DNA of 43,003 bases from a virus (lineage: Duplodnaviria > Caudoviricetes). Positions 1 to 43,003 of the stretch are shown in pieces. A model generated the notes under the pieces. The model ran no database searches and had not been told where the DNA came from. It saw nothing but the letters and a program-made list of their open reading frames with translations. Where the stretch lies: the IMG/VR virus record IMGVR_UViG_3300036833_000180, positions 1 to 43,003 of that record. One strand, given 5' to 3'. Within the stretch, counting starts at the first letter, position 1; each line of letters begins with the position of its first letter. The translations under genes were made by a program, and so were the position numbers.

Positions 1-126
1 CTGTTTTTCTGTGACCCCTTTACCTCCATCAACTCTCTCTGATATACAACCCTAGGTTGACAATTGTCAACCTAGGGTTGTATATCAGAGAGAGTTGATG
101 GAGGTAAAGGGGTCACAGAAAAACAG
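1..126. repeat. Perfect 126-bp palindrome at the contig end (candidate hairpin terminus or fold-back junction)
   Basis: Bases 1-63 are the exact reverse complement of 64-126; the centre is TTGACAATTGTCAA with the axis at 63/64. Confidence 0.95.
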
Positions 127-260
127 GCTTGTCAATCCGGTTTGATGTCGCGCTTGCACCTTGTACCGTCCTGTGGTAAGCTTTGACTGCCGAATTAGCG
201 GCGTCATCCGCTTACACGAATGGCATTCGTTATTCAAGTGTCAAGGAATTATGTTTGGTG

Positions 261-533
261 TCAGGTGGGGATCGTCTCGGCAATCAGATTGATGTTGTGC
301 GGCACCACGCACTTCGACATCAGCTCCAGCGCTTTGCTGTTTTGCTCGATCAGCTTGCCGATCAGCGCGGCTTCGGTCTCACGGGTCTGGCGCACGCCGT
401 AGTAGATCGCGAACACGATGATGAACAGCATCAGCATGTTCAACACGATGACCGCCAGCATCATCGGCTGGCCGCGCATCGCATCAACAACCGAGGTGGC
501 AACCTTAGCGCCTTGCTCTGGCAGGCTCATCAT
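261..533 (-). CDS. Small membrane protein, paralog of the adjacent gene (lysis-cassette associated)
   Basis: One long hydrophobic helix; similar to 530-754 (VATSVVDAMRGQPMMLAVIVLN vs VASSFVDALKGQPLSLALVVMN); overlapping start/stop. Confidence 0.75.
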   Translation of the reverse strand: MMSLPEQGAKVATSVVDAMRGQPMMLAVIVLNMLMLFIIVFAIYYGVRQTRETEAALIGKLIEQNSKALELMSKCVVPHNINLIAETIPT

Positions 534-754
534 TTTTTTTCAGCCGGAGTGCATTGGTAGAGCAACTGCGCCATCTCACTGCGGTTCTGATACAGCAGCT
601 TCATCTCCTCTTGCCGCTCGCTGTGGGCGACGATGCCGGCATAGTACAGGTAGCCGAGCAGCAGAATGTTCATCACCACCAAAGCCAGCGATAGTGGCTG
701 GCCTTTGAGCGCATCAACAAACGAGCTGGCAACCTGCGTCGGTCCATTGCTCAT
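530..754 (-). CDS. Small membrane protein (lysis-cassette associated)
   Basis: Single TM helix followed by a coiled-coil-like tail; ATGA overlaps with both neighbours. Confidence 0.75.
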   Translation of the reverse strand: MSNGPTQVASSFVDALKGQPLSLALVVMNILLLGYLYYAGIVAHSERQEEMKLLYQNRSEMAQLLYQCTPAEKK

Positions 755-936
755 CGCCGCATGTATGGTTGTTTGTTTGGTATGAACCAGACCAGGATTG
801 GGATCGCCACCGCGATGATGACGCCGATCACCTCTTCGGTATGGGCACCAAACAAATCAATGCCCCACAGCAGATTGAGGATCGAGAGCACGGCGAGGGC
901 GAGCGCGGCCAGCGCTTTGTCGTACTCCGTAAACAT
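751..936 (-). CDS. Putative holin
   Basis: 61 aa with two TM helices and a basic C-terminus; AGGAG RBS; lies downstream of the tail fibres. Confidence 0.6.
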   Translation of the reverse strand: MFTEYDKALAALALAVLSILNLLWGIDLFGAHTEEVIGVIIAVAIPILVWFIPNKQPYMRR

Positions 937-1018
937 GCTGGACTCCTGTCAAACTGCGGAGCTTGACGCCACTTCTCCTTGTGCCGCAGGCATTTCTTGC
1001 TTGTTTGTTTGTTGTTTG

Positions 1019-2023
1019 TTACGGCAGCAGGAACGCCATCAAGGTCGGCTGGCCGTAGCTTTGACCAAATGTACCGGCGGAATTGTAGGCCCACAGCCGG
1101 ACGAAGTCGGTGGTGCCGTTCATGTGGGTGATGCCGTTGCCGAACAGCCATTGCGCCTGCGTCACTTCGACGGCGGCGACGATCGGCATGGTGGTGAGGT
1201 CGGCGTAGGGACCGCCGCTGTCGTTCTTGGCGAGCGATAGCAAGGCGATGCCGCTGGGGTTCCAGCCGAGTATTTGATAGTAGTACATGCCGGCGACCGC
1301 TGGCGTCCATTGTTTGGTGGTGACGTTCCAGTTGCCGTTGATGTTGATGCCCGGCGTGCCGTTGATCGGCGCAATGTCCCAAGCGCTGGCAGTGATGGGC
1401 GACTGGCTGACGGTCTGCACTGAAAACACCTGGGTCGTGGTCGGCACCGGGCCGATGGTCGCGCCAGGGCCGACCAGCACCCAAGCGGTGCCGGACCAAA
1501 TCCGCTGCACCGTGCCGTCGAACCACAGGTCGCCCGGATTGGGCGCGGGCGGCGCGGTGGCCTGCACGAAGCTCTTGGTGGTCGAGGTCGGCACCCAGGC
1601 GTTGCCGTCCCAGACATAGAGCGTCGAGCCGTTGAACCACAACTGGCCATTGAACGGACTGGCCGGCGGGGTCGAACCGGTGGCGGTGCCGCCGCTCGCG
1701 CCAGTGCCGCCGACCGCATCCCAGGCGGCACCATCGAAAATCCACAAGGTCGCGCCGTCGTACCAGAAGTGGCCGCGCACCGGATTGGCCGGCGCAGTCT
1801 GGCCGAACGACACGCCGCCATTGGCGCCCGGATACCAGGGCGGCTGGCCGACCGGGCCACTGAAGACCGGCGGACCGAACGGCGGAAAACCGCCACCATC
1901 GTCGCAACCGGGATCGCAGACCCAGTTCGAGCCGTCCCAGATCCAATTGCCGTCGCGGGTGCCGACTGCCGGCGGCGACCACATCTGCTGCCCGCTGCGG
2001 GCGCGAACCACGTTATTCGCCAT
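1019..2023 (-). CDS. Tail fibre / receptor-binding protein
   Basis: Three repeats of the P.GxLWFDG..L.VWDG.AW type and a beta-rich C1q-like C-terminus; AAGGAGG RBS. Confidence 0.7.
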   Translation of the reverse strand: MANNVVRARSGQQMWSPPAVGTRDGNWIWDGSNWVCDPGCDDGGGFPPFGPPVFSGPVGQPPWYPGANGGVSFGQTAPANPVRGHFWYDGATLWIFDGAAWDAVGGTGASGGTATGSTPPASPFNGQLWFNGSTLYVWDGNAWVPTSTTKSFVQATAPPAPNPGDLWFDGTVQRIWSGTAWVLVGPGATIGPVPTTTQVFSVQTVSQSPITASAWDIAPINGTPGININGNWNVTTKQWTPAVAGMYYYQILGWNPSGIALLSLAKNDSGGPYADLTTMPIVAAVEVTQAQWLFGNGITHMNGTTDFVRLWAYNSAGTFGQSYGQPTLMAFLLP

Positions 2024-2231
2024 GACGAACCTCCTTGCCGTTGGCGTCGATTTGGACGCCGCCCATGCGTTTGAGTTCTTCGGCCGATGGCCGCGGCGGC
2101 ACCGGATGCTGCGCGTTCAACTGGCCGCCGATCTTCATCAGCAACGGATTGGCTTCGGCCCAGGTGCATTTGGTGCCAATGATGGTGATCACCTGCTGCC
2201 ATTCCTGATCGGTCAATTCGACGCTTGACAT
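2013..2231 (-). CDS. Hypothetical protein (possible fibre chaperone)
   Basis: Start reassigned to the ATG at 2231 (MSSVELTDQEWQQ...), directly after the fibre gene stop. Confidence 0.6.
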   Translation of the reverse strand: MSSVELTDQEWQQVITIIGTKCTWAEANPLLMKIGGQLNAQHPVPPRPSAEELKRMGGVQIDANGKEVRHGE

Positions 2232-2239
2232 GAGTGCCC

Positions 2240-4561
2240 CTAATTCCAGACCCGCTCGATGATGACGACGCCGGCCAGGCCGTTCCAGCCGGTCGACCCC
2301 GATAGCCAGCCGCCAGCGCCGCCGCCACCATAGCCGCCGCCATTGCCGCCAAAGGAGACGGCACCGCCGACGTTGTTCGATTGTGCCAGCGCCGGCAGGC
2401 CGAGATAGGACAAGCCGCCATTGCCGCGATCGGTGGTGCTGCCCTGCGGGAAGCCGTCGCCGCCGACGACGTGATTGAGCATCGTCACCGTCGCGGTGCC
2501 GGGCGTGGTGGCGCCACCGTTGCCGCCGACGCCGGGGCCGACGGGAGAAGTCTGGGTGTTGGCCCCGTTGCCGCCGCCGACACAGGTGATCGCGCTTGAG
2601 GTGGCGGCAATGCTCAGTTGGGTGTTGCCGCCGCCACCAGGTGAGACACTGCCGAAGGTGCCGTGCAAGCCGGGATTGCCAACGGCCATTGTCATCGGCG
2701 ACGATGCCGGCACGCCGCTGAGCAAATATTCCTTGAACTCGGCGCCGCCGCCCCCCGAAGCGCCGTAGGTATTGCTGCCCCCCGCGCCGCCACCACCGCC
2801 ACCCGCGCCGCACATGCGGACCCGCCACACCGTGGCGGTGGTGCTGTCAGAGGGCGTGGTGAAGCTCGCCGCCGTGGTGGTGCCGTTGCCGGGCGCGCCG
2901 GTGGCCGGGAATACGCCGCTGACGAAGCTCTTGGCCAGCGCGCCGCCGACCCCGGTGACATCGGCCGCCGTCAAGGTCACCGCACCGATGCGGCCATTGA
3001 AGCTGCCGACAGCAACCGCACTGACATCGGCTTGCGTCAGGGTCACTGCCCCGGCCCTGGTGTTGAAGGTGGTGACGCCGCCGGCCGCGGCGAGCTGCGC
3101 CATGACGAACGCCGTGGTCGCCAATTGCTGAGTGTTGGTGTTCGCCGCCGCGGTCGGTGCCGTTGGCGTGCCGGTGAAAGCCGGCGAGTTGACCACCGCG
3201 CCGCCGGCCGCGGTGATGTCGTTGTTGGTCAGGCTGACCGCACCCTGGCGGCCGTTGAAGCTCAACACCGAGTTGGCCAGCACGAATGCGGTGGTGGCGA
3301 GCTGGGTCGTATTCGTGGCCGCCGCCGCGGTCGGCCCGGCCGGCACCCCGGTAAAGGTCGGACTGGCGATCGGCGCCCCGCCGGCCCCGGTCACATCGGC
3401 GGTGGTCAGGGTGACGACACCGGAGCGGCCATTGAAGGTCACCACCCCGGCGGCGATCGAGCCGACTTCGTTCAAGACGAACGCCGTGGTGGCGAGCTGC
3501 TGCGTCGAGGTGCCGACCGCGGCGGTGGGGGCCATCGGCACCCCGGTGAAATTCGGGCTCACCAGCGGGGCGCCGCCGGCCGCCGTGAGGTCGGCCAGGG
3601 TGAGCGTGACCGCCCCGATGCGGGTGTTGAAGCTCGACACTCCGGTGGTCGAGGCCTGCACCGCGGCCTGCACGAACGCGGTGGTCGCCAATTGCGCGGT
3701 GCTGGTGCCGGCATTGGCGGTGGGCGCGGTCGGGATCCCGGAAAAAGCCGGCGAGGCGAGCGGCGCGTACAGCGCCAGGTCGGGAATGAACACCGCCTCG
3801 GCGATGGCGTCCTGGATGCTCTCGTCGACGAACAGGGTGGTGGCGATGCGGTTGGAAGCATCGCCCAGCGCCGGATTGGCCGCGGTCGGGAACGGCGGGC
3901 CGGGCACCGCAAAGGCGGCATTCACGTCGGCGGTGGTGAGCACGACGGCACCACCGCGGCCATTGAAGCTGGTCACGATGCTGCCGCCGCAGATCAGCGC
4001 CTCGATGACGCCCTGGACCCAATGGGTGGTGGCGATCTGATCGGAGTCGGCGCGGAAGTCCCACGGGCTCGGCGAGGTGTTGAAGCCGCCGAAATGAGCG
4101 TCTTGGATTGGCGCGCCACCGGCGCGTAGCACGTCGGCAGTCTCGAGTTGGACGAAGCCGGAGCGGCCGTTGAAGCTGATGACGGTGTCGTCGAATAGCG
4201 CGGTGACATAGTCCTGGGTCGCCAACGCCTGACCGGCGACGAAGATATCGCCCCCGGCATAGATCGAGCCGGCCGCGGTGATGCTGCCGGTGGCGTTCAG
4301 GGTCGGCGCGGTGACGCTGCCGTTGAACGTAAAGCCGATGCCGTCCGAGGTCAGGCTGGCGCCATTCCAGGCGATGCCGAAGCCGGGCTCGACATGCAAC
4401 GAGCCGCCATTCTCCAGCGCGGTGCCGACCAGGTTGGTGATCAGGATCGAGGCGTAGGGGCCACCGAGGCCGCCCTGCTGGATCAGCGCCAGATCGGCCG
4501 GCCCGACACTCGGAACCAGCGGGTATTGGCCAATCTGCCTGACGTTCAGAACGTCATTCAC
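2240..4561 (-). CDS. Long tail fibre protein with tandem ~60-aa repeats and a Gly-rich C-terminal domain
   Basis: Repeated SFNGR.G.V.LT..DV..AGGAP..SP.FTG.PTAPTA..GT.T.QLATTAFV units, typical of phage tail fibres. Confidence 0.85.
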   Translation of the reverse strand: MNDVLNVRQIGQYPLVPSVGPADLALIQQGGLGGPYASILITNLVGTALENGGSLHVEPGFGIAWNGASLTSDGIGFTFNGSVTAPTLNATGSITAAGSIYAGGDIFVAGQALATQDYVTALFDDTVISFNGRSGFVQLETADVLRAGGAPIQDAHFGGFNTSPSPWDFRADSDQIATTHWVQGVIEALICGGSIVTSFNGRGGAVVLTTADVNAAFAVPGPPFPTAANPALGDASNRIATTLFVDESIQDAIAEAVFIPDLALYAPLASPAFSGIPTAPTANAGTSTAQLATTAFVQAAVQASTTGVSSFNTRIGAVTLTLADLTAAGGAPLVSPNFTGVPMAPTAAVGTSTQQLATTAFVLNEVGSIAAGVVTFNGRSGVVTLTTADVTGAGGAPIASPTFTGVPAGPTAAAATNTTQLATTAFVLANSVLSFNGRQGAVSLTNNDITAAGGAVVNSPAFTGTPTAPTAAANTNTQQLATTAFVMAQLAAAGGVTTFNTRAGAVTLTQADVSAVAVGSFNGRIGAVTLTAADVTGVGGALAKSFVSGVFPATGAPGNGTTTAASFTTPSDSTTATVWRVRMCGAGGGGGGAGGSNTYGASGGGGAEFKEYLLSGVPASSPMTMAVGNPGLHGTFGSVSPGGGGNTQLSIAATSSAITCVGGGNGANTQTSPVGPGVGGNGGATTPGTATVTMLNHVVGGDGFPQGSTTDRGNGGLSYLGLPALAQSNNVGGAVSFGGNGGGYGGGGAGGWLSGSTGWNGLAGVVIIERVWN

Positions 4562-4568
4562 GCCTCAC

Positions 4569-5339
4569 CTATGCGATCGGCGTCTGGCTGGTGTTAAGCA
4601 CGTCCTGATAGTGGCTGATCAAGGCCGCCTGGGTGCGGGTCACCGCGCTCTGGTTCTGCATGATCAGCATCAGGGTCGGGGCATCCTGCGGAGTGGGCCA
4701 CGACGAGGCCGCCTTCGGCGGCGTGAACGCCAAGGGGGCGGCAGCAGCGGTGGTGGCGACGCTGGTGGTGTAGGTGCCGGAGCCGCCCGCGGCGCCGCTC
4801 TGCTGATTGACGATGGTGGTGCCGGCCGGCACGCCGAGCCCGGCCACGGTGGCGCCGGTGATGATGGCGCCGTTGACCGCGGTCACGGCGAGGCTGGTTC
4901 CAGTGGCGGTGCCGGTGCCGGTGGCAACGCCGGGCGGTGGCGTGAAGGTCAGCGCCACGTTGGTCAAGGTGGTGGCGACATTGGTGGTGTAGGTGCCGGC
5001 GCCGCCGGGGGTGCCGGAAGGCTGCGCCGTGATGGTGGTCCCGGTCGGAACGCCAGCGCCAGCGACCGTATCGCCAATGTCGACGGTGCCGCCGGCGACA
5101 TTGCTGACCGTCAAGCTGGTGGTGCCGGTCGAAGCCCCAGTGCCAGTCGCCACCCCCGGCACCGGCGCGGCCTGGGCGGCGTTGAGGATGCCCTGATAGC
5201 GGTCAATCAAGACCGCATTGTCGGCCATGGTCTTGGTCTGGGCCTCGACGATGACCAAGAGGTCAGTAGCGTCATTGGGGTCGGGCCAGGGCACGCCCAG
5301 CGGGCTCGGTTGAACAAGGCGCAATGCCGGTTGAACCAT
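4569..5339 (-). CDS. Virion structural protein with internal duplication
   Basis: Two copies of a ~70-aa Thr/Gly-rich module, flanked by two WP.P.DA..L...LI..YQ..LN..Q motifs. Confidence 0.7.
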   Translation of the reverse strand: MVQPALRLVQPSPLGVPWPDPNDATDLLVIVEAQTKTMADNAVLIDRYQGILNAAQAAPVPGVATGTGASTGTTSLTVSNVAGGTVDIGDTVAGAGVPTGTTITAQPSGTPGGAGTYTTNVATTLTNVALTFTPPPGVATGTGTATGTSLAVTAVNGAIITGATVAGLGVPAGTTIVNQQSGAAGGSGTYTTSVATTAAAAPLAFTPPKAASSWPTPQDAPTLMLIMQNQSAVTRTQAALISHYQDVLNTSQTPIA

Positions 5340-5348
5340 GGGTGAGCC

Positions 5349-5819
5349 TCATGAGGTGGTCGAGCACAGGCACAAGGCCGTGCGCGGATAAATCATCCCG
5401 TTTGAGTCGGTGGCGGTCCAGCGAAACTGGTAATCGGCGCCGTCGACGCCGCCATTGAGTGTAGCATAAAGCGCCCGGTCGACGATCTGCACCGGGTCGA
5501 TGATCCAGGTGTTGCTGACATCGACCGGCGGCACCGCGTTGGTGAAAATCGTCAACGCGCCCTGGGTCGGGCCCAGGCCGCGCGGAATGACGGCGGCAAA
5601 ATCCATGCCGAAGGTCATCACCTCGCCGGCCGGATGGCTGGGCCAATAGCGCCGGGTCAGGCCGCTCTGGCTGTTGGTGGCGAGGGCGTGAACCAGCTTG
5701 ACCGGCGGCGGCACCACGCCCAGCCCGACGACGCTGCCGGCGTTCGGATCGGCCAGCCGAAAGCCCTGATTGTCAACGATAATTTCTGGGCGAGCGGATA
5801 ATCCGAACGGGCTGTCCAT
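5349..5819 (-). CDS. Putative fibre-tail adaptor protein
   Basis: P.GEV.TFGMDF...GGVDGADYQFRWTATDSNG resembles the small adaptors that precede fibre genes. Confidence 0.55.
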   Translation of the reverse strand: MDSPFGLSARPEIIVDNQGFRLADPNAGSVVGLGVVPPPVKLVHALATNSQSGLTRRYWPSHPAGEVMTFGMDFAAVIPRGLGPTQGALTIFTNAVPPVDVSNTWIIDPVQIVDRALYATLNGGVDGADYQFRWTATDSNGMIYPRTALCLCSTTS

Positions 5820-5838
5820 TCGGCTATTGTGCCACGAA

Positions 5839-5885
5839 GTGACGCGGCGTTACAGTGACCGGATCGTGACAGCAATAGTGTGACA
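5839..5885. repeat. Cluster of GTGAC(A) motifs upstream of the replication genes
   Basis: GTGAC at 5839, 5855, 5866 and 5880, the reverse complement of the GTCAC iterons at 8255-8365. Confidence 0.45.
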
Positions 5886-6009
5886 AGAGAAAGGGGCCAG
5901 TTTGCGCTGGCCCCTGAAGGAAGGGAAGCGAACCTCCCTGCAGAGGTCCGTAGAGCACGCTACCAGAACCGCTAAGCGCCGGAGGTGCGTGTCCACAAGG
6001 AGAGCCCCC

Positions 6010-6273
6010 GTGAACGATGCCAACATAGATAGTCTGTTTGCTCCTGACAACCCCAAAATACCACTCAGCGGCGTGACACGACAAAACGCTTTACACCGGC
6101 TGAGCAAAGAGCCGTGCCCGCGCTGCGGTGTTGTTGGTGACTTCAAGCTGTTCAACAACGCCATGCACGTCGGTGTCGCTTGCCGAGCGTGTGGCCGCAA
6201 GCACGTGTTCAGAAGCCGCGGCGTGATGTGGCTGCCAGATGTGATCAACGCTTGGAAAAGAGGCCGACTATGA
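6010..6273 (+). CDS. Zinc-finger protein (two CxxC pairs), possibly a primase Zn-binding partner
   Basis: AAGGAGAG RBS before GTG 6010; CPRC and CRAC motifs; ATGA overlap with the next gene. Confidence 0.7.
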   Translation: MNDANIDSLFAPDNPKIPLSGVTRQNALHRLSKEPCPRCGVVGDFKLFNNAMHVGVACRACGRKHVFRSRGVMWLPDVINAWKRGRL

Positions 6274-8243
6274 GCGAGCGCGCAATAGTCGGCACTTTCT
6301 TCTTTCACCACAGCGCGCGCCACAAGCAGGATTTTTCCCTTAGTCCTCAAGAGCTTAGCGAACTGATCCGCAGCCACAACAAGCCGCAGAAAGCCGACCT
6401 GCAATGGATCAAGCTGGCCGGCTTCGGGGCGTTGGAAAGCGAGAAGAAGTCGCTACGACACGACGCCAACGTCAACTGGATCAGCGGCATCGAGGGCGAC
6501 TACGACAGCGAAAAATCGCCGTTAAAGATTTCCTTTGACGAAGCGGTGCAGACACTGGAAGACGCCGGCATCGAGTGCATCGTCTACACTACACCGAGCC
6601 ACACACCGCAGAGCCCGCACTGGCGCGTGCTGGCACCGTTTGCTGAGCGCTACCAGCCGATCGAGCGCGACCGCTTCATGGCGCGATTGAACGGCATGTT
6701 CCGCGGCGCGTTCGCGCCGGAAAGCTTCACGCTGAGCCAATCATACTATATCGGCTATGTCAGCAACGGCGCCGGCGCCGGGCAGCATCATCAGGTCGAA
6801 TACATCGAAGGCCAAGCTGGTCGATCAGACCTGGCCAGGCGCGATGATCTCGATGCCGGCGCCATCGGACCAAAGAACAAACAAAAAACCGCAAGCGGCG
6901 ACTACGAGTATGTCAATTTTCCCGAGCTGCTCAACATCCTGACCAGCGGCGGTGATTACCATCCGGTGCTGCCACCGATCGTCGGCACCATCGCGTCGAG
7001 AGGTGCGCCCAAACAATTGTGCATCGAACTGATGCTCGGCCTGTTTGAAACCGCGCTGCGCAAGCGTCCCGAAATCCGCGAACGTTGGAAAGAGGTGCTG
7101 GAAGTCGTCGATTGGGTCTACAGCAAGGAACAAGCCAAACAACAGCCACAGGCGGAAACGCCGCCGCCGAGCGGCTGGCCGTGGGTCTGGGACAAGGTCG
7201 ATTGGGACGACTACCCGCCGCCGCCACAGGAATGGTCGGTGCGCAATCGCATCCCGTCGAAGCAGGTTTGTTTGCTGTCGGGCCACGGCGCCACCGGCAA
7301 GTCGACGATCGGCCTGTATCTGGCGTGCGCTCACGTCATGGGCCGCGACTGGCTGAAATCGCTGCCCAAGCCCGGCCCGGCATTCTTCATCGACGCCGAG
7401 GACGATCTCAACGTCATCTGGCGCCGGCTCGACGCCGTGCGTGAGCATTATCAGATCAAGTTCGACGACCTGTTTGAAAACGGTCTGCAGCTGTTGCCAA
7501 TGGCCGGCGAGGACGCGGTGATGGCCACCACAAATCGAGACGGAAAAGTTATCGTCACACCATTCTACCGCCACGTGCTGGAGCGCGTTGAAGCCCACAA
7601 GCCGGAACAGATCGTCATCGCCTCGGCCGCCAACGTGTTCGCCGGCAATGAGAACGACCGCTCGCAGGTGCAGCAGTTCATCGGCCATCTGAAAAAGCTG
7701 GCAATGATCAGCAGCGGCTCGGTGGTCTTGATCACCCATCCCTCGCTGACCGGATTGAACACAAACACGATCCTGTCGGGCTCGACACAATGGCACAACG
7801 CGGTGCGCGCCCGCATGGTGCTCAAGGGCGTCGACGGCAACGGCAGCGAAAAACAGGACGACAGCGACCTACGGCAGCTCGAATTCGCCAAGAACCAGTA
7901 CGGCAAAATGGACGACAGCGTGTTGCTGCGCTGGACCAGCGGCATGTTCCTGCCAGTACCGGAGCAGACCAACTACGAAAAGGCCGCCGCCATGGCCATG
8001 GCCGAAGACGTGTTCACCACCCTGCTGCGCCGCTTCATCGCCGCCAAACGCCAAGTCTCGCCAAAGCCGACAGCACGCAATAACGCCGCCGCAGTGTTCG
8101 CCGAGCAGGAAGAAGCCATCAAAGCCAAACTGTCAAAAAAAGAGCTGTGGGCGGCCATGGAGCGGTTGTTCAAGCGCAACGCCATCAAAGTCTCAGAGTG
8201 GGGACCGCCGTCGCAGCGGATGCAATACCTGGAGTTCCCATAA
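6270..8243 (+). CDS. Primase-like N-terminal domain fused to a RepA-type AAA helicase
   Basis: N-terminal IEGDYD and YTTPSH..HWRV motifs (AEP/primase-like); Walker A GHGATGKS; AGNENDRSQV and ITHPS..SGSTQWHNAVR as in RepA/AAA_25 helicases. Confidence 0.85.
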   Translation: MSERAIVGTFFFHHSARHKQDFSLSPQELSELIRSHNKPQKADLQWIKLAGFGALESEKKSLRHDANVNWISGIEGDYDSEKSPLKISFDEAVQTLEDAGIECIVYTTPSHTPQSPHWRVLAPFAERYQPIERDRFMARLNGMFRGAFAPESFTLSQSYYIGYVSNGAGAGQHHQVEYIEGQAGRSDLARRDDLDAGAIGPKNKQKTASGDYEYVNFPELLNILTSGGDYHPVLPPIVGTIASRGAPKQLCIELMLGLFETALRKRPEIRERWKEVLEVVDWVYSKEQAKQQPQAETPPPSGWPWVWDKVDWDDYPPPPQEWSVRNRIPSKQVCLLSGHGATGKSTIGLYLACAHVMGRDWLKSLPKPGPAFFIDAEDDLNVIWRRLDAVREHYQIKFDDLFENGLQLLPMAGEDAVMATTNRDGKVIVTPFYRHVLERVEAHKPEQIVIASAANVFAGNENDRSQVQQFIGHLKKLAMISSGSVVLITHPSLTGLNTNTILSGSTQWHNAVRARMVLKGVDGNGSEKQDDSDLRQLEFAKNQYGKMDDSVLLRWTSGMFLPVPEQTNYEKAAAMAMAEDVFTTLLRRFIAAKRQVSPKPTARNNAAAVFAEQEEAIKAKLSKKELWAAMERLFKRNAIKVSEWGPPSQRMQYLEFP

Positions 8244-8254
8244 TGGAACTTTGC

Positions 8255-8365
8255 CTCGTCACATACCCTCGTCACATGGGTCGTCACATGATCACACCCC
8301 CCCCTCGTCACACTCATCACACCCACCCCCGTAGGGGGTGAGTGTGACGAGAGGTCATCACACTC
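8255..8365. other. Putative replication origin: TCGTCACA iterons plus a hairpin
   Basis: (CC)TCGTCACA x4, ATCACAC x3 and an inverted GTGTGACGAG around a CACCCC-CGTA-GGGGTG hairpin, immediately after the helicase gene. Confidence 0.65.
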
Positions 8366-8415
8366 TCTTTAGACCCCCGAAAAGAAAAGTTCCCCACCCG
8401 CCCAAGGAGAGCAAA

Positions 8416-8919
8416 ATGGCGACCACCGGAACCGGAAAATGGGCTGAGCCCGGCGTCCCGCACCGCGGCTGGGAATGTGTCCATATCGAAGACCTCGGCG
8501 AACCGTCGGCGACCTGCGAAATGTGCCAGGTCATGACCATCCGCTTCGTCCACACCATGAGCCACCCGGACTACGGCGACGAGCTGCGGGTCGGTTGCGT
8601 CTGCGCCGGCCACATGGAAGAGGACTACGAGGCCGCCAAAAGCCGCGAAACAGCAATGCGGGCGCGGTCGAGCCGGCGGGCAAAGTTCCCCGACCGGGCC
8701 GGTTGGCGGCTCTCGGCGCGCGGCAATAGGTTCATCAATGTCGGTGGCTTCAATATCGTCGCCTACCCGACTCATGATCACGGCCATTCCGGTTTCTCAG
8801 TGCGTGTGCTCGACAAGCGTAGCGGCCGTACCGTGTTCGTGCCCGGCCGTTACCAGACCCAGGTCGACGCCAAACTGGCGGCGTTCGATCAGATGGAGCA
8901 GATGAAGAATGGACGCTGA
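8416..8919 (+). CDS. Conserved hypothetical Zn-binding protein
   Basis: AAGGAGAGCAAAATG start; PGVPHRGW, CEMC and VGCVCAGHM motifs. Confidence 0.75.
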   Translation: MATTGTGKWAEPGVPHRGWECVHIEDLGEPSATCEMCQVMTIRFVHTMSHPDYGDELRVGCVCAGHMEEDYEAAKSRETAMRARSSRRAKFPDRAGWRLSARGNRFINVGGFNIVAYPTHDHGHSGFSVRVLDKRSGRTVFVPGRYQTQVDAKLAAFDQMEQMKNGR

Positions 8920-9015
8920 ATAAGACGAAAAAATTCCAAGGAAAAAAATTGGGCAAAGTTGCCACAATTGGAGAAAAAATTTTGGGGAGTTAATCGCGGG
9001 GGGTGTGCACCGATC

Positions 9016-9142
9016 GATCGCGCAGCGTCCGAGAGACGTTCAAGCGGGGACCCTCCTAATGTATCACATTAACAGTGATACGTTAGCTACGTGTCTAGCA
9101 CGGCACGCATTCCATGTCAAGTGAAAAAGTTGGACGGACTAT
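9016..9142 (+). repeat. 127-bp inverted repeat, copy 1
   Basis: Exact reverse complement of 42877-43003. Confidence 0.95.
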
Positions 9143-9165
9143 AGCTCTTTTGTAAAAAATAAACT

Positions 9166-9194
9166 CTTGACAGCCGTAGCGACCCCCCTATATC
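9166..9194 (+). promoter_or_regulatory. Sigma70-like promoter
   Basis: CTTGACA...CTATAT just upstream of ATG 9201, preceded by an A-rich UP-like tract. Confidence 0.5.
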
Positions 9195-9200
9195 GCCGTC

Positions 9201-9455
9201 ATGTCCAAGTGGGTCACATACCTGGCGGCGACGGCGTGGTGGTCGGTGATGCGGGCCGGCAACGAAAGCCTGGTCATCCTGTTCGTCATGATGCTGCTGC
9301 CGCTGTACATCATCAACTTCGACAGGAGACACCCCGATGAACATTTACCCCTTCGACCAAGTCGCCGCGCGGGTGGAAGAAATATTAAATGGCACATCTA
9401 CCGACGAACACTTCGTCGCCCTCAGAGCGCTTGCCGGCGGTGCGCCGAGGATTGA
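9201..9455 (+). CDS. Hypothetical membrane protein
   Basis: Hydrophobic N-terminal half, possibly leaderless after the promoter; the 3' part overlaps the next gene. Confidence 0.35.
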   Translation: MSKWVTYLAATAWWSVMRAGNESLVILFVMMLLPLYIINFDRRHPDEHLPLRPSRRAGGRNIKWHIYRRTLRRPQSACRRCAED

Positions 9456-9621
9456 GATATTTCAGCAGTTCGTCTGCGCCCACTGCCTGACCAAGCAGAC
9501 CATGCCGGACCCCAACGTGCTTTACACCCACGGCAAGTGCGAGGAGTGCCAGCACGTCACTGACATCAAAAAGAACGGCTGCAATTACGCCGTCCAGTAC
9601 TACGGGCACACGCCGGGATGA
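9337..9621 (+). CDS. Zinc-finger protein
   Basis: AGGAG RBS; CAHC and CEEC motifs. Confidence 0.7.
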   Translation: MNIYPFDQVAARVEEILNGTSTDEHFVALRALAGGAPRIEIFQQFVCAHCLTKQTMPDPNVLYTHGKCEECQHVTDIKKNGCNYAVQYYGHTPG

Positions 9622-9755
9622 CCGAGCAGCTGCTGACCTATTCGTGCATCGCCGTGATCATGTGGCTCGACGCCAGCGATGTGGTGGAGCTGATCGGTGG
9701 CGTGCTGGGCGCCTGGGCATTGATGACCGCTATCCTATGGCTGGTTCCTCAATAA
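9618..9755 (+). CDS. Small membrane protein (45 aa, not in the ORF track)
   Basis: MTEQLLTYSCIAVIMWLDASDVVELIGGVLGAWALMTAILWLVPQ; ATGA overlap with the upstream gene. Confidence 0.55.
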   Translation: MTEQLLTYSCIAVIMWLDASDVVELIGGVLGAWALMTAILWLVPQ

Positions 9756-10755
9756 AGCGCCAGCTAACTTGGCCCATACCGGACAAGCCGATGATGCTGG
9801 CGGCGGCGGGTGTGATATCGATGCCGGCGCCGTTCGGCTTCTTACCCTGGTTGGGGCCGCGCGGCAGCGTCATGTTATTCTCGGCGCAGGTCTCGGCCAG
9901 CGGCCGGCGGTTGTTCTCCCAATAAGGATCGTCGGTCAGCCACGGTCCCAGATCGCGGATTTTGCAAACCACTTCGCTGCCGTTGGCGAGGTTGCGGACC
10001 ACCACTTGCGGCCGCCAGTCCTCCGAGAACTTGAAGGGCAGCGCCACACTGGTTTCGTTATCGGTGATGACATCGTAAGGCGGATAGGCCGAGTTGTTTG
10101 GATCGGAGCCGCCGCCGAACACGCTGCATTTGATATCGGTGCAGTAGGGCGAGAACGCCACGATTTCGTCCGGTGGCGGCTCGACTGGAGGCTCAGTGGG
10201 CGGCTCGACCGGCGCTTCGTCGATGGTCTGGCCGCTGATGGCTGAAGCGATGGCGGCGCAGATGCCGGCAAACTCGGCGCGATAGAGCGCGGCGTCAGCT
10301 TGGCTATCAACAAAGCAGGTCTCAATCAAAATCGCCGGTTCTTCGGTGCCGTTAAGGAACGCCAGATCGGTGCGTTTCTTCGGACCACGGTTAATGAAAT
10401 CGCCAGCATCGCTGATTTTGCGGGAGACCGTATCGGCCAATGATTGCTGAGTGACATACAGGCATTCCGTCCCCATCGGCTTCGGTGTCACCTGATAGGC
10501 GTTGAAATGGATCGAGACATCCAAATCGCGGGTGCAGCCATTGTGAAAATTCACGATCCGATTGAGGTTCTCACTTTGTGTCGTCGACACGTCATCATGG
10601 AAGGTGATGACGCTGACGCCGACCAGCGAACGCAGATAGCCAGCGGTTTCCTCGACCACGCGGCGGGCCTCATTGACTTCGTCGAGACCCCAGGGCGGTG
10701 GTCCGGCAGCACCCCTGACGTATTTGCTGTGGCCCGAGCTGATGACGATCTGCAT
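9730..10755 (-). CDS. Endolysin: N-acetylmuramoyl-L-alanine amidase (Amidase_3) with a C-terminal DPBB/RlpA-like domain
   Basis: ISSGH, E, VSIHFNA and AILIETCFVDS amidase motifs; Pro/Glu linker; IRDLGPW and GIDITPAAA in the C-terminus; GGAGG RBS. Confidence 0.88.
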   Translation of the reverse strand: MQIVISSGHSKYVRGAAGPPPWGLDEVNEARRVVEETAGYLRSLVGVSVITFHDDVSTTQSENLNRIVNFHNGCTRDLDVSIHFNAYQVTPKPMGTECLYVTQQSLADTVSRKISDAGDFINRGPKKRTDLAFLNGTEEPAILIETCFVDSQADAALYRAEFAGICAAIASAISGQTIDEAPVEPPTEPPVEPPPDEIVAFSPYCTDIKCSVFGGGSDPNNSAYPPYDVITDNETSVALPFKFSEDWRPQVVVRNLANGSEVVCKIRDLGPWLTDDPYWENNRRPLAETCAENNMTLPRGPNQGKKPNGAGIDITPAAASIIGLSGMGQVSWRFIEEPAIG

Positions 10756-10877
10756 GACTGTGTTCCTCCATATCGAGACGCGACGCGCCCATTTCGGAGC
10801 GCGCCAGTTCTTGCTCTGCATCGATTACCTGCTTTACAAGCGGTAGGCGAGGTTGGCTGTAGCACGGAGCCGTGACC

Positions 10878-11027
10878 ATGCCACTACGGGGCAGCGTGAG
10901 TGATCGAATTAGCGAACTGACCCACCACGGCTCCAAGCCGCGCAGTCACCGCCAGATCGTCGCCATAGCGCTTAACAGCGCTCGCAAAGATCGGTCTAAG
11001 CGAAGCAAGCGGCGAGCGCGGCGCTAG
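10878..11027 (+). CDS. Small basic protein (49 aa, not in the ORF track)
   Basis: MPLRGSVSDRISELTHHGSKPRSHRQIVAIALNSARKDRSKRSKRRARR; GGAG RBS; resembles common small phage proteins with a Q.VAIAL..AR motif. Confidence 0.65.
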   Translation: MPLRGSVSDRISELTHHGSKPRSHRQIVAIALNSARKDRSKRSKRRARR

Positions 11028-11182
11028 TGGAACAGCTTGAGCGTGCGGCGCATGTCGGCATAGATGCGCGCTACCACCTCTTCGCGTTTATCCGGCGGCA
11101 GCTGCGGGCATTGCTTGCGGACATAGATGCGCGTCGCCGCCAGCAGCTCCTGTTCCCATTGCTGCAGCTCCCTAGACGACAT
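11024..11182 (-). CDS. Hypothetical protein (52 aa, not in the ORF track)
   Basis: MSSRELQQWEQELLAATRIYVRKQCPQLPPDKREEVVARIYADMRRTLKLFH; overlaps the HTH gene stop. Confidence 0.55.
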   Translation of the reverse strand: MSSRELQQWEQELLAATRIYVRKQCPQLPPDKREEVVARIYADMRRTLKLFH

Positions 11183-11474
11183 GGCCGCGGATTTCGTCGG
11201 CGGTGAATTCGGTCATGCTGGCCAGCCGCTTGGCCTGCTTTTTGTTGGGCCGGGTGGTGCCGTTGAGCCAGTAATAATAGGTTTGCCGCGACACCCCGAG
11301 CGCCTTGGCCTTGACCGCCACCGGATCGCCGGGCCGGATTTGATCGAGCACCGCCGCCATCGGCACTGCGGTCAACAGCCGTTGCACCTTCATGGCCGCC
11401 CTGGACACGGCGTCGTCCGGGCTCGACTTGACCAGACGCTTGGCCAGCCGCAGCGCCTCACTGGTATTCGTCAT
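11172..11474 (-). CDS. XRE/Cro-type helix-turn-helix regulator
   Basis: AKALGVSRQTYYYWLNGTTRP HTH motif; divergent from the + strand operon. Confidence 0.8.
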   Translation of the reverse strand: MTNTSEALRLAKRLVKSSPDDAVSRAAMKVQRLLTAVPMAAVLDQIRPGDPVAVKAKALGVSRQTYYYWLNGTTRPNKKQAKRLASMTEFTADEIRGHVV

Positions 11475-11488
11475 GTCCAATCCTGCCT

Positions 11489-11538
11489 CTTGACAATCAT
11501 GGGCCAAAACATATTACTGGACAGAGTGACCGTCAATG
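11489..11538. promoter_or_regulatory. Overlapping opposed sigma70-like promoters
   Basis: On +, TTGACA-N17-ATTACT; on -, TTGACG-N17-TATGTT; located between the HTH and HNH genes. Confidence 0.45.
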
Positions 11539-11552
11539 TGGAGAGACGTAAG

Positions 11553-11852
11553 ATGGCACCTATAATCCACGGGCATTCCGTGGGCTACCCTCCGACTGGC
11601 GTCTATGTGTCCTGGCTGAGTATGCGAGGTCGCTGCGAAAACCCATACAACAAAGACTTCAAATACTACGGCGGCAGAGGAATTAAAGTCTGCGGACGCT
11701 GGAGCAAGTTTCTTAATTTTTTAGCTGACATGGGTGAGCGACCACCCGGTCATACGCTCGAACGTATCGACAACAACAGTGACTACAAACCATCGAACTG
11801 TAAATGGGCAACGCGGCGCGATCAGCGGCGTAATCGGAGAGATTGGCCATGA
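11553..11852 (+). CDS. HNH-type homing endonuclease-like protein
   Basis: W.SM..RC.NP....[21 protein letters not shown]...TLERIDN...Y.P.NC.WAT signature; start at ATG 11553. Confidence 0.85.
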   Translation: MAPIIHGHSVGYPPTGVYVSWLSMRGRCENPYNKDFKYYGGRGIKVCGRWSKFLNFLADMGERPPGHTLERIDNNSDYKPSNCKWATRRDQRRNRRDWP

Positions 11853-12061
11853 TTAGCCAGTTCAGCGTCGGCACCAGCCGAACCATCAACCTGGGCAATT
11901 TCGAGAGCCTGCGGGTCGAGGCGTCGGTCACGATCGACTGCCCCGAGGATGGCGATTGGGTGCAGCTGCGGGCCGCGGCGCAAATCCAGCTACGCGAACT
12001 GCTGGAGGACACCTACCGGGCGCAGCATGAGGACCGCAGGAAGAAGCAGATCAGCGCATGA
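11849..12061 (+). CDS. Hypothetical protein
   Basis: RTINLGNFESLRVEA motif typical of small phage proteins; ATGA overlaps. Confidence 0.7.
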   Translation: MISQFSVGTSRTINLGNFESLRVEASVTIDCPEDGDWVQLRAAAQIQLRELLEDTYRAQHEDRRKKQISA

Positions 12062-12432
12062 ACCGGCTCAAGGAAATCAACGATGAGGTTTACGCCCGCT
12101 GGAAGGCCGGCGAAAACCATCTGGACTTGGCCGATGAATATGGCCGCTACGGTCTTGAGACACTGTTGCGGCGGCGGCTCTATGCCGAACAGCACGCCAA
12201 CGATCCGCGCGGTGAAAGCAACCAGGAAGCCCGCGCCCGAACCTGGCAGCGTAACGAGGATATCATTCTCAGCCGCGCCGCCGGCTCAACCTACAGCGCA
12301 TTGGCGCAAAAGTACGGCATCAGCCGCGAGCGGGTGCGGCAAATCTGGATGAAGCACTTGCGTAAGTCTCGCGATCCGCGTGGGCTCTATGGGCCGCGCC
12401 TCGCTGCTAAAATCAAACTGCGAAGAAACTAG
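12058..12432 (+). CDS. Sigma70 region-4-like HTH protein
   Basis: TYSALAQKYGISRERVRQI motif. Confidence 0.7.
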   Translation: MNRLKEINDEVYARWKAGENHLDLADEYGRYGLETLLRRRLYAEQHANDPRGESNQEARARTWQRNEDIILSRAAGSTYSALAQKYGISRERVRQIWMKHLRKSRDPRGLYGPRLAAKIKLRRN

Positions 12433-12434
12433 CC

Positions 12435-12746
12435 ATGAGCAAGCTGCCGGAACAGGTTAAGGCATTGCGCTGGGTACTGCAGAAGATCAGGCCCCACGCC
12501 GAATATGGCAATCAGCAGTGGGAGGACTGGAAAAAGTCGGCCTACCAAGAACCGGATCGGAGCAAATCCGAGGCGTATTGGGAAGGCTATCTCGACGCCC
12601 TTCGCAGCGTATGCGAGGACATCAATAAAAAACTTGAAGCGCAAGCGCGGGCGATGCTTACCCGTGATGAAGTGCTCGATCTGATGTTCGGAAAATTAGA
12701 CAAAACCAAGGAACCGATCAACCATGACAGCGAACATGACCAGTGA
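12435..12746 (+). CDS. Hypothetical protein
   Basis: ORF in a tightly packed operon. Confidence 0.6.
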   Translation: MSKLPEQVKALRWVLQKIRPHAEYGNQQWEDWKKSAYQEPDRSKSEAYWEGYLDALRSVCEDINKKLEAQARAMLTRDEVLDLMFGKLDKTKEPINHDSEHDQ

Positions 12747-13395
12747 CAATCTGCCGATGATAGCCGACGAAGTCCGCAACATCGGCGACGAAGCCGACCG
12801 CGATGCGGGGTTTCAGAAAATGCTCAAGTTCAAGAAAGGCGTCTATAGCTGCGACGGCGAGGAGATCGACCTAGGCACCAAGCTTATTGCTCACGCCATC
12901 GGCTGGGCCAAATGCTGGATCCATTTCGTCGACCAGAAGGTGGTCGAGCGCAAAATCTATCGGGTCTCCAAAGGCGAGCGGGCGCCGGAGCGCGACCAAA
13001 TCCCCGACAACGACGAGAGCCAATGGCCGATCGGCATCAACAAGCAGCCGGCCGATCCCTGGGTCTATCAGTACCTGCTGCCGATGGAAGACCAGCGATC
13101 GAACGAGGTGCGGATTTTCGTCGCCTCGTCGTTCGGTGGCCGCCGCGCGGTGGCCGACCTGTGCTCGGCCTACGCCCGTCGCGCTCAGAAAAAGCCCGGC
13201 ACCGGGCAACCGATCATCACCCTGCAGATGGTGATGATGCCGACCAAGAACTTCGGCGACGTGCCACGGCCGCACTTTGAGATTGTCGGCTGGGATGACG
13301 AGGCGCAGACCCCGACCCGCACGGTGTCGGAGGAGGTGCTAAAGAAGCAGGAATTCGACGACGAAATTCCTTTTAACTACGGCAACGAGAACTAG
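12724..13395 (+). CDS. Putative single-stranded DNA-binding protein
   Basis: LKFKKG.Y, DPW.YQY.LP and P.F.IVGW motifs with an acidic EFDDEIPF tail, as in phage SSB-like proteins. Confidence 0.65.
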   Translation: MTANMTSDNLPMIADEVRNIGDEADRDAGFQKMLKFKKGVYSCDGEEIDLGTKLIAHAIGWAKCWIHFVDQKVVERKIYRVSKGERAPERDQIPDNDESQWPIGINKQPADPWVYQYLLPMEDQRSNEVRIFVASSFGGRRAVADLCSAYARRAQKKPGTGQPIITLQMVMMPTKNFGDVPRPHFEIVGWDDEAQTPTRTVSEEVLKKQEFDDEIPFNYGNEN

Positions 13396-13405
13396 AGAGG
13401 CCGTC

Positions 13406-13828
13406 GTGGCTTTTTCGTTGCCAGAAGAATGGCGTGAAGTGCCAAGTGTTCCTGGCCTTCTTGCAAGCAGTGAGGGGTGCATTATGACCGCCCCTCATAC
13501 CAAACCTATGCCGCGAGGTGGGGAACGTACCTACGGTGGGAAGCCGTGGCTTGGCGCTTGGAGCAAAGAAGATAGCCGATACACCACCAGATTTCGCGGC
13601 AAGACTTATAGGGTTGCCCGATTGGTTTGTGAGGCATTTCACGGACCGCCGCCGTTTGTTGATGCAGTTGTCATGCACCTTAACGAAGATGGGTCCAACA
13701 ATTGGCCCGATAATCTTAGATGGGGGACGCAAAAGGAAAATCTGAACATGCCGTATTTTCTCGACTACTGCCGCAGCCGCACTGGCGAAAACAGTCCATC
13801 TGTAAAAGGCCGAAGGAGCAAGCCATGA
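13406..13828 (+). CDS. NUMOD4-HNH endonuclease
   Basis: EEWREVP...ASSEG N-terminus; VARLVCEAFHGPPP...VMHLNEDGSNNWPDNLRWGTQKEN. Confidence 0.85.
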   Translation: MAFSLPEEWREVPSVPGLLASSEGCIMTAPHTKPMPRGGERTYGGKPWLGAWSKEDSRYTTRFRGKTYRVARLVCEAFHGPPPFVDAVVMHLNEDGSNNWPDNLRWGTQKENLNMPYFLDYCRSRTGENSPSVKGRRSKP

Positions 13829-14118
13829 GCCTGCACAACAGCACGTTCCTGTATCTGAAGCCGACCGACAAGCAAATGGGCACGATGGATTTCGTCCGCG
13901 AAGCCTACGACAATTTCGCCAAAGTGCTGCAACAAAATTTGCCCGACGGCGCCGACAAGACCCACGTGCTGCGGCTCATTCGCACCGCGGCAATGTGGTC
14001 GCATGTTGCCATCACCCGCAATCAAGACGGCAGCCCGCGGGATGACATGACGCCGCCGAAACCGTTCGATCCGGGCGCGGATGCCGGCGCCTTCGCCTCG
14101 ATGGATGGCAAGCGGTGA
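13825..14118 (+). CDS. Acb2/Tad1-like helical-hairpin protein (possible nucleotide-signal sponge)
   Basis: F.YLKPTD.Q...M..VR....LPDGADKT.VLR..RTAAMW..VAITR pattern; AAGGAG RBS before ATG 13825. Confidence 0.5.
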   Translation: MSLHNSTFLYLKPTDKQMGTMDFVREAYDNFAKVLQQNLPDGADKTHVLRLIRTAAMWSHVAITRNQDGSPRDDMTPPKPFDPGADAGAFASMDGKR

Positions 14119-14122
14119 GCGA

Positions 14123-14305
14123 ATGGTCTATCTCCCGACTTGGGATTTGATTGAGGAACGTGAAGGGGTATGGGGCGGGGCAACGGCTCGCTTGGAAATT
14201 CCTGGCGGCTGGCTTTATCGCGTGATTGAAAATCGCGGCACCGACCAACCCGTCATGGCTGTGGTGTTTGTGCCGATACCGGAAAGGCGACCGGAGGACG
14301 AATGA
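14123..14305 (+). CDS. Hypothetical protein
   Basis: TARLEIPGGWLYR...VFVP motif typical of small phage proteins. Confidence 0.6.
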   Translation: MVYLPTWDLIEEREGVWGGATARLEIPGGWLYRVIENRGTDQPVMAVVFVPIPERRPEDE

Positions 14306-14478
14306 TCTTCCGTATCTACCATCAACAACAAGGCGGCCATGTTCATATGCGGGTGTTTGCCGGCACCCACGACGGTGCGCTTGGCAAGTGCGGCGATCTG
14401 ACCATGCGCGAGCCGGAGTTTGCCGTGTTTAAGCGTTGGCTTTATCCACGAGTGCAGTTTGTTGAGGAAGGAAAGTGA
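14302..14478 (+). CDS. Hypothetical protein (58 aa, not in the ORF track)
   Basis: MIFRIYHQQQGGHVHMRVFAG...GDLTMREPEF; GGAGG RBS and ATGA overlap. Confidence 0.65.
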   Translation: MIFRIYHQQQGGHVHMRVFAGTHDGALGKCGDLTMREPEFAVFKRWLYPRVQFVEEGK

Positions 14479-14479
14479 A

Positions 14480-14731
14480 ATGAACGAGGATAGCAACGAC
14501 CGCCTGAAAAAGTTCGAGAGTGCACTGTCCGATCCGATCGCCAAGTTCATACCAAAATCCAGTCAGCCAAAGGCGGAGCCGACGGTGGCGGTGACCATCG
14601 CCGCGATCCGGGATCAAGCCCACACTATTCTCAAGATGTGCGAAGAGGCCGAGACTGCCATCAATGCCAGCGAGGACAGCGCCCGCAAGGCGGCCGACAG
14701 CCTGATGGACCTGATTAAGCGCGTTAAGTAG
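14480..14731 (+). CDS. Hypothetical coiled-coil protein
   Basis: ATG directly follows the upstream stop; helical pattern. Confidence 0.6.
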   Translation: MNEDSNDRLKKFESALSDPIAKFIPKSSQPKAEPTVAVTIAAIRDQAHTILKMCEEAETAINASEDSARKAADSLMDLIKRVK

Positions 14732-14732
14732 A

Positions 14733-14969
14733 ATGGTTGGACAAGTGCCGACCGCGGCGAAGATCAAGGAGCTGCAACGCGAGTTGGCGGTGCGCCGCAA
14801 TTTTTATCCGCGGATCATCGCCAGCGGCAAGCTCGACAAGGCCGAGGCCGCCTACCGGCTTGAAGTGCTGGAGGCGATCCTGGCCGACTATAAACTGAAA
14901 CTGAAGCAAGAGCCCCTGCCGCTGTCGCGCGATCAGTACATCAAACAAAGCAATGGAGATTTCGATTGA
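14733..14969 (+). CDS. Hypothetical protein
   Basis: RELAVRRNFYPR.IA.GKL...A...LEVLEAILADY, a conserved-looking small phage protein. Confidence 0.7.
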   Translation: MVGQVPTAAKIKELQRELAVRRNFYPRIIASGKLDKAEAAYRLEVLEAILADYKLKLKQEPLPLSRDQYIKQSNGDFD

Positions 14970-15241
14970 GCGACATTCCGAGAGCACGTGAGCTGTTGCA
15001 AGAAATCGAGAGCATGACCGACTTATCGCAAATCAAGCGACAGGTGCGGCGGGCTATTGGCTTGATGACACGCGAGCGGGCAGTGCGCCGCGCGCCCAGC
15101 CGGCCAACGATCATCACTCTGGCGACGCGGAAGTATATTCGCAAGCTGGCCGGCACCGACCACACCCTGCACGAAATTGCCAATCTCACCGGCATCTATA
15201 ACATCGGCCGCATCAGCGAGGTGCTCAATGGACATCGGTAA
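14966..15241 (+). CDS. Putative HTH DNA-binding protein
   Basis: TLHEIANLTGIYNIGRISEVLNG; GGAG RBS. Confidence 0.65.
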   Translation: MSDIPRARELLQEIESMTDLSQIKRQVRRAIGLMTRERAVRRAPSRPTIITLATRKYIRKLAGTDHTLHEIANLTGIYNIGRISEVLNGHR

Positions 15242-15247
15242 CAACAA

Positions 15248-15973
15248 ATGAAAGTCCATCCAGTTGAACAGCGCACGCCGCAATGGTTCGATCTGCGCAA
15301 GGGCATCCCCTGCACCTCGGGCTTTGCCAACATCATCACGCCCAAAGGCGCGCCAACCGTCGGCGAGCGGCGGCGAAAATATATGTGCCGGCTGATTGCC
15401 GAGCGGCTGCTCGACACCGCCATGGGCGACAAGTTCGAGACCGAATGGACCTTGCGCGGCAAGGAATTGGAGCCGCAGGCTGCGGTCGCATTCGCTGCCG
15501 AGTTCAACTGCGAACTCGACGACGGCGCTTTTATCACCAACGGCGTCGAGACCGAGATCGACGAGATTGCCTGCTACAGCGGCGACGACAGCGTTGGCGC
15601 TTCACCCGATCGCATCTTGCGCGGTGTCATCGGCCGGCAAGGACTGGAGATCAAATGCCCGGCGCCGTGGACCCAGGTCGACTATCTGCTGCATGGTCCA
15701 GGCGCCGATTACAAACCGCAGGTCCAGGGCCAGCTCCTGGTCGGCGAATTCGAGGTGATGCACTTTTGGACGTTCCATCCGCAGATGCCGGCCTGTCATC
15801 TGATCACCACCCGCGACGAAGCCTATTTATCGCGGCTGGCGCGCGAGCTGTTCCAGTTCTGCGACGAGCTGAATGCCGAAACCGAGCGGGCGCGGCGGCT
15901 GGGCATCTTCGTCCCCGGCCACAGCTCGCTTTCGCCGGATGACATACCGGGGACATTTCCCTGGCTACAATAG
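15248..15973 (+). CDS. YqaJ / lambda-exonuclease family nuclease
   Basis: QRTPQWFDLRKG.P.TS, RGKELEP.A, GASPD, LEIKCP and Y.PQVQGQL motifs. Confidence 0.9.
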   Translation: MKVHPVEQRTPQWFDLRKGIPCTSGFANIITPKGAPTVGERRRKYMCRLIAERLLDTAMGDKFETEWTLRGKELEPQAAVAFAAEFNCELDDGAFITNGVETEIDEIACYSGDDSVGASPDRILRGVIGRQGLEIKCPAPWTQVDYLLHGPGADYKPQVQGQLLVGEFEVMHFWTFHPQMPACHLITTRDEAYLSRLARELFQFCDELNAETERARRLGIFVPGHSSLSPDDIPGTFPWLQ

Positions 15974-16017
15974 GGCCGGCTGGGGCGCGAGGGGATTGCG
16001 CCTATGGGAGAAACAAA

Positions 16018-17373
16018 ATGCGAAGAATTCTATTGTCAACAACCGCGATCATTCTTCTCACAGCATCGGTGCCGGCAGCTGATCAAACCTTCACTATGCA
16101 AGGTCAACTCATCATCAAGCCGGACAACACATTCACCATGATTGGCACGATGACGCCGAACACGCCGACACCGCCCGAGCCGCTACCGGTCGTGCCGCCC
16201 ACCGTGGCCATAACGAAGCCGGCCAGTGGCGCAACGGTCAGCGGTGCATCTGTTGCTGTGAATGCGACGTGCACGGTGCCGGAAGGCTCCCAGCCTTGCG
16301 TGCTGGTCGATTTCAGCATTGACGGCATCTACAAAGCGACCAAGCAAACCGCGCCCTACGACTACACGTTTGACACCACGACGGTTGCGAACGGCAACCA
16401 CATGATCAGCGCGAACGGCAAAACTGATCCGACGACGCAGACCAACCGCAATATCACCGTTGTCGTTAACAATCAGGTCACGCCACCGCCCGATGGCACG
16501 ACGGTGTTTGATTGGACGCAAACCTTTGATGCCGAGCCGGTCGGCTCGCGCGTGGATTATCCAACGCAGCGGCGCTTGTTCCCTACAGATTGGGGCTTCA
16601 ATTCCAACTATGTCCAGGCCAGCGACAACTCCTCGCCGTGCGAGTGGTACAGCGGCGGCAGTGGCTGCGTTCCGGCACCAAAGGTTCTGTTTAAGATTGT
16701 CGCCGACGGCAAGACCGGCAACGGTCTGGAGGTGCTGATGCCAAAGGACTCCTATGGCTATGCCCAGCCCGGAGCCGGTGTGCCGATGATGGTGAATGCG
16801 TACAACAAATCATTTAACACCTTCATGGTCGAGTGGGATGAAAAATGGCGAGCTGGCTTTGATCTGCACTCCATGGGCAAGATGGGTTTGTTGGTGACGT
16901 ACCGGCGCGCGAACCAGGAGATCTACTATGGTCCACAGAACATGTGGTACGCCTGTAGTCCGACACCGTGTACTAATCAGTTCTCGCCGGTGACCCTCAA
17001 CATGGGCGATGGTGGCGGCAGCGGCTCGACCGTCGAGCATCAGGTCTATCTCAACAACAAATGGTCACTCGACCGATGGTACCACTTCAAGATCGAGAAT
17101 GCCTTGGGACCGAACGGCTATTATAAGCTGTGGATTGACGGGCAGCTCTATGACAGTTACGCGCCCGGCGAGGTCAGCGGCATGAGCACTGGACAGACCA
17201 TAGGGGGCGGCACCAACAGCGCCACGAATAGTCGCAACACGCAGAACCCCGGTGAGTTCACAGAACAGCGGCTCGGCATTCAGCCGCACTTTGGCGGCCA
17301 GTACAATGATCGTGCCTTCAACGACAGCTACCAAGTTCTCGATAACATTCACATGCGTGGCTTCAATCGCTAG
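16018..17373 (+). CDS. Secreted protein with an Ig-like domain and a beta-sandwich (ConA / polysaccharide-lyase-like) domain
   Basis: Signal peptide MRRILLSTTAIILLTASVPAA; PPTVAITKPASGATVSG...APYDYTFDTTTVANGNH (Ig-like); GFD..GK, RWYHF, LWIDG and HFGG pattern. Confidence 0.65.
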   Translation: MRRILLSTTAIILLTASVPAADQTFTMQGQLIIKPDNTFTMIGTMTPNTPTPPEPLPVVPPTVAITKPASGATVSGASVAVNATCTVPEGSQPCVLVDFSIDGIYKATKQTAPYDYTFDTTTVANGNHMISANGKTDPTTQTNRNITVVVNNQVTPPPDGTTVFDWTQTFDAEPVGSRVDYPTQRRLFPTDWGFNSNYVQASDNSSPCEWYSGGSGCVPAPKVLFKIVADGKTGNGLEVLMPKDSYGYAQPGAGVPMMVNAYNKSFNTFMVEWDEKWRAGFDLHSMGKMGLLVTYRRANQEIYYGPQNMWYACSPTPCTNQFSPVTLNMGDGGGSGSTVEHQVYLNNKWSLDRWYHFKIENALGPNGYYKLWIDGQLYDSYAPGEVSGMSTGQTIGGGTNSATNSRNTQNPGEFTEQRLGIQPHFGGQYNDRAFNDSYQVLDNIHMRGFNR

Positions 17374-17379
17374 CGGAGG

Positions 17380-17664
17380 TCACCTCACTAGATCGATGCA
17401 GATGTATGCCGCCACCAGAAAAACAGTGGCAGCGAACATGAAGAAAATCACCTCTCTGTAGATCAGAGCCTTCTTCTCTCTGTAGATCATCTTTTCCACT
17501 CGATTATATGTGGGCATTGACCGTTGCACTCTGACCGCAGCTCTGATTTCACTTCCAGCATGAGAACGACAAAGAAGTACATCAATCCAACCAACACGGT
17601 CATCAAGAGAATTTTTGGCAGTGAAGGCTCGGGTATCATCATCTGTCAAAGTCCAGTTCGTCAT
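17380..17664 (-). CDS. Hypothetical membrane-anchored protein
   Basis: C-terminal TM helix; lower-GC segment. Confidence 0.5.
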   Translation of the reverse strand: MTNWTLTDDDTRAFTAKNSLDDRVGWIDVLLCRSHAGSEIRAAVRVQRSMPTYNRVEKMIYREKKALIYREVIFFMFAATVFLVAAYICIDLVR

Positions 17665-17887
17665 CTTTCAAAAGCTCATCGATCTGCGACACGATGATGG
17701 AAACAGTTTCGTTCCAATCCTCTTGGCGCCAGTGATATTTGATGATGCAGCCAACGACCATTGACATGGCCATCAGGAATTCGTCGGGTTTGAGTTCGGC
17801 ATCTGGAGCCATTGCCATTTTAAGAACGGCTCTGGCAAATCCGTGAGATCGTCGTACTCGCCTTTCATCATCGTTGGTTAGGGACAA
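17639..17887 (-). CDS. Hypothetical protein
   Basis: ORF in an operon; start uncertain. Confidence 0.5.
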   Translation of the reverse strand: MSLTNDDERRVRRSHGFARAVLKMAMAPDAELKPDEFLMAMSMVVGCIIKYHWRQEDWNETVSIIVSQIDELLKDDELDFDR

Positions 17888-17906
17888 AGGACTTTGATCC
17901 GTATCT

Positions 17907-18308
17907 TCATCTACGCGCCGCCAGCCAAATCAGCGGCACCACCACCACCGCCGCGTACACCCCCAATGCTGCTAGCCGATACGGGTCCGGTTCCTTCAAA
18001 ACCAGGTAAGCCACCCCGATCGCGCCGCAAACAGCGACGAGCAGGATCAGGCGCACGGCGAGGATCGCGGTAGCGATGTTGAGCCCGCCGATGACACCGG
18101 CACGCCAGGCACTGCGCTGAATAAATTCCTGCTGAAGATCAGGCGGCGTCGCCGTCCTCGCCGTCGTTGTTGAGCCACTCGCTATCTGGCTCAGGCTCGG
18201 CTCGGGCGGCGGCAACGGTGGTTCGGGCAGCCTTCTTTCGCCCACGAGGGTCATTCTTTGTGAAGGCGGCTTGATACCTGCGGACGGAAGTTCCGGCTGC
18301 TGGCTCAT
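17907..18308 (-). CDS. Membrane protein
   Basis: Pro-rich N-terminus and 2-3 C-terminal TM helices; AAGGA RBS; overlaps the upstream gene. Confidence 0.6.
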   Translation of the reverse strand: MSQQPELPSAGIKPPSQRMTLVGERRLPEPPLPPPEPSLSQIASGSTTTARTATPPDLQQEFIQRSAWRAGVIGGLNIATAILAVRLILLVAVCGAIGVAYLVLKEPDPYRLAALGVYAAVVVVPLIWLAARR

Positions 18309-18504
18309 CGAGTTTTTCCTTCCGCAAGCCGACGAACACGTACTGGATGCGGGCGATTGCCATCAATGCCTGAAAGCGATCCTTGATGGTGACATGATCG
18401 CCCTGTTCGAGCTGCTCCAGCAAGATGGAGACTTGCCGCGCCAGTCGTACATTGATGTCGTGCGGGTCGTTGTTATTCATCGGCCTACGGTCCGGGTTCA
18501 GCAT
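18139..18504 (-). CDS. Hypothetical protein
   Basis: AGGAGCACAAAATG start at 18504, after an AT-rich tract. Confidence 0.6.
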   Translation of the reverse strand: MLNPDRRPMNNNDPHDINVRLARQVSILLEQLEQGDHVTIKDRFQALMAIARIQYVFVGLRKEKLDEPAAGTSVRRYQAAFTKNDPRGRKKAARTTVAAARAEPEPDSEWLNNDGEDGDAA

Positions 18505-18600
18505 TTTGTGCTCCTGGTAATACCTCAAGTTGTTGAAAAATAATAAAAAAACCGGAAAAAAATTTTTGTTCAAAATAAGTCATTATTTTTTCTAATGACC

Positions 18601-19557
18601 TCACTGTCTCCTCGGTGGCCGTAATTTACGCTCGGCCTCGCCCTCCGCGCCGCCCGTCGTCGCACCAACGGCGGCCGGAGCCGCCCGTTCGAGCGCGCCG
18701 GCGGCTCTTGTAGCGGCTTGTTCGCCGAAAGCGCCGAGCTTACTGCCTAGCGGTGAATGATAGAACCTGATCAGCTCGGGAACGCCGACCGCCCAAAGCC
18801 AGTGCGCCGGCATGCCAAGTTGCGCTGCCAACCCGGTTACGGCCGCCGCTGTTGTCCCCCGCATGGCGTTGTTGGCGATATACCGGCCATATCTGCTGCC
18901 CATCAGCGCCCCTAATCCAGGAGCAAGTCCGGCAGTTGCTGCCCCGGTCACCGCGCCGGCGCTGGGGTCTTCGGGGTTCATCATCGCCCCGGCCGCGCCG
19001 CCCTTGGCGACATTGGTGGCGGCTTGACCCGCCCGGCCCGCGACCGTTGGAGCACCACGGACAAAACCCTGTCCGGCGATGAATTTACCCGGCAGCGTCG
19101 CCGGTCCTGCCATGAGCTGAGCCCCGCTGCCGCCCAGCCAGCCGGCGGTCTCGCCCCAGCTCTGTGACGGCTCGGCGGCAAACTCTTCCATGCGTTTGAC
19201 CCCCGGCACCTGTTCGGCCAGGTCACCCAGGCTTTGCCGCATCGAGGGATCAATAAGGCCGAGAGCGGCATTGGCGGCGCGCGGAATGCCGGTCGCCGTG
19301 CCGGCCAGCGACTTGGCGACGCCGCGGCCCATTTCTCGTTCGGTGTCGGCGAGCGGATCGTGCGCGCCAACAAAACTGTGAACCGCTTCGAGCCCGCGGG
19401 TGATCGGGCCTTGCGTTCCCGGTGGCATCGGGGCGGCGGGAGTGGTGCCGGTCGGCATCGTGCCGCTCGGCGTGGGCGCAGCGCTCTTTGGCTTCTGAGC
19501 GCCGGGCGGGGCTTGGTCGCCGTACAACAACTTGTCGAATTCGGGATCACGGGGCAC
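18601..19557 (-). CDS. Putative internal virion / DNA-ejection protein
   Basis: Ala/Gly-rich with hydrophobic segments; last of the large genes after the tail module; GTG start reassigned. Confidence 0.55.
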   Translation of the reverse strand: MPRDPEFDKLLYGDQAPPGAQKPKSAAPTPSGTMPTGTTPAAPMPPGTQGPITRGLEAVHSFVGAHDPLADTEREMGRGVAKSLAGTATGIPRAANAALGLIDPSMRQSLGDLAEQVPGVKRMEEFAAEPSQSWGETAGWLGGSGAQLMAGPATLPGKFIAGQGFVRGAPTVAGRAGQAATNVAKGGAAGAMMNPEDPSAGAVTGAATAGLAPGLGALMGSRYGRYIANNAMRGTTAAAVTGLAAQLGMPAHWLWAVGVPELIRFYHSPLGSKLGAFGEQAATRAAGALERAAPAAVGATTGGAEGEAERKLRPPRRQ

Positions 19558-21769
19558 CTTCGTCAACTCCCGGAATAGGATCGGTAATGCCAATGATCGG
19601 CGGCACACGCTGCAGGTATTCCCGAGCTTGTTGGCGTTTGTCGGGGTCGGGGCTGGATGCGAGTTCTTGGTATTTACGCGACAGCGCGAAAATCGTTTTC
19701 ATCGGCAGCGGCGTGCGGGTTTCGTCTTCCAACAAGTCTTTCCGCCGCTTCGATGGATCGACACCGATCGCCCGGACCTCGGGCTGAGCGTCGGGCGGCG
19801 GCTCGCCGGTTTTAGTGTTCATCCTGACAATGTCGCGGAATACCCGCATGTTGTGCGGGTCGTTGCCGGGCAACAGCTCGCGACGATTGGTGGAGCTTTC
19901 ATAATCGCCCTGATAGTGTTCTAAAATCCGGTACGACGAAATCAAATCCGGGGCGATGGCGCCGCGCACTTGCATCGGCGTTGCCGTGCTGCCGAGATTT
20001 TGAATTTTCGCCATCAGGGTGGTCACCCGCGGCGTGCCGGTAAGGCTGGCCACCGCCTGCACATGCTGCTCCAAGTCAAAGATGGCATCGAATGCGACCT
20101 TGAACCTGTCATCGTTGCCGAGCAGCCCGGCGGTCCATTGCTGCAATTTGTTCTGTATAACGCTGGCGTCCTCATCAAAGACGTTAAGATTTTTATAAAC
20201 ATTGATCGCGGCCTGCGGGATTTGCGAAGCGCGGTCGACCACCTTTCTTTCGTTGCTGTCTTTGTTGAACCAGCGCTGCGCGTTGGCAAAATTGCCGGGC
20301 TTGTAGCGCGGGTCGTAGGCTTGTGCCGCCGCGTCCCAGCGCTTGCCCTCTTCGGATTTTGGATCAACCTGATAAGTGGTCACGGCACGCAAGATGCCGG
20401 GCAGCTCTTGATCGATTTTGGCAAGACGGGCGTCCTTGTCGGCGAGTTTTTGTTGCATGCTCTTGTTGGGATCGGGATCCTGGACCTGCACGGCTTTCCT
20501 GGTCTCGGCATCGAGCCCGCGCGCCATCTGATCGATCTTGCCGGCATTGACCGGGTCGACCTTGTTGAGCCGATCGAGGCCGAGGACGTTACGGCCTTTG
20601 AAGATTTCGCGGGCGGTGTCCTGCGCCTCCTTGGGCAGGGCGTTGAACACAGACAGGTCGCCAGTCAGTGGCGCTGCCTCCGGTGCTGCTCGCGGCGTTT
20701 CCACATCGAGCCGGCCGCCGCCCATGCCCGCGGTGTCGGAACCGGTGCCGGGACCAAAGCCGAACTGTTTGCGAATTTCATCCCTGCCATCGGTGTCGAG
20801 CGCCTTGCGCAGCTGCACCTCGGAGGCGTGCGACCGGCGCCAGTTGGCGTCCTCGATCTGATACAGCTTGTAAACGCCGGCGGTGCCATGATCGCGAAGA
20901 ATAGGCAGGTAGTTGTCGTGTTGGCTGTTGATGAGGTAGTCGCGCATCATGTCCATGGCTTGCTGATGCGTGATTAGGTTCGCTTGCTCCATCTTGGCGA
21001 TGCGATTGACTCCTGACAAATCTTGCTGGTGCAGTTCATTGGCTTGGCGTTGTTGCTCCAGCCATTCGTATTGGCGGATTTGCAAACCGCGCAATGCAGC
21101 GGTGCTGTAGCTTTGGCTGAATTTTCCTTTCGAGAAAGCGTCGGCAATGGCGGCCAACGGGTTCAACAACACATTGGCTTGGCTGTAAGCGTCGGCGACC
21201 GGCCTGGAAGCCCAGCGCGCGCTCTGTGAATTGGCATCGAGGGCATTGCCGTAGGCTTCTTGCGGCGACGGCATGTCGGGACCGGGCGCGACGCCGGGAT
21301 AAGCTTGTGCCGCCTTGGTCGCAAACCAGTCGTCGCCAGACTGGGTCACGGGGCGGTGCGGCGGCGGCCGGTAGATCGCCGGCGGGTTGACCTTGTAGTC
21401 CGGCAGCGGAGCGATCGGCGCCTCTGTGGCCGGCGCCGGCCCCTGGCCGGTGGTATCGGTTGCTTGCGGAGTGCCCTCTTCGGCCAGCGCCAGCTTGGTC
21501 GGGTCTTTTTCTGCTTCGTCAGGAGGCGCACCAACTTGTGGGACGGCCGGATTGGTGAGTGCCACCTGTGCCGGGTTAGTTGGACCAAGACGGGCGAACG
21601 CGACACCTGGTCCCTGTTGCGGCGGCACCGGTTGCTGCGCCTGCCGCGCCTGTTGCTCGCGCGCCAATAGCTCCTCGCGCGTCGGCTGGGTCGGATCGAG
21701 CGACACCTGCGACGGCCGTTCCGGCGTTAGCGCGGCGTCGTTGGCGAGGTCTTGCAGGCTCATGTCCAA
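19547..21769 (-). CDS. Putative internal virion / DNA-ejection protein
   Basis: 740 aa, helical, with a Pro/Gln-rich N-terminus; position matches podovirus ejection proteins. Confidence 0.6.
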   Translation of the reverse strand: MDMSLQDLANDAALTPERPSQVSLDPTQPTREELLAREQQARQAQQPVPPQQGPGVAFARLGPTNPAQVALTNPAVPQVGAPPDEAEKDPTKLALAEEGTPQATDTTGQGPAPATEAPIAPLPDYKVNPPAIYRPPPHRPVTQSGDDWFATKAAQAYPGVAPGPDMPSPQEAYGNALDANSQSARWASRPVADAYSQANVLLNPLAAIADAFSKGKFSQSYSTAALRGLQIRQYEWLEQQRQANELHQQDLSGVNRIAKMEQANLITHQQAMDMMRDYLINSQHDNYLPILRDHGTAGVYKLYQIEDANWRRSHASEVQLRKALDTDGRDEIRKQFGFGPGTGSDTAGMGGGRLDVETPRAAPEAAPLTGDLSVFNALPKEAQDTAREIFKGRNVLGLDRLNKVDPVNAGKIDQMARGLDAETRKAVQVQDPDPNKSMQQKLADKDARLAKIDQELPGILRAVTTYQVDPKSEEGKRWDAAAQAYDPRYKPGNFANAQRWFNKDSNERKVVDRASQIPQAAINVYKNLNVFDEDASVIQNKLQQWTAGLLGNDDRFKVAFDAIFDLEQHVQAVASLTGTPRVTTLMAKIQNLGSTATPMQVRGAIAPDLISSYRILEHYQGDYESSTNRRELLPGNDPHNMRVFRDIVRMNTKTGEPPPDAQPEVRAIGVDPSKRRKDLLEDETRTPLPMKTIFALSRKYQELASSPDPDKRQQAREYLQRVPPIIGITDPIPGVDEGAP

Positions 21770-21788
21770 TAATTACCTTTCACAGCCT

Positions 21789-22247
21789 TTAAGTGCGTGA
21801 CCACTTACGCCATTGTTCGCGTTTCCGCTTGACTTCAGCCGCGAACCGCTTGGCTTCAGTCGCGAAACAGGCTTCGTCATCGTAAGATTGCTGTACTTGT
21901 GCGTAGTCCCAAAACGCTCGCGGTTGTTCGCCCAACGTCCTGCCCGGTGCGTAGTACTCAAACGGCATGATCGGCCATGCGAACGCAGCCACGGGCGACA
22001 GAACGAGCGCGGCTATTGTCATCGTTAGTGTCTTCATTTTGCTCTCCTCATGCGACATCACGTGGTGATCGGTCGACCGGACCATACCATTGTGGCGGCG
22101 GGTCCATTCTGGGTACCACATCAGTTGCTCGCTCCATCCGGCGACGAGATGAGGCCATGGCTGCAGTGGCATGAGCTTTTGTACTGCTATGACAACAAAT
22201 AAGATCGAGAATGCTGCGATCCCGATCCAGATGGGATTGACTTTCAT
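21789..22247 (-). CDS. Moron-like membrane or secreted protein(s); second in-frame start at 22037
   Basis: AGGAGAGCAAAA precedes both ATG 22247 (TM N-terminus) and ATG 22037 (signal peptide MKTLTMTIAALVLSPVAAFA). Confidence 0.6.
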   Translation of the reverse strand: MKVNPIWIGIAAFSILFVVIAVQKLMPLQPWPHLVAGWSEQLMWYPEWTRRHNGMVRSTDHHVMSHEESKMKTLTMTIAALVLSPVAAFAWPIMPFEYYAPGRTLGEQPRAFWDYAQVQQSYDDEACFATEAKRFAAEVKRKREQWRKWSRT

Positions 22248-22278
22248 TTTTGCTCTCCTTTGGTTTTACTTTAAAGGC

Positions 22279-24393
22279 TCATGGTACGTAGGGCGGTGAG
22301 AGTTGCAATGCGCGGCGGATCACTTGTTGTAGGTCACGGTCAATTTCCCACTTTGGCGCTGTGACTGGTCCTCTGGGTGACTGTGAATACAGTGCCTGCA
22401 CCATCGGATCATCGCGTGACGGAGAACGCATAATTTCGCGCTCATTGGCGCGCGGGTCGAAGTACGGACCTACTGCGTTTGAAGCCAACCTGTCGTAGGG
22501 AAGCGCGCTCAATTCCTTTTCTGTCATCGCGCTAGGCGCAATATTCGTGGACGGACGCGCCTGCCGCTCGAACTGCTGCCAGTTCGTGGGAGTTTGATTG
22601 ATCATGTTTAGCATTGCATAGGCGTCGGAAGTTTGCGGGTCGTAATCCCAGTCGCCGGGAGTAGTGAAGCGTTGTGGCTCGGCCGAACTGCGTGGTGCGG
22701 CGTTCGGTGTTCGCCAGCGGCCGGCTTCGTTGCTGTAGCGGATGAAATTCTGATCGCTCGGCCGCAAACCTCTGGCGCTCAACCACTCGGCATAGCTGGG
22801 CGGGCGCGATTGGGGCGCAGCTCCCGCACCAGCAGGCGCCGGGGCGGCCGCGCCTCCACCAGGAGCCGGAGCGGCGCTGCTGGAGCCGGACGGATAGCCT
22901 CGTTCGGCGTTGAAGCGCTCGCGGTTTTGCGGAGTGTCGGGCAAGCGGTTGCCGGCGCGCCAGTTTTCATAACCAGCGCGCCACTGCACCCGCTCTTGCA
23001 CGGTTTGCGGGGCATTCTGGGAAGGAGCTTGGGCTGTCGGGGCATTCTGAGGAGCGGGTTGGCCGGTCGTAAAGCCGGTAGTGCCGCGCGGCACGCCAGT
23101 TTGATATTGATAGGCCCTGGCGGTCGACGCCGTTTGCGGCGGCACGCCGGCAATGAGGTTGCCGGCTCGAATTTCCGCCGGTCCCATGCCGCGATTGCCT
23201 GAAAGCTGCCCCGCAGCCTGTCCGGGGTCCATAAAACCGCGTGCGGTGGCCAATTCAGCCGGGGTAGGCGGCGTTGGATATCCTCTTCCGATCATATTTT
23301 GCGCGCTCGGAACGCCGAGCTGACCCGTCAGCGCGCGAATTCCCGCGGTGAAGGCCCCGGAATAATCGCCGCGCATCAGCTTGCCGATGGCGCTGTCCGG
23401 ATCGGCCTGCCACCCCCCGGCCGGTGTATTTCCAGAAACGGTGGCGGATTGTGGCGAAACTGTGGCAGGGGCCGGCGCAGGCTCGACCGCAGGCGGGCCG
23501 ACCGCGGTGACTGCCGGCCGCAAGCCAGCCTCCGGCACCGGCCCGCCCATGCGGCCCGGTATTGGGTCGCGCCACTCCCGTGCGGTTGGCACTGGCGGCG
23601 GTGTCGGAGCCGCCTCGGCGGCGTCGCCGCTGGAGGTTGGGGCGGGTTCCTCCGGTCGGCGCGCGGCGGGAGCCTCTTCGGGCTGGGGCGGTGGCGCAGG
23701 AGGCACCTCAGGCGGCGGTGTAGTGGCCGCTGATGGCGTCGGCTCGGCGGGCTTGATCGCACCACCACCGCCGCTATCGCCTCTGGGCGGGGCTGGCTGT
23801 GGCGCTGGAGCGGGTGCTGGCGCGGGAGCTGGGGGCGGTGCAGCCGCGGCGGACGGCGAATAGGGCGGCAACGGCGACATCGGCGAGCCCTGATAGCCGG
23901 GCTGGGTGGTGTAGGTGTTGCCGTAGGGATCCCGGCCGCCCTGTCCGCCGGCGCCTCCGGCCGCGGGCCAGGCGGGGCTGCCGGCCGGTGTTGCTCCGGC
24001 GCGGTTCGCGACATTCCCCAACGAACTGGCATTGGCGGCCGAACCAAACAGTGCCTCGCCGATTTTTTGAATACCTTGAGCCCAAGGCGGCGCTGCTGTG
24101 CCGGATGGCTGGCCGGTCGGCGATGATGGCGGCGTTACGGTCGAGGCATAGAGCCCCTGATATTGCGCCTGTGTGCCAGGATCGTTCGGCCCGCCGACAA
24201 CCGCGGCCGGGGCGCCGCCGCCGGCAGTGCCGCCGCCCATGGCATTGTCGACGAATTGCGCGCTATCGCCGCCCGGCGTCGCCGCATTGCCAACGAAAGT
24301 ATTGCCGGCGGTCTGCGCCAGCGGCTGATCGGCACCCAATTGGGCGTTGCCGCCACCACCACCGCCACCACCACCACCACCGCCGCCAGCCAT
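22279..24393 (-). CDS. Low-complexity Pro/Gly/Ala-rich putative internal virion protein
   Basis: 704 aa with poly-Gly and PAPA tracts; TGATG-coupled to the upstream gene. Confidence 0.65.
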   Translation of the reverse strand: MAGGGGGGGGGGGGGNAQLGADQPLAQTAGNTFVGNAATPGGDSAQFVDNAMGGGTAGGGAPAAVVGGPNDPGTQAQYQGLYASTVTPPSSPTGQPSGTAAPPWAQGIQKIGEALFGSAANASSLGNVANRAGATPAGSPAWPAAGGAGGQGGRDPYGNTYTTQPGYQGSPMSPLPPYSPSAAAAPPPAPAPAPAPAPQPAPPRGDSGGGGAIKPAEPTPSAATTPPPEVPPAPPPQPEEAPAARRPEEPAPTSSGDAAEAAPTPPPVPTAREWRDPIPGRMGGPVPEAGLRPAVTAVGPPAVEPAPAPATVSPQSATVSGNTPAGGWQADPDSAIGKLMRGDYSGAFTAGIRALTGQLGVPSAQNMIGRGYPTPPTPAELATARGFMDPGQAAGQLSGNRGMGPAEIRAGNLIAGVPPQTASTARAYQYQTGVPRGTTGFTTGQPAPQNAPTAQAPSQNAPQTVQERVQWRAGYENWRAGNRLPDTPQNRERFNAERGYPSGSSSAAPAPGGGAAAPAPAGAGAAPQSRPPSYAEWLSARGLRPSDQNFIRYSNEAGRWRTPNAAPRSSAEPQRFTTPGDWDYDPQTSDAYAMLNMINQTPTNWQQFERQARPSTNIAPSAMTEKELSALPYDRLASNAVGPYFDPRANEREIMRSPSRDDPMVQALYSQSPRGPVTAPKWEIDRDLQQVIRRALQLSPPYVP

Positions 24394-24890
24394 CAGATGC
24401 CTCCAATGAGCGATCCAGCGCCGGCTGCCACTTGGCCCTTGGCTTGCTGTGCGCCGACCTCGGCCTGTGTCGTCTCACTCAAGTCCTGGAATTGACCCTC
24501 GCCCAGCACGCCCTGGAATTGTTGTGGAATGCCACCGGTCAGGCTGGGCGCAGCACCGATGTCCATCAGGTAGCCGGTCGGGCCGGTCGGGCCGGAGGCG
24601 GGAGTGCCGGGGGTGGCAGCGCCACCAAAAGCACCACCGAAACCGGGAGTGCCGGGACTGCCGGGGCTGGCAGGCGTGCCGGGGGTGGTCGGCGTGGTGC
24701 CGCTGCCGGGCACGCCGGCAACCGCTCCCGTTGTTGGACCGGATGGCAGCGCTCCGGTTCCGCCCAGCCCGAGCTGCTTGTAGCGGTTGGTCATGTCCTG
24801 GATGGAGAGCTGCGTGCCGAACATGGCGTTCTGAATGTCCGAACCCTGAATTTGACCGGGCTGGCCGCCGCCGCCTAAACCGCCGCCCAT
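24393..24890 (-). CDS. Gly-rich virion protein (ejection/pilot-like)
   Basis: TGATG overlaps on both sides; GGGAGG RBS. Confidence 0.65.
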   Translation of the reverse strand: MGGGLGGGGQPGQIQGSDIQNAMFGTQLSIQDMTNRYKQLGLGGTGALPSGPTTGAVAGVPGSGTTPTTPGTPASPGSPGTPGFGGAFGGAATPGTPASGPTGPTGYLMDIGAAPSLTGGIPQQFQGVLGEGQFQDLSETTQAEVGAQQAKGQVAAGAGSLIGGI

Positions 24891-25309
24891 CAGATCCCTC
24901 CCGCCAGCTTGGTGATGCCGCCGAGCGCGCTGCCGATGCCGCCCAAGGTCGCGCCCAGCGCACCCTTCTGCGCGTTGGCGAATTGCTGCGAGGCCGACTT
25001 CATGGCGTCGTCAATCCGCATGGTCTGCAGCACGTCGCCGGCCAGCGCGCCGACATTGGCTTGGGTGCCCATGGTCGACTGTCCGGTGCCGGAAGAGAAG
25101 GCCTGTTGATTGCCGACGACGTTCTCGCCGCCGGTGTAGCCGGTCCAAGCCGCCTCTTGCGGCGACACCGAGCCTTCCGCCGGCAGACCAAACAAAGCGC
25201 CGACACTGGAGCCGGCGCCGCCAAACCCCAACGGGGTCTGACTGGTGACACCGCTGGTGTTGCTGCTGGGGCCAAAGGGGGTGCCGCCGCCTGAGGTCTC
25301 ACCGCTCAT
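24890..25309 (-). CDS. Gly-rich virion protein (ejection/pilot-like)
   Basis: C-terminal GALGATLGGIGSALGG, typical of podovirus pilot proteins. Confidence 0.65.
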   Translation of the reverse strand: MSGETSGGGTPFGPSSNTSGVTSQTPLGFGGAGSSVGALFGLPAEGSVSPQEAAWTGYTGGENVVGNQQAFSSGTGQSTMGTQANVGALAGDVLQTMRIDDAMKSASQQFANAQKGALGATLGGIGSALGGITKLAGGI

Positions 25310-25709
25310 AGTGCAGCCTGATGGTAAAGCGCGGGCTCAACTCGGTGGCGCCGACGCGGCGGCAAAACGCCGTCAAGTCGCTGTCGGTCTCGGATGAGCA
25401 GCGCCACGCTACGCAGCGGCGCGAGTGTGCCCATGCCACCGAGGCCCGCATCAGCTTTAGCGCTTCGAAGCCGGCGCCGTCGTCGGCGCAAATAAAAACA
25501 ATGCTGGCTTCAAACTCGGTCGGCACCCACGGCAAGGTCGTCAGCATCGAAATGCAGAACGCATTGTCGGTGCGCTGCGGCAGGTACAACAGCGGATTTT
25601 TCAGAACCTGATTGCGAAACCACAGCTCGGTCGAGAGCGCGTCGTACTTGTGAGAATATTTTTTGCGACAGAGACCAAACAACCAAGGCACGTCGGTCTC
25701 GGTGAGCAC
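25299..25709 (-). CDS. GNAT-like protein of the virion module
   Basis: ALKLMRASVAWAHSR...AFCRRVGA pattern; position before the ejection genes; start uncertain. Confidence 0.5.
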   Translation of the reverse strand: MLTETDVPWLFGLCRKKYSHKYDALSTELWFRNQVLKNPLLYLPQRTDNAFCISMLTTLPWVPTEFEASIVFICADDGAGFEALKLMRASVAWAHSRRCVAWRCSSETDSDLTAFCRRVGATELSPRFTIRLHYER

Positions 25710-25717
25710 GCGCGGCT

Positions 25718-26455
25718 CTACCAGAACGGAAACACCACCGGCGCTCGGCTCACCCACCACCACGGATTGGAGACCGTTGCCTCGCCAGGCGGCGTGCCTG
25801 CTGTCGTTGGCGCCGTGGTCGGCAAGGGCAACACCGCGTTGTTCGCTACCAGGTGCTGCTGGTGGTTCACGAACATCCACCATGATCGGTTCTCCGGGCT
25901 ACCCCCATTGCCTTCTAGCAAAATCTGCGCCTGAGGAATACCGAAGGTACCGCCGTCGAGCGCGTTGGCCTGCGTGTAAGGCGGATGGGTGATGGTAAGC
26001 GCGACGCCAGACAGTTTTGTTGCAACGCTGGTACTGTACGTGCCATTGCCGCCAGTCGTGCCACTCTTCTGACTGACGATGGTGGTGCTGGCCGGAACAC
26101 CGACACCGGCAACGGTCGCATCAATCATGATAGTTCCGGTCACGCCCGTCATGACCAAGTCAGTTGTCGCGTTTGATGTCCCGGTGCCGTGAGCCGCGGC
26201 CGGGGTGATGACCCGCGTGGTATAGCCGTCGGCGTAGGTGGATGGCAGGTCGCGATTGAAATCATTATGCGACTGTTGATGACGCAAGTTCCACGGCCAT
26301 GCCGGCTGATTTGCATCGAGGGTAGGATCGAGCAGATAAGGCAGAATGGAAAATCCTGTCAGCTCCGCCATCACCGCAAAATACTGGCGGGTCTGCATCA
26401 TGTGCTCGAAATTATAAATCGGATCGTCGGGGTTGAGCAGGACGGCGAGCGGCAT
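25718..26455 (-). CDS. Virion-module protein with an inserted Thr/Gly-rich module
   Basis: HQQSH and HQQH motifs flank a ~70-aa module shared with 4569-5339 and 31141-32175. Confidence 0.7.
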   Translation of the reverse strand: MPLAVLLNPDDPIYNFEHMMQTRQYFAVMAELTGFSILPYLLDPTLDANQPAWPWNLRHQQSHNDFNRDLPSTYADGYTTRVITPAAAHGTGTSNATTDLVMTGVTGTIMIDATVAGVGVPASTTIVSQKSGTTGGNGTYSTSVATKLSGVALTITHPPYTQANALDGGTFGIPQAQILLEGNGGSPENRSWWMFVNHQQHLVANNAVLPLPTTAPTTAGTPPGEATVSNPWWWVSRAPVVFPFW

Positions 26456-26457
26456 CG

Positions 26458-26781
26458 TCAGTCCCCGCGTCGCTTACTCCGGCGTGTTTCACGTGAAACA
26501 AGCGTGCTCGCTTCTTGCGGTGGCGCGCGTTCGTTGTGTGACCCGATCGGGTCAAACCCTCTTGGACTTACGCGATCCATACCGAAGTCGGAGACCGCCC
26601 CGCCGCGGAGTGCGCCCCTTGGGCCGATCCTCGGCTCCGTCCCCAGCCGCAAAGGCCCGGCGAGTGAGCGATCGGATTTCAGGGTTGCGTCCGGGGTCTG
26701 AAAAAAGCCCGTTGGACTGGTTCGATCCGAGCCGTCCGAAACCCGCTGTCTCGGCCATGGTGCCTGACTTTCTTTGCTCAT
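26458..26781 (-). CDS. Basic low-complexity protein
   Basis: Arg/Pro/Gly-rich, ending RRSKRRGD; ATGA overlap with VRR-NUC. Confidence 0.6.
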   Translation of the reverse strand: MSKESQAPWPRQRVSDGSDRTSPTGFFQTPDATLKSDRSLAGPLRLGTEPRIGPRGALRGGAVSDFGMDRVSPRGFDPIGSHNERAPPQEASTLVSRETRRSKRRGD

Positions 26782-27236
26782 AAGCCTATGTCCATTTGAC
26801 GTAGGTCTCCGGCGATCTTGCTTTCAGAGACCTTGGCATTCCGATGGGGAATGTTGGCATAATCCAAAGCTTGAACGACATCGTTGACGGTGCGACAAAC
26901 AAAAACTCGAACGCCCACGGCTTGCAATTTGGCAAACATGGTGCGCTGTGCGGACGTTGGCGCGTTGGCTCCGACTTTCAGTTCAATGCCGATGACAGCC
27001 GTTCGTCGCGGCTGTTCGACGCGATTGAAAACCAAAATGTCCGGCATGCCCTTTTTCATGCCGCTGGCATAGAGCCGGCCGGCGGTTGCTTTGGAGAGCT
27101 TGCCCCAACCGGCCGGGAACGTGGTGAACATCGCTGGAGGTAGCAGTATCCAGTCGAGCAGCTCAGCCACGGACACATGCAGTTCGCTCTCCTTGGGGGA
27201 GTGCGGCAGGTTAAATGGTCGAGATTTGTTCGGCAT
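26778..27236 (-). CDS. VRR-NUC domain nuclease (resolvase-like)
   Basis: E.ELH..V...[12 protein letters not shown]...IELK....PTSAQR, a PD-(D/E)xK motif. Confidence 0.88.
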
Positions 27237-27314
27237 TGTGGTAGGTTAGCGCAGCGGTCGGGCGCGATCAACGCCCGGCCGCCACTGAACATCCAACCTG
27301 CTGTGGAGGTCGCG

Positions 27315-27635
27315 ATGCCTGCCTGGAATACTACACATGGTCAGTCAACCGTTCCAACCAGAGCCTACAAAAGTTGGGGCGGGATGCTGCAACGTTGCAA
27401 CAACCCGAATAGCCCAAATTACGTTTACTACGGTGGGCGCGGCATCAAGGTTTGCGACCGCTGGCGGAAGTTCGTGAATTTTTTTGCAGACATGGGCGAG
27501 CGTCCACCAGGGATGCTTCTTGACCGGATTAACAACGACGGCGATTACGAACCGGGAAATTGCCGGTGGGCGACACACCTACAGCAGAACGGTAATCGCC
27601 GTTCAATTCGGAAACTCACCGCCGCGCTCCTCTGA
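27315..27635 (+). CDS. HNH-type homing endonuclease-like protein, antisense to the late operon
   Basis: Same family signature as 11553-11852; GGAGGT RBS before ATG 27315. Confidence 0.85.
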
Positions 27636-27795
27636 CTGGTCCCGTTCGTCCGCCCGGACGTGGCGAACGATGGCCGCCGCCTTTCATGCGGTAGCCCTTT
27701 CGCCAACCGCGCCAGTCGCTGGGCATCGCATCGCCGTGCCAGGGCATGCGACAGACCGGGCCGCGTGAGCCCGGTGCCTTGTCTTGACGAGCCAT
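27616..27795 (-). CDS. Arg-rich microprotein 5 (59 aa)
   Basis: [59 protein letters not shown]; GAGG RBS. Confidence 0.65.
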
Positions 27796-27802
27796 CACAG
27801 CC

Positions 27803-27943
27803 TCACATGCGCCCGCGACGGCCGCCGCGGCCCTGACGATGACCGCGGTGCCGACGAACGCGCGTCGATGGACGCTGCAGCCGACCCAGCTTGCCGGCCG
27901 GATCGACCCGACTGCGTGGCCCAAGGTTGACGCCTCGTGCCAT
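27803..27943 (-). CDS. Arg-rich microprotein 4 (46 aa)
   Basis: MARGVNLGPRSRVDPAGKLGRLQRPSTRVRRHRGHRQGRGGRRGRM; AAGGAG RBS; ATG abuts the upstream TAG. Confidence 0.7.
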   Translation of the reverse strand: MARGVNLGPRSRVDPAGKLGRLQRPSTRVRRHRGHRQGRGGRRGRM

Positions 27944-28105
27944 CTAGAGTCTCCTTGTTCGACGAAGCACAGCGCGTTTGGCAAAAGAGCCGGGTCGCCA
28001 TCGCCAACTCGGTGTGCGGAAAGAGCCTTGGCGCTTGGCCGCGCCCTGCACTTGCCGCCGCATCATGTCGGAAAAATTGCTACCGGCTCCTCGGCTAACG
28101 GCCAT
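27944..28105 (-). CDS. Arg-rich microprotein 3 (53 aa)
   Basis: MAVSRGAGSNFSDMMRRQVQGAAKRQGSFRTPSWRWRPGSFAKRAVLRRTRRL; overlaps the upstream ORF end. Confidence 0.6.
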   Translation of the reverse strand: MAVSRGAGSNFSDMMRRQVQGAAKRQGSFRTPSWRWRPGSFAKRAVLRRTRRL

Positions 28106-28175
28106 GGCGTCTTTGTTTGCGGGCTCTGATACGGCGAGCGCGGCGCGTCATCTTGAGACGTTTGCCGCGGGCCAT
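28095..28175 (-). CDS. Protamine-like microprotein 2 (26 aa)
   Basis: MARGKRLKMTRRARRIRARKQRRHGR; 14 of 26 residues are R or K. Confidence 0.65.
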   Translation of the reverse strand: MARGKRLKMTRRARRIRARKQRRHGR

Positions 28176-28181
28176 CGGACT

Positions 28182-28247
28182 TTACCGACGACCCTTGCGG
28201 CGACCACGACGGCCACGGCGGTTCATTACGATCTCATGTTCACCCAT
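28182..28247 (-). CDS. Protamine-like microprotein 1 (21 aa)
   Basis: MGEHEIVMNRRGRRGRRKGRR; strong GAGGAG RBS. Confidence 0.65.
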   Translation of the reverse strand: MGEHEIVMNRRGRRGRRKGRR

Positions 28248-28278
28248 CTGCTCTTCTCCTCTTGCGAGTGTGTGCGGG

Positions 28279-29895
28279 TTAAGCGCCGAACAGTGTCCTA
28301 TCTTCAGAGCCGATGTGCAAGCGCTCGATAACGAAGTCCGGAGAATAGCTTTGCAGATCGATAGCCCCGGCGATGCCGCCGCCGGACGTTTGCTGCGGCT
28401 CAAAAGCGTAATGTTGTCCGGCGGTTAGCTCAAAGCCGACATCCTGGACGCCACCCGGCACACCGCCGGCATGATTGATCAATTGGCCGGTGAACGACAC
28501 CCCGCCACCGTGATTGTCGTAAAATTCAAGAAACAGCCGCTTCCAGTTTTTGATCGTCAGCTGTTTCTGTCCACTACCGCGTAAGAATTTGGTCGAGAGT
28601 TTTTTGATCAATGCCGGATCGGGCTGAGCAAACAACTGATAAAGCGAAGTGCCGTCGGTGCCGTAGGGCGTGATGATGCTGTCCTGCTCATAAGCGCCAA
28701 TGTTTGTTAGATTGAGATTTTGCGAAGCCACTGACCAAAACGGCTGCTGACCGGGATGATACATCAACAACAAATTGCGGCTGACGCCCCACGGGTCGGT
28801 GAATTTGCCGTTGCACAGCAAAACCTTGAAACCAAACATCGTCGCCGGACACATGGTCGGCAAAAATGTCGAGGTATCGAGAGTGTTGAAAATGTTGGTG
28901 ACGCGATTGCCGATCTCGCCGGCCTCGCCGCCGCGGCATTCGAAAATGCCGGCGCCGTTGAACATCTGAAAATAGCGGCCGATGCGGCCGACCGGCCGCG
29001 GAAAGCGCTGGCCGACCTGCGGATCGATATTTTCGTAATTGAAGTTGGTGGTGAACGGATTTTGCGGCGTGCCCTGGCCGGACAGCTGCACATTGGCGAT
29101 CAGATCGATGGAGCTGTCGCCGAAGCAATACAGATAGCCGGCACTAGCGGCCAGATCGTTGAACGTGTAGGTGAGCTTGTTTCCGAAATATCCGAAGGAG
29201 CCGCCGCCATCGGTTGTCGAGAAGTCCGCACCGTTCGAGGGCGCAGAAAAGCTGATAACGTCTTTGCCGGCGACCCACAGACGGCTTTGATAAACCTCCA
29301 TGCAGTAGATGCCCGGCAGGCCGGTCGGCATGGTGTAGGTCACCGGCGGGCTTGGCGTCTCCAGCGCTTCGGTCAGCCAGTCCGGTGCGGGATCGCCCGG
29401 CTTGGAGAGTAGCGTACCGTCCCATGCGAACAATCCTTCGGGGCTGCCAAACAGGACGCCGCCTTGCTGCCCGGCAGCGTTACCGAAAAATTGAGGCCGC
29501 CACACCACTGCGCTGGCCCAATACTGCGGACCAATGGGGTTCCAAACATTGGTGCCGACGGTGGTGACGGCGAGGGTGTTAAGGTCGACTTGGTCGACCT
29601 GGCCGTTATTGAGGAACATCCAGCCGAGCCGACCGGGAGGTGGGACATTGAATTGACCTGTCTCGTTGCCGATGAAGCCAAAGAAAATTCTTAGAATGAT
29701 GGTGCCGGATGGCGCAGTATAAATAGCAGGCCCATGACCCCAACAAGAGCGTAGATTGCCAGGGCCGATAGCAAAAAGGTTTTCGTTCCACCACTCCTCA
29801 TTGTCATCGATCGAGCCGCGACGGCCTTGCTGATTAAGACCCTTCCACTGATCGAGTGTCTGCAACTCGAATGGGTTGGACGATTGAATGGGCAA
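28279..29895 (-). CDS. Tail / DNA-stabilisation (nozzle-like, beta-rich) protein
   Basis: 538 aa; WKGLN N-terminus and YQSRLWVAG..ISFSAP; follows the adaptor gene as in podoviruses. Confidence 0.65.
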   Translation of the reverse strand: MPIQSSNPFELQTLDQWKGLNQQGRRGSIDDNEEWWNENLFAIGPGNLRSCWGHGPAIYTAPSGTIILRIFFGFIGNETGQFNVPPPGRLGWMFLNNGQVDQVDLNTLAVTTVGTNVWNPIGPQYWASAVVWRPQFFGNAAGQQGGVLFGSPEGLFAWDGTLLSKPGDPAPDWLTEALETPSPPVTYTMPTGLPGIYCMEVYQSRLWVAGKDVISFSAPSNGADFSTTDGGGSFGYFGNKLTYTFNDLAASAGYLYCFGDSSIDLIANVQLSGQGTPQNPFTTNFNYENIDPQVGQRFPRPVGRIGRYFQMFNGAGIFECRGGEAGEIGNRVTNIFNTLDTSTFLPTMCPATMFGFKVLLCNGKFTDPWGVSRNLLLMYHPGQQPFWSVASQNLNLTNIGAYEQDSIITPYGTDGTSLYQLFAQPDPALIKKLSTKFLRGSGQKQLTIKNWKRLFLEFYDNHGGGVSFTGQLINHAGGVPGGVQDVGFELTAGQHYAFEPQQTSGGGIAGAIDLQSYSPDFVIERLHIGSEDRTLFGA

Positions 29896-29898
29896 GGT

Positions 29899-30633
29899 TT
29901 AGGCGCTCCTAATAGCCGCGCCATAAACATTTTGGATCATAGTTGGACAAACCACTGATGCGCAAAACGGAAGTTCACTGTTGAAAACTTGCGCTAAGGC
30001 AGTCGCGTCTTCGCGCCTTTGTTGTTGCATTAGCGAAAGTACCCCTGCCCAATACGACACCGCGTCCGTCCAAGGATACGGTATCGGCTCTGGATCATCA
30101 TCAGTGAGGAGTGGCGACGGAATGCAAGTCAGGTCGACTTCCATTGGCATTTGTGCTGTAGGGATCGGCGCCAGATAGACTGATCCGATTGGCCCTTCAC
30201 CGAATTGCGACCACCAGCCTGGTTCGGAAAGAATGCCCATGAAGGTGCGGCCATAAATTCTGAAGCGACCTTGAAAATCTGTCCACACGATGCGGCGCCA
30301 AGTCGGTTTCCAAGCGCCGCCCGAGATGATCCAGTCACCATTATCCTGCTGTTTCCATGTACCGCCGATGGCGACAGAGAGGGAACGACAAGCAAGAATG
30401 GATTGCACGCCAGGCAGTGTTTGTTGCACCAGCGCATTCCAGGCAGAAAAGCGATAAATCTCTTGGTTAGGAATTGTTTGCACGCCCGGCGGGACAACAC
30501 GCAGACACCCGCTAGCGGCGGCTATTCTTCGACGGCTGCGGTTGATGTAAGTGTGAAGGGTCGCTTCATTAAAGAACTGACCTTGAGCGTCATTTAAAAG
30601 ATTTCGTGTATCGCTAACATATTGTGTTAACAC
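29899..30633 (-). CDS. Head-tail adaptor protein
   Basis: L..Y..DTRNLLND....F.E..L..YIN..RRRIA and YLAPIP...DDDPE.IPYPWTDAV.Y motifs. Confidence 0.7.
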   Translation of the reverse strand: MLTQYVSDTRNLLNDAQGQFFNEATLHTYINRSRRRIAAASGCLRVVPPGVQTIPNQEIYRFSAWNALVQQTLPGVQSILACRSLSVAIGGTWKQQDNGDWIISGGAWKPTWRRIVWTDFQGRFRIYGRTFMGILSEPGWWSQFGEGPIGSVYLAPIPTAQMPMEVDLTCIPSPLLTDDDPEPIPYPWTDAVSYWAGVLSLMQQQRREDATALAQVFNSELPFCASVVCPTMIQNVYGAAIRSA

Positions 30634-30716
30634 GGTAATTGTCCTATTCTAGTCGGCACCGCGGGCGATAACCGTCGCCCGCGACGCCTGACCAAGGACC
30701 TATCGGAGGTAGATCG

Positions 30717-31220
30717 ATGGCTAAGCAGACAATACTCACTGCCGCGCGTTTGCGCGAGATCGTCAACTACAATCCCGAAACTGGCGAGTTCACTAGTCAA
30801 CCGACAAGAATTGGCTGGGAATGCGGCAAGGCGCAACGAAGGAATTACAGATATCGCGTCGTTCGTGTCGAGGGAAAAAATCATCTTGAACACCGACTAG
30901 TGTGGTTCTGGGTGACCGGGCAATGGCCACCCATTAGTAGTGTAGTGGATCACATAAATGGCGACGCAACCGACAATCGATGGGTCAATCTTAGGCTGGC
31001 GAGCCCTTCACAGAACCAACGAAATCGCACTCGCATAAACAAGAATAATTCCAGCGGATTGACTGGCGTTTACAAGAAAAGAAAAGGCGACAAACGCTGG
31101 TTTTCTATGCTCGGCAAACAACACCTCGGAACATTTGCGACTAAAGATGAAGCCCACGAGGCTTATCGGCGCGCCGCTTTGGCCGCATACGGTGATTTTG
31201 CTCCTGATCGACTTGCATAA
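30717..31220 (+). CDS. HNH homing endonuclease with an AP2-like C-terminus, antisense to the late operon
   Basis: YNPETGEF, HRLVWFWVTGQWP, VDHINGDATDNRWVNLR, NNSSGLTGV and HLGTFATKDEAHEAY. Confidence 0.9.
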   Translation: MAKQTILTAARLREIVNYNPETGEFTSQPTRIGWECGKAQRRNYRYRVVRVEGKNHLEHRLVWFWVTGQWPPISSVVDHINGDATDNRWVNLRLASPSQNQRNRTRINKNNSSGLTGVYKKRKGDKRWFSMLGKQHLGTFATKDEAHEAYRRAALAAYGDFAPDRLA

Positions 31221-32175
31221 GAACGCCGGCTCCGAAACGTAGGTCGCTAGCATGGGGTGTCAGGTTTGATGCGCCGTTGAGTGTAATCTGCGCGGTGGTC
31301 GGCGTCGATGGCGGTGTCACCACGGTCCAGATCCCACCCGCCCGTGATGGATTGGTCGAAATATTGGAGAATACAATAGGCACGCCGGCCGGCGGATTGT
31401 TCGGGAAGCCGGCATAGGCGGTCGTGGTCGTGAATTGCGGGAAATAGTCATTGGCGGCCGGTAGGATCGCGCTTGCCGAGGTGATGGTCAGCGCCACACC
31501 GGCAAGCGTGGTAGCCACGTTCGTCGTATAGACGCCAGCTCCCCCAGCCGTGCCGGACTGTTGGCTGACAATTTCCGTGTCGGCGGGGACACCCGTTCCA
31601 GTGATGGTGGCGCCGAGAACGATTGCATGCGTGACGCTGGCGAGCGTCAGGCTGGTGGTGCCGGTTGATGTTCCGGTGGCGGTCGCTGGCGGCGGCAGAT
31701 ATTGCGGCTGCACCACGCCCGCCACAGAGGGAGGCACTGCGGCGGGCGCTATGGCCGGGCCGACCAATGGGCCAACAGGGACGTGGCCGATCGGTGGCGG
31801 CGTCGGTGGCGGGAAAGTCGGCGCTGCGCCACCTCCTGCACCAACAGCCGGCGGTGGTAGGATTGGCGTGAAGGCGGGAAAACCTGCGCTGGTCCCGCCC
31901 TGAAATTTGAAACCATTGAACATCGTATTGTTGCCGCCGGGCGTGGCGACTGTCACGTCGACCGTGGCGAAACCGATATTGGCCGGCGTAGAGCAGGTGA
32001 TTTGAGTGTCGCTGACTTCAACGAAATTGGTCGCGGCGATGCCGCCGAAAGTGACGCTGGTCGCGCCGGTGAAGCCGACACCGCCGATGGTCACCGCGGT
32101 GGCAGTCTCCGGTGGACCGGAATTCGGCGTGATGCTGTTGATATTCGGCGCTGCTTGTAGCTCTGGATCGCCCAT
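31141..32175 (-). CDS. IPT/TIG-domain virion decoration protein
   Basis: PNINSITPNSGP...VTIGGVGFTGATSVTFGG..A..F..VSDTQITC.TP; start reassigned to ATG 32175 (GGAG RBS, TGATG overlap). Confidence 0.75.
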   Translation of the reverse strand: MGDPELQAAPNINSITPNSGPPETATAVTIGGVGFTGATSVTFGGIAATNFVEVSDTQITCSTPANIGFATVDVTVATPGGNNTMFNGFKFQGGTSAGFPAFTPILPPPAVGAGGGAAPTFPPPTPPPIGHVPVGPLVGPAIAPAAVPPSVAGVVQPQYLPPPATATGTSTGTTSLTLASVTHAIVLGATITGTGVPADTEIVSQQSGTAGGAGVYTTNVATTLAGVALTITSASAILPAANDYFPQFTTTTAYAGFPNNPPAGVPIVFSNISTNPSRAGGIWTVVTPPSTPTTAQITLNGASNLTPHASDLRFGAGVLMQVDQEQNHRMRPKRRADKPRGLHL

Positions 32176-32522
32176 CAGCGTCTCCGCTGGCTCAGCCTGG
32201 CTTGCTGTTGCTGCCACCAGGGCGGCGTTGGCGGGCACGGCAGTGGCGCCGGCGGCGGTCCCATCAACAAACCAGTGCCAGCGGCGCGAGTGTCGGTCTC
32301 ATACGGCCAAGGAATGCGCGGCTGGGGAAAGCCGGCGGCAAAGAAACCGGCCGGGCGCGGAATTTGCCACCACTGCGGATCATTCCAGTGCGAGCCCGGA
32401 ATGACATAGCGCGGGCGCTTGGCGGGCAGCGCCGGCGGCAGCGGCCCGCACGCCGGGTTAGGCGGTACGACGCCGGTGACGACGCTAGAGGGCGGTCTCA
32501 GGGAGGCGGGGCGGGTCCAAAT
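32175..32522 (-). CDS. Hidden Pro/Trp-rich ORF (115 aa) with a probable ATT start, or a -1 frameshift extension of the capsid
   Basis: The open frame fills the whole capsid-to-IPT gap; GGAGGT-N5-ATT at the 5' end; its TGA overlaps the next ATG. Confidence 0.6.
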   Translation of the reverse strand: MWTRPASLRPPSSVVTGVVPPNPACGPLPPALPAKRPRYVIPGSHWNDPQWWQIPRPAGFFAAGFPQPRIPWPYETDTRAAGTGLLMGPPPAPLPCPPTPPWWQQQQARLSQRRR

Positions 32523-33562
32523 GTTGCACCTCCAGTGATGCCGTTAACGATCAGGCCAGTTGAGGGTTTGGAGCAAACAAGATTGAGTGCAGTCAGTGAC
32601 AAGCCGACGCTGGCAATCTGGCCCTGCGGGATCGTCGAGTACCAGCCAGTCCACGCGAAATTGGCGTCCTCATGGATAACGAGCGTTATGTACTTGGAAT
32701 TAAAGCCAAATGCGGTTCCTTTGGGGCAATTAAGGTCAAAAAAGATCGGAGTGTCGCCCAAAAGAAGGCCACGGAACCCGCTATTGACCGGGTCGTCCTT
32801 GCCCCAGCGACTGGCGGGGTCGTTGTTGTAACGCTCGACCGTCATGAAGTCGGTCATCAAGGTGGTCCAGTCCTCGATCGCCATGACGACGAAATCGAGC
32901 GCCTCACCACCGGAATGCTTGGCGGAATTGAGCAGCAGCGGAATAAAGGCGGCGCGAGTCAGTACCGTACCCGCAGCACCAGCCACCAGGCCGGCCCAAG
33001 TCGGATAAGTCGCGCGGCTGAGCCCGCCATAAACGTCAACGGCCGCAATCGCCGGCAGCGTCAGAGCCGTGGCCCCATCACTGTAGGCGTCGGCAAGACC
33101 AAACATCTGCAGCGCGACGTTGCCGGCATTGGAGCCGAACAGCGCCAGCGCCAGCGAATGCAGTGCTGAGTTTTTCAGGTCGTTGAGCTTCAACATCAAG
33201 CGGCTGGCGACCGCAATCGCGTCCTGGGTCACTAGCTGTTCGAGGCCCAGCGAAGAGACCGGAGTTGCGAGCGCGCATAAATTAAATTCCGCGTTAACGG
33301 TCGCGGCCACGTCGGTCGGCAAGTTGAACTGGCCAGCCGGTCCGATCCACGAGGAGGTGACATACTGGCCAGTCTGCACAGGCTGCGTGTATGGGGACAC
33401 ACCGCCCGATGCGCGAATGGCATTTCTGAGCAGCAACGCTAACAGCGGATTTTGCCGGTAGATTAAAATGACCACCATCTGAGCAAAAACGCGCCTGACG
33501 GTCGCTTCGAGTTCGAGCCCAATCGGGCCGCTCGGAATTAGGCCACTGCCCAGGATCGGCAT
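32498..33562 (-). CDS. Major capsid protein
   Basis: 354 aa after the portal and scaffold genes; YGGLSRATYPTW, GFRGL..GDTPIFFD..CP.GT.FG.NSKY.L patterns; GAGG RBS at ATG 33562. Confidence 0.8.
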   Translation of the reverse strand: MPILGSGLIPSGPIGLELEATVRRVFAQMVVILIYRQNPLLALLLRNAIRASGGVSPYTQPVQTGQYVTSSWIGPAGQFNLPTDVAATVNAEFNLCALATPVSSLGLEQLVTQDAIAVASRLMLKLNDLKNSALHSLALALFGSNAGNVALQMFGLADAYSDGATALTLPAIAAVDVYGGLSRATYPTWAGLVAGAAGTVLTRAAFIPLLLNSAKHSGGEALDFVVMAIEDWTTLMTDFMTVERYNNDPASRWGKDDPVNSGFRGLLLGDTPIFFDLNCPKGTAFGFNSKYITLVIHEDANFAWTGWYSTIPQGQIASVGLSLTALNLVCSKPSTGLIVNGITGGATFGPAPPP

Positions 33563-33564
33563 GA

Positions 33565-34110
33565 CTAAAACCTCTGTTGCTTGCGACGCTCTTCGTCGTT
33601 GTAAAGCGACTTTAAGATTTCGTCTCGCGCCCACCCTTCAGGGTCTTTAGCAATCTCGGCAAAGCCGGGAGCCTTATCGTGGTTCCAACGGCCATCATTG
33701 TGGGTCACGTCGCTGGGCCTGGGTTCTTTGCTGGCCTTGTAGCCAGCCGCGACTTCGTAGTCGCCGACATTGTGGTCGACCATGAACTGCTCTAGCTCTT
33801 CCATGGCCTTGTCGGTGAAGCCGTACTTGCTTTGCGTATCCTTGCGGACGTTCTGAAAACGTTCCTGCTCTTGAGACTTACGCTGCTCGGTCTCGCGATC
33901 TTCGCGCTCCTTGCGTTCGGCCGCAAAGCGCTCGTCGACTTTGGTTTCAAGATCGTAGTCGGGAATGGCGAGGTTGGGGTATTTCTTTTTGATCAGCGCC
34001 TTGGCTTCTTTGGTCAAGGTCGGATCTTGATAGATGCTTTCAACAAAATCGGCAATCTGGCGGCGGCCTTGGAGGAATTGATATTCCTCATCTGGAATTG
34101 TGCGCGGCAT
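33565..34110 (-). CDS. Putative scaffolding protein
   Basis: Highly charged helical protein directly upstream of the capsid gene. Confidence 0.6.
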   Translation of the reverse strand: MPRTIPDEEYQFLQGRRQIADFVESIYQDPTLTKEAKALIKKKYPNLAIPDYDLETKVDERFAAERKEREDRETEQRKSQEQERFQNVRKDTQSKYGFTDKAMEELEQFMVDHNVGDYEVAAGYKASKEPRPSDVTHNDGRWNHDKAPGFAEIAKDPEGWARDEILKSLYNDEERRKQQRF

Positions 34111-34115
34111 GGTGG

Positions 34116-34307
34116 TCAGTTGTTGTTAGATTTGCCAATGATGTTCGGCTGCAAAGGCACCCCGCCCTCGGGCTTCGGCACCACCTTGGGGATCGCGCCC
34201 CACTCGCTAATTTCGCTCTGAGTATCGACTTGGAGGACGGTTCGCGGCGGCGTCTCCGGCGGTGTCGTGATCGGCGGGTCGTAGCTCCGGTTCTGTGCCA
34301 TCATCAT
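34116..34307 (-). CDS. Small hypothetical head-module protein
   Basis: GAGGAGG RBS; ends 5 nt before the scaffold gene start. Confidence 0.6.
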   Translation of the reverse strand: MMMAQNRSYDPPITTPPETPPRTVLQVDTQSEISEWGAIPKVVPKPEGGVPLQPNIIGKSNNN

Positions 34308-34455
34308 CCTCCTCTACTAAAATCGTGTAGTCAGGTCCGAAATGAAAAGCCGCCAGCGTGGCGCAGAACTTGGCAGCGTCGAGCGTTGGGAACGGGATCG
34401 GGCATTCCGCTACCTCTCCGCTCTCACGATATGCGACGATATAGTAACAGCCCAT
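34207..34455 (-). CDS. Hypothetical protein
   Basis: Fills the gap after 34459 but overlaps the next gene by about 100 nt. Confidence 0.4.
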   Translation of the reverse strand: MGCYYIVAYRESGEVAECPIPFPTLDAAKFCATLAAFHFGPDYTILVEEDDDGTEPELRPADHDTAGDAAANRPPSRYSERN

Positions 34456-34458
34456 GTA

Positions 34459-34947
34459 TCATGATCCTGGCAATGGCGTCGAGGGCATCGGCGGCTGTGC
34501 ACCACCACCGCCCGCACCAGCACCCGGACCAGGGGCCGCGCCACCGCCTTGCTGTGATTGCTGGCCCATGATGTTTTGCAAAATGAAGTTCTTGGCGAGG
34601 CTGCCCAGCATGTCCATCAGTTGGGTACGCTGCAAGCCGGCGGACGGCGCGCCCTGCGAGACGTGCTTGCTTAAGCGCTGCGTGGCTTTGAGCACGTCCT
34701 GTTGAATGGGAGTACCGGGCTGCAATCCGGGCAGCGCCTTCGACAGCAAGCCGATCGCGTGCTGCACCAGCGATATTGACGAAGCATTATCGCCCGGACC
34801 GGGCGCACTGACTTGCGGACCGCGCTGCCGGTTGGCCAGTGAAGCGAGGATCGGACCACCGCCTTGCGGCGGACCCGGCGGCCGAGCGGCGGCCGGCGGC
34901 GGGCCTTCGTTCTGATCGGGAGCTGCGGCGCTGTCGAGGAATGACAT
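34459..34947 (-). CDS. Pro/Gly/Gln-rich head-module protein
   Basis: GAGGT RBS; lies between portal and scaffold. Confidence 0.7.
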   Translation of the reverse strand: MSFLDSAAAPDQNEGPPPAAARPPGPPQGGGPILASLANRQRGPQVSAPGPGDNASSISLVQHAIGLLSKALPGLQPGTPIQQDVLKATQRLSKHVSQGAPSAGLQRTQLMDMLGSLAKNFILQNIMGQQSQQGGGAAPGPGAGAGGGGAQPPMPSTPLPGS

Positions 34948-34977
34948 TGCGTTACCTCGTGACGCAAAGCTACAACA

Positions 34978-36702
34978 TCATTGCTGCTTTCGTCTACCGC
35001 CGGCACTGCCGGCCTTGCGTCCGCCCGACGGGAAGCCGAGCACGCCCTTGATCAGTTCCTCCTTCTTTTCCTCCTGGGCGGCTTGGGCCGCTTTTTTCTG
35101 GCGCTGGCGCAGCCGGGCAAGCAACAATTCGGCCCCCGGCGGATGCAGCATGTGGATCAGGTCCTCGGCGTCGACCGCACCGGCGCGGGCCAGAGCAATG
35201 GCCACTTGACGGTTATCCTCCGCGAAAGCCGGCGACGCGCTATGGCTGTCCACCTGAATTTGAAAATCATCGGGCATGTTCTTGAGCAGGAATTCGATCT
35301 GGTTGTCGGCGGTCTGGTAAATGCGACCGTCCATCGCCTGCATGATGCGGAAGCACAGATAGCCGCTCTCGTTCAGTTGCCGTTCGATGCGAGCGGCCTG
35401 ATCGATCAAGCGCGGCGTTGATGTACGGACCAGAGTTTGGGCATGGACCCCCGCCCGCACCCCTGGTTCACCCTGGCCCGACATCACCGGCGAGAAGCCG
35501 GACGCCTCATCAAACAGCTGAAACAAAAATTGCAGCTCTTCGAGATAGTTTTGCGGCGGTGGGTCGACCAGTTTCTTAGCGGAGGCGTTCGGGTTGGGAT
35601 CATTGATGAAGCCGCCTTCGGACAGGATCTTAAAATACTGTTCTTCGGTAATCGACGTAAAGCCCGAGAACACTTGTGGCGCCGCGACGTTGCGGTCCCA
35701 CATGACTTTGAGATCACGCAATCGTTTGTTCAAAATGTCCTGCAGCATCTGCACGTCAGCGATTAGTGAACGGCCCCAGAAGTAGCCGGGGGTCACTTGA
35801 CCTTGAACCTTGACGAACGGCTGCCGGCCGGGAATGCGCGACAGATTGCGTCGAGTTTTGTCACCCTCGATGATGATCGGCTCATGGCCGTAAATCATCT
35901 GGATGGTGGTGTAGTCGCCGCCACGATCGCGATCCTGGACCCAGAGTTCGCAATGCTTGACGGTCGGCGCCAGCTTGCGGTTCGGCCGCCACGGCGTCGG
36001 TACCGGGAAAACATTAACGATACCGGCAGCCTCACTCCGTGGTGCCCCACCAGGGTAATCGCCGAGTGGGTTAAGTCCGCCGACCACCATCTGGTGAAAA
36101 TAGGTTGGCCGCTCACTGTCCTGCTCGCCGGGTTTGGTTTCGGAAATTCTTTCCAGGATGGCGTTCTTGCGCGGGTGGCCCTCAAGCACCTGACGCAGGC
36201 GTGACACCGTTGGGTAGCTGACGTGACAAAAGGCTTCCTGCTCGTCCAGGCTCAAGGTGGTTTCCGACAGCACGCCAAAATTGACCGGGTGCACCATGCC
36301 GAGCTGAAAACCATCGTCGGTCGGATTGTGCTTGAGCAAGGTGCAGCCATTGATCAGCGCCCAGACTACAGCCTCGGCAAAAGTGATATCGCTGTCGGTG
36401 TTGCGGTAGTCGGCGGTGAGCTTGTCGGACACCAGCTGCGCGCGCTCGACCACGCTGTCGGGCTCGGTGTCGTCATAGATCATGGCGAAGCGCACGTCGG
36501 TCGGCTGCATCAGAAAGCCGGCCAATTTGTCAATGAACGGCTTGGTTTTGTTGTAGATCGAGGCCCGCGCGTCGTAGGTGCCCTGATAATAATATTGCGC
36601 GGCGCGGGTCAGGACCATGCCGCGCTCTTCCGATGACGCCGTGCATTCGTCGACCAACTCTTTGCACCAGAGTTCGAAGTCCTGGTCGGGAATGCGCAGC
36701 AT
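34978..36702 (-). CDS. Portal protein
   Basis: 574 aa from ATG 36702 (TGATG overlap); YNKT..FID.L, GYFWGRS.I.D...LQD.LN and F.EASG...V.SG motifs; follows the terminase. Confidence 0.8.
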   Translation of the reverse strand: MLRIPDQDFELWCKELVDECTASSEERGMVLTRAAQYYYQGTYDARASIYNKTKPFIDKLAGFLMQPTDVRFAMIYDDTEPDSVVERAQLVSDKLTADYRNTDSDITFAEAVVWALINGCTLLKHNPTDDGFQLGMVHPVNFGVLSETTLSLDEQEAFCHVSYPTVSRLRQVLEGHPRKNAILERISETKPGEQDSERPTYFHQMVVGGLNPLGDYPGGAPRSEAAGIVNVFPVPTPWRPNRKLAPTVKHCELWVQDRDRGGDYTTIQMIYGHEPIIIEGDKTRRNLSRIPGRQPFVKVQGQVTPGYFWGRSLIADVQMLQDILNKRLRDLKVMWDRNVAAPQVFSGFTSITEEQYFKILSEGGFINDPNPNASAKKLVDPPPQNYLEELQFLFQLFDEASGFSPVMSGQGEPGVRAGVHAQTLVRTSTPRLIDQAARIERQLNESGYLCFRIMQAMDGRIYQTADNQIEFLLKNMPDDFQIQVDSHSASPAFAEDNRQVAIALARAGAVDAEDLIHMLHPPGAELLLARLRQRQKKAAQAAQEEKKEELIKGVLGFPSGGRKAGSAGGRRKQQ

Positions 36703-36920
36703 CAGCGCCAATCCTTGTCGGTCGCGCGCCATTCGACTTCGCGATGAACGGCGTTCAATTGACTGACGACATCTTCGCTTTTGTACTTGAGCCTGTCCAC
36801 CCAATGCCACAACGCGGCTTCGTAGGCGATCAGCTCGGGAATTGTCATCTTGGAAATGCGCTCCTGCAGGCCAGACAGCCGCGACCGGCCGTTGTGCCGC
36901 AGAATGATTGGCATCACCAC
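36702..36920 (-). CDS. Hypothetical protein
   Basis: Translationally coupled to the portal gene. Confidence 0.6.
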   Translation of the reverse strand: MVMPIILRHNGRSRLSGLQERISKMTIPELIAYEAALWHWVDRLKYKSEDVVSQLNAVHREVEWRATDKDWR

Positions 36921-37399
36921 ACGCGCATGGCTCGACGTTTTGAATTTTCAATCAAATCCGGTTGGGTACCGTCCTTCAACATTTTTTGCAGCGTATCGAC
37001 GCCGCTATAGCCACCGTTCGCCATGCGGGTTTGCCGGCCCAGCGCCATGGCCTCAGACAGGACATTGCCGGGTGCGCCCCACGAACTCACCTGGGCTTGC
37101 TGCATGGCGTTGCCCTGGTCCTTGTATCTTACTTTCGGGGTACCGCCGTGTCGGGTGTCGTGCTGCATGTCGGCGACGCCGTAATCTTCGGCAGCGATAG
37201 TTTCGGCCAGCTTGACGGCTCTGCCGACGATTGAGCCGCCGATGGCGATGGGCTTGAACTCTTGCGCCATTTGCTTTGATAGCGACGTTTCCGCGCAACG
37301 TGGGCAAAGTGGTGGCTCCTCATCGACCTGCTCCATCGTTAAGGTGACATCCATGAAGTGGCCGCAGTCACCACAGCCGAAAGTGCGGACAATTGGCAT
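36914..37399 (-). CDS. FmdB-like zinc-ribbon protein
   Basis: MPI..TF.C..CGH...CPRC N-terminus, a common gene type between terminase and portal. Confidence 0.75.
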   Translation of the reverse strand: MPIVRTFGCGDCGHFMDVTLTMEQVDEEPPLCPRCAETSLSKQMAQEFKPIAIGGSIVGRAVKLAETIAAEDYGVADMQHDTRHGGTPKVRYKDQGNAMQQAQVSSWGAPGNVLSEAMALGRQTRMANGGYSGVDTLQKMLKDGTQPDLIENSKRRAMRVW

Positions 37400-37403
37400 G
37401 ACA

Positions 37404-37493
37404 TCACCCGTGCACAGCGTGAATGGCTAATCCCAAGAACAATACCGCGACGACGACAATCATCAACCACCCCGGCGGCGTAGGGATGTTCAT
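37404..37493 (-). CDS. 29-aa membrane peptide (not in the ORF track)
   Basis: MNIPTPPGWLMIVVVAVLFLGLAIHAVHG; ATG abuts the terminase stop. Confidence 0.5.
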   Translation of the reverse strand: MNIPTPPGWLMIVVVAVLFLGLAIHAVHG

Positions 37494-39290
37494 TCAAAAC
37501 CTGTCCTTATGCTCACGCGACTTGCGATTGATCATTGCCATGTGCTGGCTGAATGCGAATGACAGCACCGTGCCGACGTTCTGCGGCGGCCGGTCGCCCT
37601 TCACACTATCCCACGTGAGATTGCGAGCCACCAGCATAGGCCGACGCCACTCAATCCAAGCATGATGGGCCAGAACGAGTGCAGAAACCAGATCATCGTT
37701 CTCTCCGGTATCAGGTCCGGCACCGATCCAGCCGTCGTCTTCAACGATGCTTTGCATTTGCGCTATTAGTTTCGGCGAGCGCACTTCCAACCGCCGCAGC
37801 ATCAGACTGTCTCGCAGCTCCGAATAGACCTGATGCTTATTGTCAGAATTTGCCTTCCATGCAATTACGTTTCCGGCTCCACCTAATGTGTCGGGTCTTT
37901 TGTACAGGAACCAACGCACTGCTCCAATCATATTCAGGATGTTTTCTGTTCCCGGCTCCCCTTGCAGAATGCCGCGTTCCGCTAATTGACGGAGGTTTCT
38001 CACTTCAGGCAAAACAGCCGCACCCACCCCCGTCACTTCCAGATTGGCTATGTGATCCTTGTACGCGCCCGCTAGGTGCGCCAGCACCCACGCTAATTGA
38101 TAGGTCAACGGCTTATTCGACTGAAACTCCGCGATCTGAACCACCTTATCAGCATAGCAACGCAGCACTTGGATGGCGTGGTCATCACTTTCGCCGCCAC
38201 CGCCACCGGATGGATCAACACCAATGACGTAATGACCGGTGGGTTCGGGCGGCTCCCAGACTTTGAGCATGGCGTCATCGGGCTTGCTCACTTGTTCAAT
38301 GCGGCTGGCCAAGAATTTGTCGTCGAAAATGTATCTGTAGCCTTTGTAGGGTGGCCCGACCGGCGACAGCTGCTCGGAGATTTCCAGGGTCCGCGCCGCC
38401 GGGAAAAAGCCGGAACCGGAGGCGATGAAGCATTCGCGCTCATGCCAAGGAAAATGTCTTAACATATATTCTTCGGCTTTGAATTCGGCTTCGCGTCGCC
38501 ACCACGCGATCTGTTCCGGCCTGATGATGACTTTGTAATTGTCCTTGACGTATCTGGCGCGGTTAATCTCCTCAACCGTCAACCGGCCGTCCCAATAGGT
38601 CTTGTAGTCGGGATCGTCTTTGGCAATGGCGTAGGTCGGGTTGGCCCAGAAGCCGATAAAAATAAATCGCATATGCCTGTCAAGTTTTGCCTGTTGACAG
38701 TGGTTGTAGTACCAGTTGAAGCCGGAGGCGATGCTTTCCCAGATGTAAAGCCGATGCGGGTTTTGTCGCGCCAGCGACGCCTTCAAGCTCTCGACACCGG
38801 CCAAGGACTTCCATTGCGCGCATTCGGTCGCGTGCATCATGTTCAATGCCCGCGACGCGCCCAGGTCCGGATTAGACGCCGCAGCCATAAGGTCAATGAC
38901 GCTGCGGTTGGCGAACGCCATGCCGGAGCGGTTATTCTGAATGAGTTGATGTTCGGGGGATCGCCACTCAGGCGGTAACGTCTCCAATAGACTTCCGAAA
39001 ATTCTGCGCAGACGTTCCAAATTGTCGGTACGGTCGGCAATGATGGCTCCCTGAACGCCGGGGTTGGCGAGTGCCCAGAATAATTCTATTACACTACAGA
39101 CTGTGGTGATGGCGACCTGGCGGCACTTCAAGACGACAAATTCATGAACCCCTTCGTTGAGCCCGCGCGCCACCGCGTCAATGACAATGCGCTGTGACGG
39201 CCACGGCTCAATGCGGCAGCGGCCTTCTTCCTTAGTGTCAATGGAGACACTGGTTAGAAGATCATAAATTCCCTGTCTGATCGTTGGAAT
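37494..39290 (-). CDS. terL: Terminase large subunit (5' end extended to a probable ATT start)
   Basis: VVLKCRQVAITT Walker A variant, MHATECAQW Walker B, WESIASG, YVIGVDPSGG and NDDLVSAL nuclease motifs; the frame is open 39 codons upstream of GTG 39173. Confidence 0.88.
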   Translation of the reverse strand: MPTIRQGIYDLLTSVSIDTKEEGRCRIEPWPSQRIVIDAVARGLNEGVHEFVVLKCRQVAITTVCSVIELFWALANPGVQGAIIADRTDNLERLRRIFGSLLETLPPEWRSPEHQLIQNNRSGMAFANRSVIDLMAAASNPDLGASRALNMMHATECAQWKSLAGVESLKASLARQNPHRLYIWESIASGFNWYYNHCQQAKLDRHMRFIFIGFWANPTYAIAKDDPDYKTYWDGRLTVEEINRARYVKDNYKVIIRPEQIAWWRREAEFKAEEYMLRHFPWHERECFIASGSGFFPAARTLEISEQLSPVGPPYKGYRYIFDDKFLASRIEQVSKPDDAMLKVWEPPEPTGHYVIGVDPSGGGGGESDDHAIQVLRCYADKVVQIAEFQSNKPLTYQLAWVLAHLAGAYKDHIANLEVTGVGAAVLPEVRNLRQLAERGILQGEPGTENILNMIGAVRWFLYKRPDTLGGAGNVIAWKANSDNKHQVYSELRDSLMLRRLEVRSPKLIAQMQSIVEDDGWIGAGPDTGENDDLVSALVLAHHAWIEWRRPMLVARNLTWDSVKGDRPPQNVGTVLSFAFSQHMAMINRKSREHKDRF

Positions 39291-39492
39291 AGGTCACCCC
39301 ATGATGGACTCCGGGCCGGGGAAAGATACCGTACCCGTCACCGTCGCGTCTATGCCAGCGGCCGCTTAGGTAAATGCGAGAGGGCGGGTCGGTACTGCGG
39401 ACGGGCGGTGGGGATGATGGCGGCTTGAGACTGTCCAGCGTTTGATTGAGGCGCTCAAGTTCCCTGACGATGGCGTCGAACTGCTGGTCCAT
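39262..39492 (-). CDS. Hypothetical protein upstream of the terminase
   Basis: GAGGG RBS; N-terminal coiled coil; overlaps the extended terminase 5' end. Confidence 0.5.
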   Translation of the reverse strand: MDQQFDAIVRELERLNQTLDSLKPPSSPPPVRSTDPPSRIYLSGRWHRRDGDGYGIFPRPGVHHGVTYSNDQTGNL

Positions 39493-39528
39493 TTGCGGGT
39501 TCCCTCTGCTATGTTATATACTGCCCGT

Positions 39529-39606
39529 GTCTCCTATCCAGTAGGGTACTTGGGTCTTGAGCCGCCGGGCGCGAAGTTGCTCTCCTCGCCCGGCGGTTCT
39601 TTTTTT
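39529..39606 (+). ncRNA. Candidate small RNA with an anti-RBS loop (UUGCUCUCCU)
   Basis: Upstream TTGCGG-N18-TATACT; 13-bp stem 39559-39571/39587-39599 followed by T7; the loop is complementary to AGGAGAGCAA. Confidence 0.5.
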
Positions 39607-39614
39607 GAGTTGGC

Positions 39615-39830
39615 TTACCTCGGCGATGCTTGATCATGTTCCCGTATCAGCTCATCCATTGCCTCGAATATTGCTTTACCTAGCTTGTGGAAATCCTCCA
39701 GGGCTTGCTGTTCATCGCCTTCAGTGATTTCCGTCAGTGCAAACCACAACATGTCTGCGAGCATAGCGGCCGGTAGATCGAACTCGGGCCAAAGCCGCTG
39801 AGGAAGAAAGACTGGCTTGATCGGCTCCAT
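39615..39830 (-). CDS. Hypothetical protein
   Basis: GGAGAGCAAAAATG start. Confidence 0.65.
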   Translation of the reverse strand: MEPIKPVFLPQRLWPEFDLPAAMLADMLWFALTEITEGDEQQALEDFHKLGKAIFEAMDELIREHDQASPR

Positions 39831-39966
39831 TTTTGCTCTCCATGATCTTGCCTTACTTTAGTCTAAAATTTTTTTTTGACTTTTTTTATTTATTTGGTCA
39901 CTTTTTGTTCCGTCGGGGGTATGGGGGATGGCGGGCCGCGCGGCAATCGCGGCCCGCTGTTGTTAA

Positions 39967-40188
39967 TCACGCCAGCTTCCACTTCAGTTCCGCGACACCG
40001 GTCGGGGTGACTTCGTATCGCGGCTCTGATCGCCAGCCACGGGCCAGCGAGTAAAGTTGCATCGTTCGCATATCGTAGGTCGGGTGACCGCTGCTGTCCT
40101 GATACTTCTTGGCATCCTCATAGCAGTTGAACGGGCCGATCGCACACGGTTCGCTATCGAAGACGACGATCCACTTTTCTTTGCTCAT
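39967..40188 (-). CDS. Hypothetical early protein
   Basis: GGGGAG RBS; ATGA overlap. Confidence 0.6.
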   Translation of the reverse strand: MSKEKWIVVFDSEPCAIGPFNCYEDAKKYQDSSGHPTYDMRTMQLYSLARGWRSEPRYEVTPTGVAELKWKLA

Positions 40189-40361
40189 CGCAACTCCCCT
40201 GATTTGCTGAAGGTATCCTTGACGAGTTTGATTGCCGCCATTTGCCTGCGGTACTCGCCGGGATTGTCGAAGCGGTCGATGGTGTTCTGGAACGCCAGCT
40301 CGATCACCACATCGAGCGCGGCGTCAATGTCGTCGTTTTTGGTCGGCTTGATCTTGAGCAT
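40185..40361 (-). CDS. Hypothetical early protein (58 aa, not in the ORF track)
   Basis: MLKIKPTKNDDIDAALDVVIELAFQNTIDRFDNPGEYRRQMAAIKLVKDTFSKSGELR; AAGGT RBS. Confidence 0.6.
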   Translation of the reverse strand: MLKIKPTKNDDIDAALDVVIELAFQNTIDRFDNPGEYRRQMAAIKLVKDTFSKSGELR

Positions 40362-40494
40362 TGGGGTTACCTTTCAGTTTCTCCATTGTTTTGTTGTAGC
40401 AATAGTCGCAGAGCGGCTGATTGCTCAACGTGTAAACTGCCATTTCATACTCGGGATATTCGCCACGGCACTTTGTGCAGCGGATCATTGGCAT
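40324..40494 (-). CDS. Small zinc-finger early protein
   Basis: GGAGAGCACAATG start; CTKC and CDYC. Confidence 0.6.
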   Translation of the reverse strand: MPMIRCTKCRGEYPEYEMAVYTLSNQPLCDYCYNKTMEKLKGNPNAQDQADQKRRH

Positions 40495-40612
40495 TGTGCT
40501 CTCCACGATTTTGGTTTAGTCCGTGGGTCGGCATTCTTGAACCGGACAAGCGGCTACCTGAGACCGGCAGAATGCCTTTCGGCTCGGACGCCCACGGTCG
40601 CCCGATAAGTAA

Positions 40613-40641
40613 AGTTTAATTCTTGGACATGAGGGCGTCAA
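40613..40641 (-). promoter_or_regulatory. Sigma70-like promoter
   Basis: TTGACG-N17-TAAACT on the - strand. Confidence 0.6.
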
Positions 40642-40665
40642 GAGGAAACTCGCGACGCCCTTTTT
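40632..40665 (+). terminator. Hairpin plus T-run (possibly bidirectional terminator) overlapping the -35 box
   Basis: AGGGCGTC...GACGCCCT followed by TTTT. Confidence 0.45.
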
Positions 40666-40671
40666 GTTTGG

Positions 40672-40866
40672 TTAAAGCTTGCTGGCGACACTCTTGAGGA
40701 TGCGATCAAGTTCCTCGGTCGTTGCGACAATGGCGACATAGTCATCCTCGTCGAAATGCTGTCGGAACTTATCCAAGTCGCCCTTGAGGAATTTGGTGTC
40801 CTTGCGCAGCTCGCCCAGGGCGTCGATCGCCGCAATTTTCTCGTCCAACTCATCATCATCGTCCAT
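40672..40866 (-). CDS. Acidic hypothetical early protein
   Basis: GAGGAGAGCAGACAATG start (MDDDDELDEK...). Confidence 0.65.
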   Translation of the reverse strand: MDDDDELDEKIAAIDALGELRKDTKFLKGDLDKFRQHFDEDDYVAIVATTEELDRILKSVASKL

Positions 40867-40894
40867 TGTCTGCTCTCCTCGTTGTCGCGTTTCA

Positions 40895-40943
40895 TGAACG
40901 CGGCAAAACGGCGGGATCGCTCCCGCCGCTTCGCTCTCGTTCA
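40895..40943 (-). repeat. Intergenic hairpin repeat type A, copy 1
   Basis: TGAACG-AGA-GCGAAGCGG...CCGTTTTGC-CG-CGTTCA on the - strand. Confidence 0.85.
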
Positions 40944-41087
40944 ACGTCCGCTGTCACAGTGTTGAATACAGCCCTCACCGGCTCGGCACTCTGTCCAGCA
41001 ACATTTGGTGCCGTTGCCGCATGCGTGCGCCGTGTGAATGTTTGCCGCCATGACGGCAAGCACGATCAATCTGATTGCTATTCTCAT
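40941..41087 (-). CDS. Small secreted Cys-rich peptide (48 aa)
   Basis: GGAGAGCAACTATG start; signal peptide followed by 6 Cys. Confidence 0.6.
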   Translation of the reverse strand: MRIAIRLIVLAVMAANIHTAHACGNGTKCCWTECRAGEGCIQHCDSGR

Positions 41088-41197
41088 AGTTGCTCTCCAT
41101 CGCGTTCGAAGTGGATTGACGCCACAGCCGGAACGCAATCGTGCTGTGGGAAAAGACGGCTGATGACGTGGTTGTTGGCTCGCCGTTTCGTTCTCGT

Positions 41198-41407
41198 TCA
41201 TTCCACTTCGCCATCGACTTCGATCAATTCAGAAGTTTCACCGCTTTCGTCTTCGATTGATGCTTCTGTCAGTTTGACGCCGTCATTGTCATAGCTAACG
41301 TCGATGCAATCGAGGACATCAAGCATTTTCTTGCGCGCCGTAGCTTCATTTGACGCTGTTACGCGGCAAACAGCCCATAACTTTACGTCGAAAGCGTACT
41401 CTTTCAT
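41198..41407 (-). CDS. Hypothetical early protein
   Basis: GAGGAGAGCAAACAAATG start; KEYAFDVKL.A..RV.A..E..AR. Confidence 0.7.
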   Translation of the reverse strand: MKEYAFDVKLWAVCRVTASNEATARKKMLDVLDCIDVSYDNDGVKLTEASIEDESGETSELIEVDGEVE

Positions 41408-41431
41408 TTGTTTGCTCTCCTCTAATCTCGT

Positions 41432-41668
41432 TCACAACGGCATTGCTGGATTGCCGTCATGGTCCGTTATTTCAACGGATGGCGGCAAACTAATGAACAT
41501 TGGCGTAACTGTGTACTGTTCCGCGTTGTGAGTGATTGCTACGATGGCAACGACCGGATCGCCGTTGGCGAAACAGGAAAACAACGCAAAGTTTTTGTAT
41601 TCGCCGCTCGTCAACAACGCTTCGAATGTTTTCTTATGCTCGGGCGTGATATTTGTTTGTTCGCTCAT
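41432..41668 (-). CDS. Hypothetical early protein
   Basis: GAGGAGAGCAAACCAAAATG start; NFALFSCFANG.P.VAIVA...TPMF. Confidence 0.7.
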   Translation of the reverse strand: MSEQTNITPEHKKTFEALLTSGEYKNFALFSCFANGDPVVAIVAITHNAEQYTVTPMFISLPPSVEITDHDGNPAMPL

Positions 41669-41701
41669 TTTGGTTTGCTCTCCTCTTGTTCGCGTCATCA
41701 A

Positions 41702-41751
41702 TGAACGCGGCAAAACGGGGCGCAACGCGCGTCCCGTTTCGCTCTCATTCA
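41702..41751 (-). repeat. Intergenic hairpin repeat type A, copy 2
   Basis: Near-identical to 42157-42206. Confidence 0.85.
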
Positions 41752-41832
41752 TGGAGCGATTTCGGTTTTGTTGCTCGGATCAAATGCCGCGACAACAAAA
41801 TCAGCTTGCCGCCAATTGCCCTCGTTTGTTTG
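41749..41832 (-). pseudogene. Start-less 3' gene remnant ending in the hairpin TGA
   Basis: Frame QTNEGNWRQADFVVAAFDPSNKTEIAP* has no start codon or RBS. Confidence 0.35.
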
Positions 41833-42141
41833 TTAACTAAAGTAAGTTCCGCAAACTACGCGCTCGAAACTGTCAACGTAGCGGAACACAACGCCGCTAA
41901 AGTAACTGTCGCTGACAATGCCATGCCACTTGCAGAATTTTGGTTCGTGTCGCGCGTAGTCGTCAATCCGCTCAACGTCACTCAAGTCGTAAACCCAAGC
42001 GCGATAGCGAACGAATGAGCGTTCCATTTGCTTGTCTTCCGTGTCCAGATAGTCAAACTCCGCGCGCTCCTTGTCGGTCAACTCATACCAGCGCAAAAGA
42101 TTGCGCGGCACGTTGTTTGTTTTGATCGTAAGCTCACCCAT
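41833..42141 (-). CDS. Hypothetical early protein
   Basis: GAGGAGAGCAAAATG start; IKTNNVPR...EFDYLD...WHG..SDSYFSG. Confidence 0.75.
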   Translation of the reverse strand: MGELTIKTNNVPRNLLRWYELTDKERAEFDYLDTEDKQMERSFVRYRAWVYDLSDVERIDDYARHEPKFCKWHGIVSDSYFSGVVFRYVDSFERVVCGTYFS

Positions 42142-42156
42142 TTTGCTCTCCTCTCA

Positions 42157-42206
42157 TGAACGCGGCAAAACGGAGCGCAACGCGCGCCCCGTTTCGCTCT
42201 CGTTCA
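42157..42206 (-). repeat. Intergenic hairpin repeat type A, copy 3
   Basis: TGAACGAGAGCGAAACGGGGCGCGCGTTGCGCTCCGTTTTGCCGCGTTCA on the - strand. Confidence 0.85.
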
Positions 42207-42328
42207 CTTCTTGAGTTCGGCCATTTTCGACGCGAGCGTGAACAAAGCTTTGTTCAATTTCACGTCCTGGCTCGCGCCGAACCATCGAAACGAGCGGTTG
42301 AAGCGTACACGGTGTTTTGCATGTTCAT
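42204..42328 (-). pseudogene. Internally deleted DUF932/DUF945-like gene
   Basis: Strong RBS and MNMQNTVYASTARFDGSARA are joined out of frame to QDVKLNKALFTLASKMAELKK*, which resembles the C-terminal motif of that family. Confidence 0.55.
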
Positions 42329-42381
42329 TTGATTGCTCTCCTCAGTAACAGACGCGCGGTGCGCGCGTCCGGCATTGAGGA
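42324..42381 (-). repeat. 58-bp direct repeat type B (RBS-sequestering hairpin), copy 1
   Basis: Near-identical to 42605-42662; TCCTCA pairs with TGAGGA. Confidence 0.9.
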
Positions 42382-42411
42382 GATACGGGGCGCATGTTGC
42401 GCCCCGTGCGT

Positions 42412-42609
42412 TCATCGCAGCGATCCCTCGGTAACGAGTGAACGGATCAAGGTTTCGCATCCATCGATCATATGCTCGGCACTCGGGTTGCCGTTGCGCA
42501 TATCGTGTTCGTTGTAGCAAGGCCAGCAGGCGACTAAGCCGAATGGTTTGTTGCAACCACACAACGGACATTCGAGTGAACGGCGGACGTAAGGATGATC
42601 AATATTCAT
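42412..42609 (-). CDS. Small zinc-finger early protein
   Basis: CPLC and CWPC motifs; GAGGAGAGCAATCAAATG start. Confidence 0.7.
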   Translation of the reverse strand: MNIDHPYVRRSLECPLCGCNKPFGLVACWPCYNEHDMRNGNPSAEHMIDGCETLIRSLVTEGSLR

Positions 42610-42662
42610 TTGATTGCTCTCCTCAGTAACAGACGCACGCTACGCGCGTCCGACATTGAGGA
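42605..42662 (-). repeat. 58-bp direct repeat type B, copy 2
   Basis: See 42324-42381. Confidence 0.9.
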
Positions 42663-42803
42663 GGAGAAGCTTCGCCCGGATTGCGTGAGTTACGGTGGGA
42701 GGTTGTTTATCGTTGACCCTGCGGCCACGGTTACCGGGCGACACGACAGGCCGGAGCACCGCGCGTACCTGCTAGCGCCTACGTTTCCGCTCTAGCAATT
42801 CCA

Positions 42804-42831
42804 ACTCTATCAGAGCTGGAGTTGCTGTCAA
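42804..42831 (-). promoter_or_regulatory. Sigma70-like early promoter overlapped by an inverted repeat
   Basis: TTGACA-N16-TAGAGT on -; AGCAACTCCAGCTCT-GAT-AGAGTTGGAATTGCT dyad. Confidence 0.5.
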
Positions 42832-42876
42832 AGGAAATAGTTGGACGAGCTATCCATTCTGCGCATGGCAGCCATG

Positions 42877-43003
42877 ATAGTCCGTCCAACTTTTTCACTT
42901 GACATGGAATGCGTGCCGTGCTAGACACGTAGCTAACGTATCACTGTTAATGTGATACATTAGGAGGGTCCCCGCTTGAACGTCTCTCGGACGCTGCGCG
43001 ATC
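42877..43003 (-). repeat. 127-bp inverted repeat, copy 2 (runs to the contig end)
   Basis: Exact reverse complement of 9016-9142. Confidence 0.95.

Follow-up and report, generated by a model that had tools for sequence, protein, structure and literature searches.

What does the window contain, by which we mean the whole 43,003-nt stretch of viral DNA analysed here, and how is it arranged? Two gene-bearing segments, A and B, are separated by a repeat, a, whose inverted copy, a', closes the right-hand end (Table 1). A large terminase, a portal, a major capsid protein and tail fibres are traits of the Caudoviricetes, and no tape-measure or sheath gene was found. The lack of long-tail matches, together with a weak SU10-type portal match and a Gp77 match of the adaptor at E=3e-4, below its Pfam cut-off, suggests a short-tailed type, and the small hydrophobic ORFs of A are putatively holin-like. 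ORFs related to the primase/helicase occur in 25 of 43 records. The product of 12724-13395 is likely an annealing protein substituting for ERF: its family (10 genomes) and ERF (25 genomes) are mutually exclusive and together account for 35 of the 36 exonuclease-bearing genomes. The protein atlas gave no named family for it or for the candidate small terminase (18139-18573). PHROG searches with 67 window ORFs, and Pfam searches with 30 window ORFs and 120 family representatives, returned no integrase, invertase or protelomerase. As the family instead encodes an exonuclease, a resolvase-like nuclease and either an annealing protein or what probably replaces it, homologous recombination is the likely driver of the inversion of B discussed below.

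Table 1. Features of the window and of its two segments
Feature	Position	Strand	Remarks
Palindrome, A-distal end	1-126		Likely a hairpin, or the place where two genomes meet head to head in a replication dimer
Segment A, single copy	64-9015		Putative holin-like genes, tail fibres, fibre adaptor, primase/helicase; from PHROG and Pfam matches and depths
Tail-fibre and putative holin-like module	261-5819	-	Transcribed towards the A-distal end; fibre 2240-4561, Gp77-like adaptor 5349-5819
Primase/helicase (AAA_25)	6270-8243	+	Points at the junction; PHROG and Pfam
Conserved non-coding site	8975-9041	+	T-tract, GG.AAA, GCATGGGG-like box, ~18-nt spacer, GTCC..GAGACGTT box (9027-9040)
Internal copy of repeat a	9016-9142	+	Minimum length; outer limit ~9016-9020; depth 18.1; unitig breaks at 9019/9020
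Segment B, 33,734 bp	9143-42876		Joined to A in either orientation; carries lysin, recombination and virion genes, terminase, early genes
Likely single-strand annealing/binding protein	12724-13395	+	Occupies the ERF slot of relatives
YqaJ-type recombination exonuclease	15248-15973	+	PF09588, E=3e-13; in 36 of 43 records
VRR-NUC nuclease, likely Holliday-junction resolvase	26778-27236	-	PF08774; PHROG resolvase match
Head module	32498-39173	-	Capsid, scaffold-like ORF, portal, Zn-ribbon ORF, large terminase
Major capsid	32498-33634	-	PHROG/Pfam
Portal	34978-36951	-	SU10-type portal match in a relative; homology to MW202753
Large terminase	37494-39173	-	PHROG/Pfam
Sigma70-like promoter facing into B, terminase-side end	42804-42831	-	10/12 match; weak by itself
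Terminal inverted copy a'	42877-43003	-	Includes the right box of the conserved site (42992-42979); probably lies at a physical end

The last 127 bp of the window are the exact reverse complement of 9016-9142, and the identity of the two copies ends at 9142/42877, just as the original prediction had it. Among all exact repeats of at least 14 bp, the runner-up inverted match in the window measures just 18 bp, which rules out chance for the 127-bp repeat; the same listing returned the left palindrome, perfect over 126 bp and centred on 63/64. The suspicion that 127 reflects the k value of the assembler is likely correct, as the inverted copy measures 3, 77 and 100 bp in three assemblies of one strain; in assemblies of another strain it measures 123 and 148 bp at the contig end, and 148 bp is not exceeded among the records seen. 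We dropped the argument that repeat lengths other than k prove a physical end, since a junction lost between k steps yields identical lengths. A second hairpin at 43003, the centre of a 10-bp palindrome (9011-9020), was likewise dropped: contig ends shift between assemblies, and the unitig breaks lie at 9019/9020 rather than at 9011. The left palindrome would represent a hairpin end or the head-to-head junction of a dimer, and could by itself be an artefact. Comparable structures at the A-distal end of relatives are a 98-bp palindrome (G007) and a hairpin with 20-bp arms and a 9-nt loop (G028), so that strong folding is found at three of 25 ends, the window included; an AACC-N2/3-GGTT motif, present within ~110 bp of the end in three of 25, is not general.

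Relatives were gathered through terminase, capsid and portal scans of viral contigs, with 523 terminase homologues at E<=0.001 among 7999 candidates scored; short-word searches of viral contigs with the primase and the adaptor gave no relatives, nor was any found among bacterial or archaeal genome contigs or among plasmids. The resulting family of uncultured soil phages exceeds 50 records. A search for the same layout in related contigs, proposed with the original prediction, found a terminal inverted copy of the same internal junction in 20 of the 51 relatives fetched whole (17 arranged like the window, one in the opposite way and two consisting of B alone with both ends), and in 18 of 25 records of at least 36 kb. 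In 28 relatives it is the lysin side of B that adjoins A, in five the terminase side (G010, G025, G048, G049, G056). Within each genome the terminal stretch copies the internal one exactly, with 79 exact bases and a looser match beyond in G030, whereas between genomes repeat a is highly divergent except for conserved boxes. The mirror repeat is thus a family trait rather than a one-off assembly quirk. That the repeat and the palindrome are both library or assembly artefacts, arising from fold-back chimeras or amplification, is the least probable of the readings weighed here: their lengths of 127 and 126 equal k and k-1, and the fold-back joint of the palindrome reaches a depth of just 3.03 in the sequencing run X1, but the inverted copy recurs at a homologous junction whose sequence is otherwise divergent, and an independent assembly of X1 with k=31 shows the junction at two thirds of the genome depth.

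Repeat a overlaps a conserved non-coding site of ~70 bp. An HMM built from an alignment of 22 such sites matched 11 held-out relatives once each and none of 43 reversed decoys; it also located the site beside terL in the distant relative MW202753 (E=8e-4), and it did not find the motif in G044 and MW202825. The two boxes are kept at the junction although the type of the adjacent primase varies. From these patterns, the site is predicted to be a recognition or cut site of the terminase. The segment boundary was rightly proposed to be a biological one; it is not a fixed site, however, as its distance from the conserved motif ranges from 86 to 554 bp across 14 records, and in G010 and G014 it falls inside gene starts. 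Of the inward-facing promoters claimed for both ends of B, the one on the terminase side was recovered (42831-42804, minus strand, 10/12), although it is weak by itself with 0.3 matches expected in shuffles; on the lysin side the scan of 8700-9500 gave no match, although TTGACA-N16-TATATC is visible at 9167-9194.

Depths were taken from X1, the one run containing this phage and probably its source sample, in the form of Logan contigs, and are contig means, neither raw reads nor equal to copy number. The length-weighted depth is 19.1 for A and 17.4 for B, a ratio of 1.09 (four plus four single contigs), with 18.1 for repeat a; single contigs within A lie at 22.6, 18.8, 19.0 and 15.9. Both junctions are present, a to the 9143 side at 11.8 and a to the 42876 side at 12.7; in the contig of the latter, the loose end at 9142 matches the window sequence inward from 42876. 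The near-equal junctions in X1 fit poorly with the 28:5 orientation bias among assemblies. Depth into a from B amounts to 24.5 units and out of a into A to 15.9, so many molecules end in or near a. If the taper is equal at both ends, the isomer of the window makes up 44-47% of the molecules in X1, and at most 62-74%. Near-double baseline bins at 601-5400 (28-42) and 16201-18000 (30-35) are tentatively attributed to a co-occurring relative, given four differing letters and a single contig (2003-3236) at 22.6.

The original prediction had preferred a collapsed inverted terminal repeat of ~9 kb, that is, a packaged molecule A-B-A' of ~52 kb with hairpin ends, and had asked for a depth of about 2:1 for arm versus core. 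The graph topology permits this arrangement, the junction depths are equal and distal A is near-double in summed depth, but the model requires ~35 for junction-proximal A and for a, which lie at 15.9-19 and 18.1, respectively, so that the doubled terminal arm of a poxvirus-type genome is not seen. Since A, a and B have about equal depth, A-B-A' is rejected as the main molecule; it may be present as a replication intermediate. A symmetric molecule would also not be expected to give a 28:5 orientation bias. Further evidence comes from the lengths of the relatives. B length against A length has a slope of -0.85 (95% CI -1.40 to -0.29, n=17; p=5e-4 against -2), which fits a constant A+B rather than a constant 2A+B, with the qualification that incomplete ends pull the slope towards zero (RMA slope -1.3). 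CheckV rates most records of 40-44 kb as 74-86% complete, implying ~50-56 kb, and three ENA contigs with 86-88% identical terminases measure 47.0, 49.6 and 56.4 kb, as the longer molecule would predict; however, family records from the IMG/VR scans reach no more than 43,695 bp, and CheckV rates G005, G008, G042 and G055 as 98-100% complete. Altogether, we consider a packaged A-B-A' improbable.

The same depths and records bear on a circular or circularly permuted genome, in which an unassembled segment would join a' to the A-distal end and the invertible segment would be internal. The unexplained unitig breaks at 9019/9020 could mark a third path into a, the CheckV estimates leave room for further sequence, and two distant relatives, MW202753 and MW202825, have circular records. 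Yet the outer side of a has no loose end among the X1 contigs, depth drops across a instead of doubling, none of 68 family handles is classed as having direct terminal repeats, and among the long records none was seen continuing beyond a' into anything but A (short records such as G049 being only partly checkable). This makes circularity slightly less probable still than a packaged A-B-A'.

The other idea raised originally, that B flips relative to A, is supported by the similar junction depths in X1 and by the two orientations among relatives. Our preferred reading, to which we give a probability of roughly 0.6, is that of a near-complete linear genome of ~43 kb, arranged end-A-a-B-a'-end, from an uncultured short-tailed soil phage, in which A adjoins one end of B or the other. 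Directly observed are the repeat, both junctions, the roughly even depths across A, a and B in a single run, the recurrence in the family and the conserved junction site. Unlikely, though the most serious of the competing readings, is that virions hold only the orientation of the window, the second junction coming from intracellular A-a-B-a'-A' intermediates or rare recombinants. The strong bias among relatives (28 versus 5) speaks for it, as does the terminase side holding most of the dead ends, and a length slope near -1 is equally compatible with it. However, the lysin-side junction then should stand at ~17.5 in X1 and not at 11.8, a shortfall of 26-35% that lies within possible local noise, and A is not above B in depth, contrary to what intermediates would give.

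How would a genome with B in either orientation maintain its ends? In the scenario we envisage, a' would lie at a physical end, which the terminase would produce by cutting within or close to the conserved site. As this end lacks a direct terminal repeat, in every cycle it would be restored through invasion of the internal inverted copy, with the help of the phage exonuclease, annealing protein and resolvase, whereby the two copies of a would stay identical. If the intermediate were resolved as a crossover, B would be inverted; if it were extended, a transient A-a-B-a'-A' would form, in which either a site could then be cut. Both routes would yield two isomers. The A-distal end would be a hairpin, or would be cut from a head-to-head dimer.

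Parts of this arrangement have precedents. Textbook tailed-phage ends comprise cos, pac/headful, direct terminal repeats, terminal proteins and host ends. N15-like linear plasmid prophages use a protelomerase, and their hairpin or palindromic ends are seen as assembly fold-backs. Our phage resembles them in its palindromic end, but has only one such end, no cos-joined circle and no protelomerase or partition match; neither a protelomerase gene nor a telRL site was found, and, outside the virion module, no universal ORF lacking annotation reaches 250 aa. The nearest GenBank relatives, the Manatee Spring phages MW202753 and MW202825, share the terminase (37%), capsid (35%) and portal (30-31%) as well as the adaptor and a tail protein, and in MW202753 the conserved site immediately precedes the terminase genes; unlike the window, these genomes are 34-36 kb long, recorded as circular and without a long inverted repeat.

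Closer in architecture are the Burkholderia jumbo phage Matilda and the Sarumanvirus phages, which are linear and have a terminal segment between inverted repeats, one of them at the very end, in both orientations; a flip-flop by homologous recombination was proposed, and assemblies break at the repeats (bioRxiv 10.64898/2026.10.21.760668). Here, too, inverted repeats flank a segment, one copy probably lying at the end to judge from the depth loss across a, and both orientations occur in one population (11.8 and 12.7 in X1 contigs, with single-copy A) and among relatives. Matilda, however, has 267 kb, with invertible terminal segments of 1.3 and 25 kb, repeats of 1.5 and 18 kb and a fixed core with the terminase and capsid genes (bioRxiv 10.64898/2026.10.21.760668). 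By that account, our 43-kb genome differs in having one repeat pair instead of two kilobase-long pairs around a fixed core, a repeat between ~130 bp and several hundred bp in length, overlapping a conserved site, a hairpin-like second end, and a sole invertible segment that comprises ~80% of the genome and carries the terminase and capsid genes.

In the Anabaena cyanophages A-1(L), A-Lf14, A-Alj1 and A-Hlh1, a ~30-kb region between inverted repeats of 400-700 nt, conserved in position and divergent in sequence, forms two isomers; the recombinase is not established there, and flanks on both sides belong to genomes that are circularly permuted and headful-packaged according to the authors (bioRxiv 10.64898/2026.02.14.705889). 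Our family differs from what is described there, with one copy at the likely physical end instead of two internal repeats in a permuted, terminally redundant genome, and with direct terminal repeats in no record. The G segment of Mu and the C segment of P1, as summarized in the same two preprints, are ~3-kb internal cassettes in which a site-specific invertase switches tail fibres (bioRxiv 10.64898/2026.10.21.760668; 10.64898/2026.02.14.705889). Inverted repeats bound an inversion in a tailed phage in either case, but here the boundary drifts in place of fixed crossover sites, no invertase was matched, and the inverted part does not include the fibre genes.

Herpesvirus genomes of class D have two isomers. 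HSV is described as having an a-sequence with a packaging-signal region at the terminus, inverted at the internal junction (HSV-2 strain G), and segment inversion that gives rise to isomers; a is present at both ends, with kilobase-long flanking repeats and four isomers (PMC8954253). Our phage shares packaging by terminase and portal, and its repeat would work like an a-sequence without being a member, no sequence homology being claimed; it differs from that description in having a at one end only, two isomers and a packaging role that is predicted.

In the literature outside subscription journals and the supplements of both preprints, we found no description of this soil phage family or of its exact layout, and large recombination-driven isomers in phages only in those two 2026 preprints. 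We suggest, tentatively and at odds clearly below even, an undescribed end strategy in a widespread family of soil podophages, which would use no cos circle, direct terminal repeat or terminal protein. Instead, its terminal redundancy would be internal and inverted, with a hairpin at one end; with every cycle, the other, terminase-cut end would be rebuilt as a copy of the internal mirror site via a palindromic A-a-B-a'-A' or a rolling-hairpin-like intermediate, thereby flipping 80% of the genome as in herpesviruses. Our findings extend large recombination-driven isomers to a big family of uncultured soil phages. They also link the repeat with one end of the genome and with a packaging site that is predicted and conserved, an arrangement reminiscent of the a-sequence of herpesviruses, which have terminase and portal packaging in common with tailed phages. 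They offer a precise, testable site for end copying in a phage without direct repeats. Such genomes are filed as linear fragments that are ~75-85% complete; they are probably close to whole.

What does the inverted repeat at the right end of the window reveal about the organization of this genome? An exact-repeat search agreed with the original prediction that the last 127 bp (42877-43003, a') are the exact reverse complement of 9016-9142 (a), with a sharp inner edge; it also returned a perfect palindrome at 1-126 and, as the longest other inverted match in the window, one of 18 bp. The record, classed in IMG/VR as linear and 86% complete, encodes a large terminase, portal, capsid, fibres, an amidase lysin, a primase/helicase, a YqaJ exonuclease and a VRR-NUC nuclease. 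The repeat separates segment A (64-9015; fibres, primase/helicase) from segment B (9143-42876), which has a lysin side next to 9143 and a terminase side next to 42876. Our reading, to which we assign a probability of about three in four, is that A is single-copy and that, with a short repeat, B occurs in both orientations.

The same layout was sought in related contigs. Terminase, capsid and portal scans gathered a large uncultured family, with 37% terminase identity to the closest GenBank phages and no record above 43,695 bp in these scans. From it 51 related records were taken whole, chosen mostly for greatest length; among the first 42 there is only one same-strain pair, and six pairs have more than 5% of 21-mers in common. 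An exact inverted copy of the primase-side junction stands at a record end in 20 of the 51 relatives, oriented as in the window in 17 (20-126 bp) and the opposite way round in G010 (67 bp), while G014 and G033 consist of B alone with the repeat on both ends (123 and 127 bp). Of the 25 records of at least 36 kb, 18 have the terminal copy and seven lack it. This recurrence excludes a one-off chimera. In 28 relatives A is attached to B on its lysin/exonuclease side, and in 5 on its terminase side, a bias that is not a selection effect, since the second form is all that short records can reveal. Of 68 handles looked up (a few possibly outside the family), none is in the direct-terminal-repeat class and two are in the inverted-repeat class.

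The original prediction preferred collapsed inverted terminal repeats of ~9 kb (A-B-A', 52 kb) over flipping of B relative to A. The two differ in read depth, which we took as contig means from X1, the one run with the phage (98% of sampled words) and probably the source sample. In single contigs (8 of 238 pieces for A+B), depths are 22.6, 18.8, 19.0 and 15.9 in A and 19.2, 17.1, 15.1 and 18.7 in B, giving a length-weighted A:B ratio of 1.09 instead of 2. At the junction (all six pieces), A has 15.9, a 18.1 and the B interior 19.2, with 11.8 from a to the lysin side and 12.7 to the terminase side. The two junctions thus both exist, at similar depth, and A and a are undoubled; as a collapsed 9-kb repeat would need a depth of ~35, the terminal-repeat model is disfavoured, and flipping of B accounts for both joinings in the run and among relatives. 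Depth into a from B (24.5) exceeds that out into A (15.9), the pattern expected from molecule ends in or near a. The isomer ratio is ~45:55 if this taper is equal at both ends; barring larger noise, the window's form accounts for at most 62-74%. As a lead only, the unitig breaks at the neighbouring positions 9019 and 9020, for which no branch is reported, may mark ragged molecule ends 7-8 bp ahead of the conserved box. Independent of depth, but weaker, is a comparison of 17 genomes, in which each base that A gains is matched by the loss of about one from B (slope -0.85, CI -1.40 to -0.29; RMA slope -1.3; slope -2 rejected, p=5e-4), so that A+B (mean 41.7 kb) seems to be the constrained unit.

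Several observations speak against this architecture. All depth comes from one run, in which bins 601-5400 and 16201-18000 stand at 28-42, near twice baseline, with four differing letters, while contig 2003-3236 stays at 22.6; these bins cover fibre genes and an Ig-domain gene (16018-17373) and likely reflect a co-occurring relative or second phage with the same host-recognition modules. The near-equal junctions contrast with the 28:5 bias in assemblies, which a modest majority isomer chosen by assemblers would reconcile. CheckV size estimates are ~50-56 kb for most long records, and ENA contigs of 49.6, 47.0 and 56.4 kb, with the close terminase homologues P0006, P0022 and P0031, exceed every IMG/VR family record in length. 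Of the inward promoters proposed at both ends of B, the one at the terminase-side end (42831-42804, minus strand) passes a promoter scan and the one at the lysin-side end fails. Finally, hairpins occur at only 3 of 25 A-distal ends: the fold-back joint supports the window palindrome at a depth of 3.0 in X1, the record of G007 terminates in a palindrome of 98 bp, and that of G028 in 20-bp arms with a 9-nt loop. The other 22 ends lack a fold-back, many lying in AT-rich DNA 4-8 kb beyond the fibre adaptor gene. The A-distal stop is likely a true genome end, possibly a covalent hairpin.

Among relatives, a diverges widely save for one block (table), and yet in each genome the terminal stretch exactly matches the internal copy; one copy must therefore often serve as template for the other. 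Between this site and the inner boundary of a there are 86-554 bp (~1.7 kb in G030), and in G010 and G014 the boundary interrupts the starts of genes; it is thus not a site-specific crossover point. In G010 (record 8353-8419) and G014 (both ends), two genes accordingly have a common promoter region, ribosome site and first codons. The suspicion that the assembler set the 127-bp length is likely correct, as three assemblies of one strain give 3, 77 and 100 bp. An HMM built on 22 sites found exactly one match in each of 11 held-out relatives, missed G044, and gave no matches in A-less records or in 43 reversed decoys. The site stays constant beside primase genes of differing length and family (the window has AAA_25, G044 a D5-type), and it recurs ~0.9 kb upstream of the terminase gene (E=8e-4) in MW202753, a distant relative whose head and tail proteins alone are common to the window; it was not found in MW202825, the other nearest GenBank relative. 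This favours a predicted role in terminase recognition over one as an origin.

Conserved site and early-region repeats in the window
Feature	Size	Window position	Composition or location
Conserved site	~70 bp	8975-9041	T-tract, GG.AAA, GCATGGGG-like box, ~18 variable bases, GTCC..GAGACGTT
Direct repeat	18-20 bp	40892, 41701, 42154	early region
Repeat	32 bp	42324/42605	early region

We tentatively propose the following mechanism, the whole of which is considerably less secure than the architecture. Virion DNA would be end-A-a-B-a'-end (~43 kb), its a' end produced by terminase at the conserved site. With no direct terminal repeat, this free end would invade the internal inverted copy and be extended, restoring the full site and homogenizing both copies. 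A crossover there would invert B, and continued synthesis would give A-a-B-a'-A', which could be cut at either site; crossover or extension would yield two isomers without an invertase. Arising during extension, the 52-kb structure would be at most an intermediate.

No integrase, invertase or protelomerase was found in 67 window ORFs compared with PHROG, in 30 window ORFs compared with Pfam or in 120 of ~200 candidate family representatives, and no replicative DNA polymerase was identified. Of 43 records, 36 have the exonuclease, and all but one of these 36 also have an ERF (25) or a member of the 12724-13395 ORF family of the window (10), never together; nearly all members thus have a recombination-based route open to them. 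VRR-NUC (18) and another family (18) exclude each other in the same way. The 12724-13395 product, from an unnamed viral protein family in ERF's place in 10 genomes, is a candidate new single-strand annealing protein. A weak Acb2/Tad1 hairpin-domain match at 13720-14118 (E=9e-5, below cut-off) is accompanied by stronger Acb2/Tad1 and Tad2-like matches in relatives, candidate anti-defence genes.

An imperfect inverted repeat crosses the terminase-side boundary (42826-42904), so that B holds a degenerate copy of the final ~29 bp of a. Similar boundary boxes, TGTCAAG...TTGG.CGG, in four relatives (G001, G002, G009, G016) are possibly operator sites. The early region (40866-42800) has small ORFs with repeated units between them, which may be recombination-shuffled expression cassettes. 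A TTGACA-N16-TATATC element at 9167-9194 resembles the rhizobial promoter consensus; together with 60% GC and the soil source, it would fit an alphaproteobacterial host. A PEP-CTERM motif in a G035 protein (L216:10298-11065) may also hint at the host group.

The openly accessible literature yielded no account of this family or its layout. In phage Matilda, inverted repeats of 1.5 and 18 kb cap the invertible terminal segments (10.64898/2026.10.21.760668); Anabaena cyanophages have a ~30-kb invertible region flanked by 400-700-nt repeats (10.64898/2026.02.14.705889), and HSV-2 has an a-sequence with packaging motifs, terminal and inverted internally, with four isomers (PMC8954253). Our phage family works alike but is a member of none, being set apart by a single short repeat pair, inversion of most of the genome, a repeat at one end that lies on a conserved site, and a hairpin-like other end.

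Follow-up and report, generated by a model that had tools for sequence, protein, structure and literature searches.

To our knowledge, each of the antisense RNAs known from phages has a single gene or operon as its target, and the shut-off of early genes is usually attributed to proteins. Among the closest described systems, C4 of phages P1 and P7 (RF01695) is a phage RNA of ~77 nt whose loops pair with the ribosome-binding regions of phage mRNA, its specificity being set by changes in the loop and target sequences (accessible text of PMC5320573 and PMC12197685). According to the accessible text of PMC4152367, AbcR1 and AbcR2 of the Rhizobiales carry two single-stranded anti-Shine-Dalgarno modules that address many mRNAs; OOP, aQ and P22 sar of lambdoid phages are short antisense units with their own promoter, embedded in an operon (PMC12197685, accessible text). 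A further precedent is provided by the start-associated sequences (SAS) of cluster K mycobacteriophages—a conserved, AGGAG-containing tag located 3-7 nt before the starts of non-structural genes, which includes bases unable to pair with 16S rRNA and whose partner was left open as 'RNA or protein' in the accessible text of PMC3203893. In four cluster K genomes, the same text describes one SAS copy in opposite orientation that is not tied to a start.

The locus analyzed here lies in a virus record of 43,003 bases (CheckV completeness 86%), the whole of which is referred to as the window. We lean towards reading it as a promoter-leader-terminator unit for a predicted 80-nt antisense RNA, which would act in trans to block the translation of tagged early genes. 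By analogy, the unit would work like C4 or AbcR1, and it belongs to neither family: no Rfam family reached its gathering score in the window, C4 was not among the six weak hits up to E 10, and the Rfam models for AbcR1/2 and cuckoo-type alphaproteobacterial sRNAs gave no match. As in C4, loop and target change together between phages, with the strictest test of this being borderline. However, C4 has three stem-loops, derives from a precursor cut by RNase P and controls the ant mRNA, whereas our unit comes with a promoter and terminator of its own and has a single stem, and its putative targets are about 12 unrelated genes reached via a shared tag. C4 controls an antirepressor operon and immunity; among the tagged genes scanned here, none was named as an antirepressor. 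Like the AbcR RNAs, the unit has two single-stranded anti-Shine-Dalgarno motifs, but those RNAs are chromosomal and act on transporter mRNAs, whereas this one is phage-encoded and its putative targets are the phage's own genes, carrying a private Shine-Dalgarno extension that changes with the seed. OOP, aQ and sar each act on one overlapping gene with full complementarity; the predicted transcript in the window, in contrast, overlaps no coding sequence and no ribosome site. Plasmid ctRNA (RF00236), a countertranscript to the rep leader, remained below the gathering score (17.8 bits vs 45, E 0.3); the neighbors of the unit are the terminase and genes of no assigned function. Finally, compared with SAS, the phages are unrelated and the sequence is different; no partner RNA is proposed for SAS in the accessible text of PMC3203893, whereas here the tag has a candidate partner RNA that comes with a promoter, a terminator and covariation.

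Architecture and conservation of the unit

The gene content of the window includes a terminase, a major head protein, a primase, an exonuclease, an endolysin and a tail fibre. An array of short genes of unassigned function on the minus strand (~42610-39615), which we consider putative early genes from their position and size, extends from the contig end and leads into a 76-aa gene (39262-39492, minus strand; SGRW-RRDG motif family, with no PHROG, Pfam or Atlas assignment) and then into the gene for the terminase large subunit (37494-39290, minus strand; phrog_2, E 2e-16), both of them untagged. The terminase probably starts with ATT (39290-39288, minus strand), a register taken from homologs that have ATG, GTG or TTG there, or likewise ATT in the case of L012.

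On the plus strand, the promoter-like pair TTGCGG-N18-TATACT, the 13-bp stem and the T7 tail of the original prediction were all located. The -35-like box TTGCGG (39493-39498) abuts the start codon of the divergent 76-aa gene, and the -10-like box (39515-39522) can be read as TATACT (39517-39522, 18-nt spacer) or, equally well, as TATATA (39515-39520, 16 nt), with GCTATA-type boxes in homologs. The predicted small RNA of ~80 nt (39527-39606), its 5' end placed according to the promoter, opens with the anti-Shine-Dalgarno stretch GTGTCTCCT (39527-39535), which contains the second TCTCCT expected at the 5' end (39530-39535) and corresponds to the position of the early-tag-matching seed in other lineages. 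It continues with a conserved TTGGGT (39550-39555; loose form in 40/66 elements), a 13-bp terminator stem (39559-39599; arms 39559-39571 and 39587-39599) enclosing a 15-nt loop (39572-39586) with the seed TTGCTCTCCT, complementary to the start-site tag, and the U7 tail of an intrinsic terminator (39600-39606), as read from the sequence. As in trans-acting base-pairing sRNAs generally, the unit stands alone, with its own promoter and intrinsic terminator and without a reading frame. TTGGGT could possibly act as a third seed against ACCCAA spacers or as a chaperone site: it matches the start of a 58-aa gene family over 8-11 nt in four of ten phages, the match in the window being just 5 nt. The 5' TCTCCT of the window has one 9-nt match, at the start at 9337, and no clear target set. 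A two-site match to that start (9 nt from the leader plus 8 nt from the loop) was treated as chance, because the loop contributes a net +3.5 kcal/mol and the orthologs in G003-G005 have no 8-nt match. A second terminator-like hairpin on the plus strand lies inside the early array (~40631-40662), overlapped by a promoter-like site on the minus strand (40641-40613).

The plus strand folds at -39.6 kcal/mol (z -3.9), with none of 200 shuffles equally stable, and the minus strand at -34.7 kcal/mol (z -4.3); since the minus strand folds too, the strand cannot be told from folding alone. In the predicted fold, three weak pairs form within the 15-nt loop, where opening the seed costs 3.3 kcal/mol, and the two single-stranded CTCC motifs open at costs of 2.9 and 3.3 kcal/mol. 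The stem of the window has one G-U pair, which exists on the plus strand only, as originally described; across relatives there are 38 G-U pairs in 24 of 40 stems, a count that is partly circular as the stems were defined on that strand.

These observations bear on a different reading, in which the tag is a protein-binding site—for a translational regulator or as a DNA operator—and the minus-strand hairpin loop acts as a decoy or further site. The minus strand is nearly as stable when folded, CsrA-type sites are marked by a GGA in a loop, and the accessible text of Pope et al. left both protein and RNA binding open for SAS tags (PMC3203893). However, promoter and U tail face the plus strand, with a mean of 5.75 T behind the stem vs 1.1 A ahead of it (40 elements; a contrast partly built into element selection). 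Moreover, the minus-strand copy lies in no hairpin in lineages where the leader carries the seed, and the tag switches sides of GGAG between close relatives, a change that is easy for pairing but hard for one protein. The direction of promoter and U tail favors an antisense RNA, and the decoy for a GGA-binding protein raised as an alternative in the original prediction is disfavored; we regard a protein site as very unlikely.

To follow the unit in relatives, terminase searches yielded 75, 66 and 80 loci with partial overlap. Of the first 75 loci, 63 had upstream sequence, and an antisense terminator unit was picked by hand in 43 of them and in the window; a fixed rule found the unit in 28 of 75 further loci, and L019 has the unit but was missed by the rule. 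A homolog of the 76-aa gene follows the unit in 55 of 72 elements, the remainder preceding other genes (10 elements, which may not be homologous) or lacking a call (7). In 47 of 55 elements, mostly those preceding the 76-aa gene family, a TTG hexamer lies 16-18 nt ahead of an independently scored -10 box, and in none at a spacing of 12-15 or 19-23 nt. This TTG abuts the neighbor's start codon in many elements and falls inside the neighbor's first codons in L036, L038, L042, L066, L115 and L188, suggesting that the promoter is kept for its own sake. The consensus fold of 20 sequences contains one conserved stem, with double-sided changes in five of nine pairs.

An exact 22-nt search of viral contigs gave no hit, a gapped hairpin pattern returned two contigs already in the set, and the covariance model (28 hits to E 1, 99 sources) found one copy in the window and a convincing second copy in none of five other genome segments. 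A distant lineage (L059, L176, L177 and L178) has a different conserved leader, consisting of a hairpin followed by a CGTCTGAC motif, which matches none of that lineage's early starts.

Tagged start sites in the window

The motif occurs in the window 14 times with at most one mismatch, against 1.8 +/- 1.3 expected. Nine copies are exact (eight ahead of an ATG plus the loop copy), and with the near copies at 39833, 40870, 41090 and 40496 there are 12 tagged start sites—in line with the roughly 12 genes that had been proposed to share a tag complementary to the loop. Nine belong to the early array, all on the minus strand: exact tags precede a 65-aa gene (42614-42623), a 22-codon gene remnant (42333-42342), a 102-aa gene (phrog_1845; 42143-42152), a 78-aa gene (41675-41684) and a 69-aa gene (41412-41421), near-exact tags precede a 48-aa gene (41090-41099), a 64-aa gene (40870-40879) and the last array gene (71 aa, 39830-39615; tag at 39833-39842), and an 8-nt match lies ahead of a 56-aa gene (40496-40505). 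Elsewhere, exact tags precede a 167-aa gene after the primase (8405-8414, plus strand) and two small genes within the structural module (22250-22259 and 22039-22048, minus strand). Three of the 12 (8405 on the plus strand, 22250 and 22039 on the minus strand) are thus not part of the early array, a small correction to the original description. Similarly, the loop had been called the only copy without a start, which is correct among exact copies, but a one-mismatch copy at 14487 (plus strand) is startless as well.

With the opening costs of both RNAs counted, net pairing of the loop amounts to -7.3 to -14.5 kcal/mol at 10 of the 12 tagged starts, compared with -6.0 to +6.6 kcal/mol at 17 untagged positions (starts were taken from the ORF list, and one of these 17 is not a start). 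At the other two tagged starts, those of the 65-aa gene and the 22-codon remnant, the tag is predicted to be buried in an mRNA hairpin and net pairing is -1.6 kcal/mol. The hairpins concerned (~42610-42670 and 42330-42385, minus strand) are long and near-identical, have an opening cost of 14 kcal/mol and resemble RNase III-type processing hairpins. Repeated intergenic hairpin cassettes also stand ahead of tagged starts at 40873-40943, 41680-41751 and 42135-42206 (D16, D17). The tagged 22-codon frame (42329-42261, minus strand) is similar to the N-terminus of a family of 288-aa proteins, intact in relatives, and, by this likeness, is a gene remnant; the two small tagged genes at 21789-22259 (minus strand) have hydrophobic N-termini and possibly form a separately expressed accessory cassette.

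Selection on the loop and seed-tag covariation

In a quick terminase tree, the window falls into a 19-member clade with a support of 98. The loop 7-mer GCTCTCC is intact in 18 of the 19 members, while clade members differ in how long the 5' half of the loop is and in its sequence. At fourfold sites, mean identity to the window is 47% and 1 of 148 columns is invariant across 17 members, which were chosen for having the motif. Loop conservation, put forward as a test in the original prediction, thus extends far beyond that of neutral sites. The exception is L014, where the loop motif is lost and no GGAGAGC occurs upstream of the terminase; its starts read AGTGGAG instead, and the L014 5' leader complements them. 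Judged from its sequence, the unit is real, conserved and under selection.

Covariation of the loop with the ribosome-site motif had been suggested as a further check, and we find that seeds track the tag of their own phage. The fraction of early starts with a perfect complement of at least 8 nt was 0.33 for a phage's own RNA vs 0.15 for the RNAs of other phages (25 loci, p 5e-5; double-centred permutation over loci with a good -10 box and at least six starts, leaving out 19 of 44). For loop and leader taken together, the effect was found inside the clade (17 loci, p 1e-4; without L014, p 0.001 or lower, and p 0.04 for the loop alone), outside the clade (16 loci, p 1e-4) and in held-out loci (15 of 28, some being close kin of the first set; p 1e-4). 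Controls in the wrong orientation (p 0.31 and 0.09) and with stem arms (p 0.71) were null, and random segments of the same genomes (12 draws) gave centred scores within 0.05 vs 0.63. Among 87 orthologous starts in 10 families the combined p was 2e-4, with six families under 0.05 and no signal in the other four. Matches were also concentrated among early starts: 119 of 448 vs 13 of 583 downstream of the terminase (40 loci) and, in 17 loop-bearing loci, 100 of 195 vs 4 of 214 among packaging and capsid starts, with start lists drawn up by a simple rule that includes false starts.

Which side of GGAG the tags have in common depends on the seed: the 3' side in lineages with a loop seed, the 5' side in those with a leader seed. 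For instance, the L007 leader matches CTGTGGAGA at three starts, the L041 loop matches AAAAGGAGAG at two starts, and the L188 leader matches ACAAGTGGAG over up to 16 nt and finds CAAGTGGAG-type sites at seven upstream starts. The leaders of L060 and L064 each find five starts with AGTGGAGA-type sites, although one of the five in L064 is a different match; further lineage matches were found in L145 (14 nt), L115 (11 nt) and L039 (loop, 11 nt). Since the tag and its mirror change together between lineages, one RNA likely silences the whole gene set.

Several results point the other way. The contrast of independent sister pairs is the strictest test, and it is borderline: among 23 pairs (47 loci), 12 were positive, 6 negative and 5 zero (sign p 0.12, Wilcoxon p 0.045; control 8 and 6), with a few pairs carrying the result and ties arising because close sisters share seeds. 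Seed deviations showed no excess of wobble-compatible changes, as transitions that keep a G-U pair made up 120 of 292 (A) and 16 of 93 (C), and those breaking the pair 49 of 105 (G) and 9 of 29 (T). A match of at least 8 nt was absent in L010, L021, L037, L042, L052, L055, L059 and L075, and one of at least 7 nt in L094, L178 and L184, so that at least 11 elements have no visible target within the sequence examined. In the window, the two tags predicted to be buried, the three tags outside the early array and the lack of a clear target set for the 5' seed also count against the reading. What had looked like a compensatory change between L006 and L139 proved not to be one. We rate the covariation as good, though short of decisive, and as complementarity here equals a direct repeat on the mRNA strand, RNA pairing is not provable from sequence alone.

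The main rival draws on several of these results. It holds that the element is an insulating antisense terminator or a cis-antisense RNA between the early array and the packaging operon. The tag copy in it would have been spread by the shuffling of cassettes, as a relic or as a handle for recombination. The longer cassette repeats in the early array (D16, D17), the overlap of the promoter with the start region of the 76-aa gene, the persistence of the element in lineages with no visible target, the negative wobble test and the borderline sister-pair test are all in its favor. A relic, however, would leave unexplained the seven invariant bases and a match found in the loop in some lineages and in the leader in others. 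The 7-mer has stayed the same despite drift at synonymous sites and in the 5' half of the loop, and the copy comes without shared cassette flanks, having only 7-16 nt in common. The copy moreover occupies unpaired stretches at two positions, each matching the lineage's shared side of GGAG. An ATG lies behind just 4 of 69 GGAG copies within elements, a count that also led us to reject a leader-peptide reading. We regard insulation as unlikely, and pairing in trans as likely. As the RNA is fully complementary to a read-through transcript across 39527-39606, a cis effect is also possible and may ride along with trans action.

Proposed mechanism and genomic setting

In the trans-acting reading, the host sigma70 polymerase would make an RNA of 80 nt that ends at its own terminator. 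Its seed—the terminator loop in the window's clade, the 5' leader in other lineages—would anneal to tagged mRNAs along 8-11 nt that span the Shine-Dalgarno sequence and the spacer and, to judge from the position of the pairing and the mode of C4 and AbcR1, exclude the 30S subunit from tagged starts. As the RNA builds up during infection, early proteins would be made first and then shut off, with untagged late mRNAs being spared. Such a role as a lytic timer from early to late expression seems rather probable, 'early' and the timing being taken from gene position.

The same pairing could alternatively serve to maintain a carrier or lysogenic state, with the RNA as a repressor that also bars superinfection by phages with the same tag, as in C4. 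The constitutive-looking sigma70 promoter is consistent with this view, and the lineage-specific seed/tag pairs resemble the P1/P7 heteroimmunity of C4 in the accessible text of PMC5320573 and PMC12197685. Against it, neither a tyrosine integrase nor a protelomerase was found in any of five near-full records (45-86% complete; serine integrases lay outside the search), and a GTDB genome scan (28 candidate stretches) returned no terminase relative. The lack of these enzymes in the five incomplete records favors the lytic timer over immunity, which we hold to be quite improbable. A last possibility is that host takeover is the main task of the RNA, which would silence host mRNAs carrying sites of the GGAGAG type, phage matches being incidental. 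AbcR1 sets a precedent, with CU-rich seeds addressing dozens of mRNAs (PMC4152367, accessible text), but seeds fit the starts of their own phage better than those of relatives, and self-matching would be selected against; host silencing as the main role is highly improbable.

Returning to the trans-acting timer, we consider it just about probable that these phages mark a gene class with a private ribosome-site barcode and control it through one co-evolving antisense RNA—an RNA-only master switch acting in the early-to-late transition or in immunity. If true, one RNA reading a co-evolving tag on a dozen unrelated genes would constitute a new control layer, for which a literature search (main texts, with few subscription papers) turned up no published one-to-many case. 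The seed would then predict which genes of unassigned function are co-regulated, and the unit could offer a compact orthogonal switch for synthetic biology. A barcode RNA would also supply the missing partner for SAS-type tags, e.g., in cluster K mycobacteriophages; in any event, the unit makes the question of what binds start-associated sequences, as posed in the accessible text of Pope et al. (2011, PMC3203893), directly testable.

As regards the host, the promoter conforms to CTTGAC-N17-CTATAT, the sigma70 consensus of S. meliloti (PMC2873474, accessible text); an alphaproteobacterium is only a guess from promoter shape. No close isolated phage relative was found, the best match being 37%. 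The contig end at the early array (42877-43003) is an exact inverted copy of an internal segment (9016-9142). An inverted end copy of 45-127 bp is present in all five near-full records (the window, G001, G002, G003 and G005), with its internal partner ~8-11 kb from the opposite end in each, and a perfect 126-bp palindrome opens the window (1-126). This arrangement points to long inverted terminal repeats or to a segment that can invert; it may also be an effect of assembly. Finally, the window contains an Acb2/Tad1-like anti-defence domain under the Pfam cut-off (13720-14118, plus strand; E 9e-5) and a helix-turn-helix protein of the Mor/sigma70-region-4 type (12058-12432, plus strand), a candidate late activator.
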